Assembly: GCA_965219955.1 (NCBI GenBank)
Contig: OZ244799.1
Coordinates: forward strand, 1,728,001-1,792,000
Reading direction: 5' to 3'
Origin: a bacterium
Lineage (GTDB): Bacteria > UBA8248
Length of the DNA stretch: 64,000 nucleotides
The notes under the pieces are model-generated. The model had not been told where the DNA came from. It ran no database searches and saw only the letters and a list, made by a program, of their open reading frames with translations. Shown one piece after another: positions 1 to 64,000 of the stretch. Made by a program: the position numbers and the translations under genes. The first letter of the stretch is position 1. Each line of letters begins with the position of its first letter.

Positions 1-1386
1 GACGCCAGAGGCGCGGTATATCGCATCTTCCGTCCATCCCTCCCTGTAGGCGCGGGCGATTGTCCAGAGGCGATCGGGGCCGGGTATACTCAATCCCTGC
101 AAAATCAATTTCTTGCGTTCTTCTTCCGAGAATCCTTCGAGCTCCTGGGGATTGGGGTCCGCCAGGCCGTAGCGGTCGATCTCGAGCGAGCGGACGGCCT
201 TCATGAGCGATTCCCTAAAGGTTCTGCCGATGGACATCACCTCCCCGACCGAGCGCATCTGGGTGTCGAGGACGGGGGGCGTCTCGGGGAATTTCTCGAA
301 CGTGAAGCGCGGTATCTTCGTGACGCAGTAATCGATGGACGGCTCGAAAGAGGCGGGCGTCTGGCGGGTGATGTCGTTGGGTATCTCATCGAGCGTGAGG
401 CCCACGGCGAGCTTGGCGGCTATCTTCGCGATGGGAAAGCCCGTGGCCTTGCTCGCAAGGGCCGAGCTTCGCGACACCCTGGGGTTCATCTCGATGACGA
501 CCATCCGGCCGTCGGTGGGACTCAGGCCGAACTGGATGTTCGAGCCGCCGCACTCGACCCCGACTTTCCGGATGCAGGCGATGGCCGCGTCGCGCATCGT
601 CTGGTATTCGCGGTCGGAGAGCGTCTGCGCGGGGGCGACGGTGATGGAATCGCCCGTGTGGACGCCCATGGGGTCCAAGTTCTCGATGGAGCAGATGATG
701 GAGACGTTGTCCTTCAAGTCCCGCATCACTTCGAGTTCGAACTCCTTCCAGCCCAGGACGCTCTCTTCCAAGAGCACCTGATCCACCGGGCTTTCGGAAA
801 GCGCCCAGGCGAGTTTCTCCTCAAACTCATCCTCGGTGAACGCCACGGCCCCGCCCGAGCCGCCCAGCGTGAAGGCGGGCCGAAGGATAATCGGGAAGCC
901 GATGTCGCGCGCCGCCGTCCAGCCCTCCGTCATCGTGGTGACGACCTCGCTCCGGGGGAGATCCAGACCTATCTCGCGCATCGCCTTCTTGAAGAGGTCC
1001 CTGTCCTCTGCGCAGCGGATGGCGGGCAGCTTCGCGCCGATGAGTTCCACGCCCCAGGCTTCGAGGGCGCCGCTCTCGGCGAGAGCCACCGCCGTGTTCA
1101 GTCCCGTCTGGCCGCCCATGGTGGGCAGCAGGGCGTCGGGGCGCTCTTTCCTGATGATCTCCTCCACCACCCTGGGCGTGATGGGCTCCACGTAGGTGGC
1201 GTCGGCCATCTCGGGGTCGGTCATGATGGTGGCGGGGTTCGAGTTCACCAGCACCACCTCGTAGCCCTCCTCGCGCAGGGCCTTGCACGCCTGCGCGCCC
1301 GAATAGTCGAACTCGCACGCCTGCCCGATGACGATGGGGCCGGAGCCTATGATGAGAATTTTCGATATGTCCGTTCTTTTCGGCAT
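1..1386 (-). CDS. carB: Carbamoyl-phosphate synthase large subunit (runs off left edge)
   Basis: Manual translation from ATG at 1386: [30 protein letters not shown], the canonical CarB N-terminus; downstream of carA; absent from ORF track because it is truncated. Confidence 0.97.
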
Positions 1387-1563
1387 GAATCAGGCCACCC
1401 GCTTGAAAATGGAAAATATAAAGGGCGTTTCAAATTCCCGCTGATGAAATCGCCTCCCCGCGCCTCCCGGTTTCCGGGAATGATATGCTTCGGCTGACAA
1501 CTCCTTTTCGCCGGTCAATTCATATTTCTTCTCCGAAACCACGCTCCGCCGCCTGGGTTTTCC

Positions 1564-1980
1564 CACTCCCCCCTTGAGGGGTCTGTTGATAATGCCCACA
1601 CAAGGAGCGCGCTGCCTTTCACTCCCCCCTTGAGGGGGAGTAGCAGAAGCCGAGCGGTTTGTGCGAAGGCTGATGCGTGGGGGGTAAAATGCGTTTTATC
1701 GCCATTCCGGATTATACCCCACCACCGAATCGCTTTCGGGCTTACGCCCTCAACTCTTCGACTCCCCCTCAAGGGGGGAGTGATTTCTTCTCTCTCGTCA
1801 GTTGCCTGAATTCCCAAATTCGCTCCAGGGGGCTTTCAACAGTCCCTCGAGGATCGGGCATCTCCCCTTAGGGATGCCCGACCCTAAGGAAGGGAATCCC
1901 GATCATCATATTATTCACCGTAGGGACAGGCCTCCGTGCCTGTCCTGACGAAGGACAACCACGGAGGGTTGTCCCTACAA
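1564..1980. repeat. Intergenic REP-like cluster (ACTCCCCCTTGAGGGGGAGT family plus GTAGGGACAGGCCTCCGTGCCTGTCC doublet)
   Basis: Palindromic units recur at ~40615, ~43002, ~52021 and in many other intergenic gaps. Confidence 0.85.
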
Positions 1981-2044
1981 AACCATCGCGCCTTGCCGTA
2001 CCTTTCAATTGCTCATCGTCCTTATAAGAATCCGTGCGCATCCC

Positions 2045-3136
2045 TCACTCCCCCACGCAGAAGCTGAAGAACGCATCGAACAGCGCGCCCGCGTCGTGCG
2101 GGCCGGGGCAGGCCTCGGGGTGGTACTGCACGCTGAACACTTTGGGAGATTCGGACCTGAGACCCTCGCAGGTCTTGTCGTTGAGAGACGAATGCGTAAC
2201 CGCCACGCCCGCGGGCAGGCTATCCGGGTCCACGGCGAACGAGTGGTTCTGCGAGGTGATGTCCACCTTTTTCGTGCTCAAATCCTGAACGGGATGGTTC
2301 GCCCCGTGGTGGCCGAATTTTAACTTATACGTCCTCCCGCCCAGGGCCTGTGCGAGGATCTGGTGCCCGAGACAAATGCCCACCACCGGAACCCGGCCCA
2401 TGATCGATTTCACGTTCTCGACGACGTAGCCGAGCGCCGCCGGGTCGCCGGGTCCGTTCGAGAGGAAAACGGCGGCGGGCTTTCTCGCCAGCACGCTCTC
2501 TGCGGTCTCCGAAGCGGGCACGATTTCGAGATCGAACCTTTGGCCCAGTTCCCGGAAAATGTTGTCCTTGGCCCCCAGGTCGTAGGCCACGCAGAGCGGG
2601 CGGCCCTTGCGCTCGCCGTATGCGTGCGCGGCCTCGCAGGTGACGTCGCGCACCATGTCGCGCCCGTCGAGCCCCGGACTCGCCTTGGCGCGCGCGATGA
2701 GGTTTTCTTCGTCCAGATCCGTTGAGGAGAGTATCGCCCGTAGAGCGCCCGCTTCCCGGATGTGGCGCGTGAGCGCGCGCGTGTCGACGCCCTCGATGCC
2801 CGGAACGCCCTGTCTTTTGAGATAGGAATCCAGGTCCTCGTTCGCCCGGAAGTTGCTGTGCCGCCTGCAGACTTCCTTCACGATGAAGGCCTCGACCCAG
2901 GCGCGGCGGGATTCCTCATCGCCGGGGATGACGCCGTAATTCCCGATGTGGGGATACGTCATCACCACCATCTGGCCGCGGTAGGAGGGGTCGGTGAGCA
3001 CCTCCTGGTAGCCCGTCATCGCCGTGTTGAAGACGAGTTCGCCCTCCGCGTCCGCGTCCGCCCCGAAACTTGCGCCCCGGAAGACTCTGCCGTCCTCCAG
3101 GGCCAGGAGCGCCGGTTTGATTTTCCGTCCTCTCAT
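2045..3136 (-). CDS. carA: Carbamoyl-phosphate synthase small subunit
   Basis: LALEDGRVFRG, FNTAMTGYQE, LSNGPGDP, GICLGHQ, VQYHPEA motifs; start MRGRK at 3136 overlaps pyrC stop. Confidence 0.97.
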   Translation of the reverse strand: MRGRKIKPALLALEDGRVFRGASFGADADAEGELVFNTAMTGYQEVLTDPSYRGQMVVMTYPHIGNYGVIPGDEESRRAWVEAFIVKEVCRRHSNFRANEDLDSYLKRQGVPGIEGVDTRALTRHIREAGALRAILSSTDLDEENLIARAKASPGLDGRDMVRDVTCEAAHAYGERKGRPLCVAYDLGAKDNIFRELGQRFDLEIVPASETAESVLARKPAAVFLSNGPGDPAALGYVVENVKSIMGRVPVVGICLGHQILAQALGGRTYKLKFGHHGANHPVQDLSTKKVDITSQNHSFAVDPDSLPAGVAVTHSSLNDKTCEGLRSESPKVFSVQYHPEACPGPHDAGALFDAFFSFCVGE

Positions 3137-4455
3137 GTGGTGAGCGCCTCCTGCCCGCGGATTTTCATTTCGCCTTCGAGCCTGCTCATCCGCACGTCCC
3201 CCCCGACGACCGTGGCGACGGCGCACCCTGTGAGCTTCCAGCCCGCGAAGGGGGTGTTCCTGCCGTTGCTCTCGAAGGCGTCGGGGTCGACGGTGATTTC
3301 GCGCCCGGGGTCCAGGATCGTCACGTCGCCCGGAGCGCCCTCTTTGAGCGTGCCGTGGGGCAGCCCGAGCACCTCGCACGGCCCCGCCGTGAATTTGGCG
3401 ATCATCTCGGGCAATGTGAGCACGCCCCCGTCCACGAGCCTGTCCAGCGCGAGCGACACGGCCGTCTCCAGCCCCACGATCCCGAACGGCACGGCGTCGA
3501 ACTCCCTTTGGGTCTCCGCCTCGTAGTGCGGCGCGTGATCGGACGCGATGGCGGATATCGTGCCGTCTTTCAGGCCCTCCAGCAGCGCCGCCCTGTTCGC
3601 CTCGTCCCGCAGCGGAGGCGCCATCTTGGCGGCCGAGTCGAAGCCGTGAATCACCTCGTCCGTAAGGGAGAAATGGTGCGGCGTCACCTCCGCCGTCACG
3701 CGGACCCCGCGCGCCCGCGCCTCCCGCACCAGGTCCACCGCGCCCGCGGAGGAGATATGCAGGATGTGGAGCCTGCCGCCGGTCAACTCCGCCAGGCGGA
3801 TGTCGCGGTAGACGCAGATGTCCTCGCTCGCCGCCGGGTTGCCAGCGAGGCCGAGCAGGGTGGAGACCGCCCCCTCGTTCATCACCTTGCCGCCCGAGAG
3901 CGACATGTCCTCCGCGTGGTCGAGCACGCTCACGCCGAGCATGCCGGCGTATTCCAGGGCCGCGCGCATCAGCGCCGCCGTCCTGACGGGCACACCGTCG
4001 TCGCTGAAGGCCACCGCGCCCGCCTCTATCTGCTCGGCCATCTCGCTCAGTTCTTCGCCCTCGAGGCCCACCGAGACCGAGCCGACCGGGAACACGCGGC
4101 AGGCGCCCACCTCGCGCGCGCGCTTGAGTATCCGCTCGGTGATGGAGCTCGTATCGTTCACCGGGTCGGTGTTCGCCATGCACGCCACGCCGGTGAAGCC
4201 GCCCGCGGCGGCGGCGCGGGTGCCGCTCTCGATGTCTTCCTTGTACTCCTGCCCCGGTTCGCGGAAATGGACGTGCATGTCGATGAACCCGGGCGCGACG
4301 ACGAGTCCTTCCGCTTCAATAATCTCATCCCCGCCGCGCGGCAGGATGTTCTTCTTCCTGTGGGCGACCTTTCCCTCCTCGATCAGGATGTCGCATTTCT
4401 CATCGACGCCGTCCGCGGGGTCGATGAGGCGTCCTCCCTTAATGAGCAACGGCAT
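3133..4455 (-). CDS. pyrC: Dihydroorotase
   Basis: [27 protein letters not shown]; pyr operon context. Confidence 0.96.
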
Positions 4456-5458
4456 CTCGCACCTCCTCCCGCGATTTTTCAGGCTCCGCGGCGTCCGCCC
4501 CCTCCGTCGCCGCATCCCCCGGCTCCTCTTCTTTTTTCACCGAGAGGAGGTAGAGGATCGCCATGCGGCAGGCGACGCCGTATTCGACCTGCTCCAGGAT
4601 GACGGAGAACGGCCCGTCGGCCACGTCGGGGGACATCTCCACGCCCCGGTTGATGGGTCCGGGGTGCATGATGAGCAGGTCCCGCTTCGCCCCCTGGAGC
4701 TTCTTCTTGGTGATCCCGTAGGTGTTGGCGTATTCGCGCGCGCTGGGGAAGGCGCTCCCCGCGCCCCTTTCGAGCTGGATCCGGAGCGCGATGAGCACGT
4801 CCGCCCCGTCGATGGCCTCATCGAGCCGCGTCGTCACGCGCGCGCCGAGGCAGTCGACCTCGGCGGGCAGCATCGTGGAGGGGCCGCAGAAGGTGACGTT
4901 CGCGCCCAGCTTCAGGAGGCCGGCCACGTTCGAGCGCGCCACGCGGCTGTGCGCGATGTCCCCCACGACCGAGACGTTCAGGCCCTTGAACTTCTCCTTG
5001 TGCTCCCGGATGGTGTAGAGGTCGAGCAGCGCCTGCGTGGGATGCTCGTGGCAGCCGTCGCCCGCGTTCACGACGGCGCAGTCGAGCTCCCTCCCCAGAT
5101 AGGCGGGCGCGCCCGACGCCCAGTGCCGCACGACGAGCACGTCGGTGGCCATCGCCTCGATGTTCCTCGCCGTGTCGCGCAGGGTTTCCCCCTTGGCCGC
5201 CGAACTCGTGGAGACCGAGAGGTTGATGACGTCCGCCGAGAGGCGCTTGCCCGCGATCTCGAACGAGGCGCGCGTGCGCGTGCTGTTCTCGAAGAACAGG
5301 TTGACGATGGTCTTTCCCCGCAGCGTGGGCACTTTCTTGATGTCGCGCTCGTTGATCTCGCGGAACGAGTCGGTCTGATCGAGCAGGAACGTGATTTCCC
5401 CGGGCTCGAGTTCGCGGATCGAGAGCAAATCCTTCCTTCGGTATGTCTCCATGTTCAT
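4439..5458 (-). CDS. pyrB: Aspartate carbamoyltransferase catalytic subunit
   Basis: [32 protein letters not shown]. Confidence 0.97.
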
Positions 5459-5494
5459 ATCCCCCCCCTGTAACGCCCGGGCCACCGGGCATAT

Positions 5495-6016
5495 TTATCG
5501 CTTGAAAACGGCATCCTGGCCGTCGGTCTCCTCCAGATGCACCCGCACCTCCTCGGGATGGACCGCCTCGATGTTCTTCCCGACGAAATCGGCGCGGATG
5601 GGCAGTTCGCGTCCTCCCCTGTCCACCAGGATGGCGAGCCGCACCCTCCGGGGGCGGCCGAAGCCCACGAGCGCGGCCAAGGCGGCGCGCGCCGTGCGGC
5701 CCGTGTAGAGCACGTCGTCGACCAAAACGACGTCCTTGCCCTCGCACGAGAAGGGGAGGTCCGTTTTCTTGAGGCTGGTTCTCACCCCGCCCGCCTGGTT
5801 CAGGTCGTCGCGGTAGAGCGTCACGTCGAGCGCGCCCACGAGCGGATGCACGCCCACGAGAGACTGGAGTTCCCGGGCCAGCCTCTCCGCGAGAGGCACG
5901 CCCCTCGTGCGGACCCCGATGAACACCAGGTCCGACAGATCGGCCGTTCGCTCGATAATCTCATGCGAGAGGCGCCTCAGGGTGCGCCTCAGCTGCTCGG
6001 CGTCGAGTTGTTTCAT
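5495..6016 (-). CDS. pyrR: Pyrimidine operon attenuation protein / uracil PRTase
   Basis: LDVTLYRDD, VLVDDVLYTGRT, DRGGRELPIRADFVGKN. Confidence 0.96.
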   Translation of the reverse strand: MKQLDAEQLRRTLRRLSHEIIERTADLSDLVFIGVRTRGVPLAERLARELQSLVGVHPLVGALDVTLYRDDLNQAGGVRTSLKKTDLPFSCEGKDVVLVDDVLYTGRTARAALAALVGFGRPRRVRLAILVDRGGRELPIRADFVGKNIEAVHPEEVRVHLEETDGQDAVFKR

Positions 6017-6064
6017 CGTCAAAGCGAAACCCGGCCTTCGGGCGGTTGCTCGTCAAAAAGGAAC

Positions 6065-6170
6065 AAAAAAAACTCCATGCCCACAGGGCATGGAGTTCCG
6101 GGAAAAGGCGAGAGAATGGCAAGCATCCGCGTTTCCTCCTTCGCCGCCTCACGGGACGACATTAAAGGGG
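6065..6170 (-). promoter_or_regulatory. PyrR-binding attenuator leader with intrinsic terminator
   Basis: Minus strand CCTTTAA-TGTC-GTCCCGTGAGGC-GGCG-AAGG matches the PyrR binding loop consensus; followed by 12-bp hairpin 6071-6097 and a U run. Confidence 0.9.
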
Positions 6171-6267
6171 AATTTCTATGTCACCATGTCATTTCCGCCC
6201 GGCGATGCATGCAACCGGGAAGTTCCGGTAAAACTAGCAGTCTTTCCGGGAAAGAGCAAGGGCGGAC

Positions 6268-6582
6268 TCAGGAGCGCTTCAAAAAATCCATCGGCGCGCC
6301 CGAGAGGCTCTCCCTCTCATCGAGAGCGTGGGCGGACTCCTCCAGTACCTCGAAGAGGCCGGAGGCGTCTTTTTTCGACAAATTGCGCCTCGCCTCCCCC
6401 AATACGCGGATGCGCAGGGTCTTGTTCTCGAGCCTGAGCCTCAGCACATCCCCGATTTCCACCCGGGAAGAGGCTTTGGCCGTTTTTCCCTCGATTTCCA
6501 CCGCACCCGTATCCGCCATGCTTTTGGCGAGGGGACGGCGCTTGACCAGACGGCTGTAGCGCAAAAACTGGTCGAGGCGCAT
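6268..6582 (-). CDS. S4-domain RNA-binding protein (Hsp15/RqcP-like)
   Basis: MRLDQFLRYSRLVKRRPLAK...AKASSRVEIGD. Confidence 0.88.
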   Translation of the reverse strand: MRLDQFLRYSRLVKRRPLAKSMADTGAVEIEGKTAKASSRVEIGDVLRLRLENKTLRIRVLGEARRNLSKKDASGLFEVLEESAHALDERESLSGAPMDFLKRS

Positions 6583-6591
6583 TTTACGTCA

Positions 6592-8097
6592 TCATTGGGT
6601 GATTTCTTTGGGATCCGCCACGATGCTGCGCGTCTTCTGGACCTCCACCTCGAAATCGAGCCGCGCGGCCTTGTTGTCCGTTTCGAAGGACATTTTCTTC
6701 GCCCCGGCTTTCTGCTCTTCGCCGCCGCCTTTCGACTGATCCGAGAACGCCTTGATCATATCCGCAAAGCTGATTTTGCCGATATACGAGTCGGGCAGCA
6801 GGTACACGTAGCGGAACAAATAGAGATTCGCCGAAGGATCGGGATTCACGAACAGCCGGTTCCCCGCCTCGAGGGCCCCGATGACGTCTTTCCCCACAGC
6901 GGCCCCCTCGCCCACTGTCACCCTGCCCGATTTCCAGCGGGGCTTGTCCCTGTTCGAGCCGTAGGCCCACAAAACCCTGTCCCGCCCGAACAACCCCCCG
7001 CGTTGTTTGAGCTTGATGCCGACCAGCCTGAAGCTAATCTGCTCGCGAACGTCCTTGAACACGGAAGACAAGCCGCCGGGCGTAGCGACGGGGTCGTAGC
7101 TGATTTCGAGAAAAGCGGCTCTTTTGAGTTCCGTTATCCACTCGCGGCGTCTCTTGGTGAATTTTTCCTTGAAGAGTTTGTCGCGGATCCTGCCGGACAC
7201 CCTGTCGAGGGTAATCACAGTCCCCGGCTTCACCTCATCGACGTGGATGACGTGAAAGCCCACCCTCGTTCTCGTCGGCTTGCTCGTCTCACCCTTCGCC
7301 GTCGAGAAAATGAGTTGTTCGAGTTCGGGGAAAACCTCGCCTTTCTTCACGGAGCCCAAAGCGCCGCCCCGGCTTCGGGCGGGACCTTCGGAATACTTCT
7401 CGGCCAACCGGGGGAAATCAGCACCCGGCTTCGTGGCCTCCTCGTATGCGAGGTCCGCTTTTTTGCGCTGCGCTTCGATTTCCGCGGCGGAGGCGGCCTT
7501 GTCCACGGGAAAGAAAATCTGCCGCACCGTCCGGTGCTCGGCCTCACGGTAGTCATCGGAATGCGCGTCGTAATAATCCGCTATTTCCTGATCCACCACC
7601 GAGACGCGCACGCCGACTTCCATGTTCTCCACTTTTCGCGCCAGCAGCTTCTTGCGAAGCTCATCGCGGTATTTCTCCATCGTCATTCCCTGCGAATCCA
7701 AAAAGGCGCGCAGTCCGGCCGTCGTCGTCTTGTTCTGGCGAAGTATGCCCGCGACCGCGTTTTCAACCTCTTTTTCGCTGACGTTCAGTTCGAGAGCAGA
7801 GGAGCGTTTCAAGATGAGTTTGCTCTGGATCATGGCGTCGAGCGCCTCGAGTTCGAGTTCGCGAATCCGCCGGTTCAGCTGCTCTCCCCTGTAATTCCTC
7901 CTCAACTCGTCGACGCGCGGTTTCACGAATTCCTGAAGTTCCGAAAGCATGATGATGTCATCGTCAACCTTCGCGATGATTCTCTCGATCGTCACGGCGG
8001 AGGCGGCCGCCGGGGCGGTGGCCGCCGGAAGGAGCCCGCCCGCCAGGGCGAAAAGCGCAATCGCCAGAACGCAAAACCGCCTAGCCCGATACGACAT
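6592..8097 (-). CDS. SurA-like parvulin peptidyl-prolyl isomerase with C-terminal extension
   Basis: Signal peptide, ERIIAKVDDDIIMLSEL SurA N-domain, LAEKYSEG...GGALG...GFHVI rotamase domain. Confidence 0.85.
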   Translation of the reverse strand: MSYRARRFCVLAIALFALAGGLLPAATAPAAASAVTIERIIAKVDDDIIMLSELQEFVKPRVDELRRNYRGEQLNRRIRELELEALDAMIQSKLILKRSSALELNVSEKEVENAVAGILRQNKTTTAGLRAFLDSQGMTMEKYRDELRKKLLARKVENMEVGVRVSVVDQEIADYYDAHSDDYREAEHRTVRQIFFPVDKAASAAEIEAQRKKADLAYEEATKPGADFPRLAEKYSEGPARSRGGALGSVKKGEVFPELEQLIFSTAKGETSKPTRTRVGFHVIHVDEVKPGTVITLDRVSGRIRDKLFKEKFTKRRREWITELKRAAFLEISYDPVATPGGLSSVFKDVREQISFRLVGIKLKQRGGLFGRDRVLWAYGSNRDKPRWKSGRVTVGEGAAVGKDVIGALEAGNRLFVNPDPSANLYLFRYVYLLPDSYIGKISFADMIKAFSDQSKGGGEEQKAGAKKMSFETDNKAARLDFEVEVQKTRSIVADPKEITQ

Positions 8098-9064
8098 TTT
8101 CAAGATTTTCCGGATAATATTTGATTTTTGCATTTCGCTTGAGTTCTCCGAGCCAACTCTCGAGCCGCGCTCTTCCCTTGTCGGCCAGCAACCGTTTCTT
8201 GATGTTCTCCTTCACGGACGCCAAAGTTTTCTGGAACGGCAGCCTTCTCTCCGAAACCTCCAGAAGATGGAAACCCGCCGGGCTCCTGACGACCCGGCTC
8301 ACCTCGTTCAAGTTCAATGATTCCACCACGTTCTCGATGTTTTCGGGTAGTTCTCCCTGCTGGAAATAACCGAGATCGCCCCCGATGCTGCTTTCGGGGC
8401 CGATGGAATGTTTCTGCGCCAAAGACGCAAACGATTTCCCATCGAGAAGAAGCTTTCTCAACCGGGAAGCCAGTTTAGCCGAAGGGACGACGATTTGGCG
8501 AACACGCAGGCGCCTTCCGACCCGGAATTTCTCCTTGTTGAGGTTGTAGTAATCCTCTATCTCCGAGTCTGAGACCTTCAGCTTCGAATACACTTCCTTT
8601 TCCAGAAGATGTTCAATCTCTAGCGTCTCGCGCATCGTCTTGAGCCAAAACTCCTCGTCGACCCCCTGGTCCTTCATGATGGTATTCAAATCCACCTGGC
8701 CATATTGGCGGCGAATGAATTCGACGAAGCGCTTCACTTTCCCCTCGCTCACATATTCGCCCGTCTCCCGGAAACGCTGGAGCAGGAGGCGTCTTTCCAC
8801 GAGTTGATCCAGCAGAACCCTGGATATGGATATTTCGGCTTTACCCTCCATTCCCTGCTCCCCACGCGCCATGTAATGCGCGCGGACGTCCTGCCGGGTA
8901 ATCGGCTCCCCGTTCACCTGCGCCAGCAGGGCTCCTTTTTTCTCGCTGTTCGTCTGAAACGAAGAATCACAACCCGCCGCGATGAGCAACGCCACCCAAC
9001 AAGCCCACGCCCACCGGGTTCGACCGCCTCGAATCAGACGCCGCGCGCTCCTTTCATTTTCCAT
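8081..9064 (-). CDS. Parvulin-type PPIase lipoprotein (PrsA-like)
   Basis: Lipobox IAAGC; LAQVNGEPIT; LAQKHSIG...GGDLGYF...GFHLL. Confidence 0.85.
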   Translation of the reverse strand: MENERSARRLIRGGRTRWAWACWVALLIAAGCDSSFQTNSEKKGALLAQVNGEPITRQDVRAHYMARGEQGMEGKAEISISRVLLDQLVERRLLLQRFRETGEYVSEGKVKRFVEFIRRQYGQVDLNTIMKDQGVDEEFWLKTMRETLEIEHLLEKEVYSKLKVSDSEIEDYYNLNKEKFRVGRRLRVRQIVVPSAKLASRLRKLLLDGKSFASLAQKHSIGPESSIGGDLGYFQQGELPENIENVVESLNLNEVSRVVRSPAGFHLLEVSERRLPFQKTLASVKENIKKRLLADKGRARLESWLGELKRNAKIKYYPENLENVVSG

Positions 9065-9074
9065 GATGAGAGCC

Positions 9075-12000
9075 TCATGCTCCTTCCGCCGCCAACTCGC
9101 CTTCGGAAACCTTGCACACTTCCAAAGCATCCAGCACCTGAACGAGAAAGTCAAAATCCTCCGGCCAGCGCCCGCTGATGCTCGCGCGGAAAGCATGCGC
9201 GTCGGTGAAGACCATGCCCGGCATATCGAGGAAAGCGGCCGTCAACTCATAGTCGCCCGGAAAAATCTCCATTTGCGCCTCCTTCCCGCGAACGTGGAGG
9301 GATTTGATTCCGCAATGGCGGGCGCGCAAGCGGATTTCCCCCAGTTGCAGAAGGTGGAGGGCCCGCACCGGCATGGCTCCGTATTTATCCTGTAGCTCCA
9401 CGCCCAGTTCCCTCAATTCCACCGGCTCCTGCGCCGATGCGATTCGGCGATATACGTCGAGCCGCTCGGCCTGGGCCGGAATCCAGGAAGGAGGCAGCGT
9501 GCCGGTCACCGGCGCGACGATCTCGGGTTCACGGCGCTCGACGGCCTCGCCCTTGGCCTCCTGCACGACTTCCTCCAGAAGGCGGCAATACATGTCGAAC
9601 CCCACCGCCGCGATTTGCCCCGATTGCCGATGCCCGAGCAAGTGGCCTGCGCCGCGAATCTCCAGATCGCGCATGGCCAGCTTGAAGCCGGCTCCCAGTT
9701 CGCTCAACTCCTCCAGGGCCTGGAGGCGTTCTCTGGCCTGCTTCGTCAGGGAGCCGGCACCCGAGACCAGAAGGTAGGCGTGCGCCTGGAACCTGTCGCG
9801 CCCCACGCGGCCGCGCAACTGGTATAGCTGCGCCATGCCGAACGTGTCCGCCCGGTTGATCACGATCGTGTTGACCGAGGGGATGTCCAGGCCGCTTTCG
9901 ATGATCGTGGTGCAAAGCAGCACGTCGGCCCTTCGGGTCACGAACTGCTCCATCACCTCTTCGAGCTCTCTTTCCTTCATCTGGCCGTGACCCACCAGGA
10001 TTCGCGCGTCGGGCGCCAGCTTCTGCAGGAGCCGCCGCATGGCGGGGAGGCTCTGCACGCGGTTGTGCACGAAAAACGCCTGCCCTCCCCGGTCGATTTC
10101 CTTGGTGATGGCGTCTTTGATGAGTTTTTCGCTGAAGCGCGAGATATACGTGCGCGGCGCGACCCTGTGGCGCGGGGGCGTTTCGATGACGCTCAGGTCG
10201 CGCGTTCCCGAGAGCGCCATCTCCAGGGTCCGGGGAATGGGCGTTGCGGTGAGCGTCAGAACGTCCACGTTGACACGGAGCTTCTTGAGCTTCTCCTTGT
10301 GGGAAACGCCGAAGCGGTGTTCCTCGTCGATCACCAACAGCCCCAGATCGCGAAACGACACGTCTTTTTGCAACAGCCGGTGGGTGCCGATAACGATGTC
10401 CACACGCCCGGCGGAGAGCCCCTCCACCACCACGTTCTGTTCTTTTCTGCTCCTGAAGCGCGAGAGCATCTCCACGTGAACCGGCAGCGATTCGAAGCGC
10501 TTTCGAAAGGTGTCCCAATGCTGGTGCGCCAGCAGGGTGGTCGGCACGATGACGGCGACCTGCTTGCCCGCCGAAATCGCCCGGGCGGCGGCTCTGAGCG
10601 CAACTTCCGTCTTTCCGTACCCTACATCCCCGCAGATGAGGCGATCCATCGGTCGGGCGCGCTCCATATCCTCCAGCACGACGCGAATGGCCTGTTCCTG
10701 ATCGGGCGTTTCCTCGAACCCGAAGCCGGCGGATATCTCATGATCGAAAGCGCCTTCCGCCGAAAAGGCATGCCCCTCGGCGGCGCTTCGCTCCGAATAC
10801 AAACGCACCAGATCGCGGGCGATTCCCTGAAGCGATTTCTTGACGTTGTTCTTCGTCTTGTTCCAGCGGTTTCCGCCCAGCTTGTCGAGAGGCGGCCCGA
10901 TTCCGCCTCCCCGGTATTTGTGGATGCGCTCGACGTCGTCCATCGGGACGTAGAGTTTGTCGCCTCCCGCATACTGGAGGGTGAGAAATTCGTTCTCACC
11001 GTCGAGATGCTCGATGACGCGCGTACCCATATAGCGGCCCACGCCGTGCTCCACGTGCACCACGAGGTCGTTTTCATTCAGGTCCTTGAAGCCCTCGCCG
11101 GGCTTCGATTGCGGGAGGCGCCGTGAATCCCGGCCCAAAGCGCCGACCAGCAGGTCCTGCGCGCGAAAGAACACCCGATGCTCTTCGGGCAGCCGGAAGC
11201 CGGCGCCGAGTTTCCCTACCGCCAGAACGACGTCGTGACGCCCGTCGATGAGCGAGGCGCCCTCGGGCAAAATTTCCACGCCCACCTCATGCTCGCGCAA
11301 CAGCGCCTGTATCCTGAGCGCGAGGGTCCTCTCCTCCGCAACGATGACGACGCTGTCATTCTCCCGGCGCCATGAACGCAGCTGGCCGACGAACGCCTCC
11401 ACCCGCCCCCGGAAGGGGTTGATGTTTTCCGCGCGCAAGGCCCCGCCCGCCTCGAAGCCATTATTGGGATCCGGGGCGTCCAGTCCCAGCGAATCGAACT
11501 CGAGGCGCGGCCAGATGGAGAGTTCCTCGCGAATTTCCTCCGGCGCGAGCCACAAGCGCACGGGCGCGAAGGAGACGAGGCCCCTTTCGGGCGCAAGACG
11601 CGCCTCCTCGTTCACTTCGTCCCACATCTTCTCCATCGCTTCATCGAGGGTTTCCGCCTCGTTCAAAATCCAAAGCGCGCTTCCGGGCGCCACGTCGAAC
11701 AAGGTCGTCATGTCGGACAGGAACATGGGCGCGAGACCCTCCGCCCCCGAAAAATACCCGTCCTCTTCCAGGTATTCGAGAAGGCGTTCGACCCGTTCAC
11801 TCGTTTCCGGCCCACCGGCTTCCGAAAGGGCGCGGCGGCCCCTCTCCCGTTCTTCCGGGGAGAAAACAATCTCTTTCGATGGAAAGACGTCCACGCTTTG
11901 CAGCGTGTCCAGGTTCCGCTGCGTCTGGGGATTGAAGTTTCTGAGGGAGTCGATTTCATCCCCGCGAAACTCCAGGCGCGTCGGATACGCGTTCTGGGGG

Positions 12001-12536
12001 GAGAAGAAATCCAGAATGCCGCCTCTCACGGCATATTCTCCGGGGGATTCGACCAGCGACCTCCTTTGGTACATCAGCGATTCGAGCGAACCGATGAACG
12101 GGTCGCGCTCAATCGCCACCCCTTCGCGCAAGTGAATCATGGCGTCGTCCAGCCGCTCGGGCGGAGGCACTCTCGTCCCCATGGCCGATACGCTCATCAG
12201 CACGACGCCTCGCTCCCCGCTGCGTAAAAACCGCAGCGCGGACATCCTCTCGCCGACGACTTCACTGGATGGGGACAACCGGGAGAAGGGATACACGTCC
12301 CATGCCGGAAAACCCAGGATCGGCAAGCCCTGCGCCCCCGAAGCGCCGACGAAAAGCTCCATATTCGCCTTAATCAGGTCGAGGCGACGCTGCTCCCCCT
12401 CGACGAAAATCACGGGCCCGGCGTGTTCGCGCGCAATCCTGACCAGCCACCAGGCGATTGACGCATCGTTCGCGCCACGCAGGGCAATCCGCCTGGCCCC
12501 GTTCATTTTCCGAGGCAGTAGAAAGGATTCATTCAT
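9075..12536 (-). CDS. mfd: Transcription-repair coupling factor
   Basis: VHVEHGVGRY, CGDVGYGKTEVA, IDEEHRFGV, TATPIPRTL, QLRGRVGR, DLEIRGAG. Confidence 0.97.
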   Translation of the reverse strand: MNESFLLPRKMNGARRIALRGANDASIAWWLVRIAREHAGPVIFVEGEQRRLDLIKANMELFVGASGAQGLPILGFPAWDVYPFSRLSPSSEVVGERMSALRFLRSGERGVVLMSVSAMGTRVPPPERLDDAMIHLREGVAIERDPFIGSLESLMYQRRSLVESPGEYAVRGGILDFFSPQNAYPTRLEFRGDEIDSLRNFNPQTQRNLDTLQSVDVFPSKEIVFSPEERERGRRALSEAGGPETSERVERLLEYLEEDGYFSGAEGLAPMFLSDMTTLFDVAPGSALWILNEAETLDEAMEKMWDEVNEEARLAPERGLVSFAPVRLWLAPEEIREELSIWPRLEFDSLGLDAPDPNNGFEAGGALRAENINPFRGRVEAFVGQLRSWRRENDSVVIVAEERTLALRIQALLREHEVGVEILPEGASLIDGRHDVVLAVGKLGAGFRLPEEHRVFFRAQDLLVGALGRDSRRLPQSKPGEGFKDLNENDLVVHVEHGVGRYMGTRVIEHLDGENEFLTLQYAGGDKLYVPMDDVERIHKYRGGGIGPPLDKLGGNRWNKTKNNVKKSLQGIARDLVRLYSERSAAEGHAFSAEGAFDHEISAGFGFEETPDQEQAIRVVLEDMERARPMDRLICGDVGYGKTEVALRAAARAISAGKQVAVIVPTTLLAHQHWDTFRKRFESLPVHVEMLSRFRSRKEQNVVVEGLSAGRVDIVIGTHRLLQKDVSFRDLGLLVIDEEHRFGVSHKEKLKKLRVNVDVLTLTATPIPRTLEMALSGTRDLSVIETPPRHRVAPRTYISRFSEKLIKDAITKEIDRGGQAFFVHNRVQSLPAMRRLLQKLAPDARILVGHGQMKERELEEVMEQFVTRRADVLLCTTIIESGLDIPSVNTIVINRADTFGMAQLYQLRGRVGRDRFQAHAYLLVSGAGSLTKQARERLQALEELSELGAGFKLAMRDLEIRGAGHLLGHRQSGQIAAVGFDMYCRLLEEVVQEAKGEAVERREPEIVAPVTGTLPPSWIPAQAERLDVYRRIASAQEPVELRELGVELQDKYGAMPVRALHLLQLGEIRLRARHCGIKSLHVRGKEAQMEIFPGDYELTAAFLDMPGMVFTDAHAFRASISGRWPEDFDFLVQVLDALEVCKVSEGELAAEGA

Positions 12537-12624
12537 GACGTGAATATTCAGATTTCAAATCGAACATCAGGCAGCAAAGTATGTCTGAGCATCTCGTATC
12601 GCATGAAAATTTCAGAAAGAACGC

Positions 12625-13944
12625 TTAATTCAAATACTTCTTCGTGATCATGAAATCCCGGAGCACGTTGGAAGACTTCTTGGGCAGCGCGACCTCAGCA
12701 CCGTTCAAGGATACCTGCGTTCCCGCGATGTTCCCCACGGTAAGCGCGAATTTTTCAGACGCCTTCCAATTCCTTTCCTTGCCCGCCAGCAAGAGGAGTT
12801 CTTCCGTATTTTTCGCATCGACCACGATTCGCAGCCATGTGTCTTCCGTCGCAAAAATCTTGAGACTCAGAGGGAGTTCTTCAGAAGCCGCAGGAGCCGG
12901 AGTCTCTTCCGCCGGAGCCGCCGGGGCCTGCTGTCCCTGTGGCGCCGCTTGAGCATTCGACGGGGTGTTGAGGGCTACCTTCTGCTCGGTTGAAGCGCTC
13001 GCTTGAGAGGAAGCGTCCGGCGAAGCCGGAATACCCGCCTGAGTCGCGGGGTTTTGCGTGGCAGGCGGACCCTCTCGAGACGAGGGTTCTTCCCGTGCAA
13101 CGGGAGCCTCCTCGACCTGGGCGCTCACCTGAACCGGTGGACTTTCCTGCGCCTGAGCCGGCGGGCTTTCTTGCGTCACGGATGCGTCCCGGACAGGAGG
13201 GGGCTCCTCAGCCACACGATTCTCCCGTGCGGGGGCGCTCGCTTGAACCGCAGGCTCCTCCTGGGCGGAAGAGGGTTTTTCCGCCTTCTCCGAAACCGGA
13301 GGCTCCTTCAAATTCACCGTCGAGGCGGGAGGACGACCCTCTTCGGGAGCCTTTCCCTCGACAACGTCGGTTTCTTTCCCCGCTCCGACCTCATTTTTCG
13401 CCTTCTCACTCGCTCCATTCAGCAGAGGGATCTTGTCCGCCACGGGCGCAACCGCGGTCCTGATCCTGCCGACAATCGATCCAATCGGAACAAGCTGCTC
13501 CGTTCTCCCTTTCATGAACCACAGGAGTCCGCCGCCGGCGACGAGAAAAATCAATACGAAAGCAATGGTTGCAACGGATGAGAACCGATTTACTCCGGAA
13601 ACGGGGCTGAAGCGGGTTTGGACCTCGGGCTCCAGCTCGTATGCTTCCAATGGGACTCCGCCCGCAATCTCTTGTTTATAGCTCGCGGCAACGGTCGTGC
13701 TGTCCACGCCGACCGCATCCGCAAAAGCGCGGATGAAACCCAGACCCACCGGCCCCGCAGGCAATTTATCGAAATCACCGGTTTCGATACTTTCCAGGTA
13801 ATATGTACGGATTCGCGTCTTCTCGGAGATCGAACGAAGGGGTATCTCCTTTTCCTCGCGCAAACGACGCAAGAAAGGCCCCACACCATCTTTTTCTATT
13901 TGTTCCATCAGTCTCGGGTCGAGCTCATCCATCACGCGCCCCAT
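12625..13944 (-). CDS. rodZ: RodZ-like HTH membrane protein
   Basis: N-terminal HTH (LRRLREEKEIPLRSISEKTRIRTYYLESIE), one TM segment, Pro/Ala/Glu linker, C-terminal TWLRIVVD...VGNIAG domain. Confidence 0.85.
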   Translation of the reverse strand: MGRVMDELDPRLMEQIEKDGVGPFLRRLREEKEIPLRSISEKTRIRTYYLESIETGDFDKLPAGPVGLGFIRAFADAVGVDSTTVAASYKQEIAGGVPLEAYELEPEVQTRFSPVSGVNRFSSVATIAFVLIFLVAGGGLLWFMKGRTEQLVPIGSIVGRIRTAVAPVADKIPLLNGASEKAKNEVGAGKETDVVEGKAPEEGRPPASTVNLKEPPVSEKAEKPSSAQEEPAVQASAPARENRVAEEPPPVRDASVTQESPPAQAQESPPVQVSAQVEEAPVAREEPSSREGPPATQNPATQAGIPASPDASSQASASTEQKVALNTPSNAQAAPQGQQAPAAPAEETPAPAASEELPLSLKIFATEDTWLRIVVDAKNTEELLLLAGKERNWKASEKFALTVGNIAGTQVSLNGAEVALPKKSSNVLRDFMITKKYLN

Positions 13945-14044
13945 TTCACCAAATTCAACAGAAACGACCCGAATTATGGGATCGAGTCTATTTCATAATC
14001 GGGTCGAAAGTCAATGTTTGAAAAACGGGAACCGCCTCTTTCCG

Positions 14045-14390
14045 GGGCTGTTGAAAAAGCTTCTCCGTTGGAATTGACGATTCGTTTCGCGTGCGCCCGG
14101 ATTCGAGCGTCGTTACGGAGACGGCTGATGCGGTTCGCCACGAAGCCGTCATTCCGGAATGCGCCGGCATGACGAGCGAATACCGCGCCCGTTGCAGGGG
14201 CGGTTCGCGAACCGCCCCTACGGGGGCTGTTGAAAAAGTCCTCTCAAGCGGTGGGGATAAGATGGTTTTGTAGGGACAACCCTCCGTGGTTGTCCTTTGC
14301 GGGATGGTTGCCGTCAGGACAGGCACGGAGGCCTGTCCCTACGGCGAACAATCTCGAAGGTCGGATAGGGCTTTTTCAACGACCCCCTTT
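14045..14390. repeat. Intergenic repeat cluster (GGGCTGTTGAAAAA ends, GTCATTCCGG hairpin, GTAG-REP doublets)
   Basis: Same units recur elsewhere in window. Confidence 0.8.
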
Positions 14391-14444
14391 CGGGGCGGAT
14401 ATGGCCTTTGAGTGAGGAGACAGCAGGTAATCTTTGCGAAAAAT

Positions 14445-15314
14445 TTACGAAATCATGGAGAGAATCAGGGGCGTTACGTGGCAGATGCTCGGATTCGCGG
14501 CATCCGACAGCAAGGTGTCCGCACCTTTCCCGTAGAGCAATATGGGTACGGGGTTTCCGGTGTGCGCGGAGGTTTCCATGTCCTCCACGTTGCCGTGATC
14601 GCTGCTGAGAACGAACGTATCTTCATCCGGGTCGAGCCGCCGGAGCGCGGCCTGCAGGAAGCGGTTCAAGTCCGCCAGAACTTCAGCGGCCTCCTCCACG
14701 GTTCCGCGGTGTCCGACGTGGTCGGTCTTAAAAAACTCATAGACCAGCAAATCCTTTGCGCGCGCCATATCTCCCAGGCGAGCGCCCGCCTCCCCTGCGT
14801 CCAGCGTCGCGACATCATGGCCCTGCTCGACGATAATCGCGTTCGTGTAGTCGCGGTAAACGGCCCTCCCCTCGACGAGATCCTCGAGGCGGTTCAGCCG
14901 CATTCCCGCGCTCTCGGCCATCACCGTGGTCACCGAGCGGATGCGGTTTCTGCCGCGCATGAAAAAACGGGGCGTATACGTGTTGGCGAACCCGACGGCG
15001 GCACCTCTCTCGCGGGCGCGCCTCAAGAGTCCGTTTCGGGCGATGATGCGGCGCAACTGCGTATTCGGCAGTGCCTGAATGTGCCTTCCCACCGCCTTGG
15101 GCGCGTTCACGCCCGTGAACAAGGCGGTCCCGCCCGTCGCGCTCTGGGGGATACCCTCGACGCCGAGGCAGGCGTCCGCCTCGATGAGGCGGAAACCGGC
15201 CGTCTCGTTTCCGCACAAAAGCCCCAGCGGAGGCTCCTTCACGCGGGAGAGCGGATTGCCCGGCGCAGGCGGTGCGATCCCCAGGCCGTCCACGAACACG
15301 AAAAGAACGGACAT
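14445..15314 (-). CDS. Alkaline phosphatase superfamily metalloenzyme (phosphoglycerate mutase/phosphopentomutase-like)
   Basis: FVDGLG, PQSATG, TDHVGH, SSDHGN, HTGNPVP metal-binding motifs. Confidence 0.8.
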
Positions 15315-15315
15315 G

Positions 15316-16335
15316 CTACAGCGTTCTTCCGGCGGCCTCTGCGAAAACCTTGAGTTCATCGACGAGGGCGGCGAACTTCTCGGGTTTGAGCGACTGCGGC
15401 CCGTCGCTCATCGCCCTCTCGGGTTCGGGGTGCATCTCCAGCATCAGGCCGTCCGCCCCGACGGCCACGGACGCCTTCGCCAGGGGCGCGACGAACCGCC
15501 AGGCGCCCGCCGCGTGGCTCGGGTCCACCACGACCGGCAAATGCGTCTGCTCCTTGAGCACGGGCACGGCGCTGATGTCCAGCGTGTTGCGCGTGGCCGT
15601 CTCGAAGGTGCGTATCCCCCGCTCGCACAGCACGACGTTCGGGTTCCCCTGGCTCATGATGTATTCGGCCGACATCAGGAACTCTTCGATGGTCGTGGAC
15701 ATGCCGCGCTTCAGGAAAATGGTCTTCTTCGTCTTGCCGACTTTTTTCAGCAGCGAGAAGTTCTGCACGTTGCGCGCGCCGATTTGCAGCACGTCCGCAT
15801 ACTCGCAGCACACGTCGATGTCTTCTGAATCCATGACTTCCGTCTGGATGGGAAGCCCCGTCTTCTCGCGCGCCTCGGCGAGGAGCTTCAGGCCTTCTTC
15901 CGCCATGCCCTGGAAGCTGTAAGGGGAGGTGCGCGGCTTGTAGGCGCCGCCTCTCAGGACGTGGCCGCCACCCGTTTTGACCACATCGGCGGATTCCATG
16001 ATCTGCTCCCTGCTCTCCACGGAGCACGGCCCGCCGACGATGATGATTTGATCACCCCCGATTTCCACTCCCTCGCCCATCGGCAACTGGCTGCGCTCGG
16101 GCCTTCCCTCCGCGCTCGCCAGTTTGAAGGGCTTGAGAATGGGCATCGCGCTTTCCACTCCATTCAAAGAAACAAGTGATTCCAGCATGTATTTCCCCCG
16201 TTCATCCCCGATGGCACCGATCACCGTACGCTCCACCCCTTTGATGACGTGCTCCTTGTAGCCGAGTTCATTGATCCTGCCGATGGCGTTCTGAATTTCC
16301 TCATCCGTCGCGCCCTGCTTCATCACGATAATCAA
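15316..16335 (-). CDS. aroF: 3-deoxy-7-phosphoheptulonate (DAHP) synthase, type Ibeta with N-terminal regulatory domain
   Basis: [44 protein letters not shown]; TTG start with AAGGAG RBS. Confidence 0.95.
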
Positions 16336-16378
16336 GATAAATCTCCTTTTTCCCTCTCGGAACTCTCATGTAATCATC

Positions 16379-16411
16379 AAAAAAAATCGCCGTGAGGCTC
16401 TCCCACGGCGA
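16379..16411 (-). terminator. Attenuator terminator upstream of aroF
   Basis: Minus strand TCGCCGTG-GGAGAGCCT-CACGGCGA followed by T8. Confidence 0.85.
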
Positions 16412-16465
16412 GTGTTTCTCTATTTGACCGTGGCGCCGGGCTGCCCGCCCGCCGCCGTTCGTTTT

Positions 16466-16546
16466 CTACATAACGGCGCGCGGACGGACGGGGATAAAGC
16501 CGAAAAAGCAATACCCGCCGCAATATCTTCTCATCGTCCGCATCAT
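16466..16546 (-). CDS. Putative Tyr/Phe-rich attenuation leader peptide of aroF
   Basis: MMRTMRRYCGGYCFFGFIPVRPRAVM*, AGAGG RBS, five Tyr/Phe codons within ten, directly before terminator. Confidence 0.75.
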   Translation of the reverse strand: MMRTMRRYCGGYCFFGFIPVRPRAVM

Positions 16547-16650
16547 GACCGCCTCTGGAATCTCAGGAAATTGCATTCGTATCGAAAAAGCGCCTTAAGA
16601 TAATCCCGCAAACTTACATGAGTCAACCCCTTGGACGCGGATATTTCAGA

Positions 16651-17817
16651 TTATTTCGGCCTCCGCGCCACTTCGGTGAGTCTTCGCCGATCCTTCCCCG
16701 ACGGTCTGAGCAGCCTGCCCCCCAGGACCACGTGCGTCGCCTCGAGCATCCGGTCCCCCGTGCGCCGTGACCCCATGGCGTCCTCGAATACGAACCTGCC
16801 CTCCTTCACCCGGAACACGGCGACGTCGCCCCGCGCGCCTTTCTTGAGCGTCCCCACCTCCCCCTTGAGGCCAATCCACTCGGCCGCCGTCTGCGTGCTG
16901 AGGCGCACCACCTCCGCAAGGGGGAGCCCCAGGGCCAGGAACTTGCTCATGAGGCTGGGAAAATCATACACCGGGCCGTGGATGCAGTGCGTATGGAGGT
17001 CCGTGCTCAGGTTCCCCGGCATCAGGCCCTGCGCCATGGCTTGCTCCATGATCTCGAAGCTGAAGCTCGAGCGCCCGTGCGCCACGTCGAGCAGCACGCC
17101 GGAATCCCTCGCCTCCCACACCGCGCGGCGCACCCGGCCCCGTGCGTCGAGTATGTTCTCCCGCCTGCCGTGAAAGGCGTGCGTGAGCACGTCGCCCGGA
17201 CGCAGCCGCTTCAGGATGCTCGGCAAAGAGGAAGGCGTGTCACCCACGTGCGCCATGAGGGGGACTTTCAGGAACTCCGCCGCTTCGAGCGCCGCATCCA
17301 GGGGTTTGGCGCCGCTTCGCTCCACCACGTTATCGCTCAAGCGCACCTTCATGCCGATCAGGTATTTCCGGTGCTTCTGGTAACAATCCACCGCCCTGTC
17401 GGCGCGCAGCGCGCGCATGTCGATGTTCTCGCCGAGGCCGTCTATCAGGAGCCCGCCTTCAGAGATGTTCAAGTACGCGCGCACCGTCGGGCGCGCTTTC
17501 TCCAGGAACCATTCCTGGAAACCCGGGTACGTCTGCGCGCCGGCGCTGCCCGTATCGACCGCCGTCGTGACGCCGCGCGAGAGCATGGCGGTTTCCAAAT
17601 TCACGCCGTAGTGCGTAAAGCCCTCATAAAAATGGCAGTGGAGGTCGACCAGGCCGGGGGTGACGATTTTTCCCCGCGCGTTGAGCGTCTGCCTGCCCCT
17701 CGGCTCGACGTGGGGAGCGACTCTCCGCACGCGGCCGCGAACGATCTCCACGTCCATCGTCCCCTCCAGACCCTGCGAGGGATCGACCACGTATCCGCCG
17801 CGAATGACGAGGTCCAT
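16651..17817 (-). CDS. Amidohydrolase / dihydroorotase-like metallohydrolase
   Basis: PGLVDLHCH, VDTGSAG, GMKVRLS, LTHAFHG, DVAHGRSSFSF, STDLH. Confidence 0.85.
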   Translation of the reverse strand: MDLVIRGGYVVDPSQGLEGTMDVEIVRGRVRRVAPHVEPRGRQTLNARGKIVTPGLVDLHCHFYEGFTHYGVNLETAMLSRGVTTAVDTGSAGAQTYPGFQEWFLEKARPTVRAYLNISEGGLLIDGLGENIDMRALRADRAVDCYQKHRKYLIGMKVRLSDNVVERSGAKPLDAALEAAEFLKVPLMAHVGDTPSSLPSILKRLRPGDVLTHAFHGRRENILDARGRVRRAVWEARDSGVLLDVAHGRSSFSFEIMEQAMAQGLMPGNLSTDLHTHCIHGPVYDFPSLMSKFLALGLPLAEVVRLSTQTAAEWIGLKGEVGTLKKGARGDVAVFRVKEGRFVFEDAMGSRRTGDRMLEATHVVLGGRLLRPSGKDRRRLTEVARRPK

Positions 17818-18030
17818 GCGCAAGACTCCTCAAGCGAAAAGGGCGCATGCCGAGAGCTTCGGCGAACGCCTGAGCGAACGAAATTGGATCCGGGGCATTA
17901 TTCCTCCGCAAGCGTTGAGGCGCAATCGCTGCGAAGAGGGATGAAACGCCTCCCGCGTAAATCGACGCAAAATTGACAAAGCGAAAGCGTGAAATTATAT
18001 TGCGGATACCCATGGACAAGGAGAAACGAG

Positions 18031-18210
18031 ATGGGCCGGAACGTCGCGAAGAATCTCGAAGATGTCGCGGACCACGAGGAAACCGGAGAGTTCGAAGACG
18101 CCGTCGACGCCGAAATGGCCGAGAAAATACTGAGAGATATCGAAAAAGGGCGTGAGAAACTCGTATCGGGAAAAGAATTAACCGAGACCCTTGATCGCAT
18201 CACCATCTAA
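18031..18210 (+). CDS. Small acidic antitoxin-like protein (possibly truncated)
   Basis: GGAG RBS; C-terminal DAEMAEKILRDIEKGREKLVS resembles RelB-type antitoxin tails; followed by overlapping 12-aa MAEKEL ORF. Confidence 0.45.
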   Translation: MGRNVAKNLEDVADHEETGEFEDAVDAEMAEKILRDIEKGREKLVSGKELTETLDRITI

Positions 18211-18317
18211 TGGCTGAGAAGGAACTGTTCATTAACTTATCGAAATAAAATGATGCAAGGCCTCCATCAGCTTGCCCGTCTCACTCCAATCCAAAATCAA
18301 ACCGCTGGAGCCATGAA

Positions 18318-19490
18318 ATGAGTCTGCAAACGGAAACCACGCTGCAATTCGACCTCGACGAAACCCAGAAGATGCTCCGCCAGACGGTGCGCGAACTCTC
18401 GGAGCGCTACATCGCCCCGCGGGCCGCCGACATCGACGAGAACGAGGAATACCCAGAAGACATCTACCAGCTCCAGAAAGAACACGGCCTGCTCGGCATC
18501 TTCTTCCCCGAGGAATACGGGGGCGGCGGCATGGGCTTTCTGGGCGGCTGCATCGCCATCGAGGAGATCGCGCGCGTCTGCTCGAACTCTCCGCTGTTCA
18601 TCGTGCTCAACATGCTATCGAGCCGCGTCATCGACCTGAGCGGCACGCAGGAGCAGAAAGACCACTACATGACGGGCCTGGCGAAGGGCGAACTCAGGGG
18701 CTCCTACGCCCTCACCGAGCCCCACGCGGGCTCGGACGCCGGCAACATCCGCACGCGCGCCGTCAAGGAGGGCGACGAGTGGGTCATCAACGGCACGAAG
18801 TGCTTCTGCACGGGGCCCGACAAGGCGGACTTCATCACCGTCGCCGCCAAGACGGACCCCCACGCGGGCACGCGCGGCATCACCTACTACATCGTGCCCA
18901 CCGACGCGCCGGGCTTCAGCATCGCCAAGCACGAGCGCAAGATGGGGATGCGCGGCATCGCCACCTGCATGCTCAACCTCGACAACGTGGCCGTCCCGCT
19001 CGAGAACCAGGTGGGCGATCTGAACGGGGGCTTCAAGACCGCGATGATCGGCTTCAACCAGATGCGGCCCGCCATCGGCTCGCGCGCGGTGGGTCTGGCC
19101 CAGGGATGCCTCGACTACGCGGCGAACTACGCCAAGGAGCGCGAGGCGTTCGGCAAGCCCATCGCCCAGCACCAGGCCGTGCAGTTCATGCTGGCGGACA
19201 TGTTCATGGACATCGAGGCGGCGCGGCTGCTCGTCTACCGCGCGGCGGCGATGGTGGACGCCGGCCGGATCGGCAAGGAGAACGCCAGGTACTTCTCGAC
19301 GGCCAAGACCTACGCGGCCGACATGGCGATGAAGTGCGCGATAGACGGCATTCAGGTCCTCGGCGGGGCGGGCTACATGAAGGACCACCCGCTAGAGCGG
19401 TTCATGCGCGACGCCAAGCAAATCCAGATCGTCGAGGGAACGAGCCAGATACAGCGGATGATCATCGCCCGGAACCTGCTCGACCTCTAG
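18318..19490 (+). CDS. Acyl-CoA dehydrogenase family protein
   Basis: ALTEPHAGSD, WVINGTKCF, FGKPIAQHQAVQFMLADM, QVLGGAGY, IVEGTSQIQR. Confidence 0.95.
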   Translation: MSLQTETTLQFDLDETQKMLRQTVRELSERYIAPRAADIDENEEYPEDIYQLQKEHGLLGIFFPEEYGGGGMGFLGGCIAIEEIARVCSNSPLFIVLNMLSSRVIDLSGTQEQKDHYMTGLAKGELRGSYALTEPHAGSDAGNIRTRAVKEGDEWVINGTKCFCTGPDKADFITVAAKTDPHAGTRGITYYIVPTDAPGFSIAKHERKMGMRGIATCMLNLDNVAVPLENQVGDLNGGFKTAMIGFNQMRPAIGSRAVGLAQGCLDYAANYAKEREAFGKPIAQHQAVQFMLADMFMDIEAARLLVYRAAAMVDAGRIGKENARYFSTAKTYAADMAMKCAIDGIQVLGGAGYMKDHPLERFMRDAKQIQIVEGTSQIQRMIIARNLLDL

Positions 19491-19503
19491 GGGCAAGCCG
19501 GGG

Positions 19504-20670
19504 GTGACGGGTAAGGTGGATACAGGGGGCGCGTTCGAACTTGACGAAGCCCAGCGGATGCTGGCCGAGACGGTGTATGAACTGAGCCGACGCCACGTCG
19601 CGCCCCGCGCCGCTGCGATCGACGAGAACGACGAATACCCCGAAGACGTATTCCAGCTCTTGAAATCCCACGATCTGCTCGGCCTCTACGTTCCCGAAGC
19701 CTACGGCGGGGCGGGTCTGGGCATTCTGGAAACCTGCCTCGCCATCGAGCAGATGGCGCGGTTTTGCTCGAACTCCCCTCTTTTCTTCTCCGTCCACCTG
19801 CTCGCCACGCGCCCCGTCGCCATCGGCGGAAGCGAGGAGCAAAAGCGAACCTATCTCACCGGCGTCGCGCGGGGCGAATTGCGGCCCGCCTTCTCGCTCA
19901 CCGAGCCGCACGCGGGTTCTGACGCCGCGAACATATCGACGCGGGCGATACGGGACGGCGACTCGTGGGTCATCAACGGCGCCAAATGCTACTGCACGGG
20001 CTCGAGCGTTGCGGACTTCATCACCGTGGCGGCGAAAACGGAACCAGATAAAGGGGCGAAGGGCATATCGTTCTTCATCGTTCCCAGGGGGGAATTCCGC
20101 GTGGGCCGACATGAGCGCAAGATGGGGATGCGGGGCATCCCGACTTGTGAGGTGTTTCTCGAAAACGCGCGCGTACCGCTTGAAAACATGATCGGCGAGC
20201 AAGGCCTCGGCTTCAAGACGGCCATGCTGGGCTTCAACCAGGCGCGGCCCGCCATCGGCGCGCGGGGCGTGGGCCTGGCGCAGGGGTGTCTCGATTACGC
20301 ATCTGAATACGCCAGGGAGCGCGTAGCCTTCGGCAAGCCCATCGCCCAGCACCAGGCCGTGCAGTTCATGCTCGCCGACATGTTCATGGAAACCGAGGCG
20401 GCCCGTCTGCTCGTTTACCGCGCCGCCTCGATGGTGGATAATGGCCGCTACCGGAAAGAAGACGTGCATTTCATCTGCGCCGCGAAATGCTACGCCACCG
20501 ACGCCGCCATGAAGGCCGCCGTGGACGGCGTTCAGGTGCTCGGCGGCGCGGGCTACATGATGGACCATCCGCTCGAGCGGTTCATGAGAGACGCGAAGCA
20601 GTTGCAGATTATCGAGGGGACCAACCAGATCCAGCGCATGGTCATCGCCCAGAATTTATTGAGCTTATAG
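19504..20670 (+). CDS. Acyl-CoA dehydrogenase family protein (tandem paralog)
   Basis: SLTEPHAGSD, FGKPIAQHQAVQ, IIEGTNQIQR; closely similar to upstream gene. Confidence 0.95.
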   Translation: MTGKVDTGGAFELDEAQRMLAETVYELSRRHVAPRAAAIDENDEYPEDVFQLLKSHDLLGLYVPEAYGGAGLGILETCLAIEQMARFCSNSPLFFSVHLLATRPVAIGGSEEQKRTYLTGVARGELRPAFSLTEPHAGSDAANISTRAIRDGDSWVINGAKCYCTGSSVADFITVAAKTEPDKGAKGISFFIVPRGEFRVGRHERKMGMRGIPTCEVFLENARVPLENMIGEQGLGFKTAMLGFNQARPAIGARGVGLAQGCLDYASEYARERVAFGKPIAQHQAVQFMLADMFMETEAARLLVYRAASMVDNGRYRKEDVHFICAAKCYATDAAMKAAVDGVQVLGGAGYMMDHPLERFMRDAKQLQIIEGTNQIQRMVIAQNLLSL

Positions 20671-20699
20671 TTTTTCGTTCCCCATTACGGAGATTCGAG

Positions 20700-21308
20700 A
20701 TGAGCCAGATGATCGAAATCGTAAAACCCACCTCTTTCGTCCGCGCGGGCGACCACCCCCTGGCGGAGCGGCCCGAAGACCTGGGGGGTCTCAAAGTCGG
20801 CTTTTTCCACAACAACAAGCCCAACGCCGACGTCCTTCTCGAGCGGATCGAGGAGTTGTTCGCCCAGGAGGACGAGACGCTGCGCTTCATCCGGTGGGGA
20901 AAGCCGAACCCCACCCTGCCCGAGGATCGCATCGAGGAATTCATCGCACAGGTGGACGTCGCCGTCTGCGCGGTGGGGGACTGAGGGAGCTGCACGTCAT
21001 GGAGTATCCATGACTCGGTGGAGATGGAAAAAGCGGGCGTTCCGACGGCCACGTTCTGCTCCAGTGAATTCTCGGCCCTGGGCGCGAACGAGAGAACGGC
21101 CTTGGGGATGCCCGGCCTCCCGATAGTCGTCGTGGCGCACCCGGTGGGCGGCATCGCGCCCGACCAGGCGCGCGCCCTGGGCGACGGCGCGGCGGGAGAG
21201 GTTCGGCGCATCCTCACGGGCGATGCCGAATCGCTCAGAAAAGAATACCGGGAGCGCGAATACGTCCCGCCCCGCAAGACGGTGCGCCACAAGGCGCTCT
21301 TCGCATAG
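20700..21308 (+). CDS. UGSC-family selenoprotein (in-frame TGA at 20982-20984 read as Sec)
   Basis: ORFs 20487-20984 and 21018-21308 share a frame and join as AVGD-U-GSCTSWSIHDSVEMEKAGVPT; hairpin GTCATGGA-GTA-TCCATGAC starts 11 nt after the TGA. Confidence 0.88.
20996..21014 (+). promoter_or_regulatory. Putative bacterial SECIS hairpin
   Basis: Perfect 8-bp stem with G-containing loop, 11 nt downstream of the in-frame TGA. Confidence 0.7.
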
Positions 21309-21320
21309 GCGGGCTTCGGT

Positions 21321-22397
21321 GTGAATGACCACTCCCAGGAAAATCTCGCGTTCGAGAACGAACGCGTGAAGGTTCGCGACACGCCCGAGGCGATGGCGCG
21401 CCTGCTCGAAGCCCGGGGCTGGGGCGATGGTCTGCCCGTCGTTCCCCCCACGCCCGAGCGCGTCGCCCGGATGGTGGAGGGCGCAGGGCTCGCGCCCGAT
21501 GCGGAAATCGGCCTCATGCCCCCACGTCAGGGAGTCATCTCCACCGAGGCCCTCGCCGTGAACGCCGTGATGGCCGGCTGTCATCCGTCTTACATGCCCG
21601 TTCTGGTGGCCGCGGTCCGGGCGGTGCTGGCGCCCGAGTTCTCGCTCCACGCGATTCAGGCGACGACCCACCCGGTGGCGCCCCTCATCATCGTGAACGG
21701 CCCCATCGTCGGGGAAATCGGACTGAACGCGGAATATGGGTGCTTCGCCCCCGGAAACCGGGCGAACGCGACGATTGGCCGCGCGATGCGCCTGGCGCTC
21801 CTGAACGTGGGCGGCGCGAGCCCGGGCGTACTGGACCGCGCCACCCAAGGATCACCTGCGAAATACGCGTTCTGCATCGCCGAGAACGAGGCGGCCTCCC
21901 CCTGGGAGCCGCTGCATGTGGAGCGCGGCTTTGCGCCCGATGAGAGCGCCGTGACGCTCGTGGGCTGCGAGGGCCCCCACAACGTCAACGACCACGTGAG
22001 CCACACGGCGGAGGGCATCCTCGCCACCGCCGCCGACACGATGTCCATCATGGGGAGCAACAATTTCTACCTGCGCGGAGAACCCGTTCTCGCCTTGGGC
22101 CCCGAGCACGCGGCGACCATCGCGGGAGACGGCCTCACGAAGGCGGACGTGAAGGAGAGAATTTTCGAACTCGCCCGTAAGCCCGTGCGCCGGCTCAGGC
22201 GCGGCGCCATGTGGGGAATGCAGACCTGGGGCGAGGAAATAGCCGAACACGAAGACGACGATGATTTCGAGATCCCGCTTCTGGACGAACCGGACGATTT
22301 GCTCCTCATCGTGACGGGCGGGGCCGGCAAGCATTCGTGCTACATGCCCACCTTCGGCCCCACGCGCTCGGTGACCGGGCGAATCGATATGGTCTGA
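21321..22397 (+). CDS. Conserved protein typically paired with UGSC (seleno)proteins
   Basis: GWGDGLPVVPPTPERV, AVNAVMAGC, RANATIGRA, AENEAASPWEPLHVERGF, GGAGKHS. Confidence 0.85.
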   Translation: MNDHSQENLAFENERVKVRDTPEAMARLLEARGWGDGLPVVPPTPERVARMVEGAGLAPDAEIGLMPPRQGVISTEALAVNAVMAGCHPSYMPVLVAAVRAVLAPEFSLHAIQATTHPVAPLIIVNGPIVGEIGLNAEYGCFAPGNRANATIGRAMRLALLNVGGASPGVLDRATQGSPAKYAFCIAENEAASPWEPLHVERGFAPDESAVTLVGCEGPHNVNDHVSHTAEGILATAADTMSIMGSNNFYLRGEPVLALGPEHAATIAGDGLTKADVKERIFELARKPVRRLRRGAMWGMQTWGEEIAEHEDDDDFEIPLLDEPDDLLLIVTGGAGKHSCYMPTFGPTRSVTGRIDMV

Positions 22398-22492
22398 GGA
22401 AAGCAGGAGTTCCCGACATCAGAGAAAGACGCCGCTATCGAATCGGTCGGAGATGACCCTCAAAAGGGAGGGTATCGCCGCGAATCGCTCTT

Positions 22493-23101
22493 TCAGGAAG
22501 CCTGCGAAACCGGGACCGGCGGCGGCAAAAGAGCCTCGGCCTGCTCCACGACGGATTCCAGAAAGCTCTCATCGGGGGAGACGCGCGACAGCACCCTGAG
22601 ACCCAGAAAAAGACCAAGCAAAGATTTTGCAGTCTGCTCCGGATCGACTTCAGGAGAAATCTCGCCGTTGGCCTGGCCCCGCTCGATGGAAGCGCGGAGA
22701 AACTCCGCCATGCCGGCGAACGCGCCGGCCACGAACGAAGCCACCTCCGGATCGTGCGCACCAAGCTCCAGGGCAACGTTTACTTCGAGGCAGCCGTCGC
22801 TCGAACCACTATCTATCACCTCCGAAGCGGCGGACTCGAACACGGACAGCACCGCCTTTCTCGGCGAGGCATGTTTTTCGAGCTCCTTGATCGGCGCCTC
22901 GCGATAGAGTTGGTCGTAGCGGCGAAGCGCCCGCAAGAACATCTCGCGCTTATCTCCAAACGCGTGGTACAAGCTCCCTCTGAAAAGGCCTGTGGCGTTC
23001 TCGAGATCTCGAATCGACGTTGCCGAATAGCCGTAACGCCAGAATTGGTTCATCGCTTTCATCAAAACCTCGTCCATATCGAACTTCGGCAGTTTTCCCA
23101 T
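22493..23101 (-). CDS. TetR/AcrR family regulator
   Basis: FWRYGYSATSIRDLENATGLFRGSLYHAFGDK HTH; GCLEVN. Confidence 0.92.
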   Translation of the reverse strand: MGKLPKFDMDEVLMKAMNQFWRYGYSATSIRDLENATGLFRGSLYHAFGDKREMFLRALRRYDQLYREAPIKELEKHASPRKAVLSVFESAASEVIDSGSSDGCLEVNVALELGAHDPEVASFVAGAFAGMAEFLRASIERGQANGEISPEVDPEQTAKSLLGLFLGLRVLSRVSPDESFLESVVEQAEALLPPPVPVSQAS

Positions 23102-23247
23102 GGGTCCTCTCTCCATTTGCCTGGTGAAGCGCAAATTCCCTCGCATGTCACATCCCGGTTTGGCGGATCCGATCATAAAATCGAACAAATATCGCCCCAG
23201 ATTAGCACACGAAAAAGCCCATTTCACGAAAAATCGCACCCTGTCGG

Positions 23248-23860
23248 CGCTGTTGAAAACCACCCCCTGTCCCCCCTTTTCAAAGGGATAAAGGCAATGG
23301 ACCTCGACGAGGGGGGAGGTGGATGGAAAAACCCCTCTGACAAGGGGCTGTTGAAAAAGTCCTTCTTGTCAGGGGACAAAGGCACCCCCCCCTACCCCCC
23401 CTTGTCAGGGTTGTTGAAAAAGTCCTGATGAACGGAGATCGCAGGTTTTGTAGGGACAGGCCTCAGTGCCTGTCCTGACGAAGGACAACCACGGAGGGTT
23501 GTCCCTACAACCGCCAATCCTACTTTATCCGGCTTTTTCAACAGCCCCTTGTCAGGGGTCAAACGCGAGTGATGAACGAGCGTTTGCATAAGCCATTGAC
23601 GAGAAACACATCGTCTTGCAAAACCTCCCTCTTCGGTCGGTTTTGACCCCTGAAAAGGGGGGGTAGGGGGGGGCCTTTCAACAAATGAGGGGGCAATCGA
23701 ACCGACCGAGGAGGCGCCGCCCCGTAGGGACAGGCCTCCATGCCTGTCCTGATTCGAACCATCCTGCAAAAAGGACAACCACGGAGGGCGGGACAACCCC
23801 AAAGGGTTGTCCCTACAACCGCAACACCGACTGACGAGGGGTTTTTCAAAACCCCGTTCG
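23248..23860. repeat. Intergenic REP/MITE-like cluster
   Basis: Several GCTGTTGAAAA / TTTTTCAACAGCCCC ends and GTAGGGACAGGCC...GTTGTCCCTAC doublets. Confidence 0.85.
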
Positions 23861-23945
23861 CGTTGCCTCGGGATCGGCCCCGTGTTAGATTCCCTTCTCT
23901 GGGGAAGATGACCTTTCTTTTGATGAGATGCGAGGGGGAGAACCC

Positions 23946-24338
23946 ATGGCGAAACAACAAATCAACTCCGATAAGGTAAAGCCGGTCGCCGCGTATTCGA
24001 CGGGCTGGAAGGTATCGAACGGACATCTCATCATGCTGGCGGGACAGGTGGCGGTCGACGTGGACGGCAACACCGTCGGAGGCGACGACATCAGGGGCCA
24101 GACCCGGCAGGTGTACGAGAACATCAAGTTCGCGCTGGAGGCGACGGGCGCCGGGATGGCGGACATCATCCGCCTGACCGTCTATATCACCGACCCTGCG
24201 AATGTCCCGGGGTGCATGGAGGTGCGGCAGACATATTTCAGCGAGCCGTACCCGGCGAGTACGCTCCTGGTCGTGAGCGGCCTGGCGAAACCCGAATGGC
24301 TCATCGAGATAGACGCGATCGCCTTCGTGGAAGACTAG
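23946..24338 (+). CDS. RidA/YjgF family protein
   Basis: LAGQV, QTRQVYENI, PASTLLVVSGLAKPEWLIEIDAIA. Confidence 0.92.
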   Translation: MAKQQINSDKVKPVAAYSTGWKVSNGHLIMLAGQVAVDVDGNTVGGDDIRGQTRQVYENIKFALEATGAGMADIIRLTVYITDPANVPGCMEVRQTYFSEPYPASTLLVVSGLAKPEWLIEIDAIAFVED

Positions 24339-24342
24339 AAGC

Positions 24343-25197
24343 ATGAGCAGCCGCAGGTCCATCGCCGAAACGCTCGTGCTCGTCAAGGGAGGCGGCGACC
24401 TCGCCACCGGCGTGGCGCATCGTCTGCACCGCGCGGGTTTTCCGGTCGTGATCACCGAAATCGAAAACCCCACCATGGTGAGGCGCACCGTCTCCTTCGC
24501 CGAGTGTCTGTATGCGGATGGGTGGAGAGTGGAGGGCGTGACCTCCGCCCGCGCGGCCGGCGAGACGCCCGCGGAAAAAGCAGAGAACGCGCGCGCCATT
24601 CTTGATGCCGGTTCGGTTCCGGTGATGGTGGATCCGCGCGCCGAGGTGGTCGCTCATCTTCGGCCCGCCGTCGTGGTCGATGCGATTCTCGCGAAGCGAA
24701 ACCTCGGCACGCGCATCGACGACGCGGAGGTCGTTATCGGCCTGGGGCCGGGATTCACGGCGGGCGTCGATTGCCACGCCGTGGTCGAGACCTCCCGGGG
24801 ACACGACCTGGGACGTGTGATCCTGGAGGGCGCCGCGAAGCCGAACACCGGCGTTCCGGGCCCGATCGGCGGCTACACCACCGAGCGGCTGCTGCGGGCG
24901 CCCAAAGCCGGCGTATTCACCTCCATCGCCAAAATCGGCGACGCGGTGCGCGCCGGAGAGGCCGTCGCCCGCGTGGACGACGCCGAAGTGACCTCCGCCA
25001 TCGACGGCGTTTTGCGCGGGCTCCTGAGAGACGGCATCGAGGTGAGCGCGGGCTTCAAGGTGGGCGACGTCGACCCGAGGGCCGAGCCCGCCCATTGCCA
25101 CACGATATCGGATAAATCGCGCGCCATCGGCGGCGGCGCGCTCGAGGCCATCATGATGTTCCTGTTCGGCGTTTCAGCCATGGAGTATGCGAATTGA
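24343..25197 (+). CDS. yqeB: Selenium-dependent molybdenum hydroxylase system protein YqeB
   Basis: VKGGGDLATGVAHRL, VRRTVSF, VDAILAKRNLGT, GLGPGFTAG, ETSRGHDLGR, KVGDVDPR, ISDKSRAIGGG. Confidence 0.93.
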   Translation: MSSRRSIAETLVLVKGGGDLATGVAHRLHRAGFPVVITEIENPTMVRRTVSFAECLYADGWRVEGVTSARAAGETPAEKAENARAILDAGSVPVMVDPRAEVVAHLRPAVVVDAILAKRNLGTRIDDAEVVIGLGPGFTAGVDCHAVVETSRGHDLGRVILEGAAKPNTGVPGPIGGYTTERLLRAPKAGVFTSIAKIGDAVRAGEAVARVDDAEVTSAIDGVLRGLLRDGIEVSAGFKVGDVDPRAEPAHCHTISDKSRAIGGGALEAIMMFLFGVSAMEYAN

Positions 25198-26078
25198 CTA
25201 CCGAAATATTGAGTGAAACCGTGGAAAACGGCGCCTACCGCATCGGGCGCAGCGAAATCCCCATCAACGAGACCAACGGCAACTCCTTCGTCCCCCCGGC
25301 GCAGTTCTATCTGGCGGCGGGCGACGCGCTCGAGCGAATCGCGTGGGCGGTGAGCAGCAACCTGCCCGTCCTCCTCGTGGGGGAGACCGGCGTCGGCAAG
25401 ACCCTCTCGGTGCGCCACCTCGCCCACATGACCAACAACGGCTTCCGGCGCGTGAACCTGAACGGCATGACCACGGTCGATGAGTTCGTGGGCAAGCTGA
25501 TGATCAACGAACAGGGCACCTACTGGGTGAACGGCATCCTGGTCGACGCCATGGAATCGGGCGACTGGCTGCTCATCGACGAGATCAACGCGTGCCTGCC
25601 GGAAATCGCCTTTTGCCTGCACAGCCTGCTCGACGACGACCGCATGATCGTCTTGTCCGAATACGACGGACGCATCGTCAAGCCCCACCCGAACTTCCGG
25701 CTCTTCGCCAGCATGAACCCGCACGAGGACCGCAGATACGGCGGCACCAAGCCCCTGAACGAGGCGCTTCTGGACCGCTTCCCGGTCACCGTGAAGATGA
25801 ACTACCTGCCTTTCGAGGCGGAAGTCGAGGTCATCATGCAGCAGAGCGGGAACCACGATGAGGAACTCGTCAAGCGCATGGTGCGCGTGGGCCACGACGT
25901 GCGCGAGGCCATGCAGAACGAAAAGGTGTTCTGCACGTTCAGCACCCGGCGCCTCATCGACTGGGCGCGCATGGCGGCGCAGTTCGACCCCATGGAAGCC
26001 GCCGTCTCGACCATTTTCAGCAAGGTCAACTCTTTCGACGCCAAAGTGCTCGAGGACATCGTAGACAACCACTTCTAG
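25194..26078 (+). CDS. MoxR-clade AAA+ ATPase (CbbQ/NirQ/NorQ type)
   Basis: Walker A GETGVGKT, Walker B LLIDEIN, ALLDRF, STRRL; TTG start overlaps yqeB stop. Confidence 0.9.
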   Translation: MTTEILSETVENGAYRIGRSEIPINETNGNSFVPPAQFYLAAGDALERIAWAVSSNLPVLLVGETGVGKTLSVRHLAHMTNNGFRRVNLNGMTTVDEFVGKLMINEQGTYWVNGILVDAMESGDWLLIDEINACLPEIAFCLHSLLDDDRMIVLSEYDGRIVKPHPNFRLFASMNPHEDRRYGGTKPLNEALLDRFPVTVKMNYLPFEAEVEVIMQQSGNHDEELVKRMVRVGHDVREAMQNEKVFCTFSTRRLIDWARMAAQFDPMEAAVSTIFSKVNSFDAKVLEDIVDNHF

Positions 26079-26092
26079 CCGGGAGATGAGGC

Positions 26093-27865
26093 ATGGAACG
26101 CCGACGCGCCCGTCTCGAAGCGCTCGCGCAGGTGACCGCGCACGATTACGACCTCGCCCTGAACTTCGGCCCCAAGGCGAAGAACGGCGAAGACGCCATT
26201 CACGTCGAGGACCCCGAACAGACCCTGGCGCGCCTGGGCGGCGGACTCAACGACGAGCACGTCTTGAGATTCCAGAAGGGCATGACGCTCATCGAGGTGG
26301 CCCACAAAATCCACGGCACGTTCCCCTGGGCGGGCCGCGCCGCGCTCGCGAACCGCGAGAGGCCGGGCTTGTTTCACATCTGGCACACGCTCGAGGACGC
26401 GCGGTGCGAAAACCGCCTCGCGGAATCGCTGCCCGGCACCAAGAAGAATTTCCGCGCCTTCATCCTCCCGGCCATCGAGGCGGCCCAGCGCAACCAGATG
26501 AGCGGGCAACTCCCCCTGTTTCTCCAGATCCAGTGGGGAATCTACCTCGCCGGGATCGGGCAGACGCCCGGCGTCCCCTCCTCCCGGCCCGGGGATTTGC
26601 CCGCGGCCTGGTTCGATACCGCCGTCGTTCAGATTTTTCACAGGCTCATCCCGCTGGTAGACCGCGCCTGCGCCGCCGATGACCCCAAAACCGCCTTCGA
26701 TTGCGCCAACGAGATTTATGACGCCATCCAGCGGTATCTCACCGAAGATCAACTCTCCCGGATGAGCGACGATCAGGATTTATCGGAAATTCCCGAGGAA
26801 ATTCTGCAGAAGATCGAGAGCCAGAACCTGGAGGGCGACGATGACGAAGCGCTCGAGATGCTCCACCCCGAGGCGGCGGAGGAAATCGACGAGGAAGACG
26901 TGGGCGAGCAGGTCGAACTCAGCCCCGAGGAACTCGCGGCGCTCGGGCACTGGGCCGCGCCCTGGTTCGAACTCGAAGGGAACAAGAAGGAAATCCACCC
27001 CACCGCCGAGCACCCTGATGAGCGCACCATCGTGTTGCCGCCCGAGGGCAAGGCCGAGGAATACGCGGCGGTCATCGACAACGCGGGCAGCCACATCAAG
27101 GTGCTGGTGTGGAAGCTCATGCAGATCATCCAGGAGAGAACCTATACCCGGTTCAGCGGCTCGCACCGTTCGGGCAAGCTGAACCTCCCGAAGCTGTGGA
27201 AGCAGCGGCTGGGGAAATTCCATCTCTTCCACCGGAAAGAAGAGCCCGAGAAGCTCGACGTGTGCTTCACGCTGCTCGTGGACGAGAGCGGCAGCATGAA
27301 CCGCGAGTCGAAGTACATGGCCGCCAGGGAAGCGACCATATTCTTCGCCGAGGCGCTCGACCGCCTCGACGTGCCCTTCGAGGTCATCGGCTATTCCACC
27401 GAGAGTTCGGAAGCCGCCATGGCGGCGGCCCTCGGCCACATCCCCGCGTTCAAGTTCCGGCACATCCGGCACTCGCCGCTCCAGCACCGCATCTACAAGG
27501 GTTTCGAGGATCATTTCGCCCAGGTCAAGAACAGGCTCGTCAACATCTACCCGCGCTTCAACAACTGGGACGAGGAACACCTGCTCTTCGCCTACCGCAG
27601 GCTCATCCAGCGGCCCGAGGAGGAGAAAATCATCATCATCACCTCCGACGGCCAGCCCAACGGGGACGCGACCCACCTCGTGAACACGGTGAACCGGCTC
27701 CAGAAGCTCGGGGTGCGCGTCATCGGCGTCGGCGTGGTGGACCCCTTCGTGGAGCAGATCTACCCCAACCACATCGTGGTGCAGGACCTCTCCCAGCTTT
27801 CCACCGAACTCGTGAACATCCTGAGGCGCGAATTGCTCGGCGGCCTGGAGAGCCGCAATTGGTAG
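26093..27865 (+). CDS. VWA-domain partner protein (CbbO/NorD/CobT-like)
   Basis: LEDARCEN N-terminal motif, acidic linker, MIDAS LLVDESGSM and TSDGQP. Confidence 0.88.
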   Translation: MERRRARLEALAQVTAHDYDLALNFGPKAKNGEDAIHVEDPEQTLARLGGGLNDEHVLRFQKGMTLIEVAHKIHGTFPWAGRAALANRERPGLFHIWHTLEDARCENRLAESLPGTKKNFRAFILPAIEAAQRNQMSGQLPLFLQIQWGIYLAGIGQTPGVPSSRPGDLPAAWFDTAVVQIFHRLIPLVDRACAADDPKTAFDCANEIYDAIQRYLTEDQLSRMSDDQDLSEIPEEILQKIESQNLEGDDDEALEMLHPEAAEEIDEEDVGEQVELSPEELAALGHWAAPWFELEGNKKEIHPTAEHPDERTIVLPPEGKAEEYAAVIDNAGSHIKVLVWKLMQIIQERTYTRFSGSHRSGKLNLPKLWKQRLGKFHLFHRKEEPEKLDVCFTLLVDESGSMNRESKYMAAREATIFFAEALDRLDVPFEVIGYSTESSEAAMAAALGHIPAFKFRHIRHSPLQHRIYKGFEDHFAQVKNRLVNIYPRFNNWDEEHLLFAYRRLIQRPEEEKIIIITSDGQPNGDATHLVNTVNRLQKLGVRVIGVGVVDPFVEQIYPNHIVVQDLSQLSTELVNILRRELLGGLESRNW

Positions 27866-28686
27866 CGGAAGACGACGTCGTTCGCTCCCTCGGGGTCGCG
27901 CCGGGCCAGAGCGTCGCGGCGGTCGGCGGAGGCGGAAAGACGAGCCTGCTGACGGCCATCGCCAGGCAGTTTCATGCGCAAAGCGGAAAACCGGCGATTC
28001 TCACGACGACGACGAAGATTTTCGCGCCGCTCCCCGAGGAAGGGCTCGGGCTCGCCCTGGGCGACATCGATACGCTCTCCAAAAACCTCCGCCCCTACAC
28101 GGGCGCGTGCGGCGTCTCGTGGTTCGCCCGCAGCCGCGAGGGAAAAGCGCCGGTTCCGGGCCGGGAGAGCGAGCGGCGCATGAAGCTGAGTGGATTTGCG
28201 CCCTCAGAAATCGAACGCCTGAAGCTCGCCGACGCCCTCACGCTCATCGAGGCGGACGGCGCGAGGAGACTGCCCATCAAGGCGCCGGGGCCTGATGAAC
28301 CCGTATTGCCCGAAGGCCTCGACGCCGTATTGGGCGTCGTGGGACTCGACGCGCTGGGCGCGCCATTGAGGGAGTCGCACGTTTTTCGCCCCGAGGCGCT
28401 CGCTCGAATCTGCGGCCTGGGGTCCGGTGAGGAGATAACGGCCCAAGCCGTCGGGAGATTGTGCGCGCATCCTGATGGTCTTTTTCACAAGGCGGAGGCC
28501 GGCGCGCGCAAATGGATTATCTTGAACAAGGCCGATCTGGAAACCTCGCTGGAAAAACTCGAAAAAACGGCCTATACTATATGGGAGTTGGCCGGAAAGC
28601 CTCATGGTCCGGCGGACGGCATCCTCTTCACATCTTGTATGAACAACGAATGTGAAGTATTCATGCGGATCGCATCGGATACGTAG
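27859..28686 (+). CDS. yqeC: Selenium cofactor biosynthesis protein YqeC
   Basis: 3' part of ORF 27109-28686: VGGGGKTS, LTTTTKI, IEADGARRLPIKAP, LNKAD; TTG start overlapping the VWA stop. Confidence 0.9.
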   Translation: MVAEDDVVRSLGVAPGQSVAAVGGGGKTSLLTAIARQFHAQSGKPAILTTTTKIFAPLPEEGLGLALGDIDTLSKNLRPYTGACGVSWFARSREGKAPVPGRESERRMKLSGFAPSEIERLKLADALTLIEADGARRLPIKAPGPDEPVLPEGLDAVLGVVGLDALGAPLRESHVFRPEALARICGLGSGEEITAQAVGRLCAHPDGLFHKAEAGARKWIILNKADLETSLEKLEKTAYTIWELAGKPHGPADGILFTSCMNNECEVFMRIASDT

Positions 28687-28717
28687 CGATCATCACTTCA
28701 CGTAGGCGGAGCAAGCA

Positions 28718-29863
28718 ATGAGCAAGGACGTTTTCAGGGAAATGGCGAAGCTCAAGGGAGACGGCCAGAGCGGCGCGCTCGCCACCGTCGTGGCCCGCAA
28801 GGGGTCCGCGCCCATGAGCGGCGATGCGAAGATGCTCGTGCGTGAGGACGGCAGCACGGAAGGTACCGTCGGCGGCGGTTGTCTCGAGGCCGAGGTGTGG
28901 GAAACCGCGATGAGCGTCCTGGAAACGGGCGAACCCGAAAAGCTCCGCTTCGACCTCACCCAGCAGGAAGCCGAAGACAGCGGCCACATCTGCGGCGGCG
29001 TGGTGGAGATACTCGTGGAGCCGTTCCAGGCGTTTCAGGCGGATTTGCTCGATGAGATCAACCGCATCAGGAACCATGGCGGCAGCGCGGCGCTGGCGAC
29101 CATCGTTCAGCCGGGCGATCTCGACGTCCCGGCGCCGGAAGCAAGAAAAATGCTGTTCAGGCGCGACGGCAGCGCCTTGGGCGAGATTCCCAACTATTCA
29201 ACGGAGATATGGGCGGAGAGCACCCAAATCATCCGCAACGGCAGCCCCACGCTCCTGCAGTTCAACACGGACGCCGCACGGGCAGGCGGGAAAAGATCCA
29301 CGCTCGAAGAAGCTACGGAAATTTTCGTCGAACCCATATCCGGCCAGCCCCTCGTCTATATCTTCGGCGGCGGGCACGTGTCGTTCTGCGTCGCGCAGGC
29401 GGCCTATCTCGCTGGCTTCAGGGTCTCGATCGTCGAGGACAGGCCCTCGTTCGCCAACAAGGAGCGCTTCCCGATGGCGGAGTCGTTCTTCGTCGGCGAA
29501 TTCCCCGATATTTTCGAGAAAATCCCGGTTGACGAGTCCGACTACCTGGCCATCATCACGCGGGGCCATTCGAACGACGAGGTCGTCCTCGAATGGGCGA
29601 TGGAGACGCCCGCGCGCTATATCGGGATGATCGGCTCCAAGAGCAAGGTGCTGCTCACCTATCGCCACCTCCAGGACAAGGGCTACGACAGAGGCGAGCT
29701 CATCGAGCGCGTCCACGCGCCCATAGGTCTCGACATCGGCGCCGATACGCCGGGCGAGATAGGCGTCGCCATCGTCGCCGAACTCATCAGGCATCGCCGT
29801 CAGGGCGAGGCGCAGAGTGAGGGCACGGGCAGCAAACGGGTGCAACTCAGAAGAAAATCTTAA
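28718..29863 (+). CDS. xdhC: XdhC/CoxI family molybdenum hydroxylase accessory protein
   Basis: GSAP, GTVGGGCLE, ICGG, FGGGHVS, YIGMIGS, HAPIGLDIGADTPGEI. Confidence 0.92.
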   Translation: MSKDVFREMAKLKGDGQSGALATVVARKGSAPMSGDAKMLVREDGSTEGTVGGGCLEAEVWETAMSVLETGEPEKLRFDLTQQEAEDSGHICGGVVEILVEPFQAFQADLLDEINRIRNHGGSAALATIVQPGDLDVPAPEARKMLFRRDGSALGEIPNYSTEIWAESTQIIRNGSPTLLQFNTDAARAGGKRSTLEEATEIFVEPISGQPLVYIFGGGHVSFCVAQAAYLAGFRVSIVEDRPSFANKERFPMAESFFVGEFPDIFEKIPVDESDYLAIITRGHSNDEVVLEWAMETPARYIGMIGSKSKVLLTYRHLQDKGYDRGELIERVHAPIGLDIGADTPGEIGVAIVAELIRHRRQGEAQSEGTGSKRVQLRRKS

Positions 29864-29944
29864 AGTTCCACGCCGCAATCGGCCCATACGAGGGGGCCGC
29901 ACTCCTTATTACCCGGGACCCGAAGCGAGCATATCGCAAGAGTC

Positions 29945-30700
29945 ATGGGTTATCTCCGCAGGCTCATCGGCGCAGCGACGGACTTCCTCATCCCCCCGAA
30001 GTGCCTCTTGTGTTCGGCTTCGATGGAGATCGGCGCTCCCCATGCGATATGCGCCCCCTGCACGGAAGCCTTCGAGCGCTTTGAACCCCCCTGGTGTCCC
30101 AGGTGCGGCAATCCTTTCCACTCCCTGACCACCCTCACCCATTCCCCGGCCCACGTCTGCGCGGATTGTCTGGAAAGCGGGCATCACTACGACATGGCCC
30201 GCGCCGTCGGCGCGTATGAGGACTCGCTGCGCGAAGCGGTCCACCTCTTCAAGTTCCAGGGCTTCACGAAGCTCGCGCGCGAGTTCGCACCCCATCTCGC
30301 AAAACTCGCGGCAGAGGAATTTGGTACCGGAGAAAACGCCCGAAACGTATTGGTGACTCACGTGCCCATCGACCCCGCCCGCTGGAGGACGAGAGGCTTC
30401 GATCAGGCGATGCTGCTCGCCCTCATGACGGCGGAACGTCTGGGCGTCCCCCACATGGACCTCCTCGAGCGCGCGAAGGCGACCCGCTCGCAGACGGGCC
30501 TCTCCGCAAGGGAGCGGCGCCGCAACATGCGGGGCGTCTTCCGGGTTCGCGCAAACAAGGCGAGTCCGGAAATCGAGGCGGCCACCTGCATTCTGGTAGA
30601 CGACGTCGTCACGACCGGCTCGACCGCCTCGGCCTGCGCCCGAGAACTCAAAAAAGCGGGCGCCGAAGCCGTGCACCTGCTGACGATATGCCGATCTTGA
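29945..30700 (+). CDS. comF: ComF family protein (double zinc ribbon plus PRTase)
   Basis: CLLC/CAPC/CPRC/CADC, RGFDQA, LVDDVVTTGST. Confidence 0.92.
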   Translation: MGYLRRLIGAATDFLIPPKCLLCSASMEIGAPHAICAPCTEAFERFEPPWCPRCGNPFHSLTTLTHSPAHVCADCLESGHHYDMARAVGAYEDSLREAVHLFKFQGFTKLAREFAPHLAKLAAEEFGTGENARNVLVTHVPIDPARWRTRGFDQAMLLALMTAERLGVPHMDLLERAKATRSQTGLSARERRRNMRGVFRVRANKASPEIEAATCILVDDVVTTGSTASACARELKKAGAEAVHLLTICRS

Positions 30701-30974
30701 GAGGCGCTTTTGTAGCGCGACCTGTCCCTACGGGTTAGGGCATCAAAAAGTCACAAGCAAAAATAATGAAATCAAGCAAATATGACGCAAGCCGTAAAAA
30801 CTATTTCGTTGACAACAAATAAGTTGACAACAAATTTGTTGCATGATTGCATTCGACGGATTTGTCGAACCGTAAGGAGATTTGCGCAAGGAAATCTTAT
30901 GAAATCATCCACTGTTCGCATGAGAGTTTTGCGAAGAATACGTTTGAGTTCCAGGGAAAGATAAGGGATATAAA

Positions 30975-31802
30975 ATGCAAGATCAGTACGTGGGTGATGT
31001 AGGAGATTTCGGCAAATATGGTTTGCTTCGCGCAATCACACAACCCAGCATCACGAAGACAGGCGGATCAGAAACCTTGAGTCTCGGCGTTGTCTGGTAC
31101 CGCCATCCCGACGAACAAAACAACGATGGGAGCAAAATTAATTATCTTGGGACCTCCAAGCAAGCTAACTTTCGGAGTTGTGATCCGGAACTGTATGACT
31201 GCCTAGCTAAGATCGTAAGATATGACCCCTGCACAAAGACCGCGAAGGGCAACAGGAAGATATCAAGAATTGAGAATAGCAAGACACTCGGCTCCAAAAC
31301 CCGTTTTTGGGGCAAGACATGTCCTAGTGGAGACCCTGTTGCTCGCAAAAAATGGCACCGAGAAACATTGGAAAATTTGAAGAAATGCGACTTAGTATTC
31401 CTAGACCCAGATAATGGCCTGAGTCTGAAATGCGACCAACAGTCTGTCAGTGGAAAACATGCGTATCTCGCGGAGGTGCTGAGCTTTGTTTCTCAAGGAA
31501 ACGCAGTAATTTTCTACCATCACCCTGACAGGAGAAAAAATACTCTCACCGACAAATCGTCACACGACAGGCAAATTGAAGACCTTGCAAAATATATTGC
31601 TCGCAAATTAGATAACAATCATCATGTGTCGGCTTTTCGCTATCGAAGAGGCACTTCTCGAGCATTTTTCGTCATTTGGCCCGTAGCTCGGGGTGAAGTG
31701 TTCAAGCCCCGAATTCAAGCAGTAGGAAATGGTTTATGGAGCAAGAAAAACCATTTCGAACTTACCGTGACTTCTTTACGTGGGAAAAAACGCACAAAGT
31801 AA
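30975..31802 (+). CDS. Low-GC conserved hypothetical protein, possible SAM-methyltransferase-like fold
   Basis: Clean 275-aa ORF, MQDQYVGDVGDFGKYGLLR start and VFLDPDNGL motif; visibly AT-richer than flanks. Confidence 0.7.
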   Translation: MQDQYVGDVGDFGKYGLLRAITQPSITKTGGSETLSLGVVWYRHPDEQNNDGSKINYLGTSKQANFRSCDPELYDCLAKIVRYDPCTKTAKGNRKISRIENSKTLGSKTRFWGKTCPSGDPVARKKWHRETLENLKKCDLVFLDPDNGLSLKCDQQSVSGKHAYLAEVLSFVSQGNAVIFYHHPDRRKNTLTDKSSHDRQIEDLAKYIARKLDNNHHVSAFRYRRGTSRAFFVIWPVARGEVFKPRIQAVGNGLWSKKNHFELTVTSLRGKKRTK

Positions 31803-31891
31803 CAAAAACGCAGGAGTTTAGGCGGACACAGAGGTCCGCCCCTACGACTAAATATGAGACCTGTGTTGCCAGCGTTACTCCAGAGTTTCAC

Positions 31892-32926
31892 TTACCCTCC
31901 GTCGTTTACAACCATCCTCGCCGCGAGGATGAGCGCATCGGCCATGCTGGAGGGGTCGGCAATACCCTGCCCGGCGATGGGGAATCCCGTCCCGTGCTCG
32001 ACCGAGGTTCTGACGATGGGCAGGCCCAGCGTGACGTTCACGCCGCGAACGCTCGCCTGCCCTTCGGAGTCGAAGCGGAAACACATCAGCTTGCCCGGAA
32101 TATGGCCCTGATCGTGATACATGGCCACGACGCCGCTGTAGTAGCCCCCGCGCAGTTTGCCGAAAATCGTGTCCGGCGGCTCGGGGCCGTGCGCGTCGAC
32201 GCCCATCTCTCTCAAATCCGCGACCGCGGGCGCGATTTCCTCCACCTCTTCCCTGCCGAACAAGCCGCCCTCGCCCGCGTGTGGGTTGAGGCCCGCAACG
32301 CCGATTCTGGGCGTTTTGCGATCGAGCCGGCGCAGGGCGTCGTCCAGAACGCGCGCCACGTAGACGATTCGCTTTCTCCTGACGCGCCTGAGCGCCACCC
32401 TCAGCGAACAATGGGTGGATAGGTGCGCGATTCGTATCTTGCGGTGCGCGAGCATCATGACGGGCCGCCCTCCGCCGCACAGGTCGGCGAGCATCTCGGT
32501 ATGGCCAGGGTAGTCGTATCCCCCGGCTTGCAAGGATTCCTTGTTGATCGGCGCGGTCGCAACAGCGTCCACGAGGCCCGAGCGCGCCATCGAGACAGAT
32601 CGCTCAATGTACTGGCCCGCCGCCGCGCCTAATTCGGGAAGGACTTTTCCGTAAACGCGGTGTTCGGGAGCGACGTTTTTCAGATCGACCACGGGCGTAC
32701 GCGCCGAGTCCTGGTATTTTGCCGGCTTCGCCTCATCAGCTACCCGTTCCAGACGCGCAGGAATCTCCATCCGCCGGGCGTGTTTCCTGAGCACGGCCAT
32801 ATCGCCCACGATGAGGGGGAGGCATTTTTTCCGAACCCTCGTCTCAAGAGCGGCTTTGAGACATACCTCGGGCCCCACCCCCGCAGGGTCTCCCATGGTC
32901 ATCGCGATTACGGGTCGTCGTTTCAA
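31892..32926 (-). CDS. pdxA: 4-hydroxythreonine-4-phosphate dehydrogenase (PdxA/PdxA2)
   Basis: TMGDPAGVGPE, TAPINKE, GHTE, GLNPHAGEGGLFG, AMYHDQG, RTSVEHGT. Confidence 0.94.
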   Translation of the reverse strand: MKRRPVIAMTMGDPAGVGPEVCLKAALETRVRKKCLPLIVGDMAVLRKHARRMEIPARLERVADEAKPAKYQDSARTPVVDLKNVAPEHRVYGKVLPELGAAAGQYIERSVSMARSGLVDAVATAPINKESLQAGGYDYPGHTEMLADLCGGGRPVMMLAHRKIRIAHLSTHCSLRVALRRVRRKRIVYVARVLDDALRRLDRKTPRIGVAGLNPHAGEGGLFGREEVEEIAPAVADLREMGVDAHGPEPPDTIFGKLRGGYYSGVVAMYHDQGHIPGKLMCFRFDSEGQASVRGVNVTLGLPIVRTSVEHGTGFPIAGQGIADPSSMADALILAARMVVNDGG

Positions 32927-33087
32927 CGCGGCTCCCTTTTTTCTCGGCGCGTCATGTGCGGAAAACGCATCACGTCCGAACACATCCGGACATATCACTT
33001 CGGGCAGGTTATCATATTCCCGCCGTCTTCGATTCGAGAGATTATTTCGCCGGGAACTCTTGACTTGGGCGTTATGCGGCGCGGAAG

Positions 33088-33648
33088 ATGACCCCTCGAC
33101 ACGAGAAAGCAAGTGGCTCTCAGCAAGAGGAATATCTTTTGGGCGAGAATGGCGCAAGCGCAGGCAAAACGGTCCGGAAACTTCACGAACTCGGCTTCAC
33201 GCACGCTCTCATGATCCCGGACAGCGAGAGCCGTCTTCTATACGAAGCCCTGGAAAACGACCCGGAAATCGACCTGATCACCCCCTGCCGGGAGGGAGAA
33301 TCCGTCGCCATCGCGGCCGGGCTCTGGACGGGCGGCCTCAAGCCGCTGCTCGTGATCCAGAACACGGGCCTGATGGAGGCGGGAGACTCTTTAAGGGGCT
33401 GCGGGGTCGGCCCCAAAGTGCCCCTGCGCATGATGGTCGGCTGGCGGGGATACGGCGGGGCGACGGCCGGAAAGCTGCCGATCGATTCGGCCTATACCTT
33501 CACGGAGCCGCTGCTTCAGGCGTGGAGAATCCCGACCTGGCGCCTCAAGTCGGACGATGACCTGGGAACGCTCGAACTGATGGACCAGACGGCGGCGGAA
33601 ACTTCTTATCCGGCGGCCGTGATCACCGGCTACGGGTTCAAACCTTGA
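33088..33648 (+). CDS. TPP enzyme pyrimidine-binding subunit (sulfopyruvate decarboxylase alpha-like)
   Basis: IPDS, REGESVAIAAG, IQNTGL; paired with the next gene. Confidence 0.78.
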   Translation: MTPRHEKASGSQQEEYLLGENGASAGKTVRKLHELGFTHALMIPDSESRLLYEALENDPEIDLITPCREGESVAIAAGLWTGGLKPLLVIQNTGLMEAGDSLRGCGVGPKVPLRMMVGWRGYGGATAGKLPIDSAYTFTEPLLQAWRIPTWRLKSDDDLGTLELMDQTAAETSYPAAVITGYGFKP

Positions 33649-33661
33649 AAGGCGGATCACC

Positions 33662-34246
33662 TTGATAGATCGCATGGAACTGTTCCGGACAGTGGCGGAG
33701 CGAAGAACGAACGAGATCGTGGTGATGACCATGACGGCTACTCTCCAGTGGCCGCTGGTCTCTAAAAGCGACCTCGATTTCGATTTCCTGGCCTTCGGCA
33801 TGGGGCACGCCGCCGATTTCGGCTTAGGACTCGCCATCGCCCGGCCCGAGCGAAAAACCATTGTCTGGAAGGGCGACGGAGGGATACTGATGAGCCTGGG
33901 CTCGCTGGTGACGCTGGCCAGGTATGCGCCCGAAAACCTTGTCGTATTCCTGCTCGAGAACAGGAGCTACGAGATGGTGGGCGGGCAGGAACTCCCCCCG
34001 CGGGCCGATTTCGTCGAACTGGCGCGCGCCTCGGGCTTCGAGGGCGGAGGCGCGACGGCAAAAGGCAAGGTGGAACGAATTGATTCCCTGGAAGCGTTTC
34101 AGGACGCCCTGCCCCGGATTCTCACCGAGGCGGGTCCACATTTCATCGTTTTGCCGGTGACGAACAGGGAGAAACTTCCGCCGGTGAACCATTCGGACCA
34201 TGCGAAGAGAATCCGGACTCTCAGAAAGGCCCTGAACGTGTCATAG
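33662..34246 (+). CDS. TPP enzyme pyrophosphate-binding subunit (sulfopyruvate decarboxylase beta-like)
   Basis: MGHA...GLGLA, GDGGILMSLG...LENRSY TPP motif. Confidence 0.8.
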   Translation: MIDRMELFRTVAERRTNEIVVMTMTATLQWPLVSKSDLDFDFLAFGMGHAADFGLGLAIARPERKTIVWKGDGGILMSLGSLVTLARYAPENLVVFLLENRSYEMVGGQELPPRADFVELARASGFEGGGATAKGKVERIDSLEAFQDALPRILTEAGPHFIVLPVTNREKLPPVNHSDHAKRIRTLRKALNVS

Positions 34247-34250
34247 GGCA

Positions 34251-34940
34251 TCACTTCTGAATCAATATCTTGTTCAGTTCGTCGAGCGAGGTGATTTCCG
34301 CGTCGATTTCATGCGGGACGCGCTCTTTCTTCTGTCCGAAGCGATTGACCCAGACGACGCGATACCCGAAATGAGAGGCCCCCGCGATGTCCCAGCCGTT
34401 CGATGAGAAAAAGCAAATCCTGTCGGCGGGAACACCGAGCCGGTCCACCGCCAGTTGATAGACCGATGCGTGCACCTTGAATATCCCGACGCTCTCCACG
34501 GATAGAACGTCTTCGAGATATTCCTCGATGCGTGCGTTTTTCACCGCGCTGCCGAGCATTTCGGGAGAGCCGTTGGAGAGAATCGCGGCCCGCACCCCGT
34601 CTTCCCGCAACTTTTTGAGCACGCCCTTCACCTCGGGATACGCGCTAAGCTGCTTGTAGAGCATCATCAGTTCTTCGCGAAGGTCCGGGTTCTCCATCCC
34701 CAGCGTATCCATGGCGAAATCGAGCGCATCGCCCGTTACCTGCCAGAAATCCGCGTGGTTGCCCATCAGGCTTCTCAGCCACGTGTACTCAATCTGCTTG
34801 GTCCGCCAGAGCGAGGAGAGGGCCTGCCAATTATCGCCGAGTTCGGATTGCTTTTCCGCCGCCGCAGCGGTCACGTCGAACAGCGTGCCGTAGGCGTCGA
34901 ACAGACACAGGTCGATTTCATGATCACCCAGCCGGAGCAT
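34251..34940 (-). CDS. Haloacid dehalogenase type II
   Basis: FDAYGTLFDV, WRTKQIEYTW, ILSNG, FK, SSNGWDIAGA. Confidence 0.92.
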   Translation of the reverse strand: MLRLGDHEIDLCLFDAYGTLFDVTAAAAEKQSELGDNWQALSSLWRTKQIEYTWLRSLMGNHADFWQVTGDALDFAMDTLGMENPDLREELMMLYKQLSAYPEVKGVLKKLREDGVRAAILSNGSPEMLGSAVKNARIEEYLEDVLSVESVGIFKVHASVYQLAVDRLGVPADRICFFSSNGWDIAGASHFGYRVVWVNRFGQKKERVPHEIDAEITSLDELNKILIQK

Positions 34941-34975
34941 CTCTCATCCACCTCCATAAAATGCGGTCATTTTCC

Positions 34976-35950
34976 TCATGGAAACAGATTTATCTTGCCC
35001 AAAAACTTGCCGCTCAGGAGAACCTCGTGCGATTCGTTCGCCTGCTCCAGGGGCAGTACCCGCCCGATATGAGGCCTGATGGCGCCGCTTTCCAGCAAGG
35101 GAGGCAGACGCCTCAATATGCCCGGGACGAGAGGATTCAGATTGCCCGAGGAGAGCGCCAGAATCCGCGCGTCCCGGCCCATGGCCGCAGGCAGGGGAAT
35201 CGTCACATCCGGGCCCTTGCCCGTCCCCGTTCCGACGATGACGATCCGGCCGTTGACGGCGTTGAGTTTGAGGTCCGCAGGCAGATTGTCACAACCTATA
35301 TTCTCAACGACGACGTCGACGCCCCTGCCGGAAGTGAGCTCCATTACGCGCTCGGGCACGTCTTCTTCACGGTAGTTGATGGCCGCCTCGGCGCCCGCCG
35401 CAAGGCAGAAATCCGCCTTTTCCCCGGAACTGACCGTCGTGAACACCCGGCAGCCTAGCGTGCGGGCGAGCTGGATCGCCAGATAGCCCACGCCGCCGGC
35501 TCCCCCCTGCACGAGCACGCAATCGCCCGGCGCCGCCTCTCCCTTCACGACCAGGGCGTTCCAGGCCGTGAGCAGCGGGATGGGCAGCGCGGCGCCTTCC
35601 GCAGAAGACATCGAATCCGGAAGCTTTCCCGTCGAGTCTGCGGGCAGCAGCCCTTTTTCGGCATACGCCCCGGTGGAGGCGCGGCCCCACACCCGATCGC
35701 CCGGCGCGAACGTCTCGACGCCCTCGCCCACCGACTCCACTTCACCCGCGACGTCCGTGCCGCAGGTATAGGGCAGCGTCATCGCCCCCGCGCGCGGATG
35801 ATTCCCCGATCGTATGGCGACTTCCAGGGGATTCACGCCCGCCGCCGCTATCCGCACCAGCATCTCACCCGGCCCGGGTTCGGGCTCCGCCACCTCTTCC
35901 AATTCCATGGGATGCTCGAGCCCGAACCGCGTTACTCGTACCGCTTTCAT
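34976..35950 (-). CDS. NADPH:quinone reductase / MDR family oxidoreductase
   Basis: AGVNP, QGGAGGVG, GKINL. Confidence 0.92.
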   Translation of the reverse strand: MKAVRVTRFGLEHPMELEEVAEPEPGPGEMLVRIAAAGVNPLEVAIRSGNHPRAGAMTLPYTCGTDVAGEVESVGEGVETFAPGDRVWGRASTGAYAEKGLLPADSTGKLPDSMSSAEGAALPIPLLTAWNALVVKGEAAPGDCVLVQGGAGGVGYLAIQLARTLGCRVFTTVSSGEKADFCLAAGAEAAINYREEDVPERVMELTSGRGVDVVVENIGCDNLPADLKLNAVNGRIVIVGTGTGKGPDVTIPLPAAMGRDARILALSSGNLNPLVPGILRRLPPLLESGAIRPHIGRVLPLEQANESHEVLLSGKFLGKINLFP

Positions 35951-35980
35951 TGCATTCTCCTTTTGCGCCCCGTCCCGAAG

Positions 35981-36955
35981 CTACGGGACCAGGACGACCT
36001 TGCCCAGAAACTGACCATCCAGCACGTAATCATGCGCTTCGTTCGCATCCTCGAAACTCGACGCCTTGTCGACGTTGACCCGGAACGCGCCCTCGCGCAG
36101 CAGGGGCGTGAAGCGGCGCACCAGCTCCGGCATTTTCGGAAACAGGTTCACCACGGCCAGCCCCAGCACCACGGCGTCTTTCGTCATGACCGCCGGAACC
36201 CGGAATTCCGCGCCCGGACCTTTCCCCGTACCCGTGCCGATGACGATGATTTTCCCGTCCACGCGGATGGCGTCCAAGTCCTTGTCGAAATTATCACAGG
36301 CGCAAAGCTCGACGACGACGTCGACGCCGCGCCCTCCTGTGAGCTCCATGCAGCGCTCGGCGAAATCCTCCTCGCGGTAGTTGATCGTCTCGTCCGCGCC
36401 CATCTCCTTGCAGAATTCCGCCTTCGCGTCCGAACTCACCGTCGCGAAAACGCGGCAGCCCAGCCGCTTGGCGAGTTGAATCGCCGCCATCCCGACGCCG
36501 CCGGCGCCGCCCTGCACCAGCACCGTCTCGCCGGGGCCTGCCTGCGCCTTGATGACGAGCGCGTTCCAGGCCGTGTAGAACGCGACCGTGATGCACGCTC
36601 CTTCTTCATAAGAGTAAGCCTCGGGCAGTTCCGCCGTGGCGTCGGCGACGAGCCGCACGTTCTCGGCGTAGCTTCCCCCCATGGCGCGGCCATATACCCG
36701 CTGCCCGATCCGCCAGCCCTCCACGCCCTCGCCCAGGGCGATGATATCTCCCGCCGCCTCGGCGCCTGGAACATAAGGGGGCGTCACCAGCTTGGCGTAA
36801 GGGTGCTTGGCGGCCCGTATCGCCAGGTCCACCGGGTTCACGCCGACTGCGCCGGCTTTGATCAGCACCTCGCCGGGCGCAGGCTTTGCGTCTTCCACCT
36901 CGTCCACCCGCATCGGAACATCCATGTTGAATTCATGTACGCGCACCGCTTTCAT
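35981..36955 (-). CDS. NADPH:quinone reductase / MDR family oxidoreductase (tandem paralog)
   Basis: VGVNPVD, PYVPGAEAAG, QGGAGGVGMAAIQ, GKVVL. Confidence 0.92.
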   Translation of the reverse strand: MKAVRVHEFNMDVPMRVDEVEDAKPAPGEVLIKAGAVGVNPVDLAIRAAKHPYAKLVTPPYVPGAEAAGDIIALGEGVEGWRIGQRVYGRAMGGSYAENVRLVADATAELPEAYSYEEGACITVAFYTAWNALVIKAQAGPGETVLVQGGAGGVGMAAIQLAKRLGCRVFATVSSDAKAEFCKEMGADETINYREEDFAERCMELTGGRGVDVVVELCACDNFDKDLDAIRVDGKIIVIGTGTGKGPGAEFRVPAVMTKDAVVLGLAVVNLFPKMPELVRRFTPLLREGAFRVNVDKASSFEDANEAHDYVLDGQFLGKVVLVP

Positions 36956-37049
36956 CGGAATTTTCACTCCTCGGTTTAGAGAAACAGTCCGAAAATTATC
37001 GAACGATAAATAGAATCCGCCTCATACTTTATCAGGCATACGTGAAAAT

Positions 37050-37901
37050 TTAATACTCATCCGTCCAGCTTCTGCGGCGCTTCTCGCCGGCGTCACACGG
37101 CGGGGCCGCCCTAGACACCAGAACCGGGCTTTCTTTCGTGTTCCGCGGGTCCTGGACCAGTTGCCGCCTCTCCCTCCCCGGCAGGCCGACAATCTCCAGA
37201 ATCAGTTTCCTGCGGATGGCGCGACCGAAAGACTTGAAGTCATTCGCGACCACCAGGAAAGAGCGCCTCCCCCCGATGACGCATTTCCTGTAATACAGAT
37301 CCAGGTCCGGCATCGGCATCCTTCCCCAGGGACTCGGCCGGTTGTTCACGATGGGAAGCCCGTTTATCGTCACGCCGGCCCGTACGGCCCTGTCGCGCGC
37401 ATTCGTCACGTAGTCCCCGCTGTTGTTCGGCCCGTCGCCGGAAATGTCGATGGTGCGGCGCTCGCTCGTGAACCCGTTGTTCTCGAACAGCGGAAGCGCG
37501 AACTCAATCGCGCCGCTGATAGACGTGTAGGGCCCCACCCCCACCGGCGCCTGGGAGAGCAGGTAGGCGAACGCCTCGGCGCTCGCCCTGTCGTGGATAC
37601 GCTTCCAGCCCACGACGATCCTCTGAAAATCGAAGCCCGCCCACTCCATGTAGGTGACCGCAATGCTCTTGTGTCTTCCCGATTGGATGGCGCGCAAGAC
37701 AGACGGCGAGCGAAAGGCGTTCACGTATCCCATCCGCTGGAGTCTCCCCTCCTCCCTATCCACGCTCCCGGAAACGTCGACCGCCAGGACGAGTTCCAGG
37801 TCCACGCTGACGGGAGCGGGCCACGCGGAACCGGAGTGCAGGAGAATCGCCACGATAGCCATGCAAGCCGCCAGACCATGCCGTATCGCCATATGGTTCA
37901 T
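37050..37901 (-). CDS. Secreted DUF1194 (VWA-like) protein
   Basis: Signal peptide; DLELVLAVDVSGSVD, IDISGDGPNN, INGLPI. Confidence 0.88.
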   Translation of the reverse strand: MNHMAIRHGLAACMAIVAILLHSGSAWPAPVSVDLELVLAVDVSGSVDREEGRLQRMGYVNAFRSPSVLRAIQSGRHKSIAVTYMEWAGFDFQRIVVGWKRIHDRASAEAFAYLLSQAPVGVGPYTSISGAIEFALPLFENNGFTSERRTIDISGDGPNNSGDYVTNARDRAVRAGVTINGLPIVNNRPSPWGRMPMPDLDLYYRKCVIGGRRSFLVVANDFKSFGRAIRRKLILEIVGLPGRERRQLVQDPRNTKESPVLVSRAAPPCDAGEKRRRSWTDEY

Positions 37902-37943
37902 CGCTGCTTCCCGTTCTTCGGGTTTTCGTGAATCATCGCGGAA

Positions 37944-38960
37944 TCATTTCTCTTTCAACATACCGGCTGCGGATTCCAGTTCCAGGCGAATCTGCTCCAT
38001 CAGGGAGGAATACATGTGTTTTTCGGTGAGCAGCTCCCTGGTTTCCTCCGCCACGTCCTGGTGTTTGCCTGAAGCGTAATCGCAGCGAATCACCCGCCAT
38101 CTTGAAAATTCGCGGTAGAGGCCCGAAATCCCGTCTTCCGCCCCTTTCAACCGGGACAGCAGTTTCACATATTCCGCCCGCGCGCGCGGGTAATCCTCCG
38201 CGATGAAAAAACTCTCCGCGTATGCAACGTCGTACAGGGCGTTTTCGGGATAGCGCGCGCGAAGGTACCCGGCGTCCCCTCTCGCCTCCTTGAATTTCTT
38301 CGCCCGGTAGAGCGCCCAGATGAGGTCCAGCCGCGCCGTAATGGATATCCAGCCGCCTCCATCGACCGCGCGGCGCAGATACTTTCTGCCCTTCGCGCTC
38401 GTATCGCCGACGAAAAAGCGGAACATCCTCACCCAGCTCTCCGTGCTGCCCCTGATGTGGTAAATCCCCAGCCCGTAGTAGGCGTCGTGAAGTTTCGGGT
38501 CGAGTTCGAGCGCTTTTTCCAGATGGTTCTGCATCGCGCCCGCCCGCAGGAACGCCGTGAGATAGCTGCTGCTGTCGAGCGCATCGACGATGCGCATGCC
38601 CTCCGTCAGGCCGGCGAGGAGGAGCGCCCTCGTGTCTTCGGGGTTTTTCTCAAGCAACGCCTCGGAGAGGGCCATCGCCTTCTCGGCGTTTTTCCGCCAG
38701 GTTTCCTGGTATTTCTCTCGCCGGATATGCCCTTTCAGGATGTGGAAAACGGACGCCTTGAAGAAATATCCCTCGGGACGCCCGGGCGCGGACGCTATCA
38801 CCCTGTCGAACGTGTCCGAAGCGGCTGAATAATCGCCCGCGGCGACCCGTTCGAGCCCTGCGTCAATCGATTTCACGTCCAAAGACGCGCCATGAGCGAG
38901 GTTCGCCGAAGCCGTGATAACGACGATAAAAATGAGTATTCTCGCGAAAGAAGACGCCAT
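37944..38960 (-). CDS. Secreted TPR-repeat protein
   Basis: Signal peptide; EKALELDPKLHDAYYGLGIY TPR-like helices. Confidence 0.8.
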   Translation of the reverse strand: MASSFARILIFIVVITASANLAHGASLDVKSIDAGLERVAAGDYSAASDTFDRVIASAPGRPEGYFFKASVFHILKGHIRREKYQETWRKNAEKAMALSEALLEKNPEDTRALLLAGLTEGMRIVDALDSSSYLTAFLRAGAMQNHLEKALELDPKLHDAYYGLGIYHIRGSTESWVRMFRFFVGDTSAKGRKYLRRAVDGGGWISITARLDLIWALYRAKKFKEARGDAGYLRARYPENALYDVAYAESFFIAEDYPRARAEYVKLLSRLKGAEDGISGLYREFSRWRVIRCDYASGKHQDVAEETRELLTEKHMYSSLMEQIRLELESAAGMLKEK

Positions 38961-39097
38961 TGCTCCTCCGGGAATCAACGCGCGGGCGGCCGGCCCTGAA
39001 ACGGGCGGGCCTCTGCGCGAACGACGGTTTGCCCGCGCCCGTGATTGGGCATATCGTAGTATCGGGGTACGGGTATTTCAACCATAGCGAGCCGGCC

Positions 39098-40426
39098 ATG
39101 CTGAACATAAAACCTCCCGATGCGGCGATTCGGATCATCCGGGCACTTGAGGCCTCGGGCCACCGGGCGCTCCTGGCGGGCGGATGCGTGCGCGACGCCC
39201 TGCTCGGCTCCCCCCCGAAGGACTGGGACATCGCCACCGATGCGGCGCCCGAAGCCGTTCAGGGCCTTTTCCCGAAAACCGTCGCTGTGGGAGCGCAGTT
39301 CGGCGTGGTGCTCGTGCGGGTGGACGGCCAGGAGTTCGAGGTGGCCCGGTTCCGTGAAGACGGCCCCTACGGCGACGGGAGGCACCCCGACTCGGTTCGC
39401 CCCTCCGACGAGAAAGGCGACGCGAACCGGCGCGATTTCACCATCAACGGGATGTTCTACGACGTATCGAAAAATCAACTCCTCGACTACGTGGGCGGCC
39501 GGCGCGACCTGGACGAGGGAATCATCCGGGCCATCGGCGAGCCGGACTCGAGGTTCCGCGAAGACCACCTGCGCATGATGCGGGCGATCCGCTTCTCGGC
39601 GAGGTTCGGCTTCGCGATCGAGCCGGCGACCGCCGCCGCCATCGAAGCGGGTGCGGGGCTCATCGGGAAAATCAGCCCCGAGAGAATCCGCGACGAACTG
39701 ACGATCATCCTGACCCAGGCGAATTCCGATATCGCCTTCGCCGCGCTGGATTCCTCGGGCCTCCTGGGACACGTCCTGCCCGAAGTCGCCGCCATGCGCG
39801 GGGTGGCGCAGCCGCCGGAATTCCACCCCGAGGGCGACGTGTGGACGCACGTGCTCGCCATGCTCCGCATCAAGAAACGCTCCGCCTCGCCGACGCTCGC
39901 CTGGGGCATACTCCTCCACGACGTCGGAAAGCCGCCTACATACACCGAAACCGACAGGATCCGCTTCAACGGGCACGACAAGGCCGGCGCGAGGATGAGC
40001 GCGGAGGTCTGCGCGAGGCTCCGCATGCCGAAGGCGCGCGCGGCGAGAATCCGCGACCTGGTCGCCAACCACATGCGCTTCATGCACGTGGAGAAGATGC
40101 GCGAGGCCCGCCTCAAGCGCTTCCTGCGCGAGCCGTATTTCGGGGAACTGCTCGAACTCCACCGCGTCGACTGCCTCGCCAGCCACGGGAACCTGAGGAC
40201 CCACGAATTCTGCACGCGGAAACTCGGGGAAATCCACGAGGAGGCCCTGCGACCGCCGCGCCTGCTCGACGGCCGCGACCTCATGGCGATGGGCTACCCG
40301 GCGGGCCCGAAACTCGGCGAAATCCTCACAGCACTCGAAGACGAGCAACTCGAGGGGCGCATCTCCACCGGGGAGGAGGCCCGCGATTTCACCCGGCGGC
40401 ATTTCCCGCTTCCGGGGGGTTGTTGA
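39098..40426 (+). CDS. cca: CCA tRNA nucleotidyltransferase / poly(A) polymerase family with HD domain
   Basis: GGCVRD, DWDIATD, RRDFTING, EDHLRMMRAIRF, HPEGDVWTH, LHDVGKP. Confidence 0.93.
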   Translation: MLNIKPPDAAIRIIRALEASGHRALLAGGCVRDALLGSPPKDWDIATDAAPEAVQGLFPKTVAVGAQFGVVLVRVDGQEFEVARFREDGPYGDGRHPDSVRPSDEKGDANRRDFTINGMFYDVSKNQLLDYVGGRRDLDEGIIRAIGEPDSRFREDHLRMMRAIRFSARFGFAIEPATAAAIEAGAGLIGKISPERIRDELTIILTQANSDIAFAALDSSGLLGHVLPEVAAMRGVAQPPEFHPEGDVWTHVLAMLRIKKRSASPTLAWGILLHDVGKPPTYTETDRIRFNGHDKAGARMSAEVCARLRMPKARAARIRDLVANHMRFMHVEKMREARLKRFLREPYFGELLELHRVDCLASHGNLRTHEFCTRKLGEIHEEALRPPRLLDGRDLMAMGYPAGPKLGEILTALEDEQLEGRISTGEEARDFTRRHFPLPGGC

Positions 40427-40485
40427 GAGAGTTTCCCTGAGGAGGGCCATCGATAACCCCCTTCCCGATCATCGAATTCTTCACC

Positions 40486-40985
40486 GTAGGGACAGGCCTC
40501 CGTGCCTGTCCGAAGCCCCTGTGCCTGTCCTGACGATGGACAACCACGGAGGGCAGGACAACCCTTTTGGCTTGTCCTGCTGCAGAACCATCGTGCGCAC
40601 GCTTTTGAAGTTCACTCCCCCCTTGAGGGTCTGGCTTCCCGAGGGGAAAGCAAGACGAGGAAGCCGAGCGTTTTGTGCGAAGGCTGACTCGGTGGGGGGT
40701 AAAATGCGTTTTATCGCCATCCGAATTATCCCCCCCACCGAATCGCTTTCGGGCTTACGCCCTCAGCTCTTCGTCGGTCTTCCCGAGGAGGAAAGACCGA
40801 CCCTCAAGGGGGGAGTGATTTCTTTCACTTCGGCAGGGGGTGACAAGCCCCTCAAGGGGGGAGTGGTTCTCCACCCTCGTGTTTGGGGCATTACCCGTAG
40901 GGACAGGCCTCCGTGCCTGTCCTGGCGAAGGATAACCACGCAGGGCAGGACAGGCACGGAGGCCTGTCCCTACATCCCTACAGAA
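40486..40985. repeat. Intergenic REP-like cluster
   Basis: GTAGGGACAGGCCTCCGTGCCTGTCC copies and CCCCTTGAGGG...GGGGGGTAAAATGCGTTTTATCGCC element. Confidence 0.85.
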
Positions 40986-41114
40986 CCATCGTACCCCCAC
41001 CGCTTCAAGAATTCCCGGCACCCGCCTCCCGGGGGTTGTCGATTGATCCGCGCGTCCATACGCTCTAGGATGGCCTGAACCGCTTTCGCCTTCCCCCGAC
41101 TCCGGGTGCCCCCT

Positions 41115-41645
41115 ATGGCTCCGATATCCATCATGACGGCGACCGAGCTCGAACGCTCGCTCAGGAGAATCGCCTCCGAGATGACCGAGGCGTGCGCCGC
41201 GCCGGACATCGCGCTCATCGGCGTGCTCACGCGCGGCGAACCGCTCGCGCGGCGGCTTGCGGGGCACATCGAGGAGCTCGAGGGCATCTCGCCTCCCCTG
41301 GGCGCGCTCGACATCGGCCTCCACCGCGACGACGGCGGCCATCCCACCGAGGGGCGCGGCTTCGAGCCCACCCTCATCGATTTCGACCTCACGGACCGCC
41401 GCGTGTTCCTCGTCGACGACGTCTTCTTCACGGGCCGGACGGCCCGCGCGGCCATCGACGCCTTGATGGAGCTCGGCCGCCCGCGCAAGATCTGGCTCGC
41501 CGCCCTCATCGACCGCGGCCACAGGGAGCTCCCCTTCCGGCCCGACTTCATCGGCAAGAACGTGCCCACCTCGCTCGCCGAGCACATCCAGGTGCGCGTG
41601 CGCGAGGTGGACGGCGAGGACGGCGTCTGGCTGCTGAAGCGCTGA
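41115..41645 (+). CDS. pyrR: Second PyrR paralog
   Basis: LDIGLHRDD, FLVDDVFFTGRTARAA, DRGHRELPFRPDFIGKNVPT. Confidence 0.92.
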   Translation: MAPISIMTATELERSLRRIASEMTEACAAPDIALIGVLTRGEPLARRLAGHIEELEGISPPLGALDIGLHRDDGGHPTEGRGFEPTLIDFDLTDRRVFLVDDVFFTGRTARAAIDALMELGRPRKIWLAALIDRGHRELPFRPDFIGKNVPTSLAEHIQVRVREVDGEDGVWLLKR

Positions 41646-41939
41646 CCCCTCCGCGGGGAATTTTGGGGAAATGCGCGCAATTGCGGTGATCTGAAAAAAC
41701 TTTTTTATTCGGTACATTTCGATAAATATTTCATGCTCTAATTCAGGTTCGTCTCGTAACTCATTGAATAATTTTTGAATATCATGTTAGTTCGACCCAT
41801 GAACAATTTCAGGAATTTATCCATATTTATCTTATTTTATCGAAATTTACGGGAAATATCATTACTTTCATTTCCGCCTCCGCTCCCGTGTCCATTCTCG
41901 TTACTTCTTTGTCCACCATAATCGAATCGGAGTAAGGCC

Positions 41940-43460
41940 GGACTGTTGGAAAAGTTCTGTCCGCCCTTCCAGATTGTTAGCCGTAGGGACAGGCCTCCGT
42001 GCCTGTCCGGGGAAACTACGGGAGTAGACATCCCCCATACGGGCGGGCACGGAGGCCCGCCCCTACGTCTCGAGCCCGATTGATGAGGGTTTTTCAACAG
42101 CCCCGAGGTGAACAGGTTTACGCTTTTGTAGGGGCGGCTCGCGAGCCGCCCGTGTTCTTCTGAAGACGGATGGGGCGTTCCGGCGAAATATGCAGCAACC
42201 GCCGCCTTTCCCCTCGCCTTCTCGCCTGATTCCACCAGAAAGCCTCCTCTCCCCGGGGCGGTCGATCCCGGTCGATCGAGCAGCGATCGCCGTTTCCCCG
42301 CTTCGCGCGCACGATATCCGATCCGTCGTTTCAGGGGGTACGCCAAATGCGGGGAAATGCGCGGCGAACGCGGCGGATGCGGGGGGCGGGACAAATATAT
42401 TCCCGGATCGCCAGGGCGTAACCGCAGCGGACAGGCCCCTGTGCCTGTCCGAGGCCCCCGCGCCTGTCCGGGGACCGAGAAAAACCAACCCCCCCTGCCC
42501 CCCCTTGAAAGGGGAATAAAAAAGAAAAAAAACCCATGATAAGGGAGTGTTGAAAAGCATTGATTTCATAATTCCCCATATTTTCCCATACGAAGCCGAC
42601 CGGGAAAGGGGTGCCGTAGGGACAGGCCCCCGCGCCTGTCCGAGGCCTCCGTGCCTGTCCGGGGTCGCGGCCTGTCCGCCACGCAACGGGATTCTATTCC
42701 CGCATCTGCAGGGACAGGCCCCTGCGCCTGTCCGGGGAGCGAGAAAAACCACCCCCCTACCCCCCCTTGACAGGGGAATAAAAAAGAAAAAAACTCCCTG
42801 ATAAGGGGATGTTGAAAAGCATTGATTTCATAATTCCCCATATTTTCCCGTACGAAGCCGACCGGGAAAGGGGTGCTGTAGGGACAGGCCCCCGCGCCTG
42901 TCCGGGGACCGAGAAAAACCAACCCCCCCCTACCCCCCTTGAAAGGGGGGTTGAAAAAACCCCGTAGAGCAATTTTGGTTGAGTGCAAGTTTTTGAATTT
43001 CACTCTCCCCTTGAGGGGGAGTCAGTGAAGCCGAGCGGTTTGTGCGAAGGCTGAACTGGTGGGGGGTAAAATGCGTTTTATCGCCACTCCGGGTTATACC
43101 CCCCACCGGCGCGACTTCGGGCTTCGCCCTCGCCTTGCCGACTCCCCCTCAAGGGGTTGTTGAAAAACCCTGTTTCGGGGTCGGCGGCATGGAGGTTCAC
43201 GCGGCGCAGGCGCGATGGTTTTGTAGGGACAGGCCTCCGTGCCTGTCCTCACGAAGGACAACCACGAAAGGCAGGACAGGCACGGAGGCCACGGACAGGC
43301 GCAGGAGCCTGTCCGCTACGGGCGAATGCGGTTTTGATAGTCATTCCGGCAATCAATACCGACCGGGGAGGGGTTTTTCAACAGCCCCGTCAAGGGGGGG
43401 TAGGGGGGGCAGGACAGCCCCGAGGGAGGGGCTGTCCTTTATCCCCTGCCAAGGGGGGTT
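41940..43460. repeat. 1.5-kb non-coding mosaic of REP/MITE-like repeats with an internal tandem duplication
   Basis: ~42430-42640 is repeated at ~42712-42900; multiple GGACAGGC...GCCTGTCC hairpins; no credible CDS. Confidence 0.85.
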
Positions 43461-43881
43461 CGTGCGGAAACACGCAAAAGAGGCGGCCCCCTTCACGGGA
43501 CCGCCTCCTTGAATCCATCCTGCCCGGAGTTGCCAAACCCCGGGAAACCAGCTATAGAAGCAGCTGGGGGTCGGTTCCGCCCGAAGAGGAAGGAATCGAC
43601 GCGACCAATGCGGGAGCGTTTGATTTATTCCCTCCTACAACCAACATAATATAAGGCTAGCTGGGGGTTACTCATTATTCCCGTCCCAAACCGAGAGGAC
43701 TCAAACTCTGTAGCATGGGCCGGTACAATTTGCTCCCGACGATGTAGAGCAACCAATGAGTAACCCCCAAAGGTCACGCGTCCCTTCCCGGCAACCTGCC
43801 CTTTCCTGTTTCTGACTTGCTTATCAGGCCCGCCCCGGCCCCGGGGGCCAGCCAGCCCCGAGGCCAAAAGCGTCTTGTCCG

Positions 43882-45546
43882 TTACCTGTGCGCTCCGAAC
43901 GCCCCGATGAAGGCGGCGTCTCCTCCAGTCCCGGTCAGCTTGTTAACGTAAAACGTCCCGGCAACAGAGCCCGGGAGTCCAGGCGTATATGAAATTGCTT
44001 GTGTGTCTGCAGCACCATCAACAACCACCCTTGGAGCTTCAACCCTTTTGTCTCTTCTCATTCCAAAAAACTGGCCCTTCCAAGCGCCATTGTAGGCATT
44101 TCCTTCAACCACGCCCGCAGCGGTGCCGCCCGTAAACGCAGCTGTCAGATCATCGGTTAGAGCCTGTTCCTGCAATTCAATGCTCCCGTCAATGCGTATT
44201 CCGCCAGCTGTTATGTTCGTGACGTTACCCCCGATTTTACCCGAGCCCGTTCCACCTGCATCCTGGAACTCGGCCGTGAGCGAAACGTCCGCCTTCAAAA
44301 AACTGGCCTTCCCGTCCGCTAGGTACGCGCCGTTCGCATTCCCTCGATACGTGTAGCTCTTGTCCGTATCATCGGCGAGCACCGTGCTGATCAAATTTAA
44401 CCCTGAAGTCGCCGAACAACTCCTGTCGAGCGAAGTGGAGTCGGTCACATCTGTGGCGCTGCAGAAGTTATGCGTAGCCACAATCGGCTGATTCCCATAC
44501 GCAAAGGCTTGAATCGAAGGGGTGGCGCCTGAGTCATCAAGCCAGATTCCGGCCAGCAAGTAATCGGGGTCGTCTTGATATACGTATCTCTCATCGGCGG
44601 GGGTATCGGGAGTATTGTCTACGAGTTGCCCGGCCGCAATGCCGGCTCTCACCCGGCTGGATACCGCAATATCCGTATAGGCATTGGCGAAGCGGCCATT
44701 ACCGTCTTTCAGGTCGAAACCCTGATGGAGACGTCCGGGGTTAGTGATTCTGCCCGTTTTACTGTGCGACGGAACTGCCGTTCCTTCGACCGTTATCGTA
44801 ACCGCCAGGACTCCTCTGTCTGTATTTGCGGGTATCGGATAAACCGTTCCATCCCCACTCGTATGGTACGGATAAGTGGCCTGGTTGGCGCCTGACGCCG
44901 TCCCGATGTTTCCATTGGGAATGGAAGCATCGGTCAATGGCAGGAGAGCATCGTATACTTTCCTGTTGTCCCTCACATGCTTGATGAGCGAGGACCCGCC
45001 CGTCTGGGCGGCCTCGTCCGCCTCCCGTTGTCTACGAGCTTCCGCAACCGCATTAACGGCGTTCAGGATGGACGTCACAGCCGATTGCGCGGTTATCAGG
45101 TCACCACGCGCCGTCCTCGCGTCATTCAGAGCCCGCTCCGCCTGCGCAGGCGTGGTGGCCACGTTCGCCACGCCGCTCGCGGTTAAGATACCCGCCAGGG
45201 CGTCTTCCGCGGCTGCGACATTCGCGTTCGCGTTTGCTACCTGTGTAGCCGTTGCGTCGTCGTGGGCCCGCACCGCCGCCGCCGCTGAGCGCGCCGCCTG
45301 CACCCGCGTCCGGGCGTCTGTGACGATGTCGTCGAGATCATCCTGCGCTTCGGCGATCAATTCCGCATCCGTCGGTGGCGGATCCGTGCAGTTCGGGTAT
45401 GTCCCGACCTGACCCTGCGGGCATTCCATCACAGGCGTCTCTTCTTCCATGGCGCTGCCACCGCCACCGCCGCCGCAACCGGAGGCAAATGCCGCAATGC
45501 TTACAGCAAATACCACCAAACCCAAATACCTGAGCATTCTCATCAT
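43882..45546 (-). CDS. Surface lipoprotein with TbpB/fHbp-like C-terminal beta-barrel
   Basis: Lipobox ASGC then poly-Gly, Ala-rich helical stalk, YLLAGIWL, YRGNANGAY, WKGQFFG, terminal FIGAFGA. Confidence 0.8.
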   Translation of the reverse strand: MMRMLRYLGLVVFAVSIAAFASGCGGGGGGSAMEEETPVMECPQGQVGTYPNCTDPPPTDAELIAEAQDDLDDIVTDARTRVQAARSAAAAVRAHDDATATQVANANANVAAAEDALAGILTASGVANVATTPAQAERALNDARTARGDLITAQSAVTSILNAVNAVAEARRQREADEAAQTGGSSLIKHVRDNRKVYDALLPLTDASIPNGNIGTASGANQATYPYHTSGDGTVYPIPANTDRGVLAVTITVEGTAVPSHSKTGRITNPGRLHQGFDLKDGNGRFANAYTDIAVSSRVRAGIAAGQLVDNTPDTPADERYVYQDDPDYLLAGIWLDDSGATPSIQAFAYGNQPIVATHNFCSATDVTDSTSLDRSCSATSGLNLISTVLADDTDKSYTYRGNANGAYLADGKASFLKADVSLTAEFQDAGGTGSGKIGGNVTNITAGGIRIDGSIELQEQALTDDLTAAFTGGTAAGVVEGNAYNGAWKGQFFGMRRDKRVEAPRVVVDGAADTQAISYTPGLPGSVAGTFYVNKLTGTGGDAAFIGAFGAHR

Positions 45547-45726
45547 TTGCCCCCTAAGGCTGTCCCCCCTCCTGAAACGGAAGGGGGCGGGCGGTTAAAA
45601 CTTGGTTTCCATGTACCGCTTGCTCGCGCCGGTGCGCCGATGCGTCCTGCTCATTTCATCCCCCGGCCCCGGGCGTCATGCCGACGCCCGGGGTCAAGAG
45701 GTGTGCTGTCTTCCCTGTTACTTCTG

Positions 45727-47430
45727 TTACTCGGCCTTCCACGAACCGAACGCGCCAATCAGGCTCATCTTGCCATCCTGGGTGGACGCGCCGAAGGTGC
45801 CGGCTGCGGTCGTCGGGAACGTGGCTGCTACTACGCTCGCGGACGCGCCTGTCCGGGCGGCTGGACCGTATACCTGGCCTCCATACGTGCCACGGAAACC
45901 GTTTCCGCCGAGAACGCCGTCCGTCATGCCTGAGAACGTTCCTTCAGCAGCGATGTCGCCTCTCATCAGCCCCAGGGTGCCGTCAACAGCCTGGCCGGCG
46001 GCCCTGATGTTCGAAATGCTCCCCGAAATCTTCCCACCTACATTCGTTGCTCCGCCGAAGTCGGCCTCGAGCGTGGCGTCTGCGTCGAAGTACTGAACCA
46101 TTCCGCCCGCGGAGTACAGGCCGTTCGCGACGCCGTTATACGTGGCCGTACCCGAGAGTGCTGGTACAACAGCGAATACCTGGCTGCCGTAAGCGAATGC
46201 ACCTGCCTGGGCGTCTAAATTAGTGGGAGCGGGATCCGGGATGGAGTCTCTGATGGAAGCTTGTACCCACATGCCCCAGGCCAGGTAGTCTCCGTCCACA
46301 TCATCTTCTGTCGTCTTCGCATGCGAGATCTTGTAGCCTGAAACCGTTGTAACCTTGCCGTCTTCATCCACGCTGATGGCGCAACCGGCAGTGACGGCTG
46401 AAGGGCAGTAAATCTCGCCTGACCGGGGCGCGTTGTTATCAGTGGGAACTGCGTTGTAGGAAGCTACGAAGTCGCTCCCGTCATTCGGAACATCCCCTGT
46501 GATAACACTGTTGACGGAAATGTCAGCGTCACCCGCATCCTGTGTGTAAGTATCCTTTTTCGTCGTTGCTTGAATGTCCGTGCTGACGACGAGCTGAGCT
46601 TTTACTTCGTTAGCGGTTACTACGCGCAGCAGATCCTGACCTTCCCAGTTTCCCTTGGTATGGAAGCGTGAAGGTGTTTCACCCTGCAGTAAAGGGTTTC
46701 CAGAGCCATGTTCGAGCGTAAATGTGGAACCGCCCGCCTTGTGCACGACTACTGCCGTGCCTGATGTTCCATTTATCGTAACCTGAGTGTCTGTGCCGCT
46801 CATACCGCCCTGGTTCGTAAAACCATCAGCAAAAGCAGCAGCATTATCTGCGGCATCCGTTATTGCGGCGCCCACGTTTTTCGCATTGTTAACTTCCTTG
46901 GGCACGTCCGTACCGTCCAGCGTGGCATTATCGATGTCGTCGCCGTTGAGCCTCTTGTTCGACAGCATGATGAGCCCGAGGCCAGTCGTGCCGGCCGCAT
47001 CCTCTGCCTTGCCCTGGGCCGTCTCGGCCGCCATCTGGTGTCCCATGGCGTCCGCGGAAGTCGTTGCCGCCTGCGCAGCCGTGTTGGCTTCAGCAGCCAT
47101 TTTCGCGTATCCGTATGCGTTGCTGGCCGCCACGGGGTCCACCGCGCCGCCCACTGCCGCCATCGCCGCCGTAGCCGCCGCTGCCGCTGCGCTCTGCGCG
47201 CCGCTCAGGGCCATCTCTTCGGCAAGATCCGCAGCGGAGGTGCAAGAACCGTCCGCGTTATACCGGCCGCCGTCACCCTCGCACATTTCCTGCGCGGTGG
47301 GTTCCGGCATGGCGGGCGGTTCCTCTTCCACGGCAGCCGATCCGCCGCCGCCGCCGCAACCCGCCAGCGTCAGCGCGAAGGCGGCCGCCAGCATGAATGA
47401 AAAGATTTTGTTGCTGGTGAGTTTCATCAC
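45727..47430 (-). CDS. Surface lipoprotein with TbpB/fHbp-like C-terminal beta-barrel (paralog)
   Basis: Lipobox LAGC then poly-Gly, YLAWGMW, ATYNGVANGLY, YGGQVYG, terminal LIGAFGS; GGAGG RBS. Confidence 0.82.
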   Translation of the reverse strand: MMKLTSNKIFSFMLAAAFALTLAGCGGGGGSAAVEEEPPAMPEPTAQEMCEGDGGRYNADGSCTSAADLAEEMALSGAQSAAAAAATAAMAAVGGAVDPVAASNAYGYAKMAAEANTAAQAATTSADAMGHQMAAETAQGKAEDAAGTTGLGLIMLSNKRLNGDDIDNATLDGTDVPKEVNNAKNVGAAITDAADNAAAFADGFTNQGGMSGTDTQVTINGTSGTAVVVHKAGGSTFTLEHGSGNPLLQGETPSRFHTKGNWEGQDLLRVVTANEVKAQLVVSTDIQATTKKDTYTQDAGDADISVNSVITGDVPNDGSDFVASYNAVPTDNNAPRSGEIYCPSAVTAGCAISVDEDGKVTTVSGYKISHAKTTEDDVDGDYLAWGMWVQASIRDSIPDPAPTNLDAQAGAFAYGSQVFAVVPALSGTATYNGVANGLYSAGGMVQYFDADATLEADFGGATNVGGKISGSISNIRAAGQAVDGTLGLMRGDIAAEGTFSGMTDGVLGGNGFRGTYGGQVYGPAARTGASASVVAATFPTTAAGTFGASTQDGKMSLIGAFGSWKAE

Positions 47431-47649
47431 TTTGAGTCCTCCTAGTCTCGTGACATTAAAGAGCTTTGCAACAGAAAAAACCTGAAGTGTCTGGATTTGA
47501 CCTCCTTTCTTTGACTTTCCGATATTTCTTGTCCTATCCGTTATCGGGCTTCTATCGTTTATCGGGCTTATGCCGTTTCATCGAGCCTGGGGCCTGAGCG
47601 CGCGGCCGCCGGCCCGGACTCCCGCGTCCGGGCCGGTAGCCGGCTTATC

Positions 47650-48175
47650 CACGAGACTGGTGTGGGATTCTTGGCGCTCATCATGATGGTTAGAGTCCTC
47701 CAGCCCCGTGCTATGAAAACTTCCCAGGTTCCAGCGAATCTTTCAGCCTCCTTTTTTCAGGCGCCTCCGGGGGTTCCGCGTTCCCGGAAGCCCCGGCGCC
47801 ACGGCCACGGCTAGCTAAAGAAAGCGCCGGGCCGATCCTTGGATTCGGTTCACGAGGCTGGAGAGGGATTTGTGGCGCGGTGCTTCCTGGGTTGAGTCCT
47901 CTGGCCTCGTGATATCTGCTGCTCACCCGGCTCCCGCCGGGCTTTTCGTCTTTCTTCGGGACCGGAGCCGCCGCTTGTACGAACGGGAGAATCCGGGCCT
48001 TTACCTGATTCGGTTCACGAGACTGGAGAGGGATTTGTGGCGTGGTTCATCATGAGTTGAGTCCTCTAGCCTCGTGATAGTTCATCTTCCGGCTTCCGCC
48101 GGGCCTTACGCTTCACGAGACTGGAGGGGGGATTCGCGGCGTGGTTCGCCTCGGGTTGAGTCCTCTGGCCTCGTG
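47650..48175 (-). repeat. Array of four 61-62 nt imperfect hairpin repeats upstream of the lipoprotein genes
   Basis: Units 47650-47710, 47851-47911, 48016-48076, 48114-48175: CACGAGRCTGG..GGGATTY..GGCG[12-13 nt variable]GTT(A)GAGTCCTCYRGCCYCGTG. Confidence 0.9.
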
Positions 48176-48499
48176 ATGTTTGCTGCTGAAGCCCGGCGTC
48201 TTTCTGGTTTCTGGGTCGTCGTCTTCCGGGCTTCGCCGAGCCGTCTCGGAGAGCGTTGTTCAGCCGCCGGGTTCCCGCCTCATCCGGCCATCGCGGCGTG
48301 ATCCGCGTTGCGTTGAGCGGGCGGCCCTGTAAGCAACTGCTCTCGTGTATTACTCGGCATTTATGATAGTGCGGTAAATATTCCGCTTTTGTCAACCCTT
48401 TAATTGAACTTGCGCGCAACTCTTGTGCAGGCGTCCATCGCGCGAGTATGACCGAACCCGCGCGGGTTATCAAACGGGAGGGGGGAATGGGCGTTTGAG

Positions 48500-49025
48500 G
48501 GGGGTGTTGAAAAGCCCTGACCTGCCCCCGCAAACCGCCAACGCCTCATTCCTCACCCTGAGTAGCCGCCAAAGGCGGCGTATCGAAGGGCGAGGAGAGT
48601 CGAACGCCTCGCGCCGGGTGAGAGCAAACACTCATTCATCAATCGCGTTTGACCTTCGATACGGCGCTTTCGCGCCTACTCAGGATGAGGAGTGTCGGGG
48701 AACGGCGGAGCCTGTCCCGAGCGAAGTCGAGGGAGCCTGTCCCGAGCGAAGTCGAGGGACCGCTACTCAGGATGAGGCGGTGTGGTTTTGTTCGCAATCC
48801 CGTTGCCGTCATTCCGGCGAAAGCCGGAATCCATTTTCGCCTTTGTCTTTGGCCTTTCGCCCGGCCGTCCTCTCTCCCGGCCGGGGAAGATACGGACGTC
48901 GCCATGTATATCCGCCTCATCCGTTCCGGATTCGGGCGCGGCGCTCCCTACCGCGAGTCAGAATCAAATGCGAAAACGAAAGCAAAAATCATAAAATGGA
49001 TTCCGGCTTTCGCCGGAATGACGGC
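48500..49025. repeat. Intergenic repeat cluster (CCTGAGTAGCCGCC..TATCGAAGG, GTCATTCCGGCGAAAGCCGGAATC pair, ~25-bp tandem)
   Basis: Inverted pair at ~48808 and ~48998; unit at ~48556 recurs at ~60505. Confidence 0.8.
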
Positions 49026-49237
49026 GGTGGTCAATAACGAGTGAGGGGGACTTTTTCCACCCCTCCCCCGTCCCGCTCGACCCCATTTTCACGGATTCGT
49101 CATAAACCCCGCCTACCCCCCTTCCCGCCGTTGTTGTAAGATGTCTCTCCCGGCCTTTAGGACGGCGCGGGACTTGTACCCGCATTTGTATGCCGCCGCA
49201 CCGAAGGCCGGGGCTTCATGGATTGGGAGATACCCAG

Positions 49238-50209
49238 ATGGCCTCCCCGCCGGAGCTTCCCGAACGCCTCCTGGTCGCCGTGGGCGGCAACGCGACCCAC
49301 CCGCCCGAGATACGCGGCACGGCCGCCGAACAGGCCGCCATCGCCGCCGCCACGGGCCGCGCGCTGCTCCCGCTCTTGCAGCTAAAAAACGAACTCATCA
49401 TCACGCACGGGAACGGCCCCGTGGTCGGCAAGATCCTCATGCGCCAGGCCGTCTCGAGCGAGCAGGTGACGCCGATGACGCTCGACATCTGCGTCGCCCA
49501 CAGCCAGGGGGGCATCGCCTACCTCCTCATGCAGGCGTTCGAGAACGCGCTCAGGCGCGCGGGCGACCCGCGCCACGTGGTCTGCCTCCTGACGCAGGTG
49601 GAGGTCGACCCGGCGGACCCGGCCTTCGACGCGCCGACCAAGTTCGTGGGCTACACCTACACCGAAGAAGAGGCGAGGCGGTATGAGCGCGAGATGGGCT
49701 GGACTTTCAAGCGAGACGGCGGCCGGGGCTGGCGCCACGTCGTCGCGTCGCCAAAGCCCAAGCACATCGTGGACATCTCGCTCATCGAGACGATCGCCAA
49801 GAGCGGTGCGGTCGTGATAGCGGGCGGCGGCGGGGGCATCCCCGTCGTGAGGGAGGCCGACGGGGCGCGCCGGGGGCTGGCCGCCGTCATCGACAAGGAT
49901 TTGACGTCGGCGCTCATGGCGAACGTGCTGGAGATCAAGACGATGATGATCCTGACCGCCGTGCCCCGGGTGGCCGTCCACTTCGGGACGCCCGAGCAAA
50001 GAGAGCTGACGCGCGTCTCCCTCGACGAGATCAAGAGATACCACGCCCAGGGCCACTTCCCGCCCGGCAGTATGGGCCCCAAGATAGAGGCGGCGATCCG
50101 CTTCCTCGAGGGCGGCGGCGAGCGGGTGCACATCGCAGCACTCGAGGACGCCGTCCCCGCCCTGAGGGGGGACGCGGGGACGTGTGTGTATAGGGTCAAA
50201 CGCGATTGA
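49238..50209 (+). CDS. arcC: Carbamate kinase
   Basis: VAVGGNA, ITHGNGPVVG, PTKFVG, GGGGGIPV, AVIDKDL, GSMGPKIEAA. Confidence 0.94.
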   Translation: MASPPELPERLLVAVGGNATHPPEIRGTAAEQAAIAAATGRALLPLLQLKNELIITHGNGPVVGKILMRQAVSSEQVTPMTLDICVAHSQGGIAYLLMQAFENALRRAGDPRHVVCLLTQVEVDPADPAFDAPTKFVGYTYTEEEARRYEREMGWTFKRDGGRGWRHVVASPKPKHIVDISLIETIAKSGAVVIAGGGGGIPVVREADGARRGLAAVIDKDLTSALMANVLEIKTMMILTAVPRVAVHFGTPEQRELTRVSLDEIKRYHAQGHFPPGSMGPKIEAAIRFLEGGGERVHIAALEDAVPALRGDAGTCVYRVKRD

Positions 50210-50232
50210 TGAATGAGCGTTTGCGGTACCCC

Positions 50233-50620
50233 GTAGGGACAGGCCTCCGTGCCTGTCCGGGGTCGCGACCTGTCCTCGCGTTTCGGTCATCATTACCCGT
50301 AGGGACAGGCCTCCGTGCCTGTCCTGCCTCCGTGGTTGTCCTAACCTTAAAGGCTGCCGTGGTCTTTGTTCGTCATTGAGGCCACCGATCCCGTAGGGGC
50401 GGTTCGCGAACCGCCCCTACAAAATCAGATCCCCCACCGTCGCCCCTTCGGACAGGCACGGAGGCCTGTCCCTACAATTCCTCGCGCGTCAATCGCGTTT
50501 CACTCGTAGGGGCGGACCTGCGTGTCCGCCCGGTTTTGCGTTACGACGCAATTACGCGGTGGCCCATGGGCGTTCGAAGAGGGCGGACACGCAGTCAGAC
50601 ATATATGTCTGACCCCTACA
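50233..50620. repeat. GTAG-REP cluster
   Basis: Several GTAGGG...hairpin units incl. GTAGGGGCGGTTCGCGAACCGCCCCTAC and GTCAGACATATATGTCTGACCCCTAC. Confidence 0.85.
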
Positions 50621-50754
50621 AAACCATCATCCCCCACCTCTTATATACACGCCCTTTGGACACGCCCGTCTCACAAGTGCTAGTTTTTCCCCCATAAAAA
50701 TTTCCGGTATCCGCGAGCGCGCCCGCGCGCGCCTTTGCGAAAGGGGGACGCAAG

Positions 50755-51858
50755 ATGCAGGCAGACCTGTTCCGCGTGGCGATGGACTCGCCCGACGACA
50801 TCTCCGGCGTGGCCGCTCTCATCGAGGGGGGCGAATGCCGGGCGGAGGACGTCGTCGGCATCATGGGCAAGACCGAGGGGAACGGCTGCGTGAACGATTT
50901 CTCGCGCGGGTTCAGCAACTTCGTCCTGCTCGATTATTTCTCGCGCGCGATGGGCAAGAGCCGCGAGGAGGTGGAGGCGCAGATCGCCCTCATCATGTCC
51001 GGCGGCACGGAAGGCGTCATGTGCCCGCATTTTTCGGTGTTCACGAAGTCCGAGAACGGCGCGGGCGACGGGCGCGCCAAGCGCCTCGCCATCGCTTCGG
51101 GCCACACGGCGGATTTTTTTCCTGAGGAGATGGGCCGGATGGCGCAGGTGCGCGCGACGGCGGACCTCGTAAGAAGGCTGATGGAAGAGGCGCAGATCGA
51201 GAGCGCGGCGGACCTCCACTTCGTCCAGGTGAAGTGCCCGCTCCTGACGGGCGATCGCATGGCGGACGCCTTGGGGCGCGGGAAGAGCGTCTGCACGGAG
51301 GACACGTATAAATCGATGGGCTACTCGCGCGGGGCGTCTGCGCTGGGGGTGGCCCTGGCGGCGGGCGAGGTGGCCGAAAGCGCGCTTAGCGACGAGGTGA
51401 TTTGTAAGGACTGGTCGCTCCAGTCGGGCGTCGCCTCGACCTCGGCGGGCATCGAGCTCATGTGCAACGAGGCGATGGTGATCGGCAACAGCGCGGCCTG
51501 GGGCGGGGACCTCGTCGTCGGCCACAGCGTCATGGAGGACGCCATCGACAGGGACGCGGTGAGAGACGCCATCGTGAACGCAGGGATAGCGTTCGAGTGG
51601 TCGCTGGCGCCGGCGCAGCGCGCGCGCGTCGTGAACGTGTTCGCCAAGTGCGAGGCCTCCCCCGACGGGCTGGTGCGCGGGCGGCGGCACACGATGCTCG
51701 ACGACTCGGACATCAACAACACGCGCCACGCCCGCTCGGTCGTGAACGCGGTGGTGTCTTCGGTCGTCGGCGACACGATGACCTACGTCTCGGGCGGCGC
51801 CGAGCACCAGGGCCCCCCCGGCGGCGGCCCCGTCGCGGCGGTCGTACGGGCGGGGTAG
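50755..51858 (+). CDS. atzD: Cyanuric acid hydrolase / barbiturase family ring-opening amidohydrolase
   Basis: GKTEGNGCVNDFSRG, MSGGTEG, QVKCPLLT, YSRGASALG, STSAG, YVSGGAEHQGP; the Arg in SRGASALG favours cyanuric acid hydrolase. Confidence 0.9.
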   Translation: MQADLFRVAMDSPDDISGVAALIEGGECRAEDVVGIMGKTEGNGCVNDFSRGFSNFVLLDYFSRAMGKSREEVEAQIALIMSGGTEGVMCPHFSVFTKSENGAGDGRAKRLAIASGHTADFFPEEMGRMAQVRATADLVRRLMEEAQIESAADLHFVQVKCPLLTGDRMADALGRGKSVCTEDTYKSMGYSRGASALGVALAAGEVAESALSDEVICKDWSLQSGVASTSAGIELMCNEAMVIGNSAAWGGDLVVGHSVMEDAIDRDAVRDAIVNAGIAFEWSLAPAQRARVVNVFAKCEASPDGLVRGRRHTMLDDSDINNTRHARSVVNAVVSSVVGDTMTYVSGGAEHQGPPGGGPVAAVVRAG

Positions 51859-52152
51859 GGGCGTCCCTCGATACGGCGCGCAAGCGCGCCTACTCGGGAT
51901 GAGGGTGGAGTGTCTCGTGGGCTGAACCTGACCAACGAGAGAGGGATAAACTCCCCCCTCAAGGGCCTGTTGAAAAAGTCTCGTGGAGCGATTTTGGTTG
52001 AACGCACGCTTTTGAAGTTCACTCCCCCCTTGAGGGGGAGTCGAGGAAGCCGAGCGTTTTGTGCGAAGGCTGACTCGGTGGGGGGTAAAATGCGTTTTAT
52101 CGCCACTCCAATTATACCCCCCACCGAATCGCTTGCGGGCTTACGCCCTTAG

Positions 52153-53887
52153 CCCGGATATTTCACCGAGGCTTTGGAACGGCCTGATTTGAAGTCGTGG
52201 ACGGCTTGATTCGGGAGGCGGCCTTCTTCGTCGGCGCGATACGATGACGCACGGCGCCCGAGCGGCGCTTTTTCGTCGATTTCGAAGGCTTTCGGGGAGT
52301 GCCGGCCGACGCGCAGGCGCAGGTTTCCCGCTGCGGCAACCTATGTCGCTCCGATTCTACGCTCAGTCACTCTCCCCCGCCGTCGGCCAGGGCGGGTGCG
52401 TACGCAGGTTGTTCACTACCTTTTCGAAGAGCGCCGCATGGGGCCAGGCCTCGGAGATAGACAGCCGGACCTTGCGCACGCTGACCCTCACGCGGGCGCC
52501 GATCTTGAGCAGTTTCAGCCGGATCGTTGCGCACTGGGCCCTGGCGCATGTCGTGCCCGCCAGCCCCAGGCGCCGGAGTCCGTGCATCAGGACGTAGGCG
52601 AAGGAGGCGAAGTAGAGCCGCAACTGATTGGCCCTCATGGTGGCGCTGCTGGTGCGGTCGGCGAACAGGCCGAGTTGCTGTTCCTTGATGCGGTTCTCCA
52701 TCTCTCCCCGGGCGCAGTAGAGTTCTTCGTAGAGGCGTCTGGCGCCGGCCCGCCGGGGGCGGAGATTGGTGACCACGAACCGCGGGTTCGCCCCCCTGGG
52801 CAGGTATTGCGCCTTGCCCACCACCCGGCGGGTTCTGGACCAGCTCTTGCGCGTTCGATAGCGGAAGTCGCGATACCGGCGCGCCGGCTCACCCGTGCGG
52901 CGACAGACGACCTCGGCCCGGTAGAGGTCCCGGCCAATCGCCCGCACCAGCCGCGCGTTGCGCGCCATGCCGAACACGTAGCCGACGCCGTTCTCCTCGC
53001 ACCAGCGCATCAACGGCTCGCGGCAAAAACCCGAGTCGCCGCGAACCACGACCCGCGTACGCGGCCAGCGCCTGCGGACCTGCGCCACGATCCGCGCCAA
53101 CTCCTCCTCGCTGCCGGCCGAGGCGTCGACGTTCGAGCGGCGCAGCCGCGCGCACAGCAGATGCGCGCCGCAGAAGACGTAGAGCGGCAGATAACAGTAG
53201 CGGCCGTAATAGCCGTGGAAGAAGCGCCCCTCCTGGCGACCGTGCAGGGGGTCGTCCGTGGCGTCGAGGTCCAGCCATATCTCTTCGGGCGGTTCGGCGT
53301 AAGACTCCATGAACACGTCCACCAGCAGGCGGTCCATCGCCTCGAAGTCCGCAGCGATGCGCTTGTAGCGATCCGTCGCCGCCTCGGCGCCGCCCAACTC
53401 CAGGCGGTTCAGCGTACTCGATGCGGCCAGCGGAGAGCCGCGGTCCCGAAGGCGAACCCGCCCGGCTCCCGTCAGGTCCCGCTTGCCCACCAGCAGCGCC
53501 AGCAACCTGTCGCGGCGCAAATCCTCGTGGTCGTTCAGGTCCTCGTAGCCCAGCGCCAGCGCGTACACCCGCTGCGCCGCCAGCGAGCGCACCGGGTGCT
53601 CCACGCTGCCGGGCTTGCGGCAATCACGAAAACACCGCGCCAGACGAGCCATCAGACCCAGGCGGAGATCCGTCTCGCGAAGCAGCACCCCGCCGGCGTC
53701 CGACGTGATCCGTCCGCCGTCGAATCGGGCGATGACCTCGCGTCTTCCGTGGGGGTGAAAGTGAAGTTGTTCCGGTGTACAATGCGTATCCATGGGGCCT
53801 CTCTGTCGGACGGGTGTAAGTTATTGAGACAACTCACATTATCCGACATTCAGAGGCCCCATGCCATTTGTCGGTGAAATATCCGGG
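52153..53887 (-). mobile_element. IS1380 family insertion sequence
   Basis: 17-bp perfect TIRs CCCGGATATTTCACCGA (52153-52169, 53871-53887), TTAG on both sides. Confidence 0.93.
52363..53793 (-). CDS. IS1380 family transposase
   Basis: FDGGRITSDAG, GYEDLNDH, LDLDATDD, RGDSGF, RGEMENRIKE. Confidence 0.95.
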   Translation of the reverse strand: MDTHCTPEQLHFHPHGRREVIARFDGGRITSDAGGVLLRETDLRLGLMARLARCFRDCRKPGSVEHPVRSLAAQRVYALALGYEDLNDHEDLRRDRLLALLVGKRDLTGAGRVRLRDRGSPLAASSTLNRLELGGAEAATDRYKRIAADFEAMDRLLVDVFMESYAEPPEEIWLDLDATDDPLHGRQEGRFFHGYYGRYCYLPLYVFCGAHLLCARLRRSNVDASAGSEEELARIVAQVRRRWPRTRVVVRGDSGFCREPLMRWCEENGVGYVFGMARNARLVRAIGRDLYRAEVVCRRTGEPARRYRDFRYRTRKSWSRTRRVVGKAQYLPRGANPRFVVTNLRPRRAGARRLYEELYCARGEMENRIKEQQLGLFADRTSSATMRANQLRLYFASFAYVLMHGLRRLGLAGTTCARAQCATIRLKLLKIGARVRVSVRKVRLSISEAWPHAALFEKVVNNLRTHPPWPTAGESD

Positions 53888-53891
53888 TTAG

Positions 53892-55506
53892 CAGCCTGTC
53901 GGGCTTTGGCCTGCCAAGGAGTTCGAAGCACCAATCGTGGGAGTGATTTTCGGGGTTCTTCTCGGTAATCGATTCTTGTTGGCCGGCGATTCGGTGTCAG
54001 GAGCCATGATCGGCCCTCACAGGCCCGGTGGGAGTCATAGCGGCCGGCAACAGGCCACGGGACGAGGGCGTTTATCCTCCGATCACGCCGACTTCAGGTT
54101 GTGCAGACGCTTGCAGTTATAAGCCAGCATCACCAGGACCCACTCGCCCTGCACCTTCTCGAGACCGCGCAAGAGGAACTGCCGGAAGCCCATCGCCTGC
54201 TTGACGATGCCGAACACCGGCTCCACCGTCTGCCGCCGCAGGCGATAACGGGCGCGCTCTTCCGGCTTCGCCATCTTCGCGCGCATCGCCGCAATCCACT
54301 CCGCTCGAACTTCCGGACCTGGCCGGGAAGCCACCGGTGGCCGGAAGTCGTGCCGACGGCGCCCCCCTTCGGCTTGCGTGGCCACCAGAACCTCGACGCC
54401 CCGTCTCTCGAGTTCTTCCACTTCGCTGCCCGTCGCGTAGCCGCTGTCCGCCAACACACGCGCCGGCGCGGCAACCGAAGGCGGAATCGCCTCCACGTCC
54501 GCCACCAGTTCCCCGCGGTCGCTCGCGTTGTTGCTCACACGCGCTCCCAGCACCAACTGGCTGCCTTCGGCATCCACCACCGCCTGCGCGTTGTACGCCT
54601 GGCGATACTCGTGACGCTTGCTCTTGCGCATCAAGGCGCTGTCCCCATCCGTCAGGTTGATCTGCCGCCCCTCTTCGGGCTTCTCCCGAGGGGGCTTGAT
54701 GCGCGGACCCTTCCTCCGACCTGAACGGCGCTCCCGAGACGCCGCCTTGCGTTCATATTCCGCCCGACCCGCCTCGGCCGACCTCTTCGCGCGGCGCTCC
54801 AGTTCCGCGCACGCCGCATCCAGCTTCGACTTCAACTCCTCGCGACGCGCCAACTCCTCCGGCAGCGCCTGCGGATCCCCTACCTCCTGCGCATCTTCGC
54901 TCTCCGCACGCTCCAGCAACTCCTCGACCTCTCCGCGCAATTGAGAGCCCAACGCCTGCGCACGGTCATACCGGACGTTGTTGTGCTTGCTCGCGTTCGC
55001 GTCCACCTTCGTCCCGTCCACGCTCACCGTCCCGACCCGCAACAACTTCAACTCCTTCGCCAGCAGCAAAACCTGCTCGAACGTCTCCGCTATCGCCTCG
55101 AAGTTATCGCGACGGAACGCGCAGATCGTGTCGTGGTCCGGGTGTGTGTTCGACGCCACGTATCGAACCCCGATATCCCGGTACGTCGCGCGCTCGATCC
55201 GGCGCGAACCGAATATCCCGTTCGCGTAGCAGTAAATCAGCAGCGCCAGCATCATCCGGGGATGGTACTGCGCTGAACCCGTGCCGCGCTCGTTCACGCG
55301 GAATGACCCCAGAGGCACCCGTTCCACCGCCTCCACTACGAAGTGCGCCAGATCGTCCTCCGGCAACCACTCCCGCATGTCCACAGGAAGAAGATACAAC
55401 TGCGACTGATTACAATCTACAAACTTCGCCACCCCAATCCCCTCCCTTAAAAATACCTCGCGAGAACGACATATTATAAAAGGTAGGGCCTAAGTCCGAC
55501 AGGCTG
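53892..55506 (-). mobile_element. IS1182 family insertion sequence
   Basis: 20-bp TIRs CAGCCTGTCGGRCTTWGGCC with 2 mismatches, TTAG on both sides. Confidence 0.9.
54083..55432 (-). CDS. IS1182 family transposase
   Basis: YHPRMMLALLIY, PDHDTICAFR, VDGTKVDANAS, YNAQ, ADSGY, VEPVFGIVK. Confidence 0.95.
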   Translation of the reverse strand: MAKFVDCNQSQLYLLPVDMREWLPEDDLAHFVVEAVERVPLGSFRVNERGTGSAQYHPRMMLALLIYCYANGIFGSRRIERATYRDIGVRYVASNTHPDHDTICAFRRDNFEAIAETFEQVLLLAKELKLLRVGTVSVDGTKVDANASKHNNVRYDRAQALGSQLRGEVEELLERAESEDAQEVGDPQALPEELARREELKSKLDAACAELERRAKRSAEAGRAEYERKAASRERRSGRRKGPRIKPPREKPEEGRQINLTDGDSALMRKSKRHEYRQAYNAQAVVDAEGSQLVLGARVSNNASDRGELVADVEAIPPSVAAPARVLADSGYATGSEVEELERRGVEVLVATQAEGGRRRHDFRPPVASRPGPEVRAEWIAAMRAKMAKPEERARYRLRRQTVEPVFGIVKQAMGFRQFLLRGLEKVQGEWVLVMLAYNCKRLHNLKSA

Positions 55507-55611
55507 TTAGCTCTTCGACTCCCCCTCAAGGGGGGAGTTTATCTCTTTCGTCGGTGGAGAATTCCCTCAAGGGGGGAGTGATTGCATATCTCGCTGGTGG
55601 TGGTCTTTCCC

Positions 55612-56676
55612 CTACCCCGCCCTCACGCTCCGCCGCGCCTGCACGAACACGACCGTGAGGACGATGATGGCCTGGAAGACGAACACGGCCGCGCCGGGGA
55701 GGCCGATGCTGCGCTGTAAGGAATCGGACCCCGAGACGAGGACGGCGAACACGGCGGCGGCTATGGTGACGCCGAGCGGGTTGTTGCGCCCGATGACGGC
55801 GATGAGGATGGCCATCGCCCCGTAGTTGGGCGCGCCCTCCGCCCCGCTGATGCCCAACAACAGGCTCTGGTGGAAGCCCGAGACCTCGATGGCGCCCGCG
55901 AGGCCCGAGAGCGCGCCGCAGGTCGGCATGATGATGAGCGTGACGCGCGCGACGTTGATGCCGCCGAAGCGCGCGGCGCGCGGGTTGTCGCCCACCGCGC
56001 GTATCTCGTAGCCCGCGATGGTGCGCGTCATGAAGAAGTACATGCCGACCGCGGCCGCCAGCGCGATGAGGAAGCCCGCGTGCGCGCCGGCCCTCGGCAT
56101 CACCTGGGGCAGCACGGAGGCGTCGGGGATCGGGAGCGAGATGGCCTCGCCCGCCAGCGGGTCGTTCCAGGGGCCGTTGGCGAGGTAGTCGACCAGATAG
56201 AGCGCGACGAAGTTCAGCATGACCGTCACGAATATCTCGCTGACCTGAAAGCGCACGCGCAGGATGCCGGGGATGAAGCCCCAGAACCAGCCTCCCAGGA
56301 TGCCGCCCAGAAGGCCCAGCGGGACGAATACCGGCCAGGGGAGGTTCATGCCCTCGAGCGCGAAGGCCACGCCCGTCATGCCGATCGCGCCCGCGTATAT
56401 CTGCCCGTCCACGCCGATGTTGAAGTGGCCGCCGCGCATCCCGAAGGCCACCGCGAGCGAGGCGAGGAGCAGCGGGCAGAACTTGTTGAGCGTCTGCGCG
56501 AACCCGCCCCACGTGCCCAGCGAGGAGCGAAGCACCGTGCCGAGCGCGACGAGCACGTCGCCGCCGAAGGCGACGATGAAGACGGCCCCGCACGCGAGCG
56601 CCAGCGCCCCCGCCGCCGCGTAGGTGACGGCGAACTCGATCGCCATTTTTTTCCGCTCGCTCACGCCCGCCGCCAT
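55612..56676 (-). CDS. ABC transporter permease (nucleoside/purine type)
   Basis: FNIGVDGQ, EIFVTVMLN, GYEIRAVGDNPRAARFGGI. Confidence 0.92.
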   Translation of the reverse strand: MAAGVSERKKMAIEFAVTYAAAGALALACGAVFIVAFGGDVLVALGTVLRSSLGTWGGFAQTLNKFCPLLLASLAVAFGMRGGHFNIGVDGQIYAGAIGMTGVAFALEGMNLPWPVFVPLGLLGGILGGWFWGFIPGILRVRFQVSEIFVTVMLNFVALYLVDYLANGPWNDPLAGEAISLPIPDASVLPQVMPRAGAHAGFLIALAAAVGMYFFMTRTIAGYEIRAVGDNPRAARFGGINVARVTLIIMPTCGALSGLAGAIEVSGFHQSLLLGISGAEGAPNYGAMAILIAVIGRNNPLGVTIAAAVFAVLVSGSDSLQRSIGLPGAAVFVFQAIIVLTVVFVQARRSVRAG

Positions 56677-56677
56677 G

Positions 56678-58225
56678 TCAGGACACCTCTTCTCTGTGGC
56701 CCGCCATGAGCGCGCCTATCCGGTAGATGTCGTATTCGGGGCCGTCGAAGGCGCCCAGAATCTCGCCCGCGTAGATGACGACGATGCGGTCGCTCATCTG
56801 GCAGAGCTCGTCGAGGTCTTCCGATATCAGCAGCACGCCCGCGCCGCCCGCGCGAAGCTCGCGCAGCCTGCCGTGCACGAACGAGGCGGCCATGACGTCC
56901 AGCCCGCGCGTGGGGTTGTTCGCGATCATCACCTTCCCGCCCGTCTTGTGGGCGAGCATGACCGCGCGCGCCACGATGGTCTTCTGGATGTTCCCCCCCG
57001 AGAGGTGCGCGGCCGGCACGTGCTCGTTCCTGGCCAGGATGTTGAACTCCGCGATGGCGTTCCTGCCGAGCTCATGAGCGGCCTCGCGCTCGAACACGCC
57101 GCGCCGCCTGAAGATGTGCGGGTGCAGGCCGAGCACGAAATTCTCGGCCAGGCTCAGGCCCGGCAGAATGCCCTCCTCTATCCTGTCCTGCGGCAGGAGG
57201 CTCATCCCCCGCGCGATGCGCCCGGCCACCGAGAGGTTTGATACTTCTTCGCCGTCGATATGGACCTCGCCTTCTTCCGTTTCGATGAGCCCGGCCAGGG
57301 CTTCCGCCAGCTCTTTCTGGCCGTTTCCCGAGATGCCCGCCATGCCGACGATGAGCCCCCGGGGGACGTCGAAGGCGACGCCCCTGATTGGAACCCCCCA
57401 TTTCCCGGAAGTACGCACTCCCCGCACCGAAAGCGCGGGACCCCCCTCTCTGGCCGCCGAGGGTCCGGTCGGCCGCTCGCCCTCGGGAGGCATCCCGCGC
57501 TCGCCCATCATCATCTGCACCAGCCTGTCGCGGGTGGCCTCCTGGCGCGAGATCGTGTCGATCTTCAGCCCGCCGCGGAACACGGTGATCCGGTCGCAGT
57601 TGTCCAGGACCTCCTGGATCTTGTGCGTGATGAAGACGACCGTCAGCCCCCCCTTGGCGAAGGATTTCAGGATCGAGAACAGCCCGTCCACCTCGTGGGG
57701 GGTGAGCATGGTCGTCGGCTCGTCCAGGATCAGGATGTCCGCGCCGTGGTAGAGCGCCTTCAGGATTTCGACCTTCTGCTGAATGCCCGCGGGCAGGGTT
57801 TTCACCCCCTCATCCAGCGGGATGGAGAGGCCGTAATTCGCCGCAAGTTCCTCCACGGAGCTGCGCCGGGCCTCGACGTCGAGCTTCCAGCGCGAACCCT
57901 CGCGCCCGAGCAGGATGTTCTCTAGCGCCGTGAAGTTGCCGATCAGCTCCACGTGCTGGTGAACCATCCCGACGCCGACCGCGATCGCATCCTGGGGCGA
58001 GTGGATATCCACCTCGCGCCCGTCGATCGCGATTCGGCCCTCGTCCATGCGGTAGAGGCCGCTCAGGATGTTCATGAGCGTCGTCTTGCCCGCGCCGTTC
58101 TCCCCCAGGAGGGCGTGGATCTCCCCCTTGGCGGCCTCGAAGTCCACCGCGCCCAGGGCGCGGACCTCCCCGAAGGACTTGCTGACGCCGTGCATCTCGA
58201 CGCAGGCGGCGGTTTTTTCCGTCAT
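56678..58225 (-). CDS. ABC transporter ATP-binding protein (dual NBD, sugar/nucleoside type)
   Basis: GENGAGKTT, ILDEPT, LSGGNIQK, PTRGLD. Confidence 0.95.
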   Translation of the reverse strand: MTEKTAACVEMHGVSKSFGEVRALGAVDFEAAKGEIHALLGENGAGKTTLMNILSGLYRMDEGRIAIDGREVDIHSPQDAIAVGVGMVHQHVELIGNFTALENILLGREGSRWKLDVEARRSSVEELAANYGLSIPLDEGVKTLPAGIQQKVEILKALYHGADILILDEPTTMLTPHEVDGLFSILKSFAKGGLTVVFITHKIQEVLDNCDRITVFRGGLKIDTISRQEATRDRLVQMMMGERGMPPEGERPTGPSAAREGGPALSVRGVRTSGKWGVPIRGVAFDVPRGLIVGMAGISGNGQKELAEALAGLIETEEGEVHIDGEEVSNLSVAGRIARGMSLLPQDRIEEGILPGLSLAENFVLGLHPHIFRRRGVFEREAAHELGRNAIAEFNILARNEHVPAAHLSGGNIQKTIVARAVMLAHKTGGKVMIANNPTRGLDVMAASFVHGRLRELRAGGAGVLLISEDLDELCQMSDRIVVIYAGEILGAFDGPEYDIYRIGALMAGHREEVS

Positions 58226-58280
58226 AACGCCTTCCGTTCCGACGCCCCGCCCCGCTCGGGGGACGGGGCGCTCACATGCC

Positions 58281-59282
58281 CTATTTCGCCAGCATGACCT
58301 TCTTCATTTCCAGCCGGGGTTTGATCTTCCCGGCCAGTACTTGTTCATACGCCTCCTTGGTTCTTTTCATGGCCTCGGCCGATACGTTGCCCAAAGAGGT
58401 GATCTCGAATCCGACCCCGAGTTTCATGGGCACGTAGCCTCCGGGCGATCCTTTCAGGATTCCCGCCAGGGCTTTCTGGTAGGGAGGCCGGAAATCGATG
58501 ATCAGCGTGCCGGCGAAGTGCTTGGGCGCCTTGTCCGTCTTGTCGGTGTAGAACGTGGTGACCAGCACCTTGCGCTTCGACTTCTTGGCGGCCTCGACGA
58601 CGCCGTACACGCCCAGGTTCACCATGTTGATGATGAAGTCGACGCCGTTCGCGATCATGGCGTCGGCGGTCTGGCGCGCCTTGACCGGATCGTTCTGGTT
58701 TCCGGTGAAGGCGTAGGTGAGTTGCGCCTTGGGGTTGGTCGCCTTGAGCGCATCCGAGATGGTGTTGATGGAAGCCTTGAAGTCCGGAAGCGGGATTCCC
58801 GCGATGACGCTCACCTTGTTCGTCTTCGTGGCGAGGCCGGCCAGCACGCCGAAGGGATAGAAGGCCTCGAAATAGTGTCGGTGAATGTTCCAGACGTTCT
58901 TGGGAACCTTGAATTTTCCGGAACTCTCCATCACGAACGTCACTTCGGGAAACTTAGGCGCCAGCTTCTGTACGAGCCGGACGTACTGCCCGCCGTGGAA
59001 GCCGATGATGGTGAAGCCCGAGGAGATGTACTCGCGCGCCACCCGCTCGGCGTCCGCGGGTGAGATGCGCTCGGAGTAGGAGGTTTCGATCTTGAACCTC
59101 TTCTTGATGTCCTGGGCGACTTCATAGCCCCGGAAGTTGTAGTCCGCATCCTCGATGGGTCCCGGCAGGATGATGGCGAACTTGTGGGCCTTCGCGGCGA
59201 GCGCCTGGCCGGGTGCGATCAGGGCAAGGGCTGCGAGCGCGGCGGCGGCGAAGAACAATCGGCGTGTCCATTTCGTTTTCAT
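58281..59282 (-). CDS. BMP family ABC substrate-binding protein
   Basis: Signal peptide; PGPIEDADYN, FTGNQNDPVKA; lies between permease and ATPase genes. Confidence 0.85.
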   Translation of the reverse strand: MKTKWTRRLFFAAAALAALALIAPGQALAAKAHKFAIILPGPIEDADYNFRGYEVAQDIKKRFKIETSYSERISPADAERVAREYISSGFTIIGFHGGQYVRLVQKLAPKFPEVTFVMESSGKFKVPKNVWNIHRHYFEAFYPFGVLAGLATKTNKVSVIAGIPLPDFKASINTISDALKATNPKAQLTYAFTGNQNDPVKARQTADAMIANGVDFIINMVNLGVYGVVEAAKKSKRKVLVTTFYTDKTDKAPKHFAGTLIIDFRPPYQKALAGILKGSPGGYVPMKLGVGFEITSLGNVSAEAMKRTKEAYEQVLAGKIKPRLEMKKVMLAK

Positions 59283-59327
59283 TTCACACTCCTCCTTGAT
59301 GAGAAAGCACGATTGCCCGGACATGGA

Positions 59328-60269
59328 TCAATCCCGGGCTTCACGGTCGTATGGCCTCGTGAGCGCGCGCGGGCTTTCGGCGCCCCGCGCGACCTGGACC
59401 AGAACTATCATGGCGAACACGTACGGCAGCATCAGCAAAAACTGCGGCGGTATGATCTTCGCGTATTGCGGCAGGGCGTTCACCTTGAACTGGAAGGCGT
59501 CCACATAGGCGAAGAGCAGCGCGCCGACGAACGACCATACCGGCACCCAGCGTCCGAAGATCACCAGCATCAGGGCGAGCCACCCTCTTCCGTTCACGAT
59601 GTTGTCCGTGAACGAGCCCGAGATCACGAGCGGCAGGTATGCGCCCGCCACGCCCAGAAACAGCCCGCCCACCGCACACGCGCCGTAGCGCATGCGGGCG
59701 ACGTCTATCCCCACCGTATCCGCCGCGCGGGGGTTCTCCCCGCAGGCGCGCAGCCTCAGGCCCAGCGGCGTCTTGAAGAGGAAGAAACTCACCGCCGCGA
59801 CGAGGAAATAGGACAGATAGACGAGTCCGTTCTGTGCGAAGAAAATCTCGCCGATGAAGGGAATGCTCCCCAGGAGCGGGATGTGTATCTCCTTTAACGT
59901 CGGCACCTGGGGAATGGACTGCACGACGCCCACCGCCAGCCGGTAGATGGTGGGCGATATCCCCAGCCCCAGGACGAATATCCCCAGCCCGATGACGATC
60001 TGGTTCGCCCGCAGGGTGATGGAAAAATACGCCAGAAGCAGCGTGAGGACGCTCCCCGAGAGCGCCGCGACCATGCAGCCGATGATCGCACTGCCCGAGT
60101 AGTAGGTGAGCAGAAAGCCCGTCACCGAGCCGAGCGTCACGACCCCCTCGATGCCGACGTTCAGAATCCCCGAGCGCTCGATGATGGTCTCGCCCAGGCA
60201 CGCGATGATGAGCGGCGCCATCATGAGCATCGTGAGCTGGAAAAGGGATATGTCGAACAAGAGGGACAA
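59328..60269 (-). CDS. ABC transporter permease (nucleoside/purine type)
   Basis: ERSGILNVGIEG, GLRLRACGENP, GRGWLAL, MLPY; TTG start with GGGGAG RBS. Confidence 0.92.
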   Translation of the reverse strand: MSLLFDISLFQLTMLMMAPLIIACLGETIIERSGILNVGIEGVVTLGSVTGFLLTYYSGSAIIGCMVAALSGSVLTLLLAYFSITLRANQIVIGLGIFVLGLGISPTIYRLAVGVVQSIPQVPTLKEIHIPLLGSIPFIGEIFFAQNGLVYLSYFLVAAVSFFLFKTPLGLRLRACGENPRAADTVGIDVARMRYGACAVGGLFLGVAGAYLPLVISGSFTDNIVNGRGWLALMLVIFGRWVPVWSFVGALLFAYVDAFQFKVNALPQYAKIIPPQFLLMLPYVFAMIVLVQVARGAESPRALTRPYDREARD

Positions 60270-60499
60270 GAAGGCGCACTCCCCGCGTGTGGCGTGAAAA
60301 TGTGAAAACTCGTCTCCGTACATCGCTGCCCGGGAGACGGGATATATTATCCTTGTCGCTTTCCGCCAGTATGCCTCATGCATACCCAAATTCAAAATAT
60401 GCAGGTTTCATGTTTCCGGCGTGTAACGTGATTACGCGGCGTTCCGCTCGTGTTTCGGGAGCGGCTCGCTCCCCTCGCCCTGTTTGGTCCCTGTGTTGA

Positions 60500-60930
60500 C
60501 CTCACCCTGAGTAGCCGCCGAAGGCGGCGTATCGAAGGGCGGCCCCAATTGAACAATGAGGGATTGCTCCGAGCCCGTCGAGAGAAGCGACCCTCTTCTT
60601 GGCTGGCAATCGCTCCCGCATTGGGGCTGTTGAAAAAGCCCGGAACTCTGGATTTGTCGTATGTAACCGACCGACGAGAGAGAAAAATCACTCCCCCTCA
60701 AGGGGTTGTTGAAAAACCCTGTTTTGGGGTCGGCGGCATGGAGGTTCACGCGGCGCAGGCGCGATGGTTTTGTAGGGACAGGCCTCCGCGCCTGTCCTCA
60801 CGAAGGACAACCACGAAAGGCAGGACAGGCACGGAGGCCTGTCCCTACGGGCGAATGCAGTTTTGATCGTCATTCCGGCAATCAATGCCGACCGAGGAGG
60901 GGTTTTTCAACAGCTACCCTTGAGGGGGAT
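60500..60930. repeat. Repeat cluster including second copy of the ~230-bp composite element at 43153-43388
   Basis: 60690-60914 is near-identical to 43141-43385. Confidence 0.88.
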
Positions 60931-61015
60931 GTGTAGGTCGATGGGGTGGACGCCTCCTTCCGGCGGATTAGAATGTGGCGAGACGACGTCACACACCGCC
61001 CGGAAGGAGACGACC

Positions 61016-62041
61016 ATGGGAGGAGTCTACATCATCGGGGTCGACTTGGCGAAACACAGTTTTCAACTCCACGGCGCGTGGGCGGACGGGCGGGTCGCGT
61101 TCCGCAAGAAGCTGACGCGGGCGAAGGTGCTGGAGTTTCTGTCGTCGCAGCCTCGATGCGTGGTGGCGATGGAGGCGTGCGCGAGCGCGCACTACTGGGG
61201 GCGCGAGGTCGGCAAGCTCGGCCATGAGGTTCGGCTCATGCCGCCGGTCTACGTGAAGCCCTACGTGAAGCGCCACAAGAACGACGCGGCGGATGCGGAG
61301 GCCATTTGCGAGGCGGCCACCCGGGCGACGATGCGCTTCGTGGCGGTGAAGAGCGAAGCGCAGCAGGGGTGTGGGATGGAGTACCGCACGCGGGATTTGC
61401 TGGTGGGTCAGCGCACGCAGGCGCGCAACGCGCTGCGCAGCCACCTGGCGGAGTTCGGGGTCGTCGAGCGGCAAGGGCCCGTGGGCCTCACACGGCTGGC
61501 GGCGGCGGTTCGGGGAGCGGAATCGGGCCTGCCCGAGGAGGTCCGCGAGTTGGGCGGGATTCTGCTCGCCCAGATTGGCGGCCTCGATGCGAAGGTCCGG
61601 GAGTTGACCGGACGGCTCCGGGCGAGCGCATACGCGGACGAGGAGGCGCGGCGTCTGATGAGCATCCCGGGTGTTGGTCCGATTACGGCGTCGGCGATCC
61701 GGGCGTTCGCGCCGCCGGTGGAGAACTTCCGTCGGGGCCGTGACTTCTCGGCCTGGCTGGGTCTGGTTCCCCGGCAGCACTCCACGGGGGGCAAGCCCCG
61801 TCTGGGGGGCATGTCGAAGATGGGCCAGCGCGACGTGAGGCGTCTGTTGATATCGGGCGCGATGTCGGAGATACGCTGGGCGGGGCGTCGCCGGAAGCCG
61901 CCGTGTCCGTGGCTGGCGCGGATGCTGGCGCGCAAGCCGAGGAAGGTGGTGGCGGTGGCGCTGGCGAACCGGATGGCGCGCATCGCGTGGGCGCTGATGC
62001 GGAACAAGGATGTCTACAGGGAGCCGGCGCCCCTCGCCTGA
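61016..62041 (+). CDS. IS110 family DEDD transposase/recombinase
   Basis: IGVDLAK, MEAC, KNDAADAEAI, SIPGVGPITA, WLGLVPRQHSTGGK, VALANRMARIAW. Confidence 0.96.
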   Translation: MGGVYIIGVDLAKHSFQLHGAWADGRVAFRKKLTRAKVLEFLSSQPRCVVAMEACASAHYWGREVGKLGHEVRLMPPVYVKPYVKRHKNDAADAEAICEAATRATMRFVAVKSEAQQGCGMEYRTRDLLVGQRTQARNALRSHLAEFGVVERQGPVGLTRLAAAVRGAESGLPEEVRELGGILLAQIGGLDAKVRELTGRLRASAYADEEARRLMSIPGVGPITASAIRAFAPPVENFRRGRDFSAWLGLVPRQHSTGGKPRLGGMSKMGQRDVRRLLISGAMSEIRWAGRRRKPPCPWLARMLARKPRKVVAVALANRMARIAWALMRNKDVYREPAPLA

Positions 62042-62099
62042 GCGGCGGGCGCACGGATAGAGCCGGGAGGAATGTGAGCAGGCCGGAGGAAGGGTAAGG

Positions 62100-62260
62100 G
62101 CAAACGGTCATCGAGACGGGACCGGGAAAACCAGATATATGTCCAGAGCCACCGAGCTCACCAGGTCGATTTGGACCCGGTCCACCTATCTCCATACGGG
62201 CCCGCGGCCAGAGTAAAGCGCCGCAACGAAGAGGCCGGATATACGACTGAGCCGAACCGC
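62100..62260 (+). ncRNA. Putative IS1111 bridge/seek RNA region (boundaries approximate)
   Basis: Contains ATATATGTCC and AGGTCG matching the target flanks and ATATACG matching the element's right end. Confidence 0.65.
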
Positions 62261-62635
62261 TTTGCGCCGAACCCTCCCCAAAAACCGCTTGCATTCTCGT
62301 GGGCGTCCATATACGGACATATATGTCCGACGTATACGCGACCCTGCCTTTTCGCCTTCCAGCGACGGGCCGCATATATGCGGCCCCTACAATCAATTCC
62401 ACCCGGTGAGGAAGGGATTGCCGGAATGACGGTGAACAATCTCGATTGGGGGCAAGAACCCCTTAGGGGGACTTTTTCAACAGCCCCCGTCGCATCCCGT
62501 TCGCAGTGCAAGCCGATGCGTTGCCCGCCGCTTCGGCTTCATACATAATGCGCGCATTGCATACGCTTCCCATACGAACCGACCACCCAGGATGGAGATC
62601 GTTTCTTTATCTTCGTGTAAAAGGAGACCTCCGAG

Positions 62636-63355
62636 ATGGAATTGATCGATCTGAGCATGGAAATATACCGGGACATGCCGATTTACCCGGACCTGCCCGG
62701 CCCCTCCCTCACCGTCGATGAAGACTGGGACACCGTGGCAAGGCGGACGGGCTCCATCAACTATGGCGCCCCCATCGTGACGAACCACTGCGTCATCTTC
62801 ATGAGCGACCATACGGGCACGCACATCGACTCCCCCTGGCACAACAACCCCGATGGCTTCACGACCGAGCGCATCCCCCTCGAATGGTGCATGTCGGACG
62901 GCGTCGTCCTCGACTTCACCGACAAGGAGTCGGGTTACGCCATCACGGCGGCGGACCTGGAAGGCGCGCTCCAGAAGATCGACTATTCTCTTAAACCGCT
63001 CGACATCGTGCTCATCCGCACCGACGCGAGCGTGGACTGGCAGACGAACCCCGACTACACGATGAACCAGCCCGGCATGAGCGCGGAGGCGACCCACTAC
63101 CTCATCGACAACGGCATCCGCGTGATGGGGATCGACGCGAGCGGCTGGGACGTGCCGATCTGGAAGATGCACGAGACGCGCAGCTACTGGGAGGCCCACC
63201 GGGTCATGCTGGAGAAGGACTACTGCCACATCGAGAACATGATCAACCTGAACCTGATCCCCAAGTCCCACGGGTTCAAGCTCTCGGTGCTGCCCATCAA
63301 GTTCCGCGGCATGTCGGGCTCCCCCATTCGCGCGGTGGCGATCATCGACGACTAG
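62636..63355 (+). CDS. Cyclase family (kynurenine formamidase-like) metal hydrolase
   Basis: LIDLS, HTGTHIDSPWH, DIVLIRT, GID, HIENM, GSPIRAVA. Confidence 0.92.
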   Translation: MELIDLSMEIYRDMPIYPDLPGPSLTVDEDWDTVARRTGSINYGAPIVTNHCVIFMSDHTGTHIDSPWHNNPDGFTTERIPLEWCMSDGVVLDFTDKESGYAITAADLEGALQKIDYSLKPLDIVLIRTDASVDWQTNPDYTMNQPGMSAEATHYLIDNGIRVMGIDASGWDVPIWKMHETRSYWEAHRVMLEKDYCHIENMINLNLIPKSHGFKLSVLPIKFRGMSGSPIRAVAIIDD

Positions 63356-63373
63356 CTCCGGGGGACGAGTGAA

Positions 63374-64000
63374 ATGGCGCTGGCCGTCCGCGTCTTAAGC
63401 GGCGCGTACCACGATTCGGTGAAGCTCATGCGCATCAGCGCCGCCGCCTCGGAGAAGATTCACATCAGGCAAGCGGCGGCCTTGATGGCCACGCCGATGA
63501 ACCTGGAGCAACTCGCAGCGAGCGGCCTGTTGGCGGAAGAAGCGAAAGGCGCCGGCCCGAACGACCTCGTCCTCGTCGTGGATGCGGATGACCAAAGCGC
63601 AGCGCAAGAAGAATTGGCCGCCATGGAAGCGGCGCTCACCGCCCCCCGCACGGGCGGCGGTGGAGCGGGCGCGCTCGCGAACCTCACGGCACCCACTTTG
63701 GACGCCGCCCTCGGCGCAGACCCCCTCATCAACCTCGCCCTTTTCTCGATTCCCGGCCCGAGCGTGCGCCGCGAGGCCGAACGCGCACTCGGTAAAGGCC
63801 TCCACTGCCTCATCTTCAGCGACAACGTATCGGTGGAAGACGAGGCGGCGCTCAAGCAGATGGGGCGCGAGCGGGGGCTGCTCGTCATGGGTCCCGACTG
63901 CGGCACGGCGCACATCGGCGGCGTGGGCTTAGGTTTTTGCAACGTCATGAGGGCCGGCGGAATCGGTATCGTCGGCGCCGCCGGAACCGGGATTCAGGAG
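63374..64000 (+). CDS. fdrA: FdrA-like acyl-CoA synthetase (runs off right edge)
   Basis: Manual translation MALAVRVLSGAYHDSVKLMRIS...MATPMN...NLALFSIPG...IFSDNV...LVMGPDCGTA...IGIVGAAGTGIQE. Confidence 0.9.
   Translation, partial: MALAVRVLSGAYHDSVKLMRISAAASEKIHIRQAAALMATPMNLEQLAASGLLAEEAKGAGPNDLVLVVDADDQSAAQEELAAMEAALTAPRTGGGGAGALANLTAPTLDAALGADPLINLALFSIPGPSVRREAERALGKGLHCLIFSDNVSVEDEAALKQMGRERGLLVMGPDCGTAHIGGVGLGFCNVMRAGGIGIVGAAGTGIQE

Follow-up and report, generated by a model that had tools for sequence, protein, structure and literature searches.

The window, the 64,000-nucleotide stretch of DNA analysed here, carries the genes of an AAA+ ATPase and of a VWA protein in a row with yqeB, yqeC and xdhC, and we consider it probable that the two products form a MoxR-class AAA+ ring with a VWA/MIDAS adaptor which, by the mechanism proposed below, acts with YqeB, YqeC and XdhC on molybdenum hydroxylases of the xanthine dehydrogenase family. 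Judged from gene context, a role of the pair in hydroxylase maturation is well supported. The ring, the client, the order of the steps and a specificity for selenium, which is suggested by the company of yqeB and yqeC, are put forward more cautiously. The row consists of six genes, head to tail:

23946-24338, + strand: ridA (Rid/YjgF family), first of the row; Ribonuc_L-PSP, 93 bits
24343-25197, + strand: yqeB, marker of selenium-dependent molybdenum cofactor maturation; TIGR03309, 367.7 bits (cut-off 220)
25194-26078, + strand: AAA+ ATPase (motor); AAA_5, 100.5 bits, and CbbQ_C, 40.5 bits
26093-27865, + strand: VWA/MIDAS adaptor; CobT_C, 68 bits, and VWA, 29.6 bits
27859-28686, + strand: yqeC, P-loop protein and marker of the selenium cofactor trait; TIGR03172, 162.7 bits (cut-off 73.05)
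28718-29863, + strand: xdhC, molybdenum cofactor chaperone (XdhC/CoxI family); XdhC_CoxI, 92.8 bits, and XdhC_C, 126.4 bits

The gene order ridA-yqeB-AAA-VWA-yqeC-xdhC, the gene calls and the CbbQ/NorQ-type class of the ATPase, all given in the original prediction, agree with the family matches listed above. The two overlaps that it described are also present: the TGA stop of yqeB (25195-25197) overlaps the TTG start of the AAA+ gene at 25194, and the TAG stop of the VWA gene (27863-27865) overlaps the TTG of yqeC at 27859, both TTG starts being placed by comparison with homologues of equal length. Every junction of the row, ridA/yqeB included, is spanned by contigs from sponge RNA libraries, although they may derive from DNA and do not by themselves prove a single transcript. 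There is a single yqeB in the genome and a second yqeC on the minus strand (C1:4099982-4100935, 136.7 bits), and XdhC_CoxI has no match anywhere in the genome other than the xdhC of the row, which scores 309 bits against NF045664 (under the cut-off of 350). All carriers of the AAA+/VWA pair are uncultured.

The ATPase is the only CbbQ_C match of the genome. Its residues G63-E-T-G-V-G-K-T70 and D129-E130 do not vary among 23 homologues, and we take them to be intact Walker A and Walker B motifs. Among solved chains its nearest relatives are the AAA modules of midasin (35-44% identity), and it scores 99.5 bits with CobS, 80 bits with NorQ and 79 bits with CbbQ. The adaptor is made up of a helical N-domain (residues 1-226), a disordered acidic linker (228-296) and a MIDAS-type VWA domain (about 314-586), in which the MIDAS motif (DxSxS ... 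D) is intact, with D397, S399, S401 and D519 unchanged throughout 15 homologues. In its AlphaFold2 model (mean pLDDT 73.7), the C-terminal domain matches Rea1-MIDAS with a Z score of 21.8 (rmsd 2.5 over 210 residues), MDN1-MIDAS with 20.8 and the VWA domain of NorD with 17.5, against 16 or less for generic VWA domains. By sequence, the pair forms a tight and separate clade whose closest neighbours are CobS/CobT, NorQ and midasin, while by fold it is nearest to Rea1-MIDAS and NorD. In contrast to Rea1/midasin, which is one giant chain, the pair divides ring unit and MIDAS domain between two genes.

In close loci, yqeB is adjacent to the AAA+ gene in all cases (33/33), and yqeC and xdhC follow in each of the 27 loci in which the contig continues, the remaining 6 contigs stopping earlier; the gene order is therefore not due to chance. 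The 4-base overlap of yqeB and the AAA+ gene is retained in nearly all of them. As ridA lies upstream of yqeB in 27 of the 33, it is not a fixed member of the row. Among 51 genomes from the window's phylum, the pair lies directly beside, and after, a full-length yqeB in 47; two are fragmented, with yqeB broken off at a contig end, and two (95%-complete) have neither the pair nor yqeB, XdhC_CoxI or MoCoBD_1. In line with the original prediction, genomes that carry the pair or its close homologues also have yqeB, yqeC and selD, in 47/47 cases in the phylum and in 9 of the 10 Chloroflexota tested. Since the genomes inside each phylum are kin, these counts are not independent, and two or three independent associations were seen at most.

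The Chloroflexota setting is different. In 9 of 11 loci, a metallo-beta-lactamase gene and a four-gene hydroxylase are directly followed by an orthologous pair (AAA+ proteins 63-67% identical), and a tenth locus (L049) shows the end of this row. The hydroxylase has a FAD subunit, a 2Fe-2S subunit and a split large subunit, and its best solved relative is nicotinate dehydrogenase (3HRD_A, E 3.9e-67 vs 4e-46 for the next match). In Eubacterium barkeri, the latter is the four-subunit NdhF/S/L/M enzyme (PMC10331938). The hydroxylases of the window's genome include no orthologue of the Chloroflexota enzyme, the top identities being 32-41%. Elsewhere in the genome, yqeB is found in 9 of 10 pair-bearing Chloroflexota (none was found in the tenth, G159) against a background of 42/151, and yqeC and a TGA-containing selD occur in all five that were tested for them. 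Two unrelated gene contexts, the yqeB row and the four-subunit enzyme of the Chloroflexota, link the pair to molybdenum hydroxylases.

The window's genome has the YqeB/YqeC (SDMH accessory) trait, with both proteins above their equivalog cut-offs and with selD and XDH-family enzymes present. As the original prediction would lead one to expect, we found a selD (332.7 bits) with one in-frame TGA and 10 MoCoBD_1 large subunits, most of which are without accessory genes of their own. Among the routes by which selenium is incorporated, the insertion of the catalytically essential labile selenium into molybdenum hydroxylases is described as the least understood, and a yqeB deletion resembles selD mutants in behaviour (Johnstone and Self 2024, PMC11448449). 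In the systems described so far (Haft and Self 2008, PMC2276186; Johnstone and Self 2024), yqeB and yqeC are adjacent with no motor pair between them, whereas in the window's row the pair lies between the two. None of the words MoxR, AAA, Willebrand and ATPase appears in the text searched of PMC2276186, PMC2432076, PMC5322559 and PMC11448449, and we found no paper joining YqeB/YqeC to an AAA+/VWA pair, so the suggestion that this link is undescribed holds for the literature found.

A functional precedent is CoxD/CoxE/CoxF of Oligotropha carboxidovorans, where apo-CO dehydrogenase, already folded, requires CoxD for the labile sulfur to be put on its Mo site, CoxE (a VWA protein) and CoxF (of the XdhC family) taking part as well (PMC4240915). 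As there, an AAA+ protein, a VWA/MIDAS protein and an XdhC-family protein are encoded in one row in the comparable order AAA-VWA-XdhC-type; unlike there, the partners in the window are YqeB and YqeC, with no copper step and no adjacent structural genes. We rejected the idea that the pair is simply this genome's CoxD/CoxE, since identity is 25% (E 8e-4) with the genome's CoxD-type ATPase and 22% with its CoxE-type protein, VWA_CoxE (PF05762) has no match in the window's VWA protein at E <= 0.001, and the true coxM-coxS-AAA-VWA_CoxE cluster, with its VWA_CoxE gene at C1:1211314-1212579, lies elsewhere. As that cluster lies apart in the same genome, the pair is a second, different system. It could nevertheless be a general maturation motor of the XDH family, inserting or sulfurating the cofactor as CoxD does, that has no special tie to selenium and came to lie near yqeB/yqeC by the pooling of maturation genes. 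We regard this as rather unlikely, although it would fit with the presence of the genome's only XdhC in the same operon, with the many large subunits that lack accessory genes of their own, with the loss of the pair together with all hydroxylases and not with yqeB alone, and with the CoxD precedent, which concerns sulfur. XdhC serves sulfur-type enzymes elsewhere. Against a general motor are the CoxD/CoxE-type pair already present beside coxM/coxS, the occurrence of yqeB in every fully testable genome of the clade but one incomplete genome, and the similarity of the candidate client in Chloroflexota to the selenium-dependent nicotinate dehydrogenase.

The likeness to CobS/CobT calls for another comparison, as these are the top-scoring named families and, among solved chains, the closest single-domain relatives of the pair by sequence (99.5 bits for CobS and 52 bits for the VWA domain of CobT), and as they too combine, in two genes, an AAA_5 ring with an adaptor that binds the ring through its N-terminal part and carries a VWA domain at its C terminus, according to two preprints (bioRxiv 10.64898/2026.07.21.739949, 10.64898/2026.10.09.757910). 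However, the equivalog models give 88.1 bits against a cut-off of 558.55 for TIGR01650 (CobS) and 59 against 759.05 for TIGR01651 (CobT), CobN/Mg-chelatase H (PF02514) has 0 matches in a one-contig genome that is 94.25% complete, and the pair sits among molybdenum-enzyme genes, not cobalamin genes, in both conserved contexts. A cobaltochelatase identity was rejected on the scores and on the lack of CobN in the genome, and it is extremely improbable that the pair is a divergent aerobic cobaltochelatase motor in an incidental operon position. NorQ/NorD, which serve the insertion of non-haem iron into nitric oxide reductase, share with the pair an AAA_5 and CbbQ_C ATPase and a NorD-like VWA partner. 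This architecture, common to NorQ/NorD and CbbQ/CbbO, would also suit an unrelated client or a general stress chaperone whose gene order is the frozen accident of one lineage. Such a role is very unlikely: in each of two phyla a different conserved context leads to molybdenum hydroxylases, the pair is absent where hydroxylases are absent, it overlaps yqeB at its start codon and yqeC at its stop codon, and neither norCB nor RuBisCO genes were found among the window ORFs scanned.

Clearly, the pair is not required for the YqeB/YqeC trait to function. In 151 evenly drawn Chloroflexota genomes, yqeB was found in 42 and the pair in 1, the centre genome, and in lineages other than that of the window no copy of the pair lies within 6 kb of any of 74 yqeB loci. 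Because most yqeB genomes are without it, the pair is an add-on and not a core part of the trait. At two deltaproteobacterial loci, an unrelated pair of the CoxD/CoxE type lies between yqeB and xdhC, so that two unrelated motor pairs occur in one slot.

We infer the mechanism of the favoured reading, a hydroxylase maturation machine, from the solved CobS-CobT, NorQ-NorD and Rea1 systems. By analogy with these, the ATPase would form a hexamer, onto which the N-terminal part of the adaptor would dock, and the adaptor's MIDAS site would grip an acidic residue on the client. ATP hydrolysis would then remodel the folded apo-hydroxylase, or the cofactor bound to XdhC/YqeB, such that the cofactor and its labile terminal ligand may be installed, the ligand being most likely selenium from SelD-made selenophosphate delivered via YqeB/YqeC. 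The original prediction of an ATP-driven chaperone for loading the Se-containing Mo cofactor is upheld in part: its link to hydroxylase maturation agrees with the two gene contexts and with joint presence and absence, while its selenium specificity is as yet a suggestion of the neighbouring genes. Tentatively, one may go further and see in the pair a split midasin-like machine, a helper of selenium insertion that pries open the folded apo-hydroxylase and thereby lets YqeB/YqeC transfer selenium, taken from selenophosphate, to the molybdenum, a possible reading though not one that we would expect to hold. If it were true, the CoxD/CoxE-type pair in the deltaproteobacterial yqeB-xdhC slot would make motor-assisted insertion of a labile chalcogen a solution that recurs, and cells exposed to oxygen may be those that need it, to install or retain the ligand.

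For the insertion of labile selenium, genetic support exists for YqeB alone. As a dedicated motor and adaptor that are genetically tied to YqeB, YqeC and XdhC, the pair is a candidate, open to testing, for the step in which molybdenum hydroxylases receive their labile selenium (or sulfur). In Chloroflexota the candidate client is a defined one, a four-subunit enzyme like nicotinate dehydrogenase, and the proteins for co-expression and assay can be named. If the proposal is true, selenium-type molybdenum hydroxylases would join CO dehydrogenase, nitric oxide reductase, RuBisCO and cobaltochelatase as enzymes that are finished by an AAA+/MIDAS machine.

The AAA+ ATPase and VWA/MIDAS adaptor lying between yqeB and yqeC are a real and conserved feature. 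They sit inside a row of six genes, whose order and two start/stop overlaps are those of the original prediction and agree with both the profile matches and the junction sequences. The row and the gene after it are as follows.

23946-24338, + strand: ridA, first of the six genes
24343-25197, + strand: yqeB (TIGR03309, 367.7 bits, cut-off 220)
25194-26078, + strand: AAA+ ATPase (AAA_5, 100.5 bits; CbbQ_C, 40.5 bits)
26093-27865, + strand: VWA protein of 590 residues (CobT_C, 68 bits)
27859-28686, + strand: yqeC (TIGR03172, 162.7 bits, cut-off 73)
28718-29863, + strand: xdhC (XdhC_CoxI and XdhC_C matches)
29945-30700: comF-like gene, after xdhC

The yqeB stop and the probable TTG start of the ATPase gene share the sequence TTGA, and yqeC probably opens at a TTG seven bases upstream, in overlap with the TAG stop of the VWA gene. 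When we scanned the ORFs of the 64-kb window we found no molybdenum hydroxylase genes, and an Rfam search of the window found neither a Moco riboswitch nor any other RNA element near the operon. Between 20000 and 32000, promoter-like sites (5 versus 2.3 expected) and terminator-like sites (10 versus 13.2 expected) were in no case informative. Part of the stretch is present in seven RNA-library runs. We compared the contigs of four of these, from two studies and all labelled 'sponge metagenome', and found them 90-99% alike to the window, with every junction of the row bridged: ridA/yqeB (run X1, record 1), yqeB/AAA (X1 record 2, X7 record 26), AAA/VWA (X3 record 21, X2 record 11, X7 record 27), VWA/yqeC (X2 record 13, X3 record 24) and yqeC/xdhC (X1 record 7). 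These bridging contigs, which are assembled from relatives and could include DNA carry-over, fit co-transcription of the row.

The surroundings hold several further genes. Shortly before the operon comes a gene for a UGSC-family selenoprotein (20700-21308, + strand) with a TGA at 20982-20984; when this is read through, the product matches PF24696 at 159.9 bits and carries the motif GD-U-GSC. It is followed by orfA (21321-22397, + strand), which encodes 358 residues, has 14 paralogues in the genome and gave no Pfam or NCBIfam match. The single Rfam match in the window is a PyrR binding site (RF00515, 6063-6172, - strand, 55.7 bits, gathering score 54), located upstream of the minus-strand genes for aspartate carbamoyltransferase and carbamoyl-phosphate synthase. 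At 50755-51858 (+ strand) a ring-opening amidohydrolase that belongs to the AtzD/TrzD family (barbiturase/cyanuric acid; 491 bits) stands beside three transposase genes of the DDE_Tnp_1_4, DDE_Tnp_1 and IS110 types.

52363-53793, - strand: transposase gene
54083-55432, - strand: transposase gene
60863-62041, + strand: transposase gene

Neither protein of the pair is covered by an NCBIfam model of its own, and the CobS and CobT models score far under their cut-offs on them (88 vs 558 and 59 vs 759, respectively). In the ATPase, GETGVGKT and the DE of the Walker A and Walker B motifs are invariant in 23 homologues. Among solved chains its best matches are the AAA modules of midasin (six stretches summing to 347 bits), followed by CobS (99.5 bits), NorQ (80), CbbQ (79) and the MoxR-proper protein 2R44 (47). 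The clade is tight and populous: of 5259 candidates in a word-indexed search, 490 proteins scored at E <= 0.001, the best 120 all being at least 64% identical, and a 50%-identity library holds the whole clade as a single representative (P0032). A search of such representatives was rejected as a means of placing the ATPase relative to CobS, NorQ and CbbQ, because 149 of the 150 matches listed are multi-AAA giants of the midasin kind, 1982-7557 residues long. On genome contigs the nearest relatives outside the clade are an ATPase of an Aquaspirillum MAG, 52% identical, and multi-AAA giants from Omnitrophota and Planctomycetota that run to 3949-5612 residues. Five of the homologous loci (L062, L063, L064, L067 and L068, match at about 8001) are such midasin-like giant frames from these two phyla.

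The VWA part of the adaptor aligns to CobT (52 bits), and its MIDAS residues D397, S399, S401 and D519 show no variation across 15 homologues. In an AlphaFold2 model (mean pLDDT 73.7), residues 1-226 form a helical N-domain and 228-296 an acidic linker without order; a long helix follows at 321-353, and the VWA domain spans 385-583. Residues 314-586 of this predicted model match Rea1-MIDAS best (Z 21.8, rmsd 2.5, 210 residues aligned), then MDN1-MIDAS (Z 20.8) and the NorD VWA domain (Z 17.5), with generic VWA domains no higher than Z 16; Foldseek ranks the matches in the same order. In both fold searches the VWA domain, not the N-terminal domain, took up the matches. Co-folding of XdhC, YqeB and adaptor residues 297-590 gave the adaptor a score of 0.00 against a mark of 0.32, a result that bears neither for nor against an interaction.

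Conservation of the arrangement is extensive. In all 33 close loci, whose ATPases are 75-99% identical to that of the window, yqeB and the ATPase gene are adjacent. The VWA gene follows in 32, the contig of the remaining one ending first, while yqeC and xdhC come next in 27/27 of those whose contig continues, and ridA is present in 27/33. In Nitrospinaceae one more locus (L046) repeats this gene order. Three more distant loci (L047, L048 and L060, ATPase 68-70% identical) keep yqeB-AAA-VWA without yqeC/xdhC behind, and in L047 FAD and large-subunit genes lie about 3 kb downstream. Within the phylum of the window, 47 of 51 genomes carry the clade, the same 47 having a full-length yqeB adjoining. 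In the fragmented MAGs G169 and G171 yqeB is cut at a contig end, and hydroxylases and XdhC are present. The clade is missing genome-wide from G165 and G166, two genomes of one genus (2.1 Mb, 95% complete, in 2 and 6 contigs), and so are yqeB, XdhC_CoxI and MoCoBD_1.

A second setting of the pair ties it to an enzyme. In 11 Chloroflexota loci (ATPase 63-67%, VWA protein 31-36% identical) there is no yqeB within 8 kb, and in nine of them the pair comes directly after four genes for a xanthine-dehydrogenase (XDH)-family molybdenum hydroxylase and a metallo-beta-lactamase-fold gene. The contig of the tenth (L049) begins inside the last gene of that upstream row, and the eleventh (L053) has merely 1.1 kb of upstream sequence. 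The large subunit of this enzyme is truly split, with a TAA or TAG stop followed by a ribosome-binding-like GGAGG and an ATG. Its first half best matches 3HRD_A, the large molybdopterin subunit of nicotinate dehydrogenase (E 3.9e-67), the next match being 4-hydroxybenzoyl-CoA reductase (4e-46). The 3HRD_A enzyme comes from Eubacterium barkeri and, judging by the title of Dilworth 1982, contains selenium. It consists of NdhF, NdhS, NdhL and NdhM and has two molybdenum-binding subunits (PMC10331938). Three Chloroflexota loci have an XdhC gene about 8 kb further down. In L050, L055, L057 and L058 (about 13900-16800) a large transketolase-like gene and then XdhC occur about 5-8 kb past the pair on the same strand, and the whole cluster may form a single long catabolic operon.

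The selenium trait is also found in these carriers. Of the 11 genomes ten were searched, and nine have yqeB above the cut-off elsewhere (G159 being the miss). All five tested carry yqeC, beside yqeB in four and with both at contig ends in the fifth, and all five have a TGA-containing selD. An even draw of 151 genomes from across the Chloroflexota had yqeB above the cut-off in 42 (40/149 without the unpublished G043 and G150). The clade was found in one of the 151 (the centre genome), along with one weak relative (158 bits), which is too rare for co-occurrence, so the sample gives a background rate for yqeB only. Nine of ten against a background of 28% is striking, but the ten carriers are relatives and thus count as roughly one event. 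In the opposite direction, among the best 80 yqeB loci in species-representative contigs the pair adjoins yqeB in six, all from records among the first loci, and in none of the other 74 within 6 kb; yqeC and xdhC lie within that distance in 54/80 and 39/80. Given co-occurrence in carriers versus these counts of 0/74 and 1/151, the YqeB/YqeC trait accompanies the pair wherever it is found, whereas the trait itself mostly does without the pair.

In two of those 74 loci the neighbour of yqeB is instead a pair of the CoxD/CoxE type: L163, from a Syntrophales MAG, and L166, from a deltaproteobacterial MAG.

L166:5893-9949: yqeB, CoxD-type AAA, VWA_CoxE, XdhC
L163, about 2537-7268: the same four

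In L166, yqeB (TIGR03309, 341 bits) is directly followed by the CoxD-type ATPase (AAA_5, 48.5 bits; MadB-like, 277 bits, under that model's cut-off), an apparently frameshifted VWA_CoxE protein (181 bits) and XdhC. This looks like non-orthologous displacement, an unrelated pair filling the same slot, and it supports the view that a motor-adaptor function is wanted between YqeB and XdhC.

We also built an ATPase tree from the window, 28 of 48 loci and six outgroup rows, leaving out near-identical loci. All nine hydroxylase-linked rows from Chloroflexota fall into a single clade (support 100/100), which adjoins L047, L048 and L060 and, with the root placed on the outgroups, is nested in the yqeB-linked rows. 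Because support at the deeper forks is just 86-90 and the outgroups sit on long branches, we tentatively suggest that the yqeB-linked state is older and that a single move to a hydroxylase operon took place.

Loci nearly identical to that of the window occur in MAGs that bear the labels Nitrospinota, Tectomicrobia or 'bacterium', several of them sponge-associated bins. The window genome, a single contig of 4.28 Mb (94% complete), holds the selD and molybdenum hydroxylases on which the original prediction hung: a selD that carries an in-frame TGA, and 10 large subunits of the XDH family, most without small subunits or accessory genes of their own nearby. It has no CobN, and one copy each of the genes for YqeB, the ATPase, the VWA protein and XdhC. 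A second motor pair lies in a cluster with no large subunit beside it.

C1:1211314-1214998 (= L092:7315-10999), - strand: coxM (FAD), coxS (2Fe-2S), CoxD-type AAA, VWA_CoxE (204 bits)

Against this pair the window ATPase reaches just 25% identity and the window VWA protein 22%, so the genome has a classical CoxD/CoxE-type pair and the yqeB-linked one as a separate addition. Since most of the 10 large subunits are orphans, they may share the small subunits and the CoxD-type motor. Orthology did not single out a client: none of the 10 is a clear orthologue of the split Chloroflexota large subunit, the best of them sharing only 32-41% identity with it. A second yqeC (C1:4099982-4100935, - strand, = L085:13283-14236; TIGR03172, 136.7 bits) adjoins an M20 peptidase, with a hydroxylase large subunit about 6 kb off that is possibly a selenium-type client. 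AIR-synthase-like genes near two hydroxylases, with weak selD-like matches, were rejected as selenium links; the first proved to be ThiL (286.9 bits against a cut-off of 184), and the second falls below every cut-off.

NorQD acts in metal insertion. For CobST, two preprints place the adaptor N-domain on the ring, with ATP binding bringing the VWA domain to the pore and the client on the far side (bioRxiv 10.64898/2026.07.21.739949, 10.64898/2026.10.09.757910). CoxD/E/F carry out ATP-dependent Mo sulfuration in the folded apo-enzyme with VWA and XdhC-family proteins, partners that also stand in the window row (PMC4240915). By likeness to these three systems, we propose that a hexameric ring and one adaptor would assemble, that the MIDAS site would grip the apo-hydroxylase or an XdhC/YqeB-cofactor complex, and that ATP would open the active site so that the cofactor and its labile ligand could be installed. 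Selenium seems the likelier ligand, because of the yqeB/yqeC company, the selenium-enzyme-like Chloroflexota client and the separate CoxD/E pair for a sulfur route.

The proposal of a dedicated chaperone for the selenium cofactor thus divides: the pair very likely belongs to molybdenum hydroxylase maturation, while its selenium-specific role is plausible and unproven. The original prediction knew of no description of such a chaperone, and the openly searchable literature gave no link of YqeB to an AAA+/VWA pair. YqeB and Willebrand were not found together there; XdhC with VWA and AAA+, like MoxR with von Willebrand and molybdenum hydroxylase, led only to the CoxD/E/F paper; and the main texts of five selenium-cofactor-trait papers never mention MoxR, AAA, Willebrand or ATPase. 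One 2010 review treats both YqeB and MoxR, with YqeB and CoxD taken separately. The pair, which the papers searched do not describe, adds a further form to the known AAA+/MIDAS maturation machines.

Follow-up and report, generated by a model that had tools for sequence, protein, structure and literature searches.

Organization of the locus

The DNA analyzed, hereafter the window, is a stretch of 64,000 nucleotides from a bacterial genome, with positions counted from its first letter. On the minus strand, a conserved sigma-70-type promoter is followed by a leader, 614–965 nt long among the array loci, which runs into a lipoprotein gene. Four repeated units of 61–63 nt each stand in this leader at 48176–47649. 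The features are listed below in their 5′ to 3′ order on the gene strand, where SD stands for Shine-Dalgarno sequence and MFE for minimum free energy.

48366–48395, minus strand: sigma-70-type promoter TTGACA-18 nt-CACTAT (−35 at 48395–48390, −10 at 48371–48366), predicted by pattern search
48291–48317, minus strand: partial, degenerate unit-like remnant (a centre, no arms), with 81% identity to the unit 1 centre
48113–48176, minus strand: unit 1 (type-1), intact arms, no start codon, an extra C and an inner GGCG/CGCC hairpin; MFE −25.5, z −4.29
48089–48102, minus strand: spacer hairpin CCGGC-GGAA-GCCGG with a GNRA loop on the gene strand, by pattern match
48015–48077, minus strand: unit 2, arm, GAGGA, ATGATG and mini-ORF MMNHATNPSPVS with its stop (48053–48015); MFE −19.4, z −3.5
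47927–47940, minus strand: spacer hairpin CCGGC-GGGA-GCCGG with a GNRA loop; its plus strand resembles a terminator with a T-run
47850–47912, minus strand: unit 3, intact arms, start codon lost here (AAG); MFE −22.1, z −3.5
47746–47752, minus strand: orphan SD AAGGAGG lacking any start codon in reach, from the partner and SD scan of the leader
47649–47710, minus strand: unit 4 (last type), with arm end TGG instead of TGA, from fold, ORF and alignment analyses
47603–47642, minus strand: large hairpin, rich in G+C, past the last unit, an inverted repeat with 17-nt arms, 88% complementary
47500–47506, minus strand: second orphan SD GAAAGGAGGTCAAATCC, homologous by alignment to the orphan SD of paralog leaders
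47425–47453, minus strand: initiation region of the gene, TCACGAGACTAGGAGGACTC + AAA + GTGATG, identical in 10 of 10 aligned loci
47342–47430, minus strand: signal peptide with lipobox (LAGC) and Gly run, where the conserved front end stops; DNA 85–96% identical between genomes
45727–47341, minus strand: variable mature lipoprotein (the cargo), delimited by sequence comparison

The promoter motif, written as TTGACA-N17-19-CAYTAT, occurs about 210 nt ahead of the first unit in all ten aligned loci and in ten of ten further loci, with 83–97% identity to the window in nine relatives. A second promoter-like site, TTGATA-17-CATACT, lies at 48473–48445. When 47300–48700 was scanned, three terminator-like sites were found, all on the plus strand, and none on the gene strand between promoter and gene. 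Spacers read by eye in relatives contain equivalent hairpins with GNRA loops throughout (GGAA, GGGA, GCGA, GAGA, GAAA), while a T-run on the plus strand can be made out clearly just in the window and in two relatives (L002 and L004). The hairpin after the last unit is conserved and was also predicted by alifold; as read from the alignment, its G·U wobbles in L006 and L008 pair on the gene strand only.

The own region of the gene, CACGAGACTAGGAGGACTC at 47452–47434, precedes GTGATG at 47430, and the initiation region is 100% identical in nine of nine relatives. What has been swapped is the mature protein behind the front end: in close relatives the leader is 91–96% identical, the protein 24–42%. 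The boundary of the swap, around 47342, lies past the signal peptide and the lipobox and away from the units, and RNA contigs of library X4 match 47342–47460 and then diverge into unlike letters. The recombination suggested in the earlier note, swapping leaders or cassettes, is thus borne out for the cargo between close relatives, but its breakpoint is not at the units. Pfam scans of the neighbors showed no recombinase gene beside the locus, the nearest transposase being at 54083–55432.

Concerning the protein, the window lipoprotein gave no match in Pfam, NCBIfam or the PDB sequence search. Its C-terminal domain is also present in the adjoining gene (43882–45546), and each of its paralogs is a complete gene that has a start of its own. 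PF01298 is matched by four of 21 family members (best E 9.1e-5) and FHBP_C by two, and the family profile weakly matches hemophilin (E 0.25). The name TbpB-like, given earlier to this protein, is accordingly tentative.

Anatomy of the units and their mini-ORFs

The repeat search grouped the four units into a single family; successive starts are 201, 165 and 99 nt apart, and the gaps measure 36, 103 and 140 nt. The 5′ arm pattern CACGRGRCYRGAGGACTC had four exact minus-strand matches (48175–48158, 48076–48059, 47911–47894 and 47710–47693) versus 0.09 expected, a number reached in none of 100 shuffles. The 3′ arms, CCAG(T/C)CTCGTG, lie at 48124–48113, 48026–48015, 47861–47850 and 47660–47649. 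The arms, the own region of the gene and the GNRA hairpins were found at the places given for them in the earlier note. Every unit copies about 40 nt of the initiation region of the gene, with the same arm CACGAGRC, the SD context GAGGACTCAA and a doubled start codon, and the units form C-rich, G-poor islands within the leader (C/G 1.7–2.0). The unit centre, described earlier as variable, does differ between units, but it does not vary freely: most centres hold a start codon in frame with the stop in the 3′ arm.

The in-frame count refers to 35 distinct units out of 44 units from 14 loci. An ATG lies 8–14 nt past the SD in 27 of 33 units, and in 29 of the 35 distinct units an ATG is in frame with the arm-end codon, start, frame and end codon being retained. 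The mini-ORF has 11–12 codons, with proline codons (PSP/PPP) near its end, and its proline-rich, C-rich last codons form the 3′ arm together with the stop, as in unit 2, where TGA falls within that arm. Orthologs of unit 1 in L002, L006, L008, L009 and L132 are ORF-less like unit 1 itself, and the ortholog of unit 3 in L002 retains the start codon (MHRATNPSPAS, then stop). The ORF of unit 4 (47684–47568, 38 codons) reads through the following hairpin; the last units end in TGG in all array loci except that of genome G014. The predicted peptide of the ORF of the last unit (..TPVSWISR..GP..) may resemble the arrest peptide of SecM.

The changes seen in relatives are informative about what is retained. 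Where one ATG of the ATGATG pair was lost, the other was kept (unit 1 of L130, unit 3 of L132). In ORF-bearing units, indels fall upstream of the ATG (+1 in L131; −1 in unit 3 of L008 and unit 4 of L009), and those within the ORF stretch are confined to units without an intact ORF (unit 1 of L001, unit 1 of L008, unit 2 of L005). In unit 2 of G014, the stop changed from TGA to TAA, by which the stop was retained and a base pair broken. G014 also carries single units: those ahead of two intact lipoprotein genes have GAGGACTC, a GTG start and the 12-codon ORF, while at the corresponding places the one ahead of a broken lipoprotein gene reads GAGAACTC and ACG. On the other hand, the loop codons, compared by eye, change amino acid freely (N/K/Q/H/R; T/E/A/V; N/K/R), which indicates that the peptide itself is not conserved.

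Distribution and conservation of the array

An nhmmer profile of the four units found only these four copies in the genome of 4,283,615 bases (E 7e-19 to 1.6e-15), and the next matches had E values of 0.93, 1.6 and 4.5. Of the 23 species of one uncultured genus, 12 have an array of 2–4 units; no array was present in the 28 further genomes sampled from the phylum. The 20-mer TCACGAGACTAGGAGGACTC is invariant and present in exactly one copy per genome in the same 12 of the 23 genomes, by which the array is linked to the initiation region. All the covariance-model matches in relatives were at the array locus, except three weak single ones in G014; the single-unit form was searched for outside G014 and none was found. 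A pattern scan of species genomes gave 118 stretches, ten of them with full units (2–4 each), and a metagenome scan with the 20-mer gave two contigs. The possibility that the units are scattered over the genome was thereby rejected, as they are confined to one locus per genome, next to the lipoprotein gene. A Paenibacillus locus with two pattern matches turned out to be repeated coding sequence and not a unit.

Within the genus, arms are kept better than spacers. In L009, a relative with four units, the arms are 94–96% identical versus 66% for the spacers; spacers diverge to 60–76% in relatives, and the 3′ arm is as conserved as the 5′ arm. The three unit classes (first, middle and last) hold the same order across genomes.

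No Rfam family matched the units. Rfam 15, searched at E up to 10 over 46500–49500, gave four chance-level matches, none of them on the units, and at the gathering threshold the single match in the whole window was PyrR (6063–6172). A dispersed repeat (REP, MITE, Correia/ERIC-like, IS ends) was ruled out by the four copies at one locus in 4.28 Mb. A CRISPR array does not agree with the unequal gaps, which are structured and kept between species, or with the repeat centres, which differ from one another. Integron cassettes with attC sites do not agree with the anatomy either, as the 36–140 nt spacers are too short for cassette ORFs and no integrase occurs among the Pfam-scanned neighbors.

Folding, alternative pairing and strand

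On the gene strand, every unit had a more stable fold than its shuffles (−19.4 to −25.5 kcal/mol, z −2.0 to −4.3), and 90.1% of the hairpin cells were paired, compared to 40–49% when the partners were slid. Covariation was not significant: shuffles equaled the observed scores, the arms barely vary, and a change on both sides was seen at one pair only. The hairpin is accordingly supported by complementarity and conservation.

Over the initial 400 nt of the coding sequence, the arm of the gene finds no partner (−11.8 kcal/mol); its only strong partners are the 3′ arms of the upstream units (−27.4). An RNA thermometer of the ROSE or fourU type was discarded on this lack of a local partner, together with the absence of an Rfam match. 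The alternative pairing is isoenergetic with the local one: in 25 of 33 units, the duplex of the 3′ arm with the gene equals or exceeds in stability that with its own 5′ arm. In the MFE structure of the window leader, the 3′ half of unit 4 is paired with the initiation region of the gene. Four paralog leaders were also folded; three to five of seven SD positions were paired, and two of the four (p1631 and p3302) showed a single hairpin between a decoy SD and an anti-SD before a mostly open SD.

The strand was approached through wobble pairs. In the outer-stem cells, the gene strand paired in 290 of 309 and the opposite strand in 257 of 309, a difference driven by one conserved G·U; when this was left out, the strands tied (388 versus 389 paired cells). 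Transcription of the array on the gene strand is indicated by indirect evidence.

RNA-library coverage

Contigs assembled from RNA libraries cover the array, the leader and the start of the gene. Library X1 gave a 647-nt contig over 47653–48304 and X3 one over 47746–48297, and contigs of X1 and X2 bridge the initiation region (47315–47607 and 47347–47609). These contigs carry no strand and do not by themselves prove a single transcript, and their ends are not transcript ends. Two runs of one study yielded contigs ending at 48297 and 48304; the former end carries an adapter, a weak hint that it could be a real RNA end. The coding body (about 45800–47300) is almost uncovered, versus a depth of 27–140 in the leader; contig depth cannot rank regions, and the low cover of the body may only reflect cargo divergence between strains.

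Proposed role of the array and alternative explanations

It seems reasonable to interpret the array as a series of cis-acting decoy-initiation and uORF hairpins in a long leader, gating lipoprotein expression. We hold this reading tentatively, with a confidence slightly short of even, the mechanism being our inference from sequence comparison and folding. The leader RNA would be read on the gene strand, from the conserved promoter into the single lipoprotein gene, and every unit would act as a self-closing decoy of the translation initiation region of that gene. The last codons and stop of the mini-ORF, that is, the 3′ arm, would fold back on the arm and the SD, such that a ribosome could load on a unit only during its synthesis or when it is opened, the hairpin otherwise shutting. 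The series of 2–4 modules would in this way gate the amount of full-length, translatable mRNA reaching the gene, presumably in response to some sensed signal. Two routes to this output can be envisaged. By the first, translation of the mini-ORFs would keep ribosomes coupled to the polymerase over the C-rich, G-poor stretches, which might otherwise be exposed to Rho, a factor encoded in the genome. By the second, free 3′ arms would pair with the own arm and SD of the gene.

The earlier proposal of a multi-unit leader controlling translation fits the promoter, the lack of a gene-strand terminator, the co-occurrence of array and 20-mer, the RNA contigs and the upstream 3′ arms as partners, with the control itself still conjectural. 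Several observations go against tandem decoy initiation, including the lack of significant covariation, the indirect nature of the strand evidence and the free change of the peptide. With stabilities of −19 to −25 kcal/mol and part of the SD covered, the hairpins ought to disfavor initiation; among the last units, the duplex with the gene beats the local one in only four of ten; and six of the 35 distinct units have perfect arms but no ORF, meaning that a unit can persist without being translatable.

A switch that operates without translation is an unlikely explanation. According to it, the decoy SDs of the 5′ arms restrain the anti-SDs of the 3′ arms, and the start codons are mere mimicry; a signal (temperature, a protein or a small RNA) would open the decoys, and the freed 3′ arms would mask the arm and SD of the gene. 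This would agree with the upstream 3′ arms as sole strong partners of the gene's arm, with the long-range pairing in the MFE structure and with the stability of the gene duplex in 25 of 33 units, which is aided by an A-U pair replacing the conserved G·U. It would also agree with the persistence of arms in ORF-less units and with the two paralog leaders (p1631 and p3302) having an SD:anti-SD hairpin and no ORF. Furthermore, if each 3′ arm has to match more than one 5′ arm, frozen arms without covariation would be expected. However, such a switch leaves unexplained the retention of start codon, frame and stop, the change of TGA to TAA that kept the stop and lost a pair, and the loss of SD and start before the broken gene alone. 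Moreover, the local hairpins form first in transcription.

A bolder version of exchange between arms, which we regard as rather improbable, is a relay that shifts register. All the 5′ arms, including that of the gene, and all the 3′ arms would be interchangeable between two registers: in the local one, every unit would be self-closed and the ribosome site of the gene open; in the shifted one, every 3′ arm would pair with the next downstream 5′ arm, the last closing the site of the gene. Ribosome capture at the first decoy, or its absence, in the course of transcription would decide the register, which would then be handed from unit to unit. If true, the relay would amount to a multi-stage kinetic check of ribosome availability, and to a portable front end regulating whichever lipoprotein body recombination places behind it.

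Returning to decoy initiation in cis, two further explanations seem to us quite improbable, both to the same degree. The first is that the array, cut or terminated off the mRNA, is a stable RNA sponge titrating a protein or RNA factor for the initiation region of the gene. The extent of the mimicry and the contigs of 557–647 nt that cover just the array are consistent with it, as is the weak hint of an RNA end at 48297, but contig ends do not equal transcript ends. The motif occurs once per genome, which means that a sponge would serve a single target, on the same molecule, and nhmmer on both strands found no complementary RNA elsewhere in the genome. A CsrA sponge was discarded, because PF02599 had no matches in the closed genome and the same search matched three of 14 control genomes; the idea of a decoy put forward earlier may still hold, but without its best-known protein partner.

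The second is that the units are left over from duplications, their likeness being maintained by gene conversion with the initiation region of the gene, and that they have little or no function of their own. They are clearly derived from that region, their number varies from two to four, an RNA-library contig of a related strain skips 343 nt between two units, and covariation is lacking. On the other hand, the array is kept in 12 species despite spacers at 60–76%, the 3′ arm, which is foreign to the region of the gene, is conserved like the 5′ arm, the unit classes keep their order, and the single units of G014 decay beside the broken gene only.

Very improbable, in our opinion, is a role of the units as DNA repeats for recombination or phase variation, switching the lipoprotein on and off or exchanging cassettes. 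Different cargo behind the front end in close relatives, the variable unit number and the unit-to-unit deletion form would suit it, but the swap boundary is not at the units, the paralogs are not silent cassettes, no inverted form over the units was seen in the RNA-library contigs and no recombinase among the Pfam-scanned neighbors. Finally, we give hardly any credence to tandem small RNAs on the plus strand, with anti-SDs to the ribosome-binding region of the gene followed by hairpin and T-run: the plus-strand folds are good (−23 to −34.5 kcal/mol), terminator-like sites follow unit 3 (47926–47941 plus T-run) and unit 1, and the complementarity to the gene's region spans about 20 nt, but the T-runs are restricted as described above, the sole plus-strand promoter-like site (47497–47526) is not conserved in the alignment, the spacer loops are GNRA on the gene strand only, start, frame and stop conservation is a property of the gene strand, and the conserved promoter faces the opposite way.

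If tandem decoy initiation is the true mechanism, a single leader would probe the capacity for translation initiation repeatedly. The array belongs to a conserved front end whose body is exchanged from a large family of surface lipoproteins, and this exchange occurs among closely related sponge- and coral-associated bacteria, which ties the array to the display of the symbiont toward its host. The array probably controls the amount of an exchangeable outer protein made by such a bacterium. The element is short, self-contained and easily moved into reporter systems.

Comparison with known leader systems

Leaders that have a single short ORF or a single anti-SD hairpin are well known in bacteria; serial, self-closed copies of the initiation region of the main gene were not met in Rfam or in full-text literature searches. 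The closest relatives are the leader-peptide (uORF) attenuators, either of the ermC type, with translational attenuation, or Rho-dependent leaders with short proline-containing ORFs. The array shares with them a short leader ORF with its own SD and a start codon (ATG in 29 of 35 units, GTG in the single units of G014), conserved in frame and length, and, as predicted from folding, alternative pairings, one of which would involve the SD of the main gene. It also shares the proline codons near the ORF end, the C-rich stretches and a Rho-encoding genome. It differs in consisting of 2–4 near-identical serial modules, each copying the initiation region of the main gene, in placing the SD of the uORF inside a hairpin closed by the last codons of that uORF, and in lacking an intrinsic terminator.

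Sponges of the CsrB/RsmZ type consist of repeated hairpins that bind CsrA. The array also has repeated hairpins, with a GGA-containing SD mimic, but the GGA is at the stem edge and not in the loop, there is no CsrA gene, and the array stands in cis on the sole mRNA bearing the mimicked site. The vsa/vsp systems of Mycoplasma are sites of expression of variable surface lipoproteins, in which the 5′ end is conserved and the body exchangeable. Similarly, conservation here extends over promoter, leader, start and signal peptide, the mature lipoprotein is divergent and there are many paralogs; unlike in Mycoplasma, the family members are complete genes with their own starts, the swaps were seen between species, and neither a site-specific recombinase nor a recombination site was identified. 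In the yeast GCN4 leader, four uORFs act through eukaryotic scanning and reinitiation. Several short uORFs in a long leader setting the output of the main ORF is also what is proposed here, but GCN4 has neither SD nor hairpin mimicry, and there is no homology to the array.

Related leader systems are the control by uORF and upstream ribosome-binding site in Sinorhizobium meliloti and the EF-P-dependent coupling of transcription and translation. In Staphylococcus aureus, a UCCCCUG motif in the 3′-UTR of icaR is reported to pair with the SD of the same mRNA. The array resembles that case in that a distant pyrimidine-rich element can pair with the SD of its own mRNA, namely the 3′ arms containing CCCUCUCC, some 200–700 nt upstream. 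It departs from that case in that its anti-SDs are upstream, multiple and each normally held by a local decoy SD, and in that the pairing extends over an arm of 8–11 nt outside the SD.

The STAB-SD of Bacillus thuringiensis cry3A is a 5′ stabilizer of mRNA that blocks the 5′–3′ exonuclease RNase J1. A search of the genome for the C-terminal domain of RNase J found none, and RNase E/G is present. The array leader likewise has SD-like sequences that do not start the main protein, including, besides the units, the two orphan SDs at 47752 and 47506; unlike the STAB-SD, the units combine start codons and ORFs with partial base-pairing.

Anatomy of the repeated units

The leader element is real and conserved, it is found in part of one genus, it matches no described family, and the lipoprotein attached to it is exchangeable. 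The four-unit array claimed by the earlier note is present in the window on the minus strand, as units of 61–63 nt that are listed here with the gene that follows them; that note was also right about the positions of both GNRA-capped hairpins in the spacers, of the 3′ arms and of the initiation region of the gene itself.

Units of the array (including the flanking T and A or G) and parts of the array-linked gene
48176–48113, minus strand: unit 1
48077–48015, minus strand: unit 2
47912–47850, minus strand: unit 3
47710–47649, minus strand: unit 4
47430–47342, minus strand: start, signal peptide and lipobox of the lipoprotein
47341–45727, minus strand: mature protein (cargo)

The pattern of the 5′ arm gave four exact matches versus 0.09 expected, a number reached in none of 100 shuffles, and a repeat search of the window grouped all four units as one family. 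Each unit and the region of the gene are alike over about 40 nt, which comprise the arm, the Shine-Dalgarno (SD) context and a doubled start codon (ATGATG versus GTGATG), so by their sequence the units are copies of the initiation region of the gene to which a 3′ arm has been added.

The gene-strand fold of every unit was better than those of its shuffles (−19.4 to −25.5 kcal/mol, z from −2.0 to −4.3), and the hairpin pairing was kept in 90.1% of the cells, versus 40–49% when the partners were slid. The covariation that the earlier note had proposed to look for did not rise above shuffles, a two-sided change being seen at one pair only (GC, GU, AU); since the arms hardly vary and the shuffles equal the observed values, covariation is no proof of the hairpin. 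In a relative with four units (locus L009), identity was 94–96% in the arms, 73% in the centres and 66% in the spacers. The frozen sequence of the arms is notable in its own right.

Occurrence and linkage to one lipoprotein gene

When a profile of the four units was run against the whole genome (one contig of 4,283,615 bases, 60.9% G+C), only these four copies were recovered, the next-best matches having E ≥ 0.93; the array is thus single-locus and not the scattered repeat that the earlier note had considered. An Rfam search with E up to 10 gave no match on the units, the earlier note likewise having matched them to no riboswitch, CRISPR, attC or REP family, and the sole family at gathering threshold in the window was the PyrR binding site (RF00515, 6063–6172, minus strand, 55.7 bits versus 54). 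By BLAST of the 1-kb region, 11 of the 22 further genomes from this genus have the locus, compared with 0 of 18 genomes from elsewhere. A covariance model of the unit matched 12 of 51 genomes of a phylum sample and none of the 28 in it that belong to other genera. A pattern scan of one genome per species found full units in at least 10 loci, with 2–4 units each, among the 118 stretches listed; the other 108 were single chance matches or repeated coding sequence (one Paenibacillus locus). The layout was constant in all the loci examined: promoter, about 210 nt, 2–4 units, 155–200 nt and the initiation region of the gene.

Each of the 12 array-bearing genomes of the genus, and no other genome of the genus, has the 20-mer TCACGAGACTAGGAGGACTC of the gene, always as a single copy. 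It is invariant in every aligned locus, with the spacers being 60–76% identical; a metagenome scan with it added two further contigs. The lipoprotein family is large: 17 matches lie in the window's genome, and 18 of the 23 genomes of the genus contain matches, with only one copy per genome being linked to the array. In the most divergent genome (G014), three single, more diverged units lie directly upstream of other lipoprotein genes (L165, L166, L167). Those preceding two intact genes retain GAGGACTC, the GTG start and a 12-codon ORF, and the one preceding a broken gene (L167) retains neither SD nor start codon, the signal-peptide frame of the downstream gene being lost too.

The leaders of the paralogs, studied at four starts in contig C1 of the window's genome (4270387, 1631010, 2359257 and 3302457) and at loci L133–L140, are simpler but related, with an orphan SD (GAAAGGAGGTTAATC), a pyrimidine element AAUCCC and the SD context AGGAGGACTCA. 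Two of four predicted folds show pairing between the orphan SD and the AAUCCC element, and the real SD is mostly open there; this pairing may be a regulatory hairpin common to the family.

Exchangeable cargo behind a conserved front end

The mature protein of the window (45727–47341) was compared with those of loci L001–L010 and L129–L131 in relatives, together with the last 260 nt of the leader and the signal-peptide DNA.

Percent identity for pairs of array loci (leader; signal-peptide DNA; mature protein)
L001/L002: 91; 96; 42
L004/L129: 91; 85; 26
L005/L007: 92; 90; 37
L006/L008: 92; 92; 26
L008/L009: 96; 88; 24

The leaders are 91–96% identical versus 24–42% for the proteins, and identity breaks directly after the lipobox and a glycine run. 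The conserved front end thus comprises the promoter, the array, the initiation region and the signal peptide, and between closely related genomes recombination has replaced the protein body behind it. In genome G011, the best match to the protein of the window (66%) is at another locus, and the array-linked gene is 52% identical. In its behaviour the gene resembles an expression site whose cargo can be exchanged.

A second lipoprotein gene stands in tandem (43882–45546, minus strand). What it has in common with the first is confined to a C-terminal domain of about 150 residues (33% identity), and its start region is an ordinary one that lacks the arm.

Strand of the array and RNA-library contigs

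Reading of the array on the gene (minus) strand is favoured, on indirect grounds: a conserved promoter lies on that strand (TTGACA-N18-CAYTAT, 48395–48366), no gene-strand terminator-like site was found between it and the gene, the loops of the spacer hairpins are GNRA in all relatives as read from the aligned spacers, and the units show a consistent pattern of start, frame and stop. Transcription from the plus strand finds little support: hairpin-plus-T-run sites do exist in the window, but they are clear only there and in L002 and L004, and the single plus-strand promoter-like site is not conserved in relatives. The count of wobble pairs does not decide between strands. A second promoter-like site (TTGATA-17-CATACT, 48445–48473, minus strand), about 80 nt upstream of the gene-strand promoter, is recognisable by eye in most relatives.

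Four metatranscriptome runs from three studies, with sponge or coral labels, contain parts of the window. They were examined as contigs, hence with no strand information, and placed over 43800–49300.

RNA-library contigs placed on the array and gene start
47653–48304: contig of 647 nt
47746–48297: contig of 557 nt
47315–47607 and 47347–47609: two contigs across the initiation region
47671 joined to 48015: contig of a form with fewer units
47342–47460: contigs of the third study, which match here only and continue with unlike letters

Array, leader and gene start therefore occur in RNA libraries, as contigs that carry neither strand nor transcript ends and may come from more than one transcript, and the contigs also show this front end joined to another protein body.

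Mini-ORFs of the units

In the first ten loci, 27 of 33 units have an ATG 8–14 nt after GAGGA. Over 14 loci (44 units, 35 distinct), the ATG is in frame with the codon that closes the 3′ arm in 29 of the distinct units. The closing codon of middle units is TGA (TAA once), which gives 11–12 residues of the form M-x-H-A-x-N/K-P-S/P-P-V-S. Last units close with TGG and the frame continues through the following hairpin; in the window this ORF (47684–47568, minus strand) contains NPTPVSWISRLPARTRESGPAAARSGP, which may resemble the SecM arrest motif, and none of the ten aligned genomes has a stop in this frame along the big hairpin.

Where a unit lacks one of the paired ATGs, its partner is still present. 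ORF-bearing units have their indels upstream of the ATG, and indels in the ORF stretch occur only where there is no intact ORF. In one unit of G014, TGA has changed to TAA, so the stop is retained and a base pair is lost. No ORF is present in six of the 35 distinct units, although their arms are perfect; most of the six belong to the conserved first type, whose inner hairpin is GGCG/CGCC. The loop codons vary freely, by eye, in the encoded residue. Both observations weigh against a coding role. In our reading, what is conserved is therefore that a ribosome initiates and translates there, or that an initiation site is mimicked, rather than the peptide.

Possible mode of action

Within its own coding start the arm of the gene has nothing to pair with (−11.8 kcal/mol), whereas the upstream 3′ arms offer strong partners (−27.4 kcal/mol). 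Since it gives A-U where the arms of the units give a conserved G·U, the duplex between 3′ arm and gene equals or exceeds the local one in stability in 25 of 33 units, but in only 4 of 10 last units. The MFE fold of the window leader includes this long-range pairing. The C-rich, G-poor islands of the leader are the units. Rho and RNase E/G are encoded in the genome, where neither CsrA nor an RNase J C-terminal domain was detected.

In the model preferred here, which is quite possible though tentative, the output of the leader is gated by a tandem series of decoy initiation sites that carry mini-ORFs and close on themselves. Each unit hairpin would be shut by the last codons of its own mini-ORF, and output would be gated through ribosome coupling against Rho, through arm exchange onto the site of the gene, or both.

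Systems for comparison include ermC, mgtL-type leaders, GCN4, Mycoplasma expression sites and SecM. The closest working likeness is to leader-peptide attenuators and anti-SD switches; unlike these, the array is a series of copies of the initiation region of the gene itself, with the end of each copy's own ORF closing that copy. Among published cases, those related to it are uORF/uRBS control, EF-P and coupling, the long-range anti-SD pairing of icaR, and STAB-SD; no bacterial example of such an initiation-site array was found in full-text literature. The architecture is unusual and directly testable; its distribution is narrow (part of one genus) and the mechanism is one that we infer.

Neighbourhood of the locus

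Upstream of the leader, and as a feature separate from the array, there is a MITE-like region of nested inverted repeats (48547–49025, plus strand), with 28-nt arms at 48547/48667, 56-nt arms at 48805/48970 and a perfect 25-nt tandem duplication at 48707–48756. RNA-library contigs accumulate on it in very deep, multi-placed cover that reaches a summed depth of 2854, and many of their joints omit about 163 nt between 48833 and 48997; this points to a multi-copy element that several organisms have in common. Lying a few kb away from the array locus are a ring-opening amidohydrolase of the AtzD/TrzD family (E 2.7e-147; 50755–51858, plus strand) and a DDE transposase (54083–55432, minus strand).

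Follow-up and report, generated by a model that had tools for sequence, protein, structure and literature searches.

Results

Layout of the locus

The window, meaning the whole 64,000-nt stretch analysed here, comes from the 4.28-Mb genome of a marine bacterium. A preliminary description had placed near its end a carbamate kinase gene (arcC), an atzD-like gene, a BMP-type ABC importer, a cyclase and fdrA; Pfam and NCBIfam searches recovered all of them, in that order and on the strands given (Table 1). In one RNA library, only four short contig pieces map to arcC/atzD. The three IS elements of that description were confirmed as well, by transposase domains, IS-free relatives and further genome copies, and its short repeats are likewise present in intergenic DNA. 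Three relatives without the IS elements (L031, L009 and L011), when aligned with the window, delimit the insertions, and L031 has spacers of 438 nt and 366 nt where the window has 51861–55610 and 60717–62467, respectively. The second site is the spacer from which the importer operon and the cyclase–fdrA–allG operon diverge. The two IS copies of the first block have ten and four further near-full-length copies in the genome at 99.7–100% identity, and the IS110-family insertion has additional copies at 97–99.9%. The coding sequences flanking all three elements are intact and no gene is broken by these intergenic insertions; the three copies are probably recent passengers.

Table 1. Features of the atzD–fdrA locus, in window coordinates.
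Feature	Position	Strand	Basis
arcC, carbamate kinase	49190..50209	+	PF00696
atzD/trzD-type cyanuric acid amidohydrolase	50755..51858	+	PF09663, NF052395
Intergenic block with two IS copies	51861..55610		Pfam; comparison with L031
IS transposase, DDE_Tnp_1_4	52363–53793	−	Pfam
IS transposase, DDE_Tnp_1 + DUF772 (IS5-like)	54083–55432	−	Pfam
BMP-type ABC importer, whole (permease, double ATPase, BMP binding protein, permease)	55612–60395	−	
ABC permease 2	55612..56676	−	PF02653; NF047929 154 bits, below cut-off
ABC ATPase, two cassettes	56678..58225	−	PF00005, two stretches; NF047930 434 bits, below cut-off
BMP/PnrA-family substrate-binding protein	58281..59324	−	PF02608, 110 bits
ABC permease 1	59328..60395	−	PF02653; NF047928 196 bits, below cut-off
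IS110-family insertion (transposase ORF 60863–62041, +)	60717..62467		PF01548 + PF02371
Cyclase-family metal-dependent amidohydrolase (kynurenine formamidase/isatin hydrolase-like)	62636..63355	+	PF04199
fdrA (allF homologue), 5' part	63374..64000	+	NF004760, E 2.9e-56 for window part
fdrA, whole gene (518 aa; L001:1374–2930), ending outside window	to window-equivalent 64930	+	
allG (ylbE; 485 aa; L001:2891–4348), outside window	window-equivalent 64891–66348		PF06545, 320 bits

Identity of the encoded enzymes

The product of arcC, the sole copy in the genome (tblastn), scores below the cut-off of TIGR00746 (333 against 358 bits) and above that of the carbamate-kinase subfamily model NF009007 (309 against 266), and is 41% identical to E. 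coli YbcF/AllK. The window's AtzD matches PF09663 with 491 bits and the cyanuric acid amidohydrolase equivalog NF052395 with 522 bits (cut-off 360). Its top PDB matches are TrzD (5t13, 483 bits) and the Moorella cyanuric acid hydrolase (CAH; 6bum, 447 bits), with barbiturase (5hwe) at 269 bits, and the alignment shows that it keeps the motifs GKTEGNG, MSGGTEG, VKCPLL, STSAG and SGGAEHQGP. An AtzD from a linked operon in Moorella mulderi is near-identical over its full length (740 bits) to the crystallised Moorella thermoacetica CAH, for which PMC6557486 describes the substrate and the product, carboxybiuret. Because of this near-identity with a characterised enzyme, the hydrolase of the AtzD–FdrA/AllG operons is, as judged from its sequence, a true cyanuric acid hydrolase.

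The whole fdrA product scores 447 bits against NF004760 (cut-off 433), also matches PF00549 and PF02629, and is 39% identical to E. coli FdrA. Both ylbE and ylbF had been anticipated past position 64000. The former, allG (ylbE/DUF1116), does lie directly 3' of fdrA and encodes a protein 53% identical to E. coli YlbE; the latter, allH (ylbF/DUF2877), is absent after fdrA, the sole PF11392 match in the genome being 334 kb away at C1:2125748–2126068. All 22 AllGs encoded with FdrA beside AtzD, the window's included, begin with ~50 residues that match the tail of E. coli FdrA at its C terminus, at E values of 0.005–0.21 in the weakest cases. This match is absent from E. coli YlbE, from a second AllG encoded elsewhere in the window genome and from the AllG of the Chloroflexota locus L056. 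At L056, the genes for AllG and AtzD are ~8.5 kb apart and no FdrA gene is visible. A quick tree nests YlbE among the AtzD-linked AllGs without separation, so these proteins give no sign of altered specificity.

The cyclase gene begins the same operon, 18 nt upstream of fdrA (PF04199, 132 bits). Its product matches 8hmo, kynurenine formamidases and isatin hydrolases in the PDB, and has HTGTHIDSPWH where the hydrolase 8hmo has HTGTHVDAPLH. No other protein encoded in the cluster is as well conserved as this one, which is 89–100% identical among relatives. Among the loci compared, a cyclase before fdrA is confined to the window's lineage, where it occupies the position of allH in other phyla.

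Linkage of AtzD to FdrA/AllG across phyla

FdrA and/or AllG are encoded within 10 kb of AtzD at 24 of 79 AtzD loci (tblastn, E ≤ 1e-10, coverage of at least 50%). The window clade contributes 12 of its 18 loci, the remaining six stopping before that position. The other 12, from 61 loci outside the clade, are spread over five other phyla: Pelolinea (L028), Chloroflexota (L046, L056), Thermodesulfobacteriota (L032), Melaminivora (L047, L070), Moorella mulderi (L058), Dactylosporangium (L061), Enterococcus aquimarinus (L065), Bacillota (L067, L072) and Naasia (L073). Since PF06545 is rare among control genomes, being matched in a single one of 14, the grouping is not due to chance. Seven of these 12 loci, from four phyla (L028, L032, L047, L058, L067, L070, L072), have allG followed directly by atzD on the same strand, the two genes overlapping by 17 nt at one extreme and lying 149 nt apart at the other. 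arcC is visible at seven of the 12, and AllH (PF11392) is encoded directly before fdrA at L028, L058, L061, L065 and L073 and divergently beside the cluster at L032; each of five genomes searched has exactly one allH.

The cross-phylum operons have no cyclase gene, and a 10–12-helix transporter or nucleobase permease takes the importer's position. Their companions are nucleobase permeases (NCS1, xanthine/uracil), PucR regulators and a cytosine-deaminase-like amidohydrolase, and no linked locus contains allantoin genes. In the AtzD tree, linked genes fall into at least five separate subclades, with amidase- or BiuH-linked genes on other branches.

Hydrolytic enzymes and distribution within the genus

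No biuret or allophanate hydrolase is encoded within the window region 49190–64000, as the preliminary description had noted. Its implication that a hydrolytic finish is missing genome-wide did not hold: a search of the genome found no BiuH equivalog, but did find urease and, outside the cluster, an allophanate-hydrolase-type amidase domain (NF006043, 642 bits), which together leave room for such a finish. AllD and AllC, which would make oxalurate by the E. coli route, are not found above cut-off in this genome. In five genomes with a linked operon, neither BiuH nor allophanate hydrolase occurs above cut-off (0/5 each; Moorella and Enterococcus have one match each to the allophanate-hydrolase model, below cut-off). 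Four of the five have no urease-alpha match, and Enterococcus has two partial ones, about 40–50 of 121 profile positions and barely above cut-off.

Within the genus, an AtzD orthologue (at least 85% identity) is present in 14 of 22 genomes and an AllG orthologue (at least 81%) in 18; in G014, G019, G022 and G027, AllG is present and AtzD was not found. The order in G022 is arcC> <ABC cyclase> fdrA> allG>, with neither atzD nor a remnant of it between arcC and the importer, and at this locus G019 has the ABC–cyclase–fdrA–allG core and neither arcC nor atzD. In this genus, atzD is an optional, dispensable add-on to that core, and the FdrA/AllG module, kept without atzD, must also handle something not made by AtzD. 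Linkage of AtzD and AllG is absent from class-level relatives. We regard the locus as a real, conserved island of genes for the catabolism of the s-triazine ring and related N-acylureas.

Discussion

What would such an island accomplish? We propose, with a probability of about 0.55, that phosphorolysis of a ring-opened N-acylurea (whether carboxybiuret, biuret or allophanate) yields carbamoyl phosphate, from which carbamate kinase would make ATP. Cyanurate would be imported by the BMP-type ABC system and its ring opened by AtzD to yield 1-carboxybiuret. An AllF/AllG-type carbamoyltransferase, here FdrA and AllG, probably with the distantly encoded AllH, would then move the terminal carbamoyl group of the N-acylurea onto phosphate, in the way that oxalurate and Pi give oxamate and carbamoyl phosphate in E. 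coli; biuret or allophanate, as decay products of carboxybiuret, could serve as alternative substrates. Carbamate kinase would convert carbamoyl phosphate and ADP to ATP, NH3 and CO2. The lineage-specific cyclase-family hydrolase probably provides or consumes a further amide within this pathway.

Strong independent support for phosphorolysis comes from the AtzD–FdrA/AllG linkage in five other phyla, often with AllH and carbamate kinase. It is further supported by the five linked-operon genomes in which BiuH and allophanate hydrolase above cut-off, and any full urease match, are missing. The near-identity of the Moorella operon enzyme to a characterised CAH, the AtzD subclades, the FdrA tail on AllG, the lack of AllD and AllC above cut-off and of a BiuH equivalog in the window genome, and the published work on AllFGH and on the nitrifier gene neighbourhoods discussed below also count in its favour. 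Against it count the lack of a clustered allH, one of three genes that E. coli needs, the dispensability of atzD in the genus, its unlinked state in class-level relatives, the nesting of YlbE among the linked AllGs, and the presence of urease and an allophanate-hydrolase-type amidase. The original suggestion that carboxybiuret or biuret may be phosphorolysed by an FdrA-type enzyme with carbamate kinase thus stands in part, since ylbF does not follow fdrA, urease and amidase are present and atzD is optional. We found no paper linking cyanuric acid hydrolase to an FdrA/AllG carbamoyl-phosphate/ATP module in our literature search, and the recurrence of this gene partnership in five other phyla points to an undescribed, energy-yielding route of triazine-ring breakdown.

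Hydrolytic cyanurate pathways run through AtzD–AtzEG–AtzH–AtzF in Pseudomonas sp. ADP and AtzD/TrzD–BiuH–AtzF/TrzF in Rhizobium and Herbaspirillum. They share their first enzyme and first product, carboxybiuret, with the route proposed here, but the window cluster lacks BiuH, AtzE and full-length AtzF, amidase- or BiuH-linked AtzDs occupy other branches of the 79-locus tree, and the hydrolytic routes conserve no energy. In the arginine and agmatine deiminase pathways, a catabolic ornithine or putrescine transcarbamylase acts with carbamate kinase. There too a ureido compound is phosphorolysed to carbamoyl phosphate with substrate-level ATP formation, whereas here the transferase is an unrelated one (FdrA/AllG type), and a triazine ring would be the source of the carbamoyl donor.

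A close precedent is the E. coli allFGHK operon, which encodes the oxamic transcarbamylase AllF–AllG–AllH and AllK (PMC11326118, PMC9843812). PMC11326118 describes AllFGH as a phosphate-dependent carbamoyltransferase that partners the carbamate kinase AllK and requires all three of allF, allG and allH. The window's FdrA, AllG and carbamate kinase are homologous to these proteins, and the proposed logic, from N-acylurea and phosphate through carbamoyl phosphate to ATP, is the same. In contrast to the E. coli operon, which adjoins the allantoin genes allECD, the window cluster adjoins a cyanuric acid hydrolase and an importer, has its allH elsewhere in the genome, carries the ~50-residue FdrA tail on AllG, and would act on a substrate lacking a C–C bond. 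PMC12625717, which covers hydrolytic cyanuric acid pathways in part, reports that comammox Nitrospira and ammonia-oxidising archaea have allFGHK and bmpA–nupABC next to biuH/trtA/atzF, and that the comammox contigs with allFGHK lack the carboxybiuret decarboxylase gene trtB. The pairing resembles that at the present locus, with enzymes of the biuret/triuret/carboxybiuret family accompanied by a BMP-type importer and an AllFG(H)K module; unlike the window genome, the nitrifier genomes lack atzD according to that paper, whose authors read allFGHK as a separate oxalurate pathway.

Such a separation could apply here as well, although we consider it unlikely: AtzD would feed a hydrolytic route only, its product decarboxylating spontaneously to biuret for amidases, allophanate hydrolase and urease, and FdrA/AllG/ArcC would be unrelated to it, forming an ordinary oxalurate transcarbamylase system that serves the breakdown of purines or allantoin. 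The resemblance of FdrA and AllG to the E. coli proteins, the nesting of YlbE, the urease and amidase elsewhere in the genome, the four congeners with fdrA/allG in which atzD was not found and the published treatment of the nitrifier genes all fit this view. Chance or co-location fails, however, to explain why allG and atzD overlap or lie no more than 149 nt apart at seven loci in four phyla, or why BiuH and allophanate hydrolase above cut-off and any full urease match are missing from the five linked-operon genomes. Moreover, cyanurate has no C–C bond, so oxalurate is not obtainable from it, and neither AllD/AllC in the window genome nor allantoin genes at the linked loci were found.

Less probable still, the importer, cyclase and FdrA/AllG core of the window's lineage may serve a different imported ureide or ring, with AtzD and ArcC as later add-ons sharing the outlet only. 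By chemical analogy, the cyclase might open or deacylate parabanate, an isatin-like alpha-keto lactam, to oxalurate, or act on triuret or biuret. The core without atzD (G022, G019) or arcC (G019) is in keeping with this idea, as are the cyclase's conservation, its 8hmo-like histidine/aspartate-rich stretch, the isatin hydrolases among its matches and its place exactly where allH lies in other phyla. Such a role leaves the cyclase-free cross-phylum operons unexplained, and it does not conflict with a supply of substrate from AtzD to the same enzyme. It is very improbable that the AtzD homologue opens barbiturate or another pyrimidine-derived ring for FdrA/AllG to phosphorolyse ureidomalonate, likewise an N-acylurea: the nucleobase permeases, PucR regulators and cytosine-deaminase-like amidohydrolase in other phyla would suit this, but the window AtzD exceeds the cyanuric-acid equivalog cut-off and matches solved cyanuric acid hydrolases far above barbiturase, and the Moorella operon enzyme is near-identical to the crystallised Moorella CAH.

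Gene content of the cluster

The window belongs to a genome of 4.28 Mb on a single contig (G000:C1, positions 1728001-1792000), and its gene map was drawn from an ORF listing together with Pfam and NCBIfam family scans (see the table). These scans bore out the genes named in the preliminary description, namely arcC, atzD, a BMP-type importer, a cyclase-family gene and fdrA, the last of which runs into the stretch beyond the window's end (L001). It had been expected that ylbE and ylbF would come after fdrA: ylbE (allG) does follow, but ylbF (allH, PF11392) does not, the family scan of L001 revealing nothing of the kind after allG. The sole AllH of the genome lies at 2.126 Mb, adjoining an ApbA-type reductase; it is intact and syntenic, with 88% and 77% identity in two relatives.

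The 145-aa ORF next after allG was rejected both as a gene and as a substitute for AllH, on account of its low-complexity, Ser/Pro-rich translation and the absence of any Pfam or NCBIfam match. Behind it, L001 encodes a Peripla_BP_6 binding protein, two LivH/LivM-type permeases and a DHDPS-family protein. On the other side, two large ORFs upstream of arcC match no Pfam or NCBIfam family, and their homologs occupy the same place in three related loci (L009, L018 and L031). Downstream of the cluster lies a DUF433/DUF5615 gene pair, a pairing typical of toxin-antitoxin-like modules.

Features of the cluster, its flanks and related genes elsewhere in the genome (window positions unless marked; L001, stretch past the window's end; L005-L007 and L089, other loci of the same genome)
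Feature	Position	Strand	Remarks
554-aa ORF	43882-45546	-	
567-aa ORF	45727-47430	-	
arcC	49190-50209	+	Pfam, NCBIfam
atzD	50755-51858	+	Pfam, NCBIfam
Transposase gene 1	52363-53793	-	Pfam
Transposase gene 2	54083-55432	-	Pfam
BMP-type ABC importer	55612-60395	-	Four genes: permease, double ATPase, BMP binding protein, permease
IS110-family transposase	60863-62041	+	Pfam
Cyclase-family gene	62636-63355	+	PF04199
fdrA	63374, continuing into L001	+	518 aa; NF004760 447 bits, cut-off 433
allG/ylbE	L001:2891-4348		485 aa; overlaps end of fdrA; PF06545 320 bits
FdrA-tail-like start of allG	L001:2891-3090 (window-equivalent 64891-65090)		
145-aa ORF	L001:4358-4795		
DUF433/DUF5615 pair	L001:11316-12463 (window-equivalent about 73316-74463)		
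Short intergenic repeats	49000-49100, 50212-50615, 51828-51960, 55509-55584, 60623-60716		
Second AtzD	L005:10562-11668 (in G000:C1:860001-880000, ~870 kb)		Equivalog 399 bits, above cut-off
Second AllG	L007:8896-16683 (G000:C1:3105750-3114000)		Region with amidohydrolase and importer
Second FdrA	L006:8856-10361		Beside amidase
AllH	C1:2125748-2126068		
Allophanate-hydrolase-type amidase	L089:7999-9519 (~712 kb)		NF006043 642, cut-off 487; TIGR02713 599, cut-off 511

The hydrolase

The atzD product matches its family over the full length (PF09663, 491 bits) and exceeds the curated thresholds of TIGR02714 (511 bits, cut-off 153) and of the cyanuric acid amidohydrolase equivalog NF052395 (522, cut-off 360). 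Among solved relatives it is closest to TrzD (5t13, 483 bits) and the Moorella thermoacetica enzyme (6bum, 447), with barbiturase (5hwe) at 269. The Moorella hydrolase is described as having three Ser-Lys dyads and a Ca loop (PMC6557486). When the residue numbers of that source were matched by eye in an alignment with 6bum, the window protein proved to keep the stretches that hold Lys40, Ser83, Lys161, Ser231, Lys299 and Ser347, as well as the Ca loop SGGAEHQGPxGGG. The protein is assigned to the cyanuric acid hydrolase family, and is predicted to open cyanurate to carboxybiuret. In M. mulderi, AtzD is encoded inside an allH-fdrA-allG-atzD operon and is near-identical over its full length to the crystallized M. 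thermoacetica hydrolase (740 bits); judged by the sequence of this protein, the enzyme of the AtzD-linked operons is a real cyanuric acid hydrolase.

The FdrA-AllG pair and carbamate kinase

In the Escherichia coli system, AllF (FdrA), AllG and AllH interconvert oxamate plus carbamoyl phosphate and oxalurate plus phosphate, working with the carbamate kinase AllK (PMC11326118). The cluster shares with it FdrA (39% identity over 516 residues) and an adjacent AllG (53% identity to YlbE), but has neither allH in the operon nor the context of allantoin genes. None of the allantoin/oxalurate-forming genes allD, allC and allE occurs in the window or L001, and genome-wide no AllD or AllC exceeds its cut-off (best 216 bits against 496 and 295 against 598, respectively). 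FdrA resembles the alpha subunit of succinyl-CoA synthetase, a likeness that by analogy would fit a half-reaction forming an acyl phosphate. The single arcC of the genome encodes a protein of the amino-acid-kinase fold that is 41% identical to E. coli YbcF (AllK), passes NF009007 (309 bits, cut-off 266) and falls just below the TIGR00746 equivalog cut-off (333 against 358).

The AtzD-linked pairs differ from those of E. coli in how sequence is divided between the two subunits: FdrA measures about 494-528 aa and AllG some 456-514 aa, the E. coli proteins being 555 and 419 aa long. At its N-terminus, AllG has ~50 residues that correspond to the C-terminal tail of FdrA in E. coli. The correspondence holds for each of the 22 AllGs whose gene stands together with fdrA beside atzD, that of the present cluster among them (E values of 0.005-0.21 in the three weakest cases); it is absent from E. 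coli YlbE, from the second AllG of the genome (416 aa) and from the AllG of L056, a Chloroflexota locus where AllG lies ~8.5 kb from AtzD with no FdrA in view. The relocated tail may mark a functional subfamily.

Linkage of AtzD to FdrA and AllG across phyla

A scan for AtzD relatives in one genome per species yielded 79 loci, taken with flanks of up to 10 kb. These were compared by tblastn with the window's proteins, and their 1132 called ORFs were clustered, the cluster representatives being scanned with Pfam and NCBIfam. FdrA and/or AllG stands beside AtzD in 24 of the 79. The window's own clade contributes 18 loci, from records labelled Nitrospinota or simply bacterium; 12 show the same arrangement without IS elements, and the other six end too early to tell. 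Outside this clade the linkage recurs in 12 of 61 loci, spread over Chloroflexota (L028, L046, L056), Thermodesulfobacteriota (L032), Betaproteobacteria (two Melaminivora loci, L047 and L070), Bacillota (M. mulderi L058, Enterococcus aquimarinus L065, L067, L072) and Actinomycetota (Dactylosporangium L061, Naasia L073). In seven of these 12 loci, atzD comes immediately after allG in the same orientation, the two genes overlapping by as much as 17 nt or standing as far as 149 nt apart. Likewise seven of the 12 show arcC within the stretch examined. AllH is encoded directly before fdrA in five of the loci from other phyla and, in L032, divergently next to the cluster; five genomes were searched for allH, and every one carries a single copy. 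In a tree of AtzD (72 rows), the AllFG-linked genes fall into at least five subclades, and those linked to an amidase or BiuH (Paenibacillus, Burkholderiales) fall elsewhere. A quick-search tree of AllG (25 rows, with long branches meeting) did not separate the AtzD-linked AllGs from E. coli YlbE.

The companions of these genes vary with lineage and include NCS1 or xanthine/uracil permeases, PucR regulators, a cytosine-deaminase/AtzC-like amidohydrolase, a BiuH-like isochorismatase below the BiuH cut-off, stand-alone AH_C domains and a family-less membrane protein. The stand-alone AH_C genes (PF21986, ~130 aa) adjoin atzD or arcC in L033, L056 (12483-12875) and L061 (17469-17861), and hint that some forms of the pathway pass through N-carboxycarbamate or something similar.

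One ORF that matches no Pfam or NCBIfam family (UNK14; ~345-530 aa, most copies 411-441 aa) precedes fdrA, allH or atzD in eight loci: L032, L046, L047, L058 (4830-6065), L065, L067, L070 and L072. A hydropathy scan predicted 7-12 hydrophobic segments, with 10-12 in six of the eight copies, and its neighbors by Atlas features, taken as a lead only, are anion transporters of the DctM/DcuC/GntP type. A role as a third enzyme subunit was rejected; the protein is most likely the importer, and a candidate cyanurate transporter.

We also searched five genomes with linked operons (Moorella, Enterococcus, Naasia, Melaminivora and Pelolinea), some of them incomplete assemblies, for downstream enzymes of the hydrolytic route. 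In none of these five, some incomplete, was a BiuH or an allophanate hydrolase found above cut-off, Moorella and Enterococcus each giving one hit to the allophanate hydrolase model below it. Four of the five, with the same proviso on completeness, had no match to urease alpha, and Enterococcus gave two short partial matches just above cut-off.

AtzD as an accessory within the genus

Among 22 genomes of the same genus, an AtzD ortholog is present in 14 and an AllG ortholog in 18; AllG accompanies AtzD in all 14, four genomes have neither, and AtzD was not found in four that carry AllG (G014, G019, G022 and G027). The locus of G022 reads arcC> <ABC cyclase> fdrA> allG>, with merely 293 nt at the would-be site of atzD, and that of G019 consists of <ABC cyclase> fdrA> allG> only. 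The core of the cluster in this lineage is therefore the importer, the cyclase, FdrA and AllG, with AtzD and ArcC as accessories. In relatives at the level of the class, AtzD and AllG are unlinked. The AllG orthologs of G015 (C8:81363-82814) and G023 (C1:2259904-2261340) contain one or two in-frame TGA codons, and the AtzD match of G015 is split in two; these could be signs of cluster decay or assembly errors.

Across the 79 AtzD loci the cyclase gene was found only in the window's lineage, where it always lies directly before fdrA. A comparison of the window's copy with the orthologs of L009-L033, L105 and L106 indicates that no other protein of the cluster is so well conserved (89-100% identity across relatives, mostly 95-100%, against 71-92% for FdrA), and the genome holds at least 15 paralogs of the family. 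Its His/Asp-rich stretch HTGTHIDSPWH aligns with HTGTHVDAPLH of a matched metal-dependent hydrolase (8hmo). The enzyme may hydrolyze a further amide, such as allophanate or biuret, or may open another ring.

Insertion elements and repeats

The three IS elements and the short intergenic repeats reported earlier were confirmed by family scans, alignment to relatives and further copies in the genome. Aligned with its closest IS-free relatives (L031, L009 and L011; about 86-95% nucleotide identity in coding blocks), the window carries a two-IS block where atzD and the importer converge, in place of 438 nt, and an IS110 copy where the importer and the cyclase gene diverge, in place of 366 nt. The coding sequences are all intact. 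Since further copies of each element elsewhere in the genome are 97-100% identical, the insertions are recent. The short repeats occur in many copies in the genome and its relatives, with a contig depth tens of times that of the flanking genes in four of four runs; they look like a MITE-like element family.

Related genes elsewhere in the genome

A second AtzD, 43% identical to the first and present in most genomes of the genus, is surrounded by genes for a TRZ/ATZ-type amidohydrolase, a cupin, RidA, an FAD amine oxidase, another cyclase-family protein and an MFS transporter, and this cluster may serve a separate aminotriazine or purine-like pathway. The second AllG gene overlaps one for a cytosine-deaminase/AtzC-like amidohydrolase, itself 43% identical to one in the AtzD operon of L072, and faces a complete Liv-type ABC importer. 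This site and that of the second FdrA are separate, so genes of the family are scattered in this IS-rich genome.

The hydrolytic enzymes were sought genome-wide, as the preliminary description had proposed. No BiuH equivalog was found in the genome, the best isochorismatase being RutB-like (117 bits against 370 for NF050097). For AtzF the outcome was divided: an allophanate-hydrolase-type amidase gene, about 1 Mb from the window, scores above its cut-offs, but it spans the amidase part alone (profile positions 6-444 of 600), and three stand-alone AH_C queries gave no match to that domain in the genome. Urease is present.

Discussion

Which substrate do these FdrA-AllG pairs act on? Cyanurate has no C-C bond, and hence oxalurate cannot be the product of an operon centered on a genuine cyanuric acid hydrolase. 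Like oxalurate, which is urea acylated by an oxalyl group, carboxybiuret, biuret and allophanate are N-acylureas, their respective acyl groups being carboxycarbamoyl, carbamoyl and carboxyl; this makes carbamoyl transfer to phosphate chemically plausible for the AtzD product as well. The minimal operons (transporter, allH, fdrA, allG, atzD and arcC) fit a route in which either one or two carbamoyl groups per ring pass through carbamoyl phosphate to ATP, given that neither a biuret or allophanate hydrolase nor a full urease was found in the genomes that carry them.

We tentatively propose, with a probability of roughly three in ten, that AllF/AllG(/AllH)-type proteins are general N-acylurea phosphorylases and that, combined with AtzD and carbamate kinase, they form a fully phosphorolytic pathway for cyanuric acid. 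Cyanurate would be opened to carboxybiuret, which would react with phosphate to yield carbamoyl phosphate and allophanate; a second phosphorolysis would convert allophanate to carbamoyl phosphate and carbamate. Each ring would give up to 2 ATP and 3 NH3 in this way, and neither a biuret hydrolase nor an allophanate hydrolase nor a urease would take part. That the ring-opened product is phosphorolysed to carbamoyl phosphate, as first suggested for this cluster, has strong support from synteny across phyla and partial support in this genome, the function itself being predicted from sequence.

To our knowledge, all known cyanuric acid pathways are purely hydrolytic. A full-text search, covering few subscription journals, found no link of cyanuric acid hydrolase with FdrA/AllFGH or carbamate kinase, and within the literature so covered the association appears to be new. 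In comammox and archaeal ammonia oxidizers, allFGHK and bmpA-nupABC lie beside biuH/trtA/atzF and were assigned by the authors to a separate oxalurate pathway (PMC12625717). The comammox contigs with allFGHK are described there as being without the carboxybiuret decarboxylase trtB, which is consistent with carboxybiuret as a substrate of AllFGH.

If the proposed pathway is correct, it would be the first energy-conserving route for the triazine ring, which would then serve as a source of energy to anaerobes, Moorella and Enterococcus among them, and to bacteria that are marine or associated with sponges or corals. It would also explain a highly active cyanuric acid hydrolase in anaerobes where no biuret or allophanate hydrolase was found, and add a second class of substrates to the recently discovered AllFGH transcarbamylase family. 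The annotation of allFGHK in nitrifiers and symbionts would change, the nitrifier genes next to those for biuret and triuret being re-read as part of a phosphorolytic pathway.

Cyanuric acid is the common intermediate in the breakdown of s-triazine herbicides, melamine and the stabilizer of pool chlorine. It is also described as a natural product (PMC12342508), and the Moorella hydrolase is reportedly in use for water treatment (PMC4631802, PMC9118981). A coral metatranscriptome (X20) contained four contig pieces of 137-273 nt on arcC and atzD, from related strains; with DNA carry-over possible, these are too weak a sign of transcription. Large parts of the arcC-atzD region recur in DNA runs labelled as sponge, coral and marine metagenomes.
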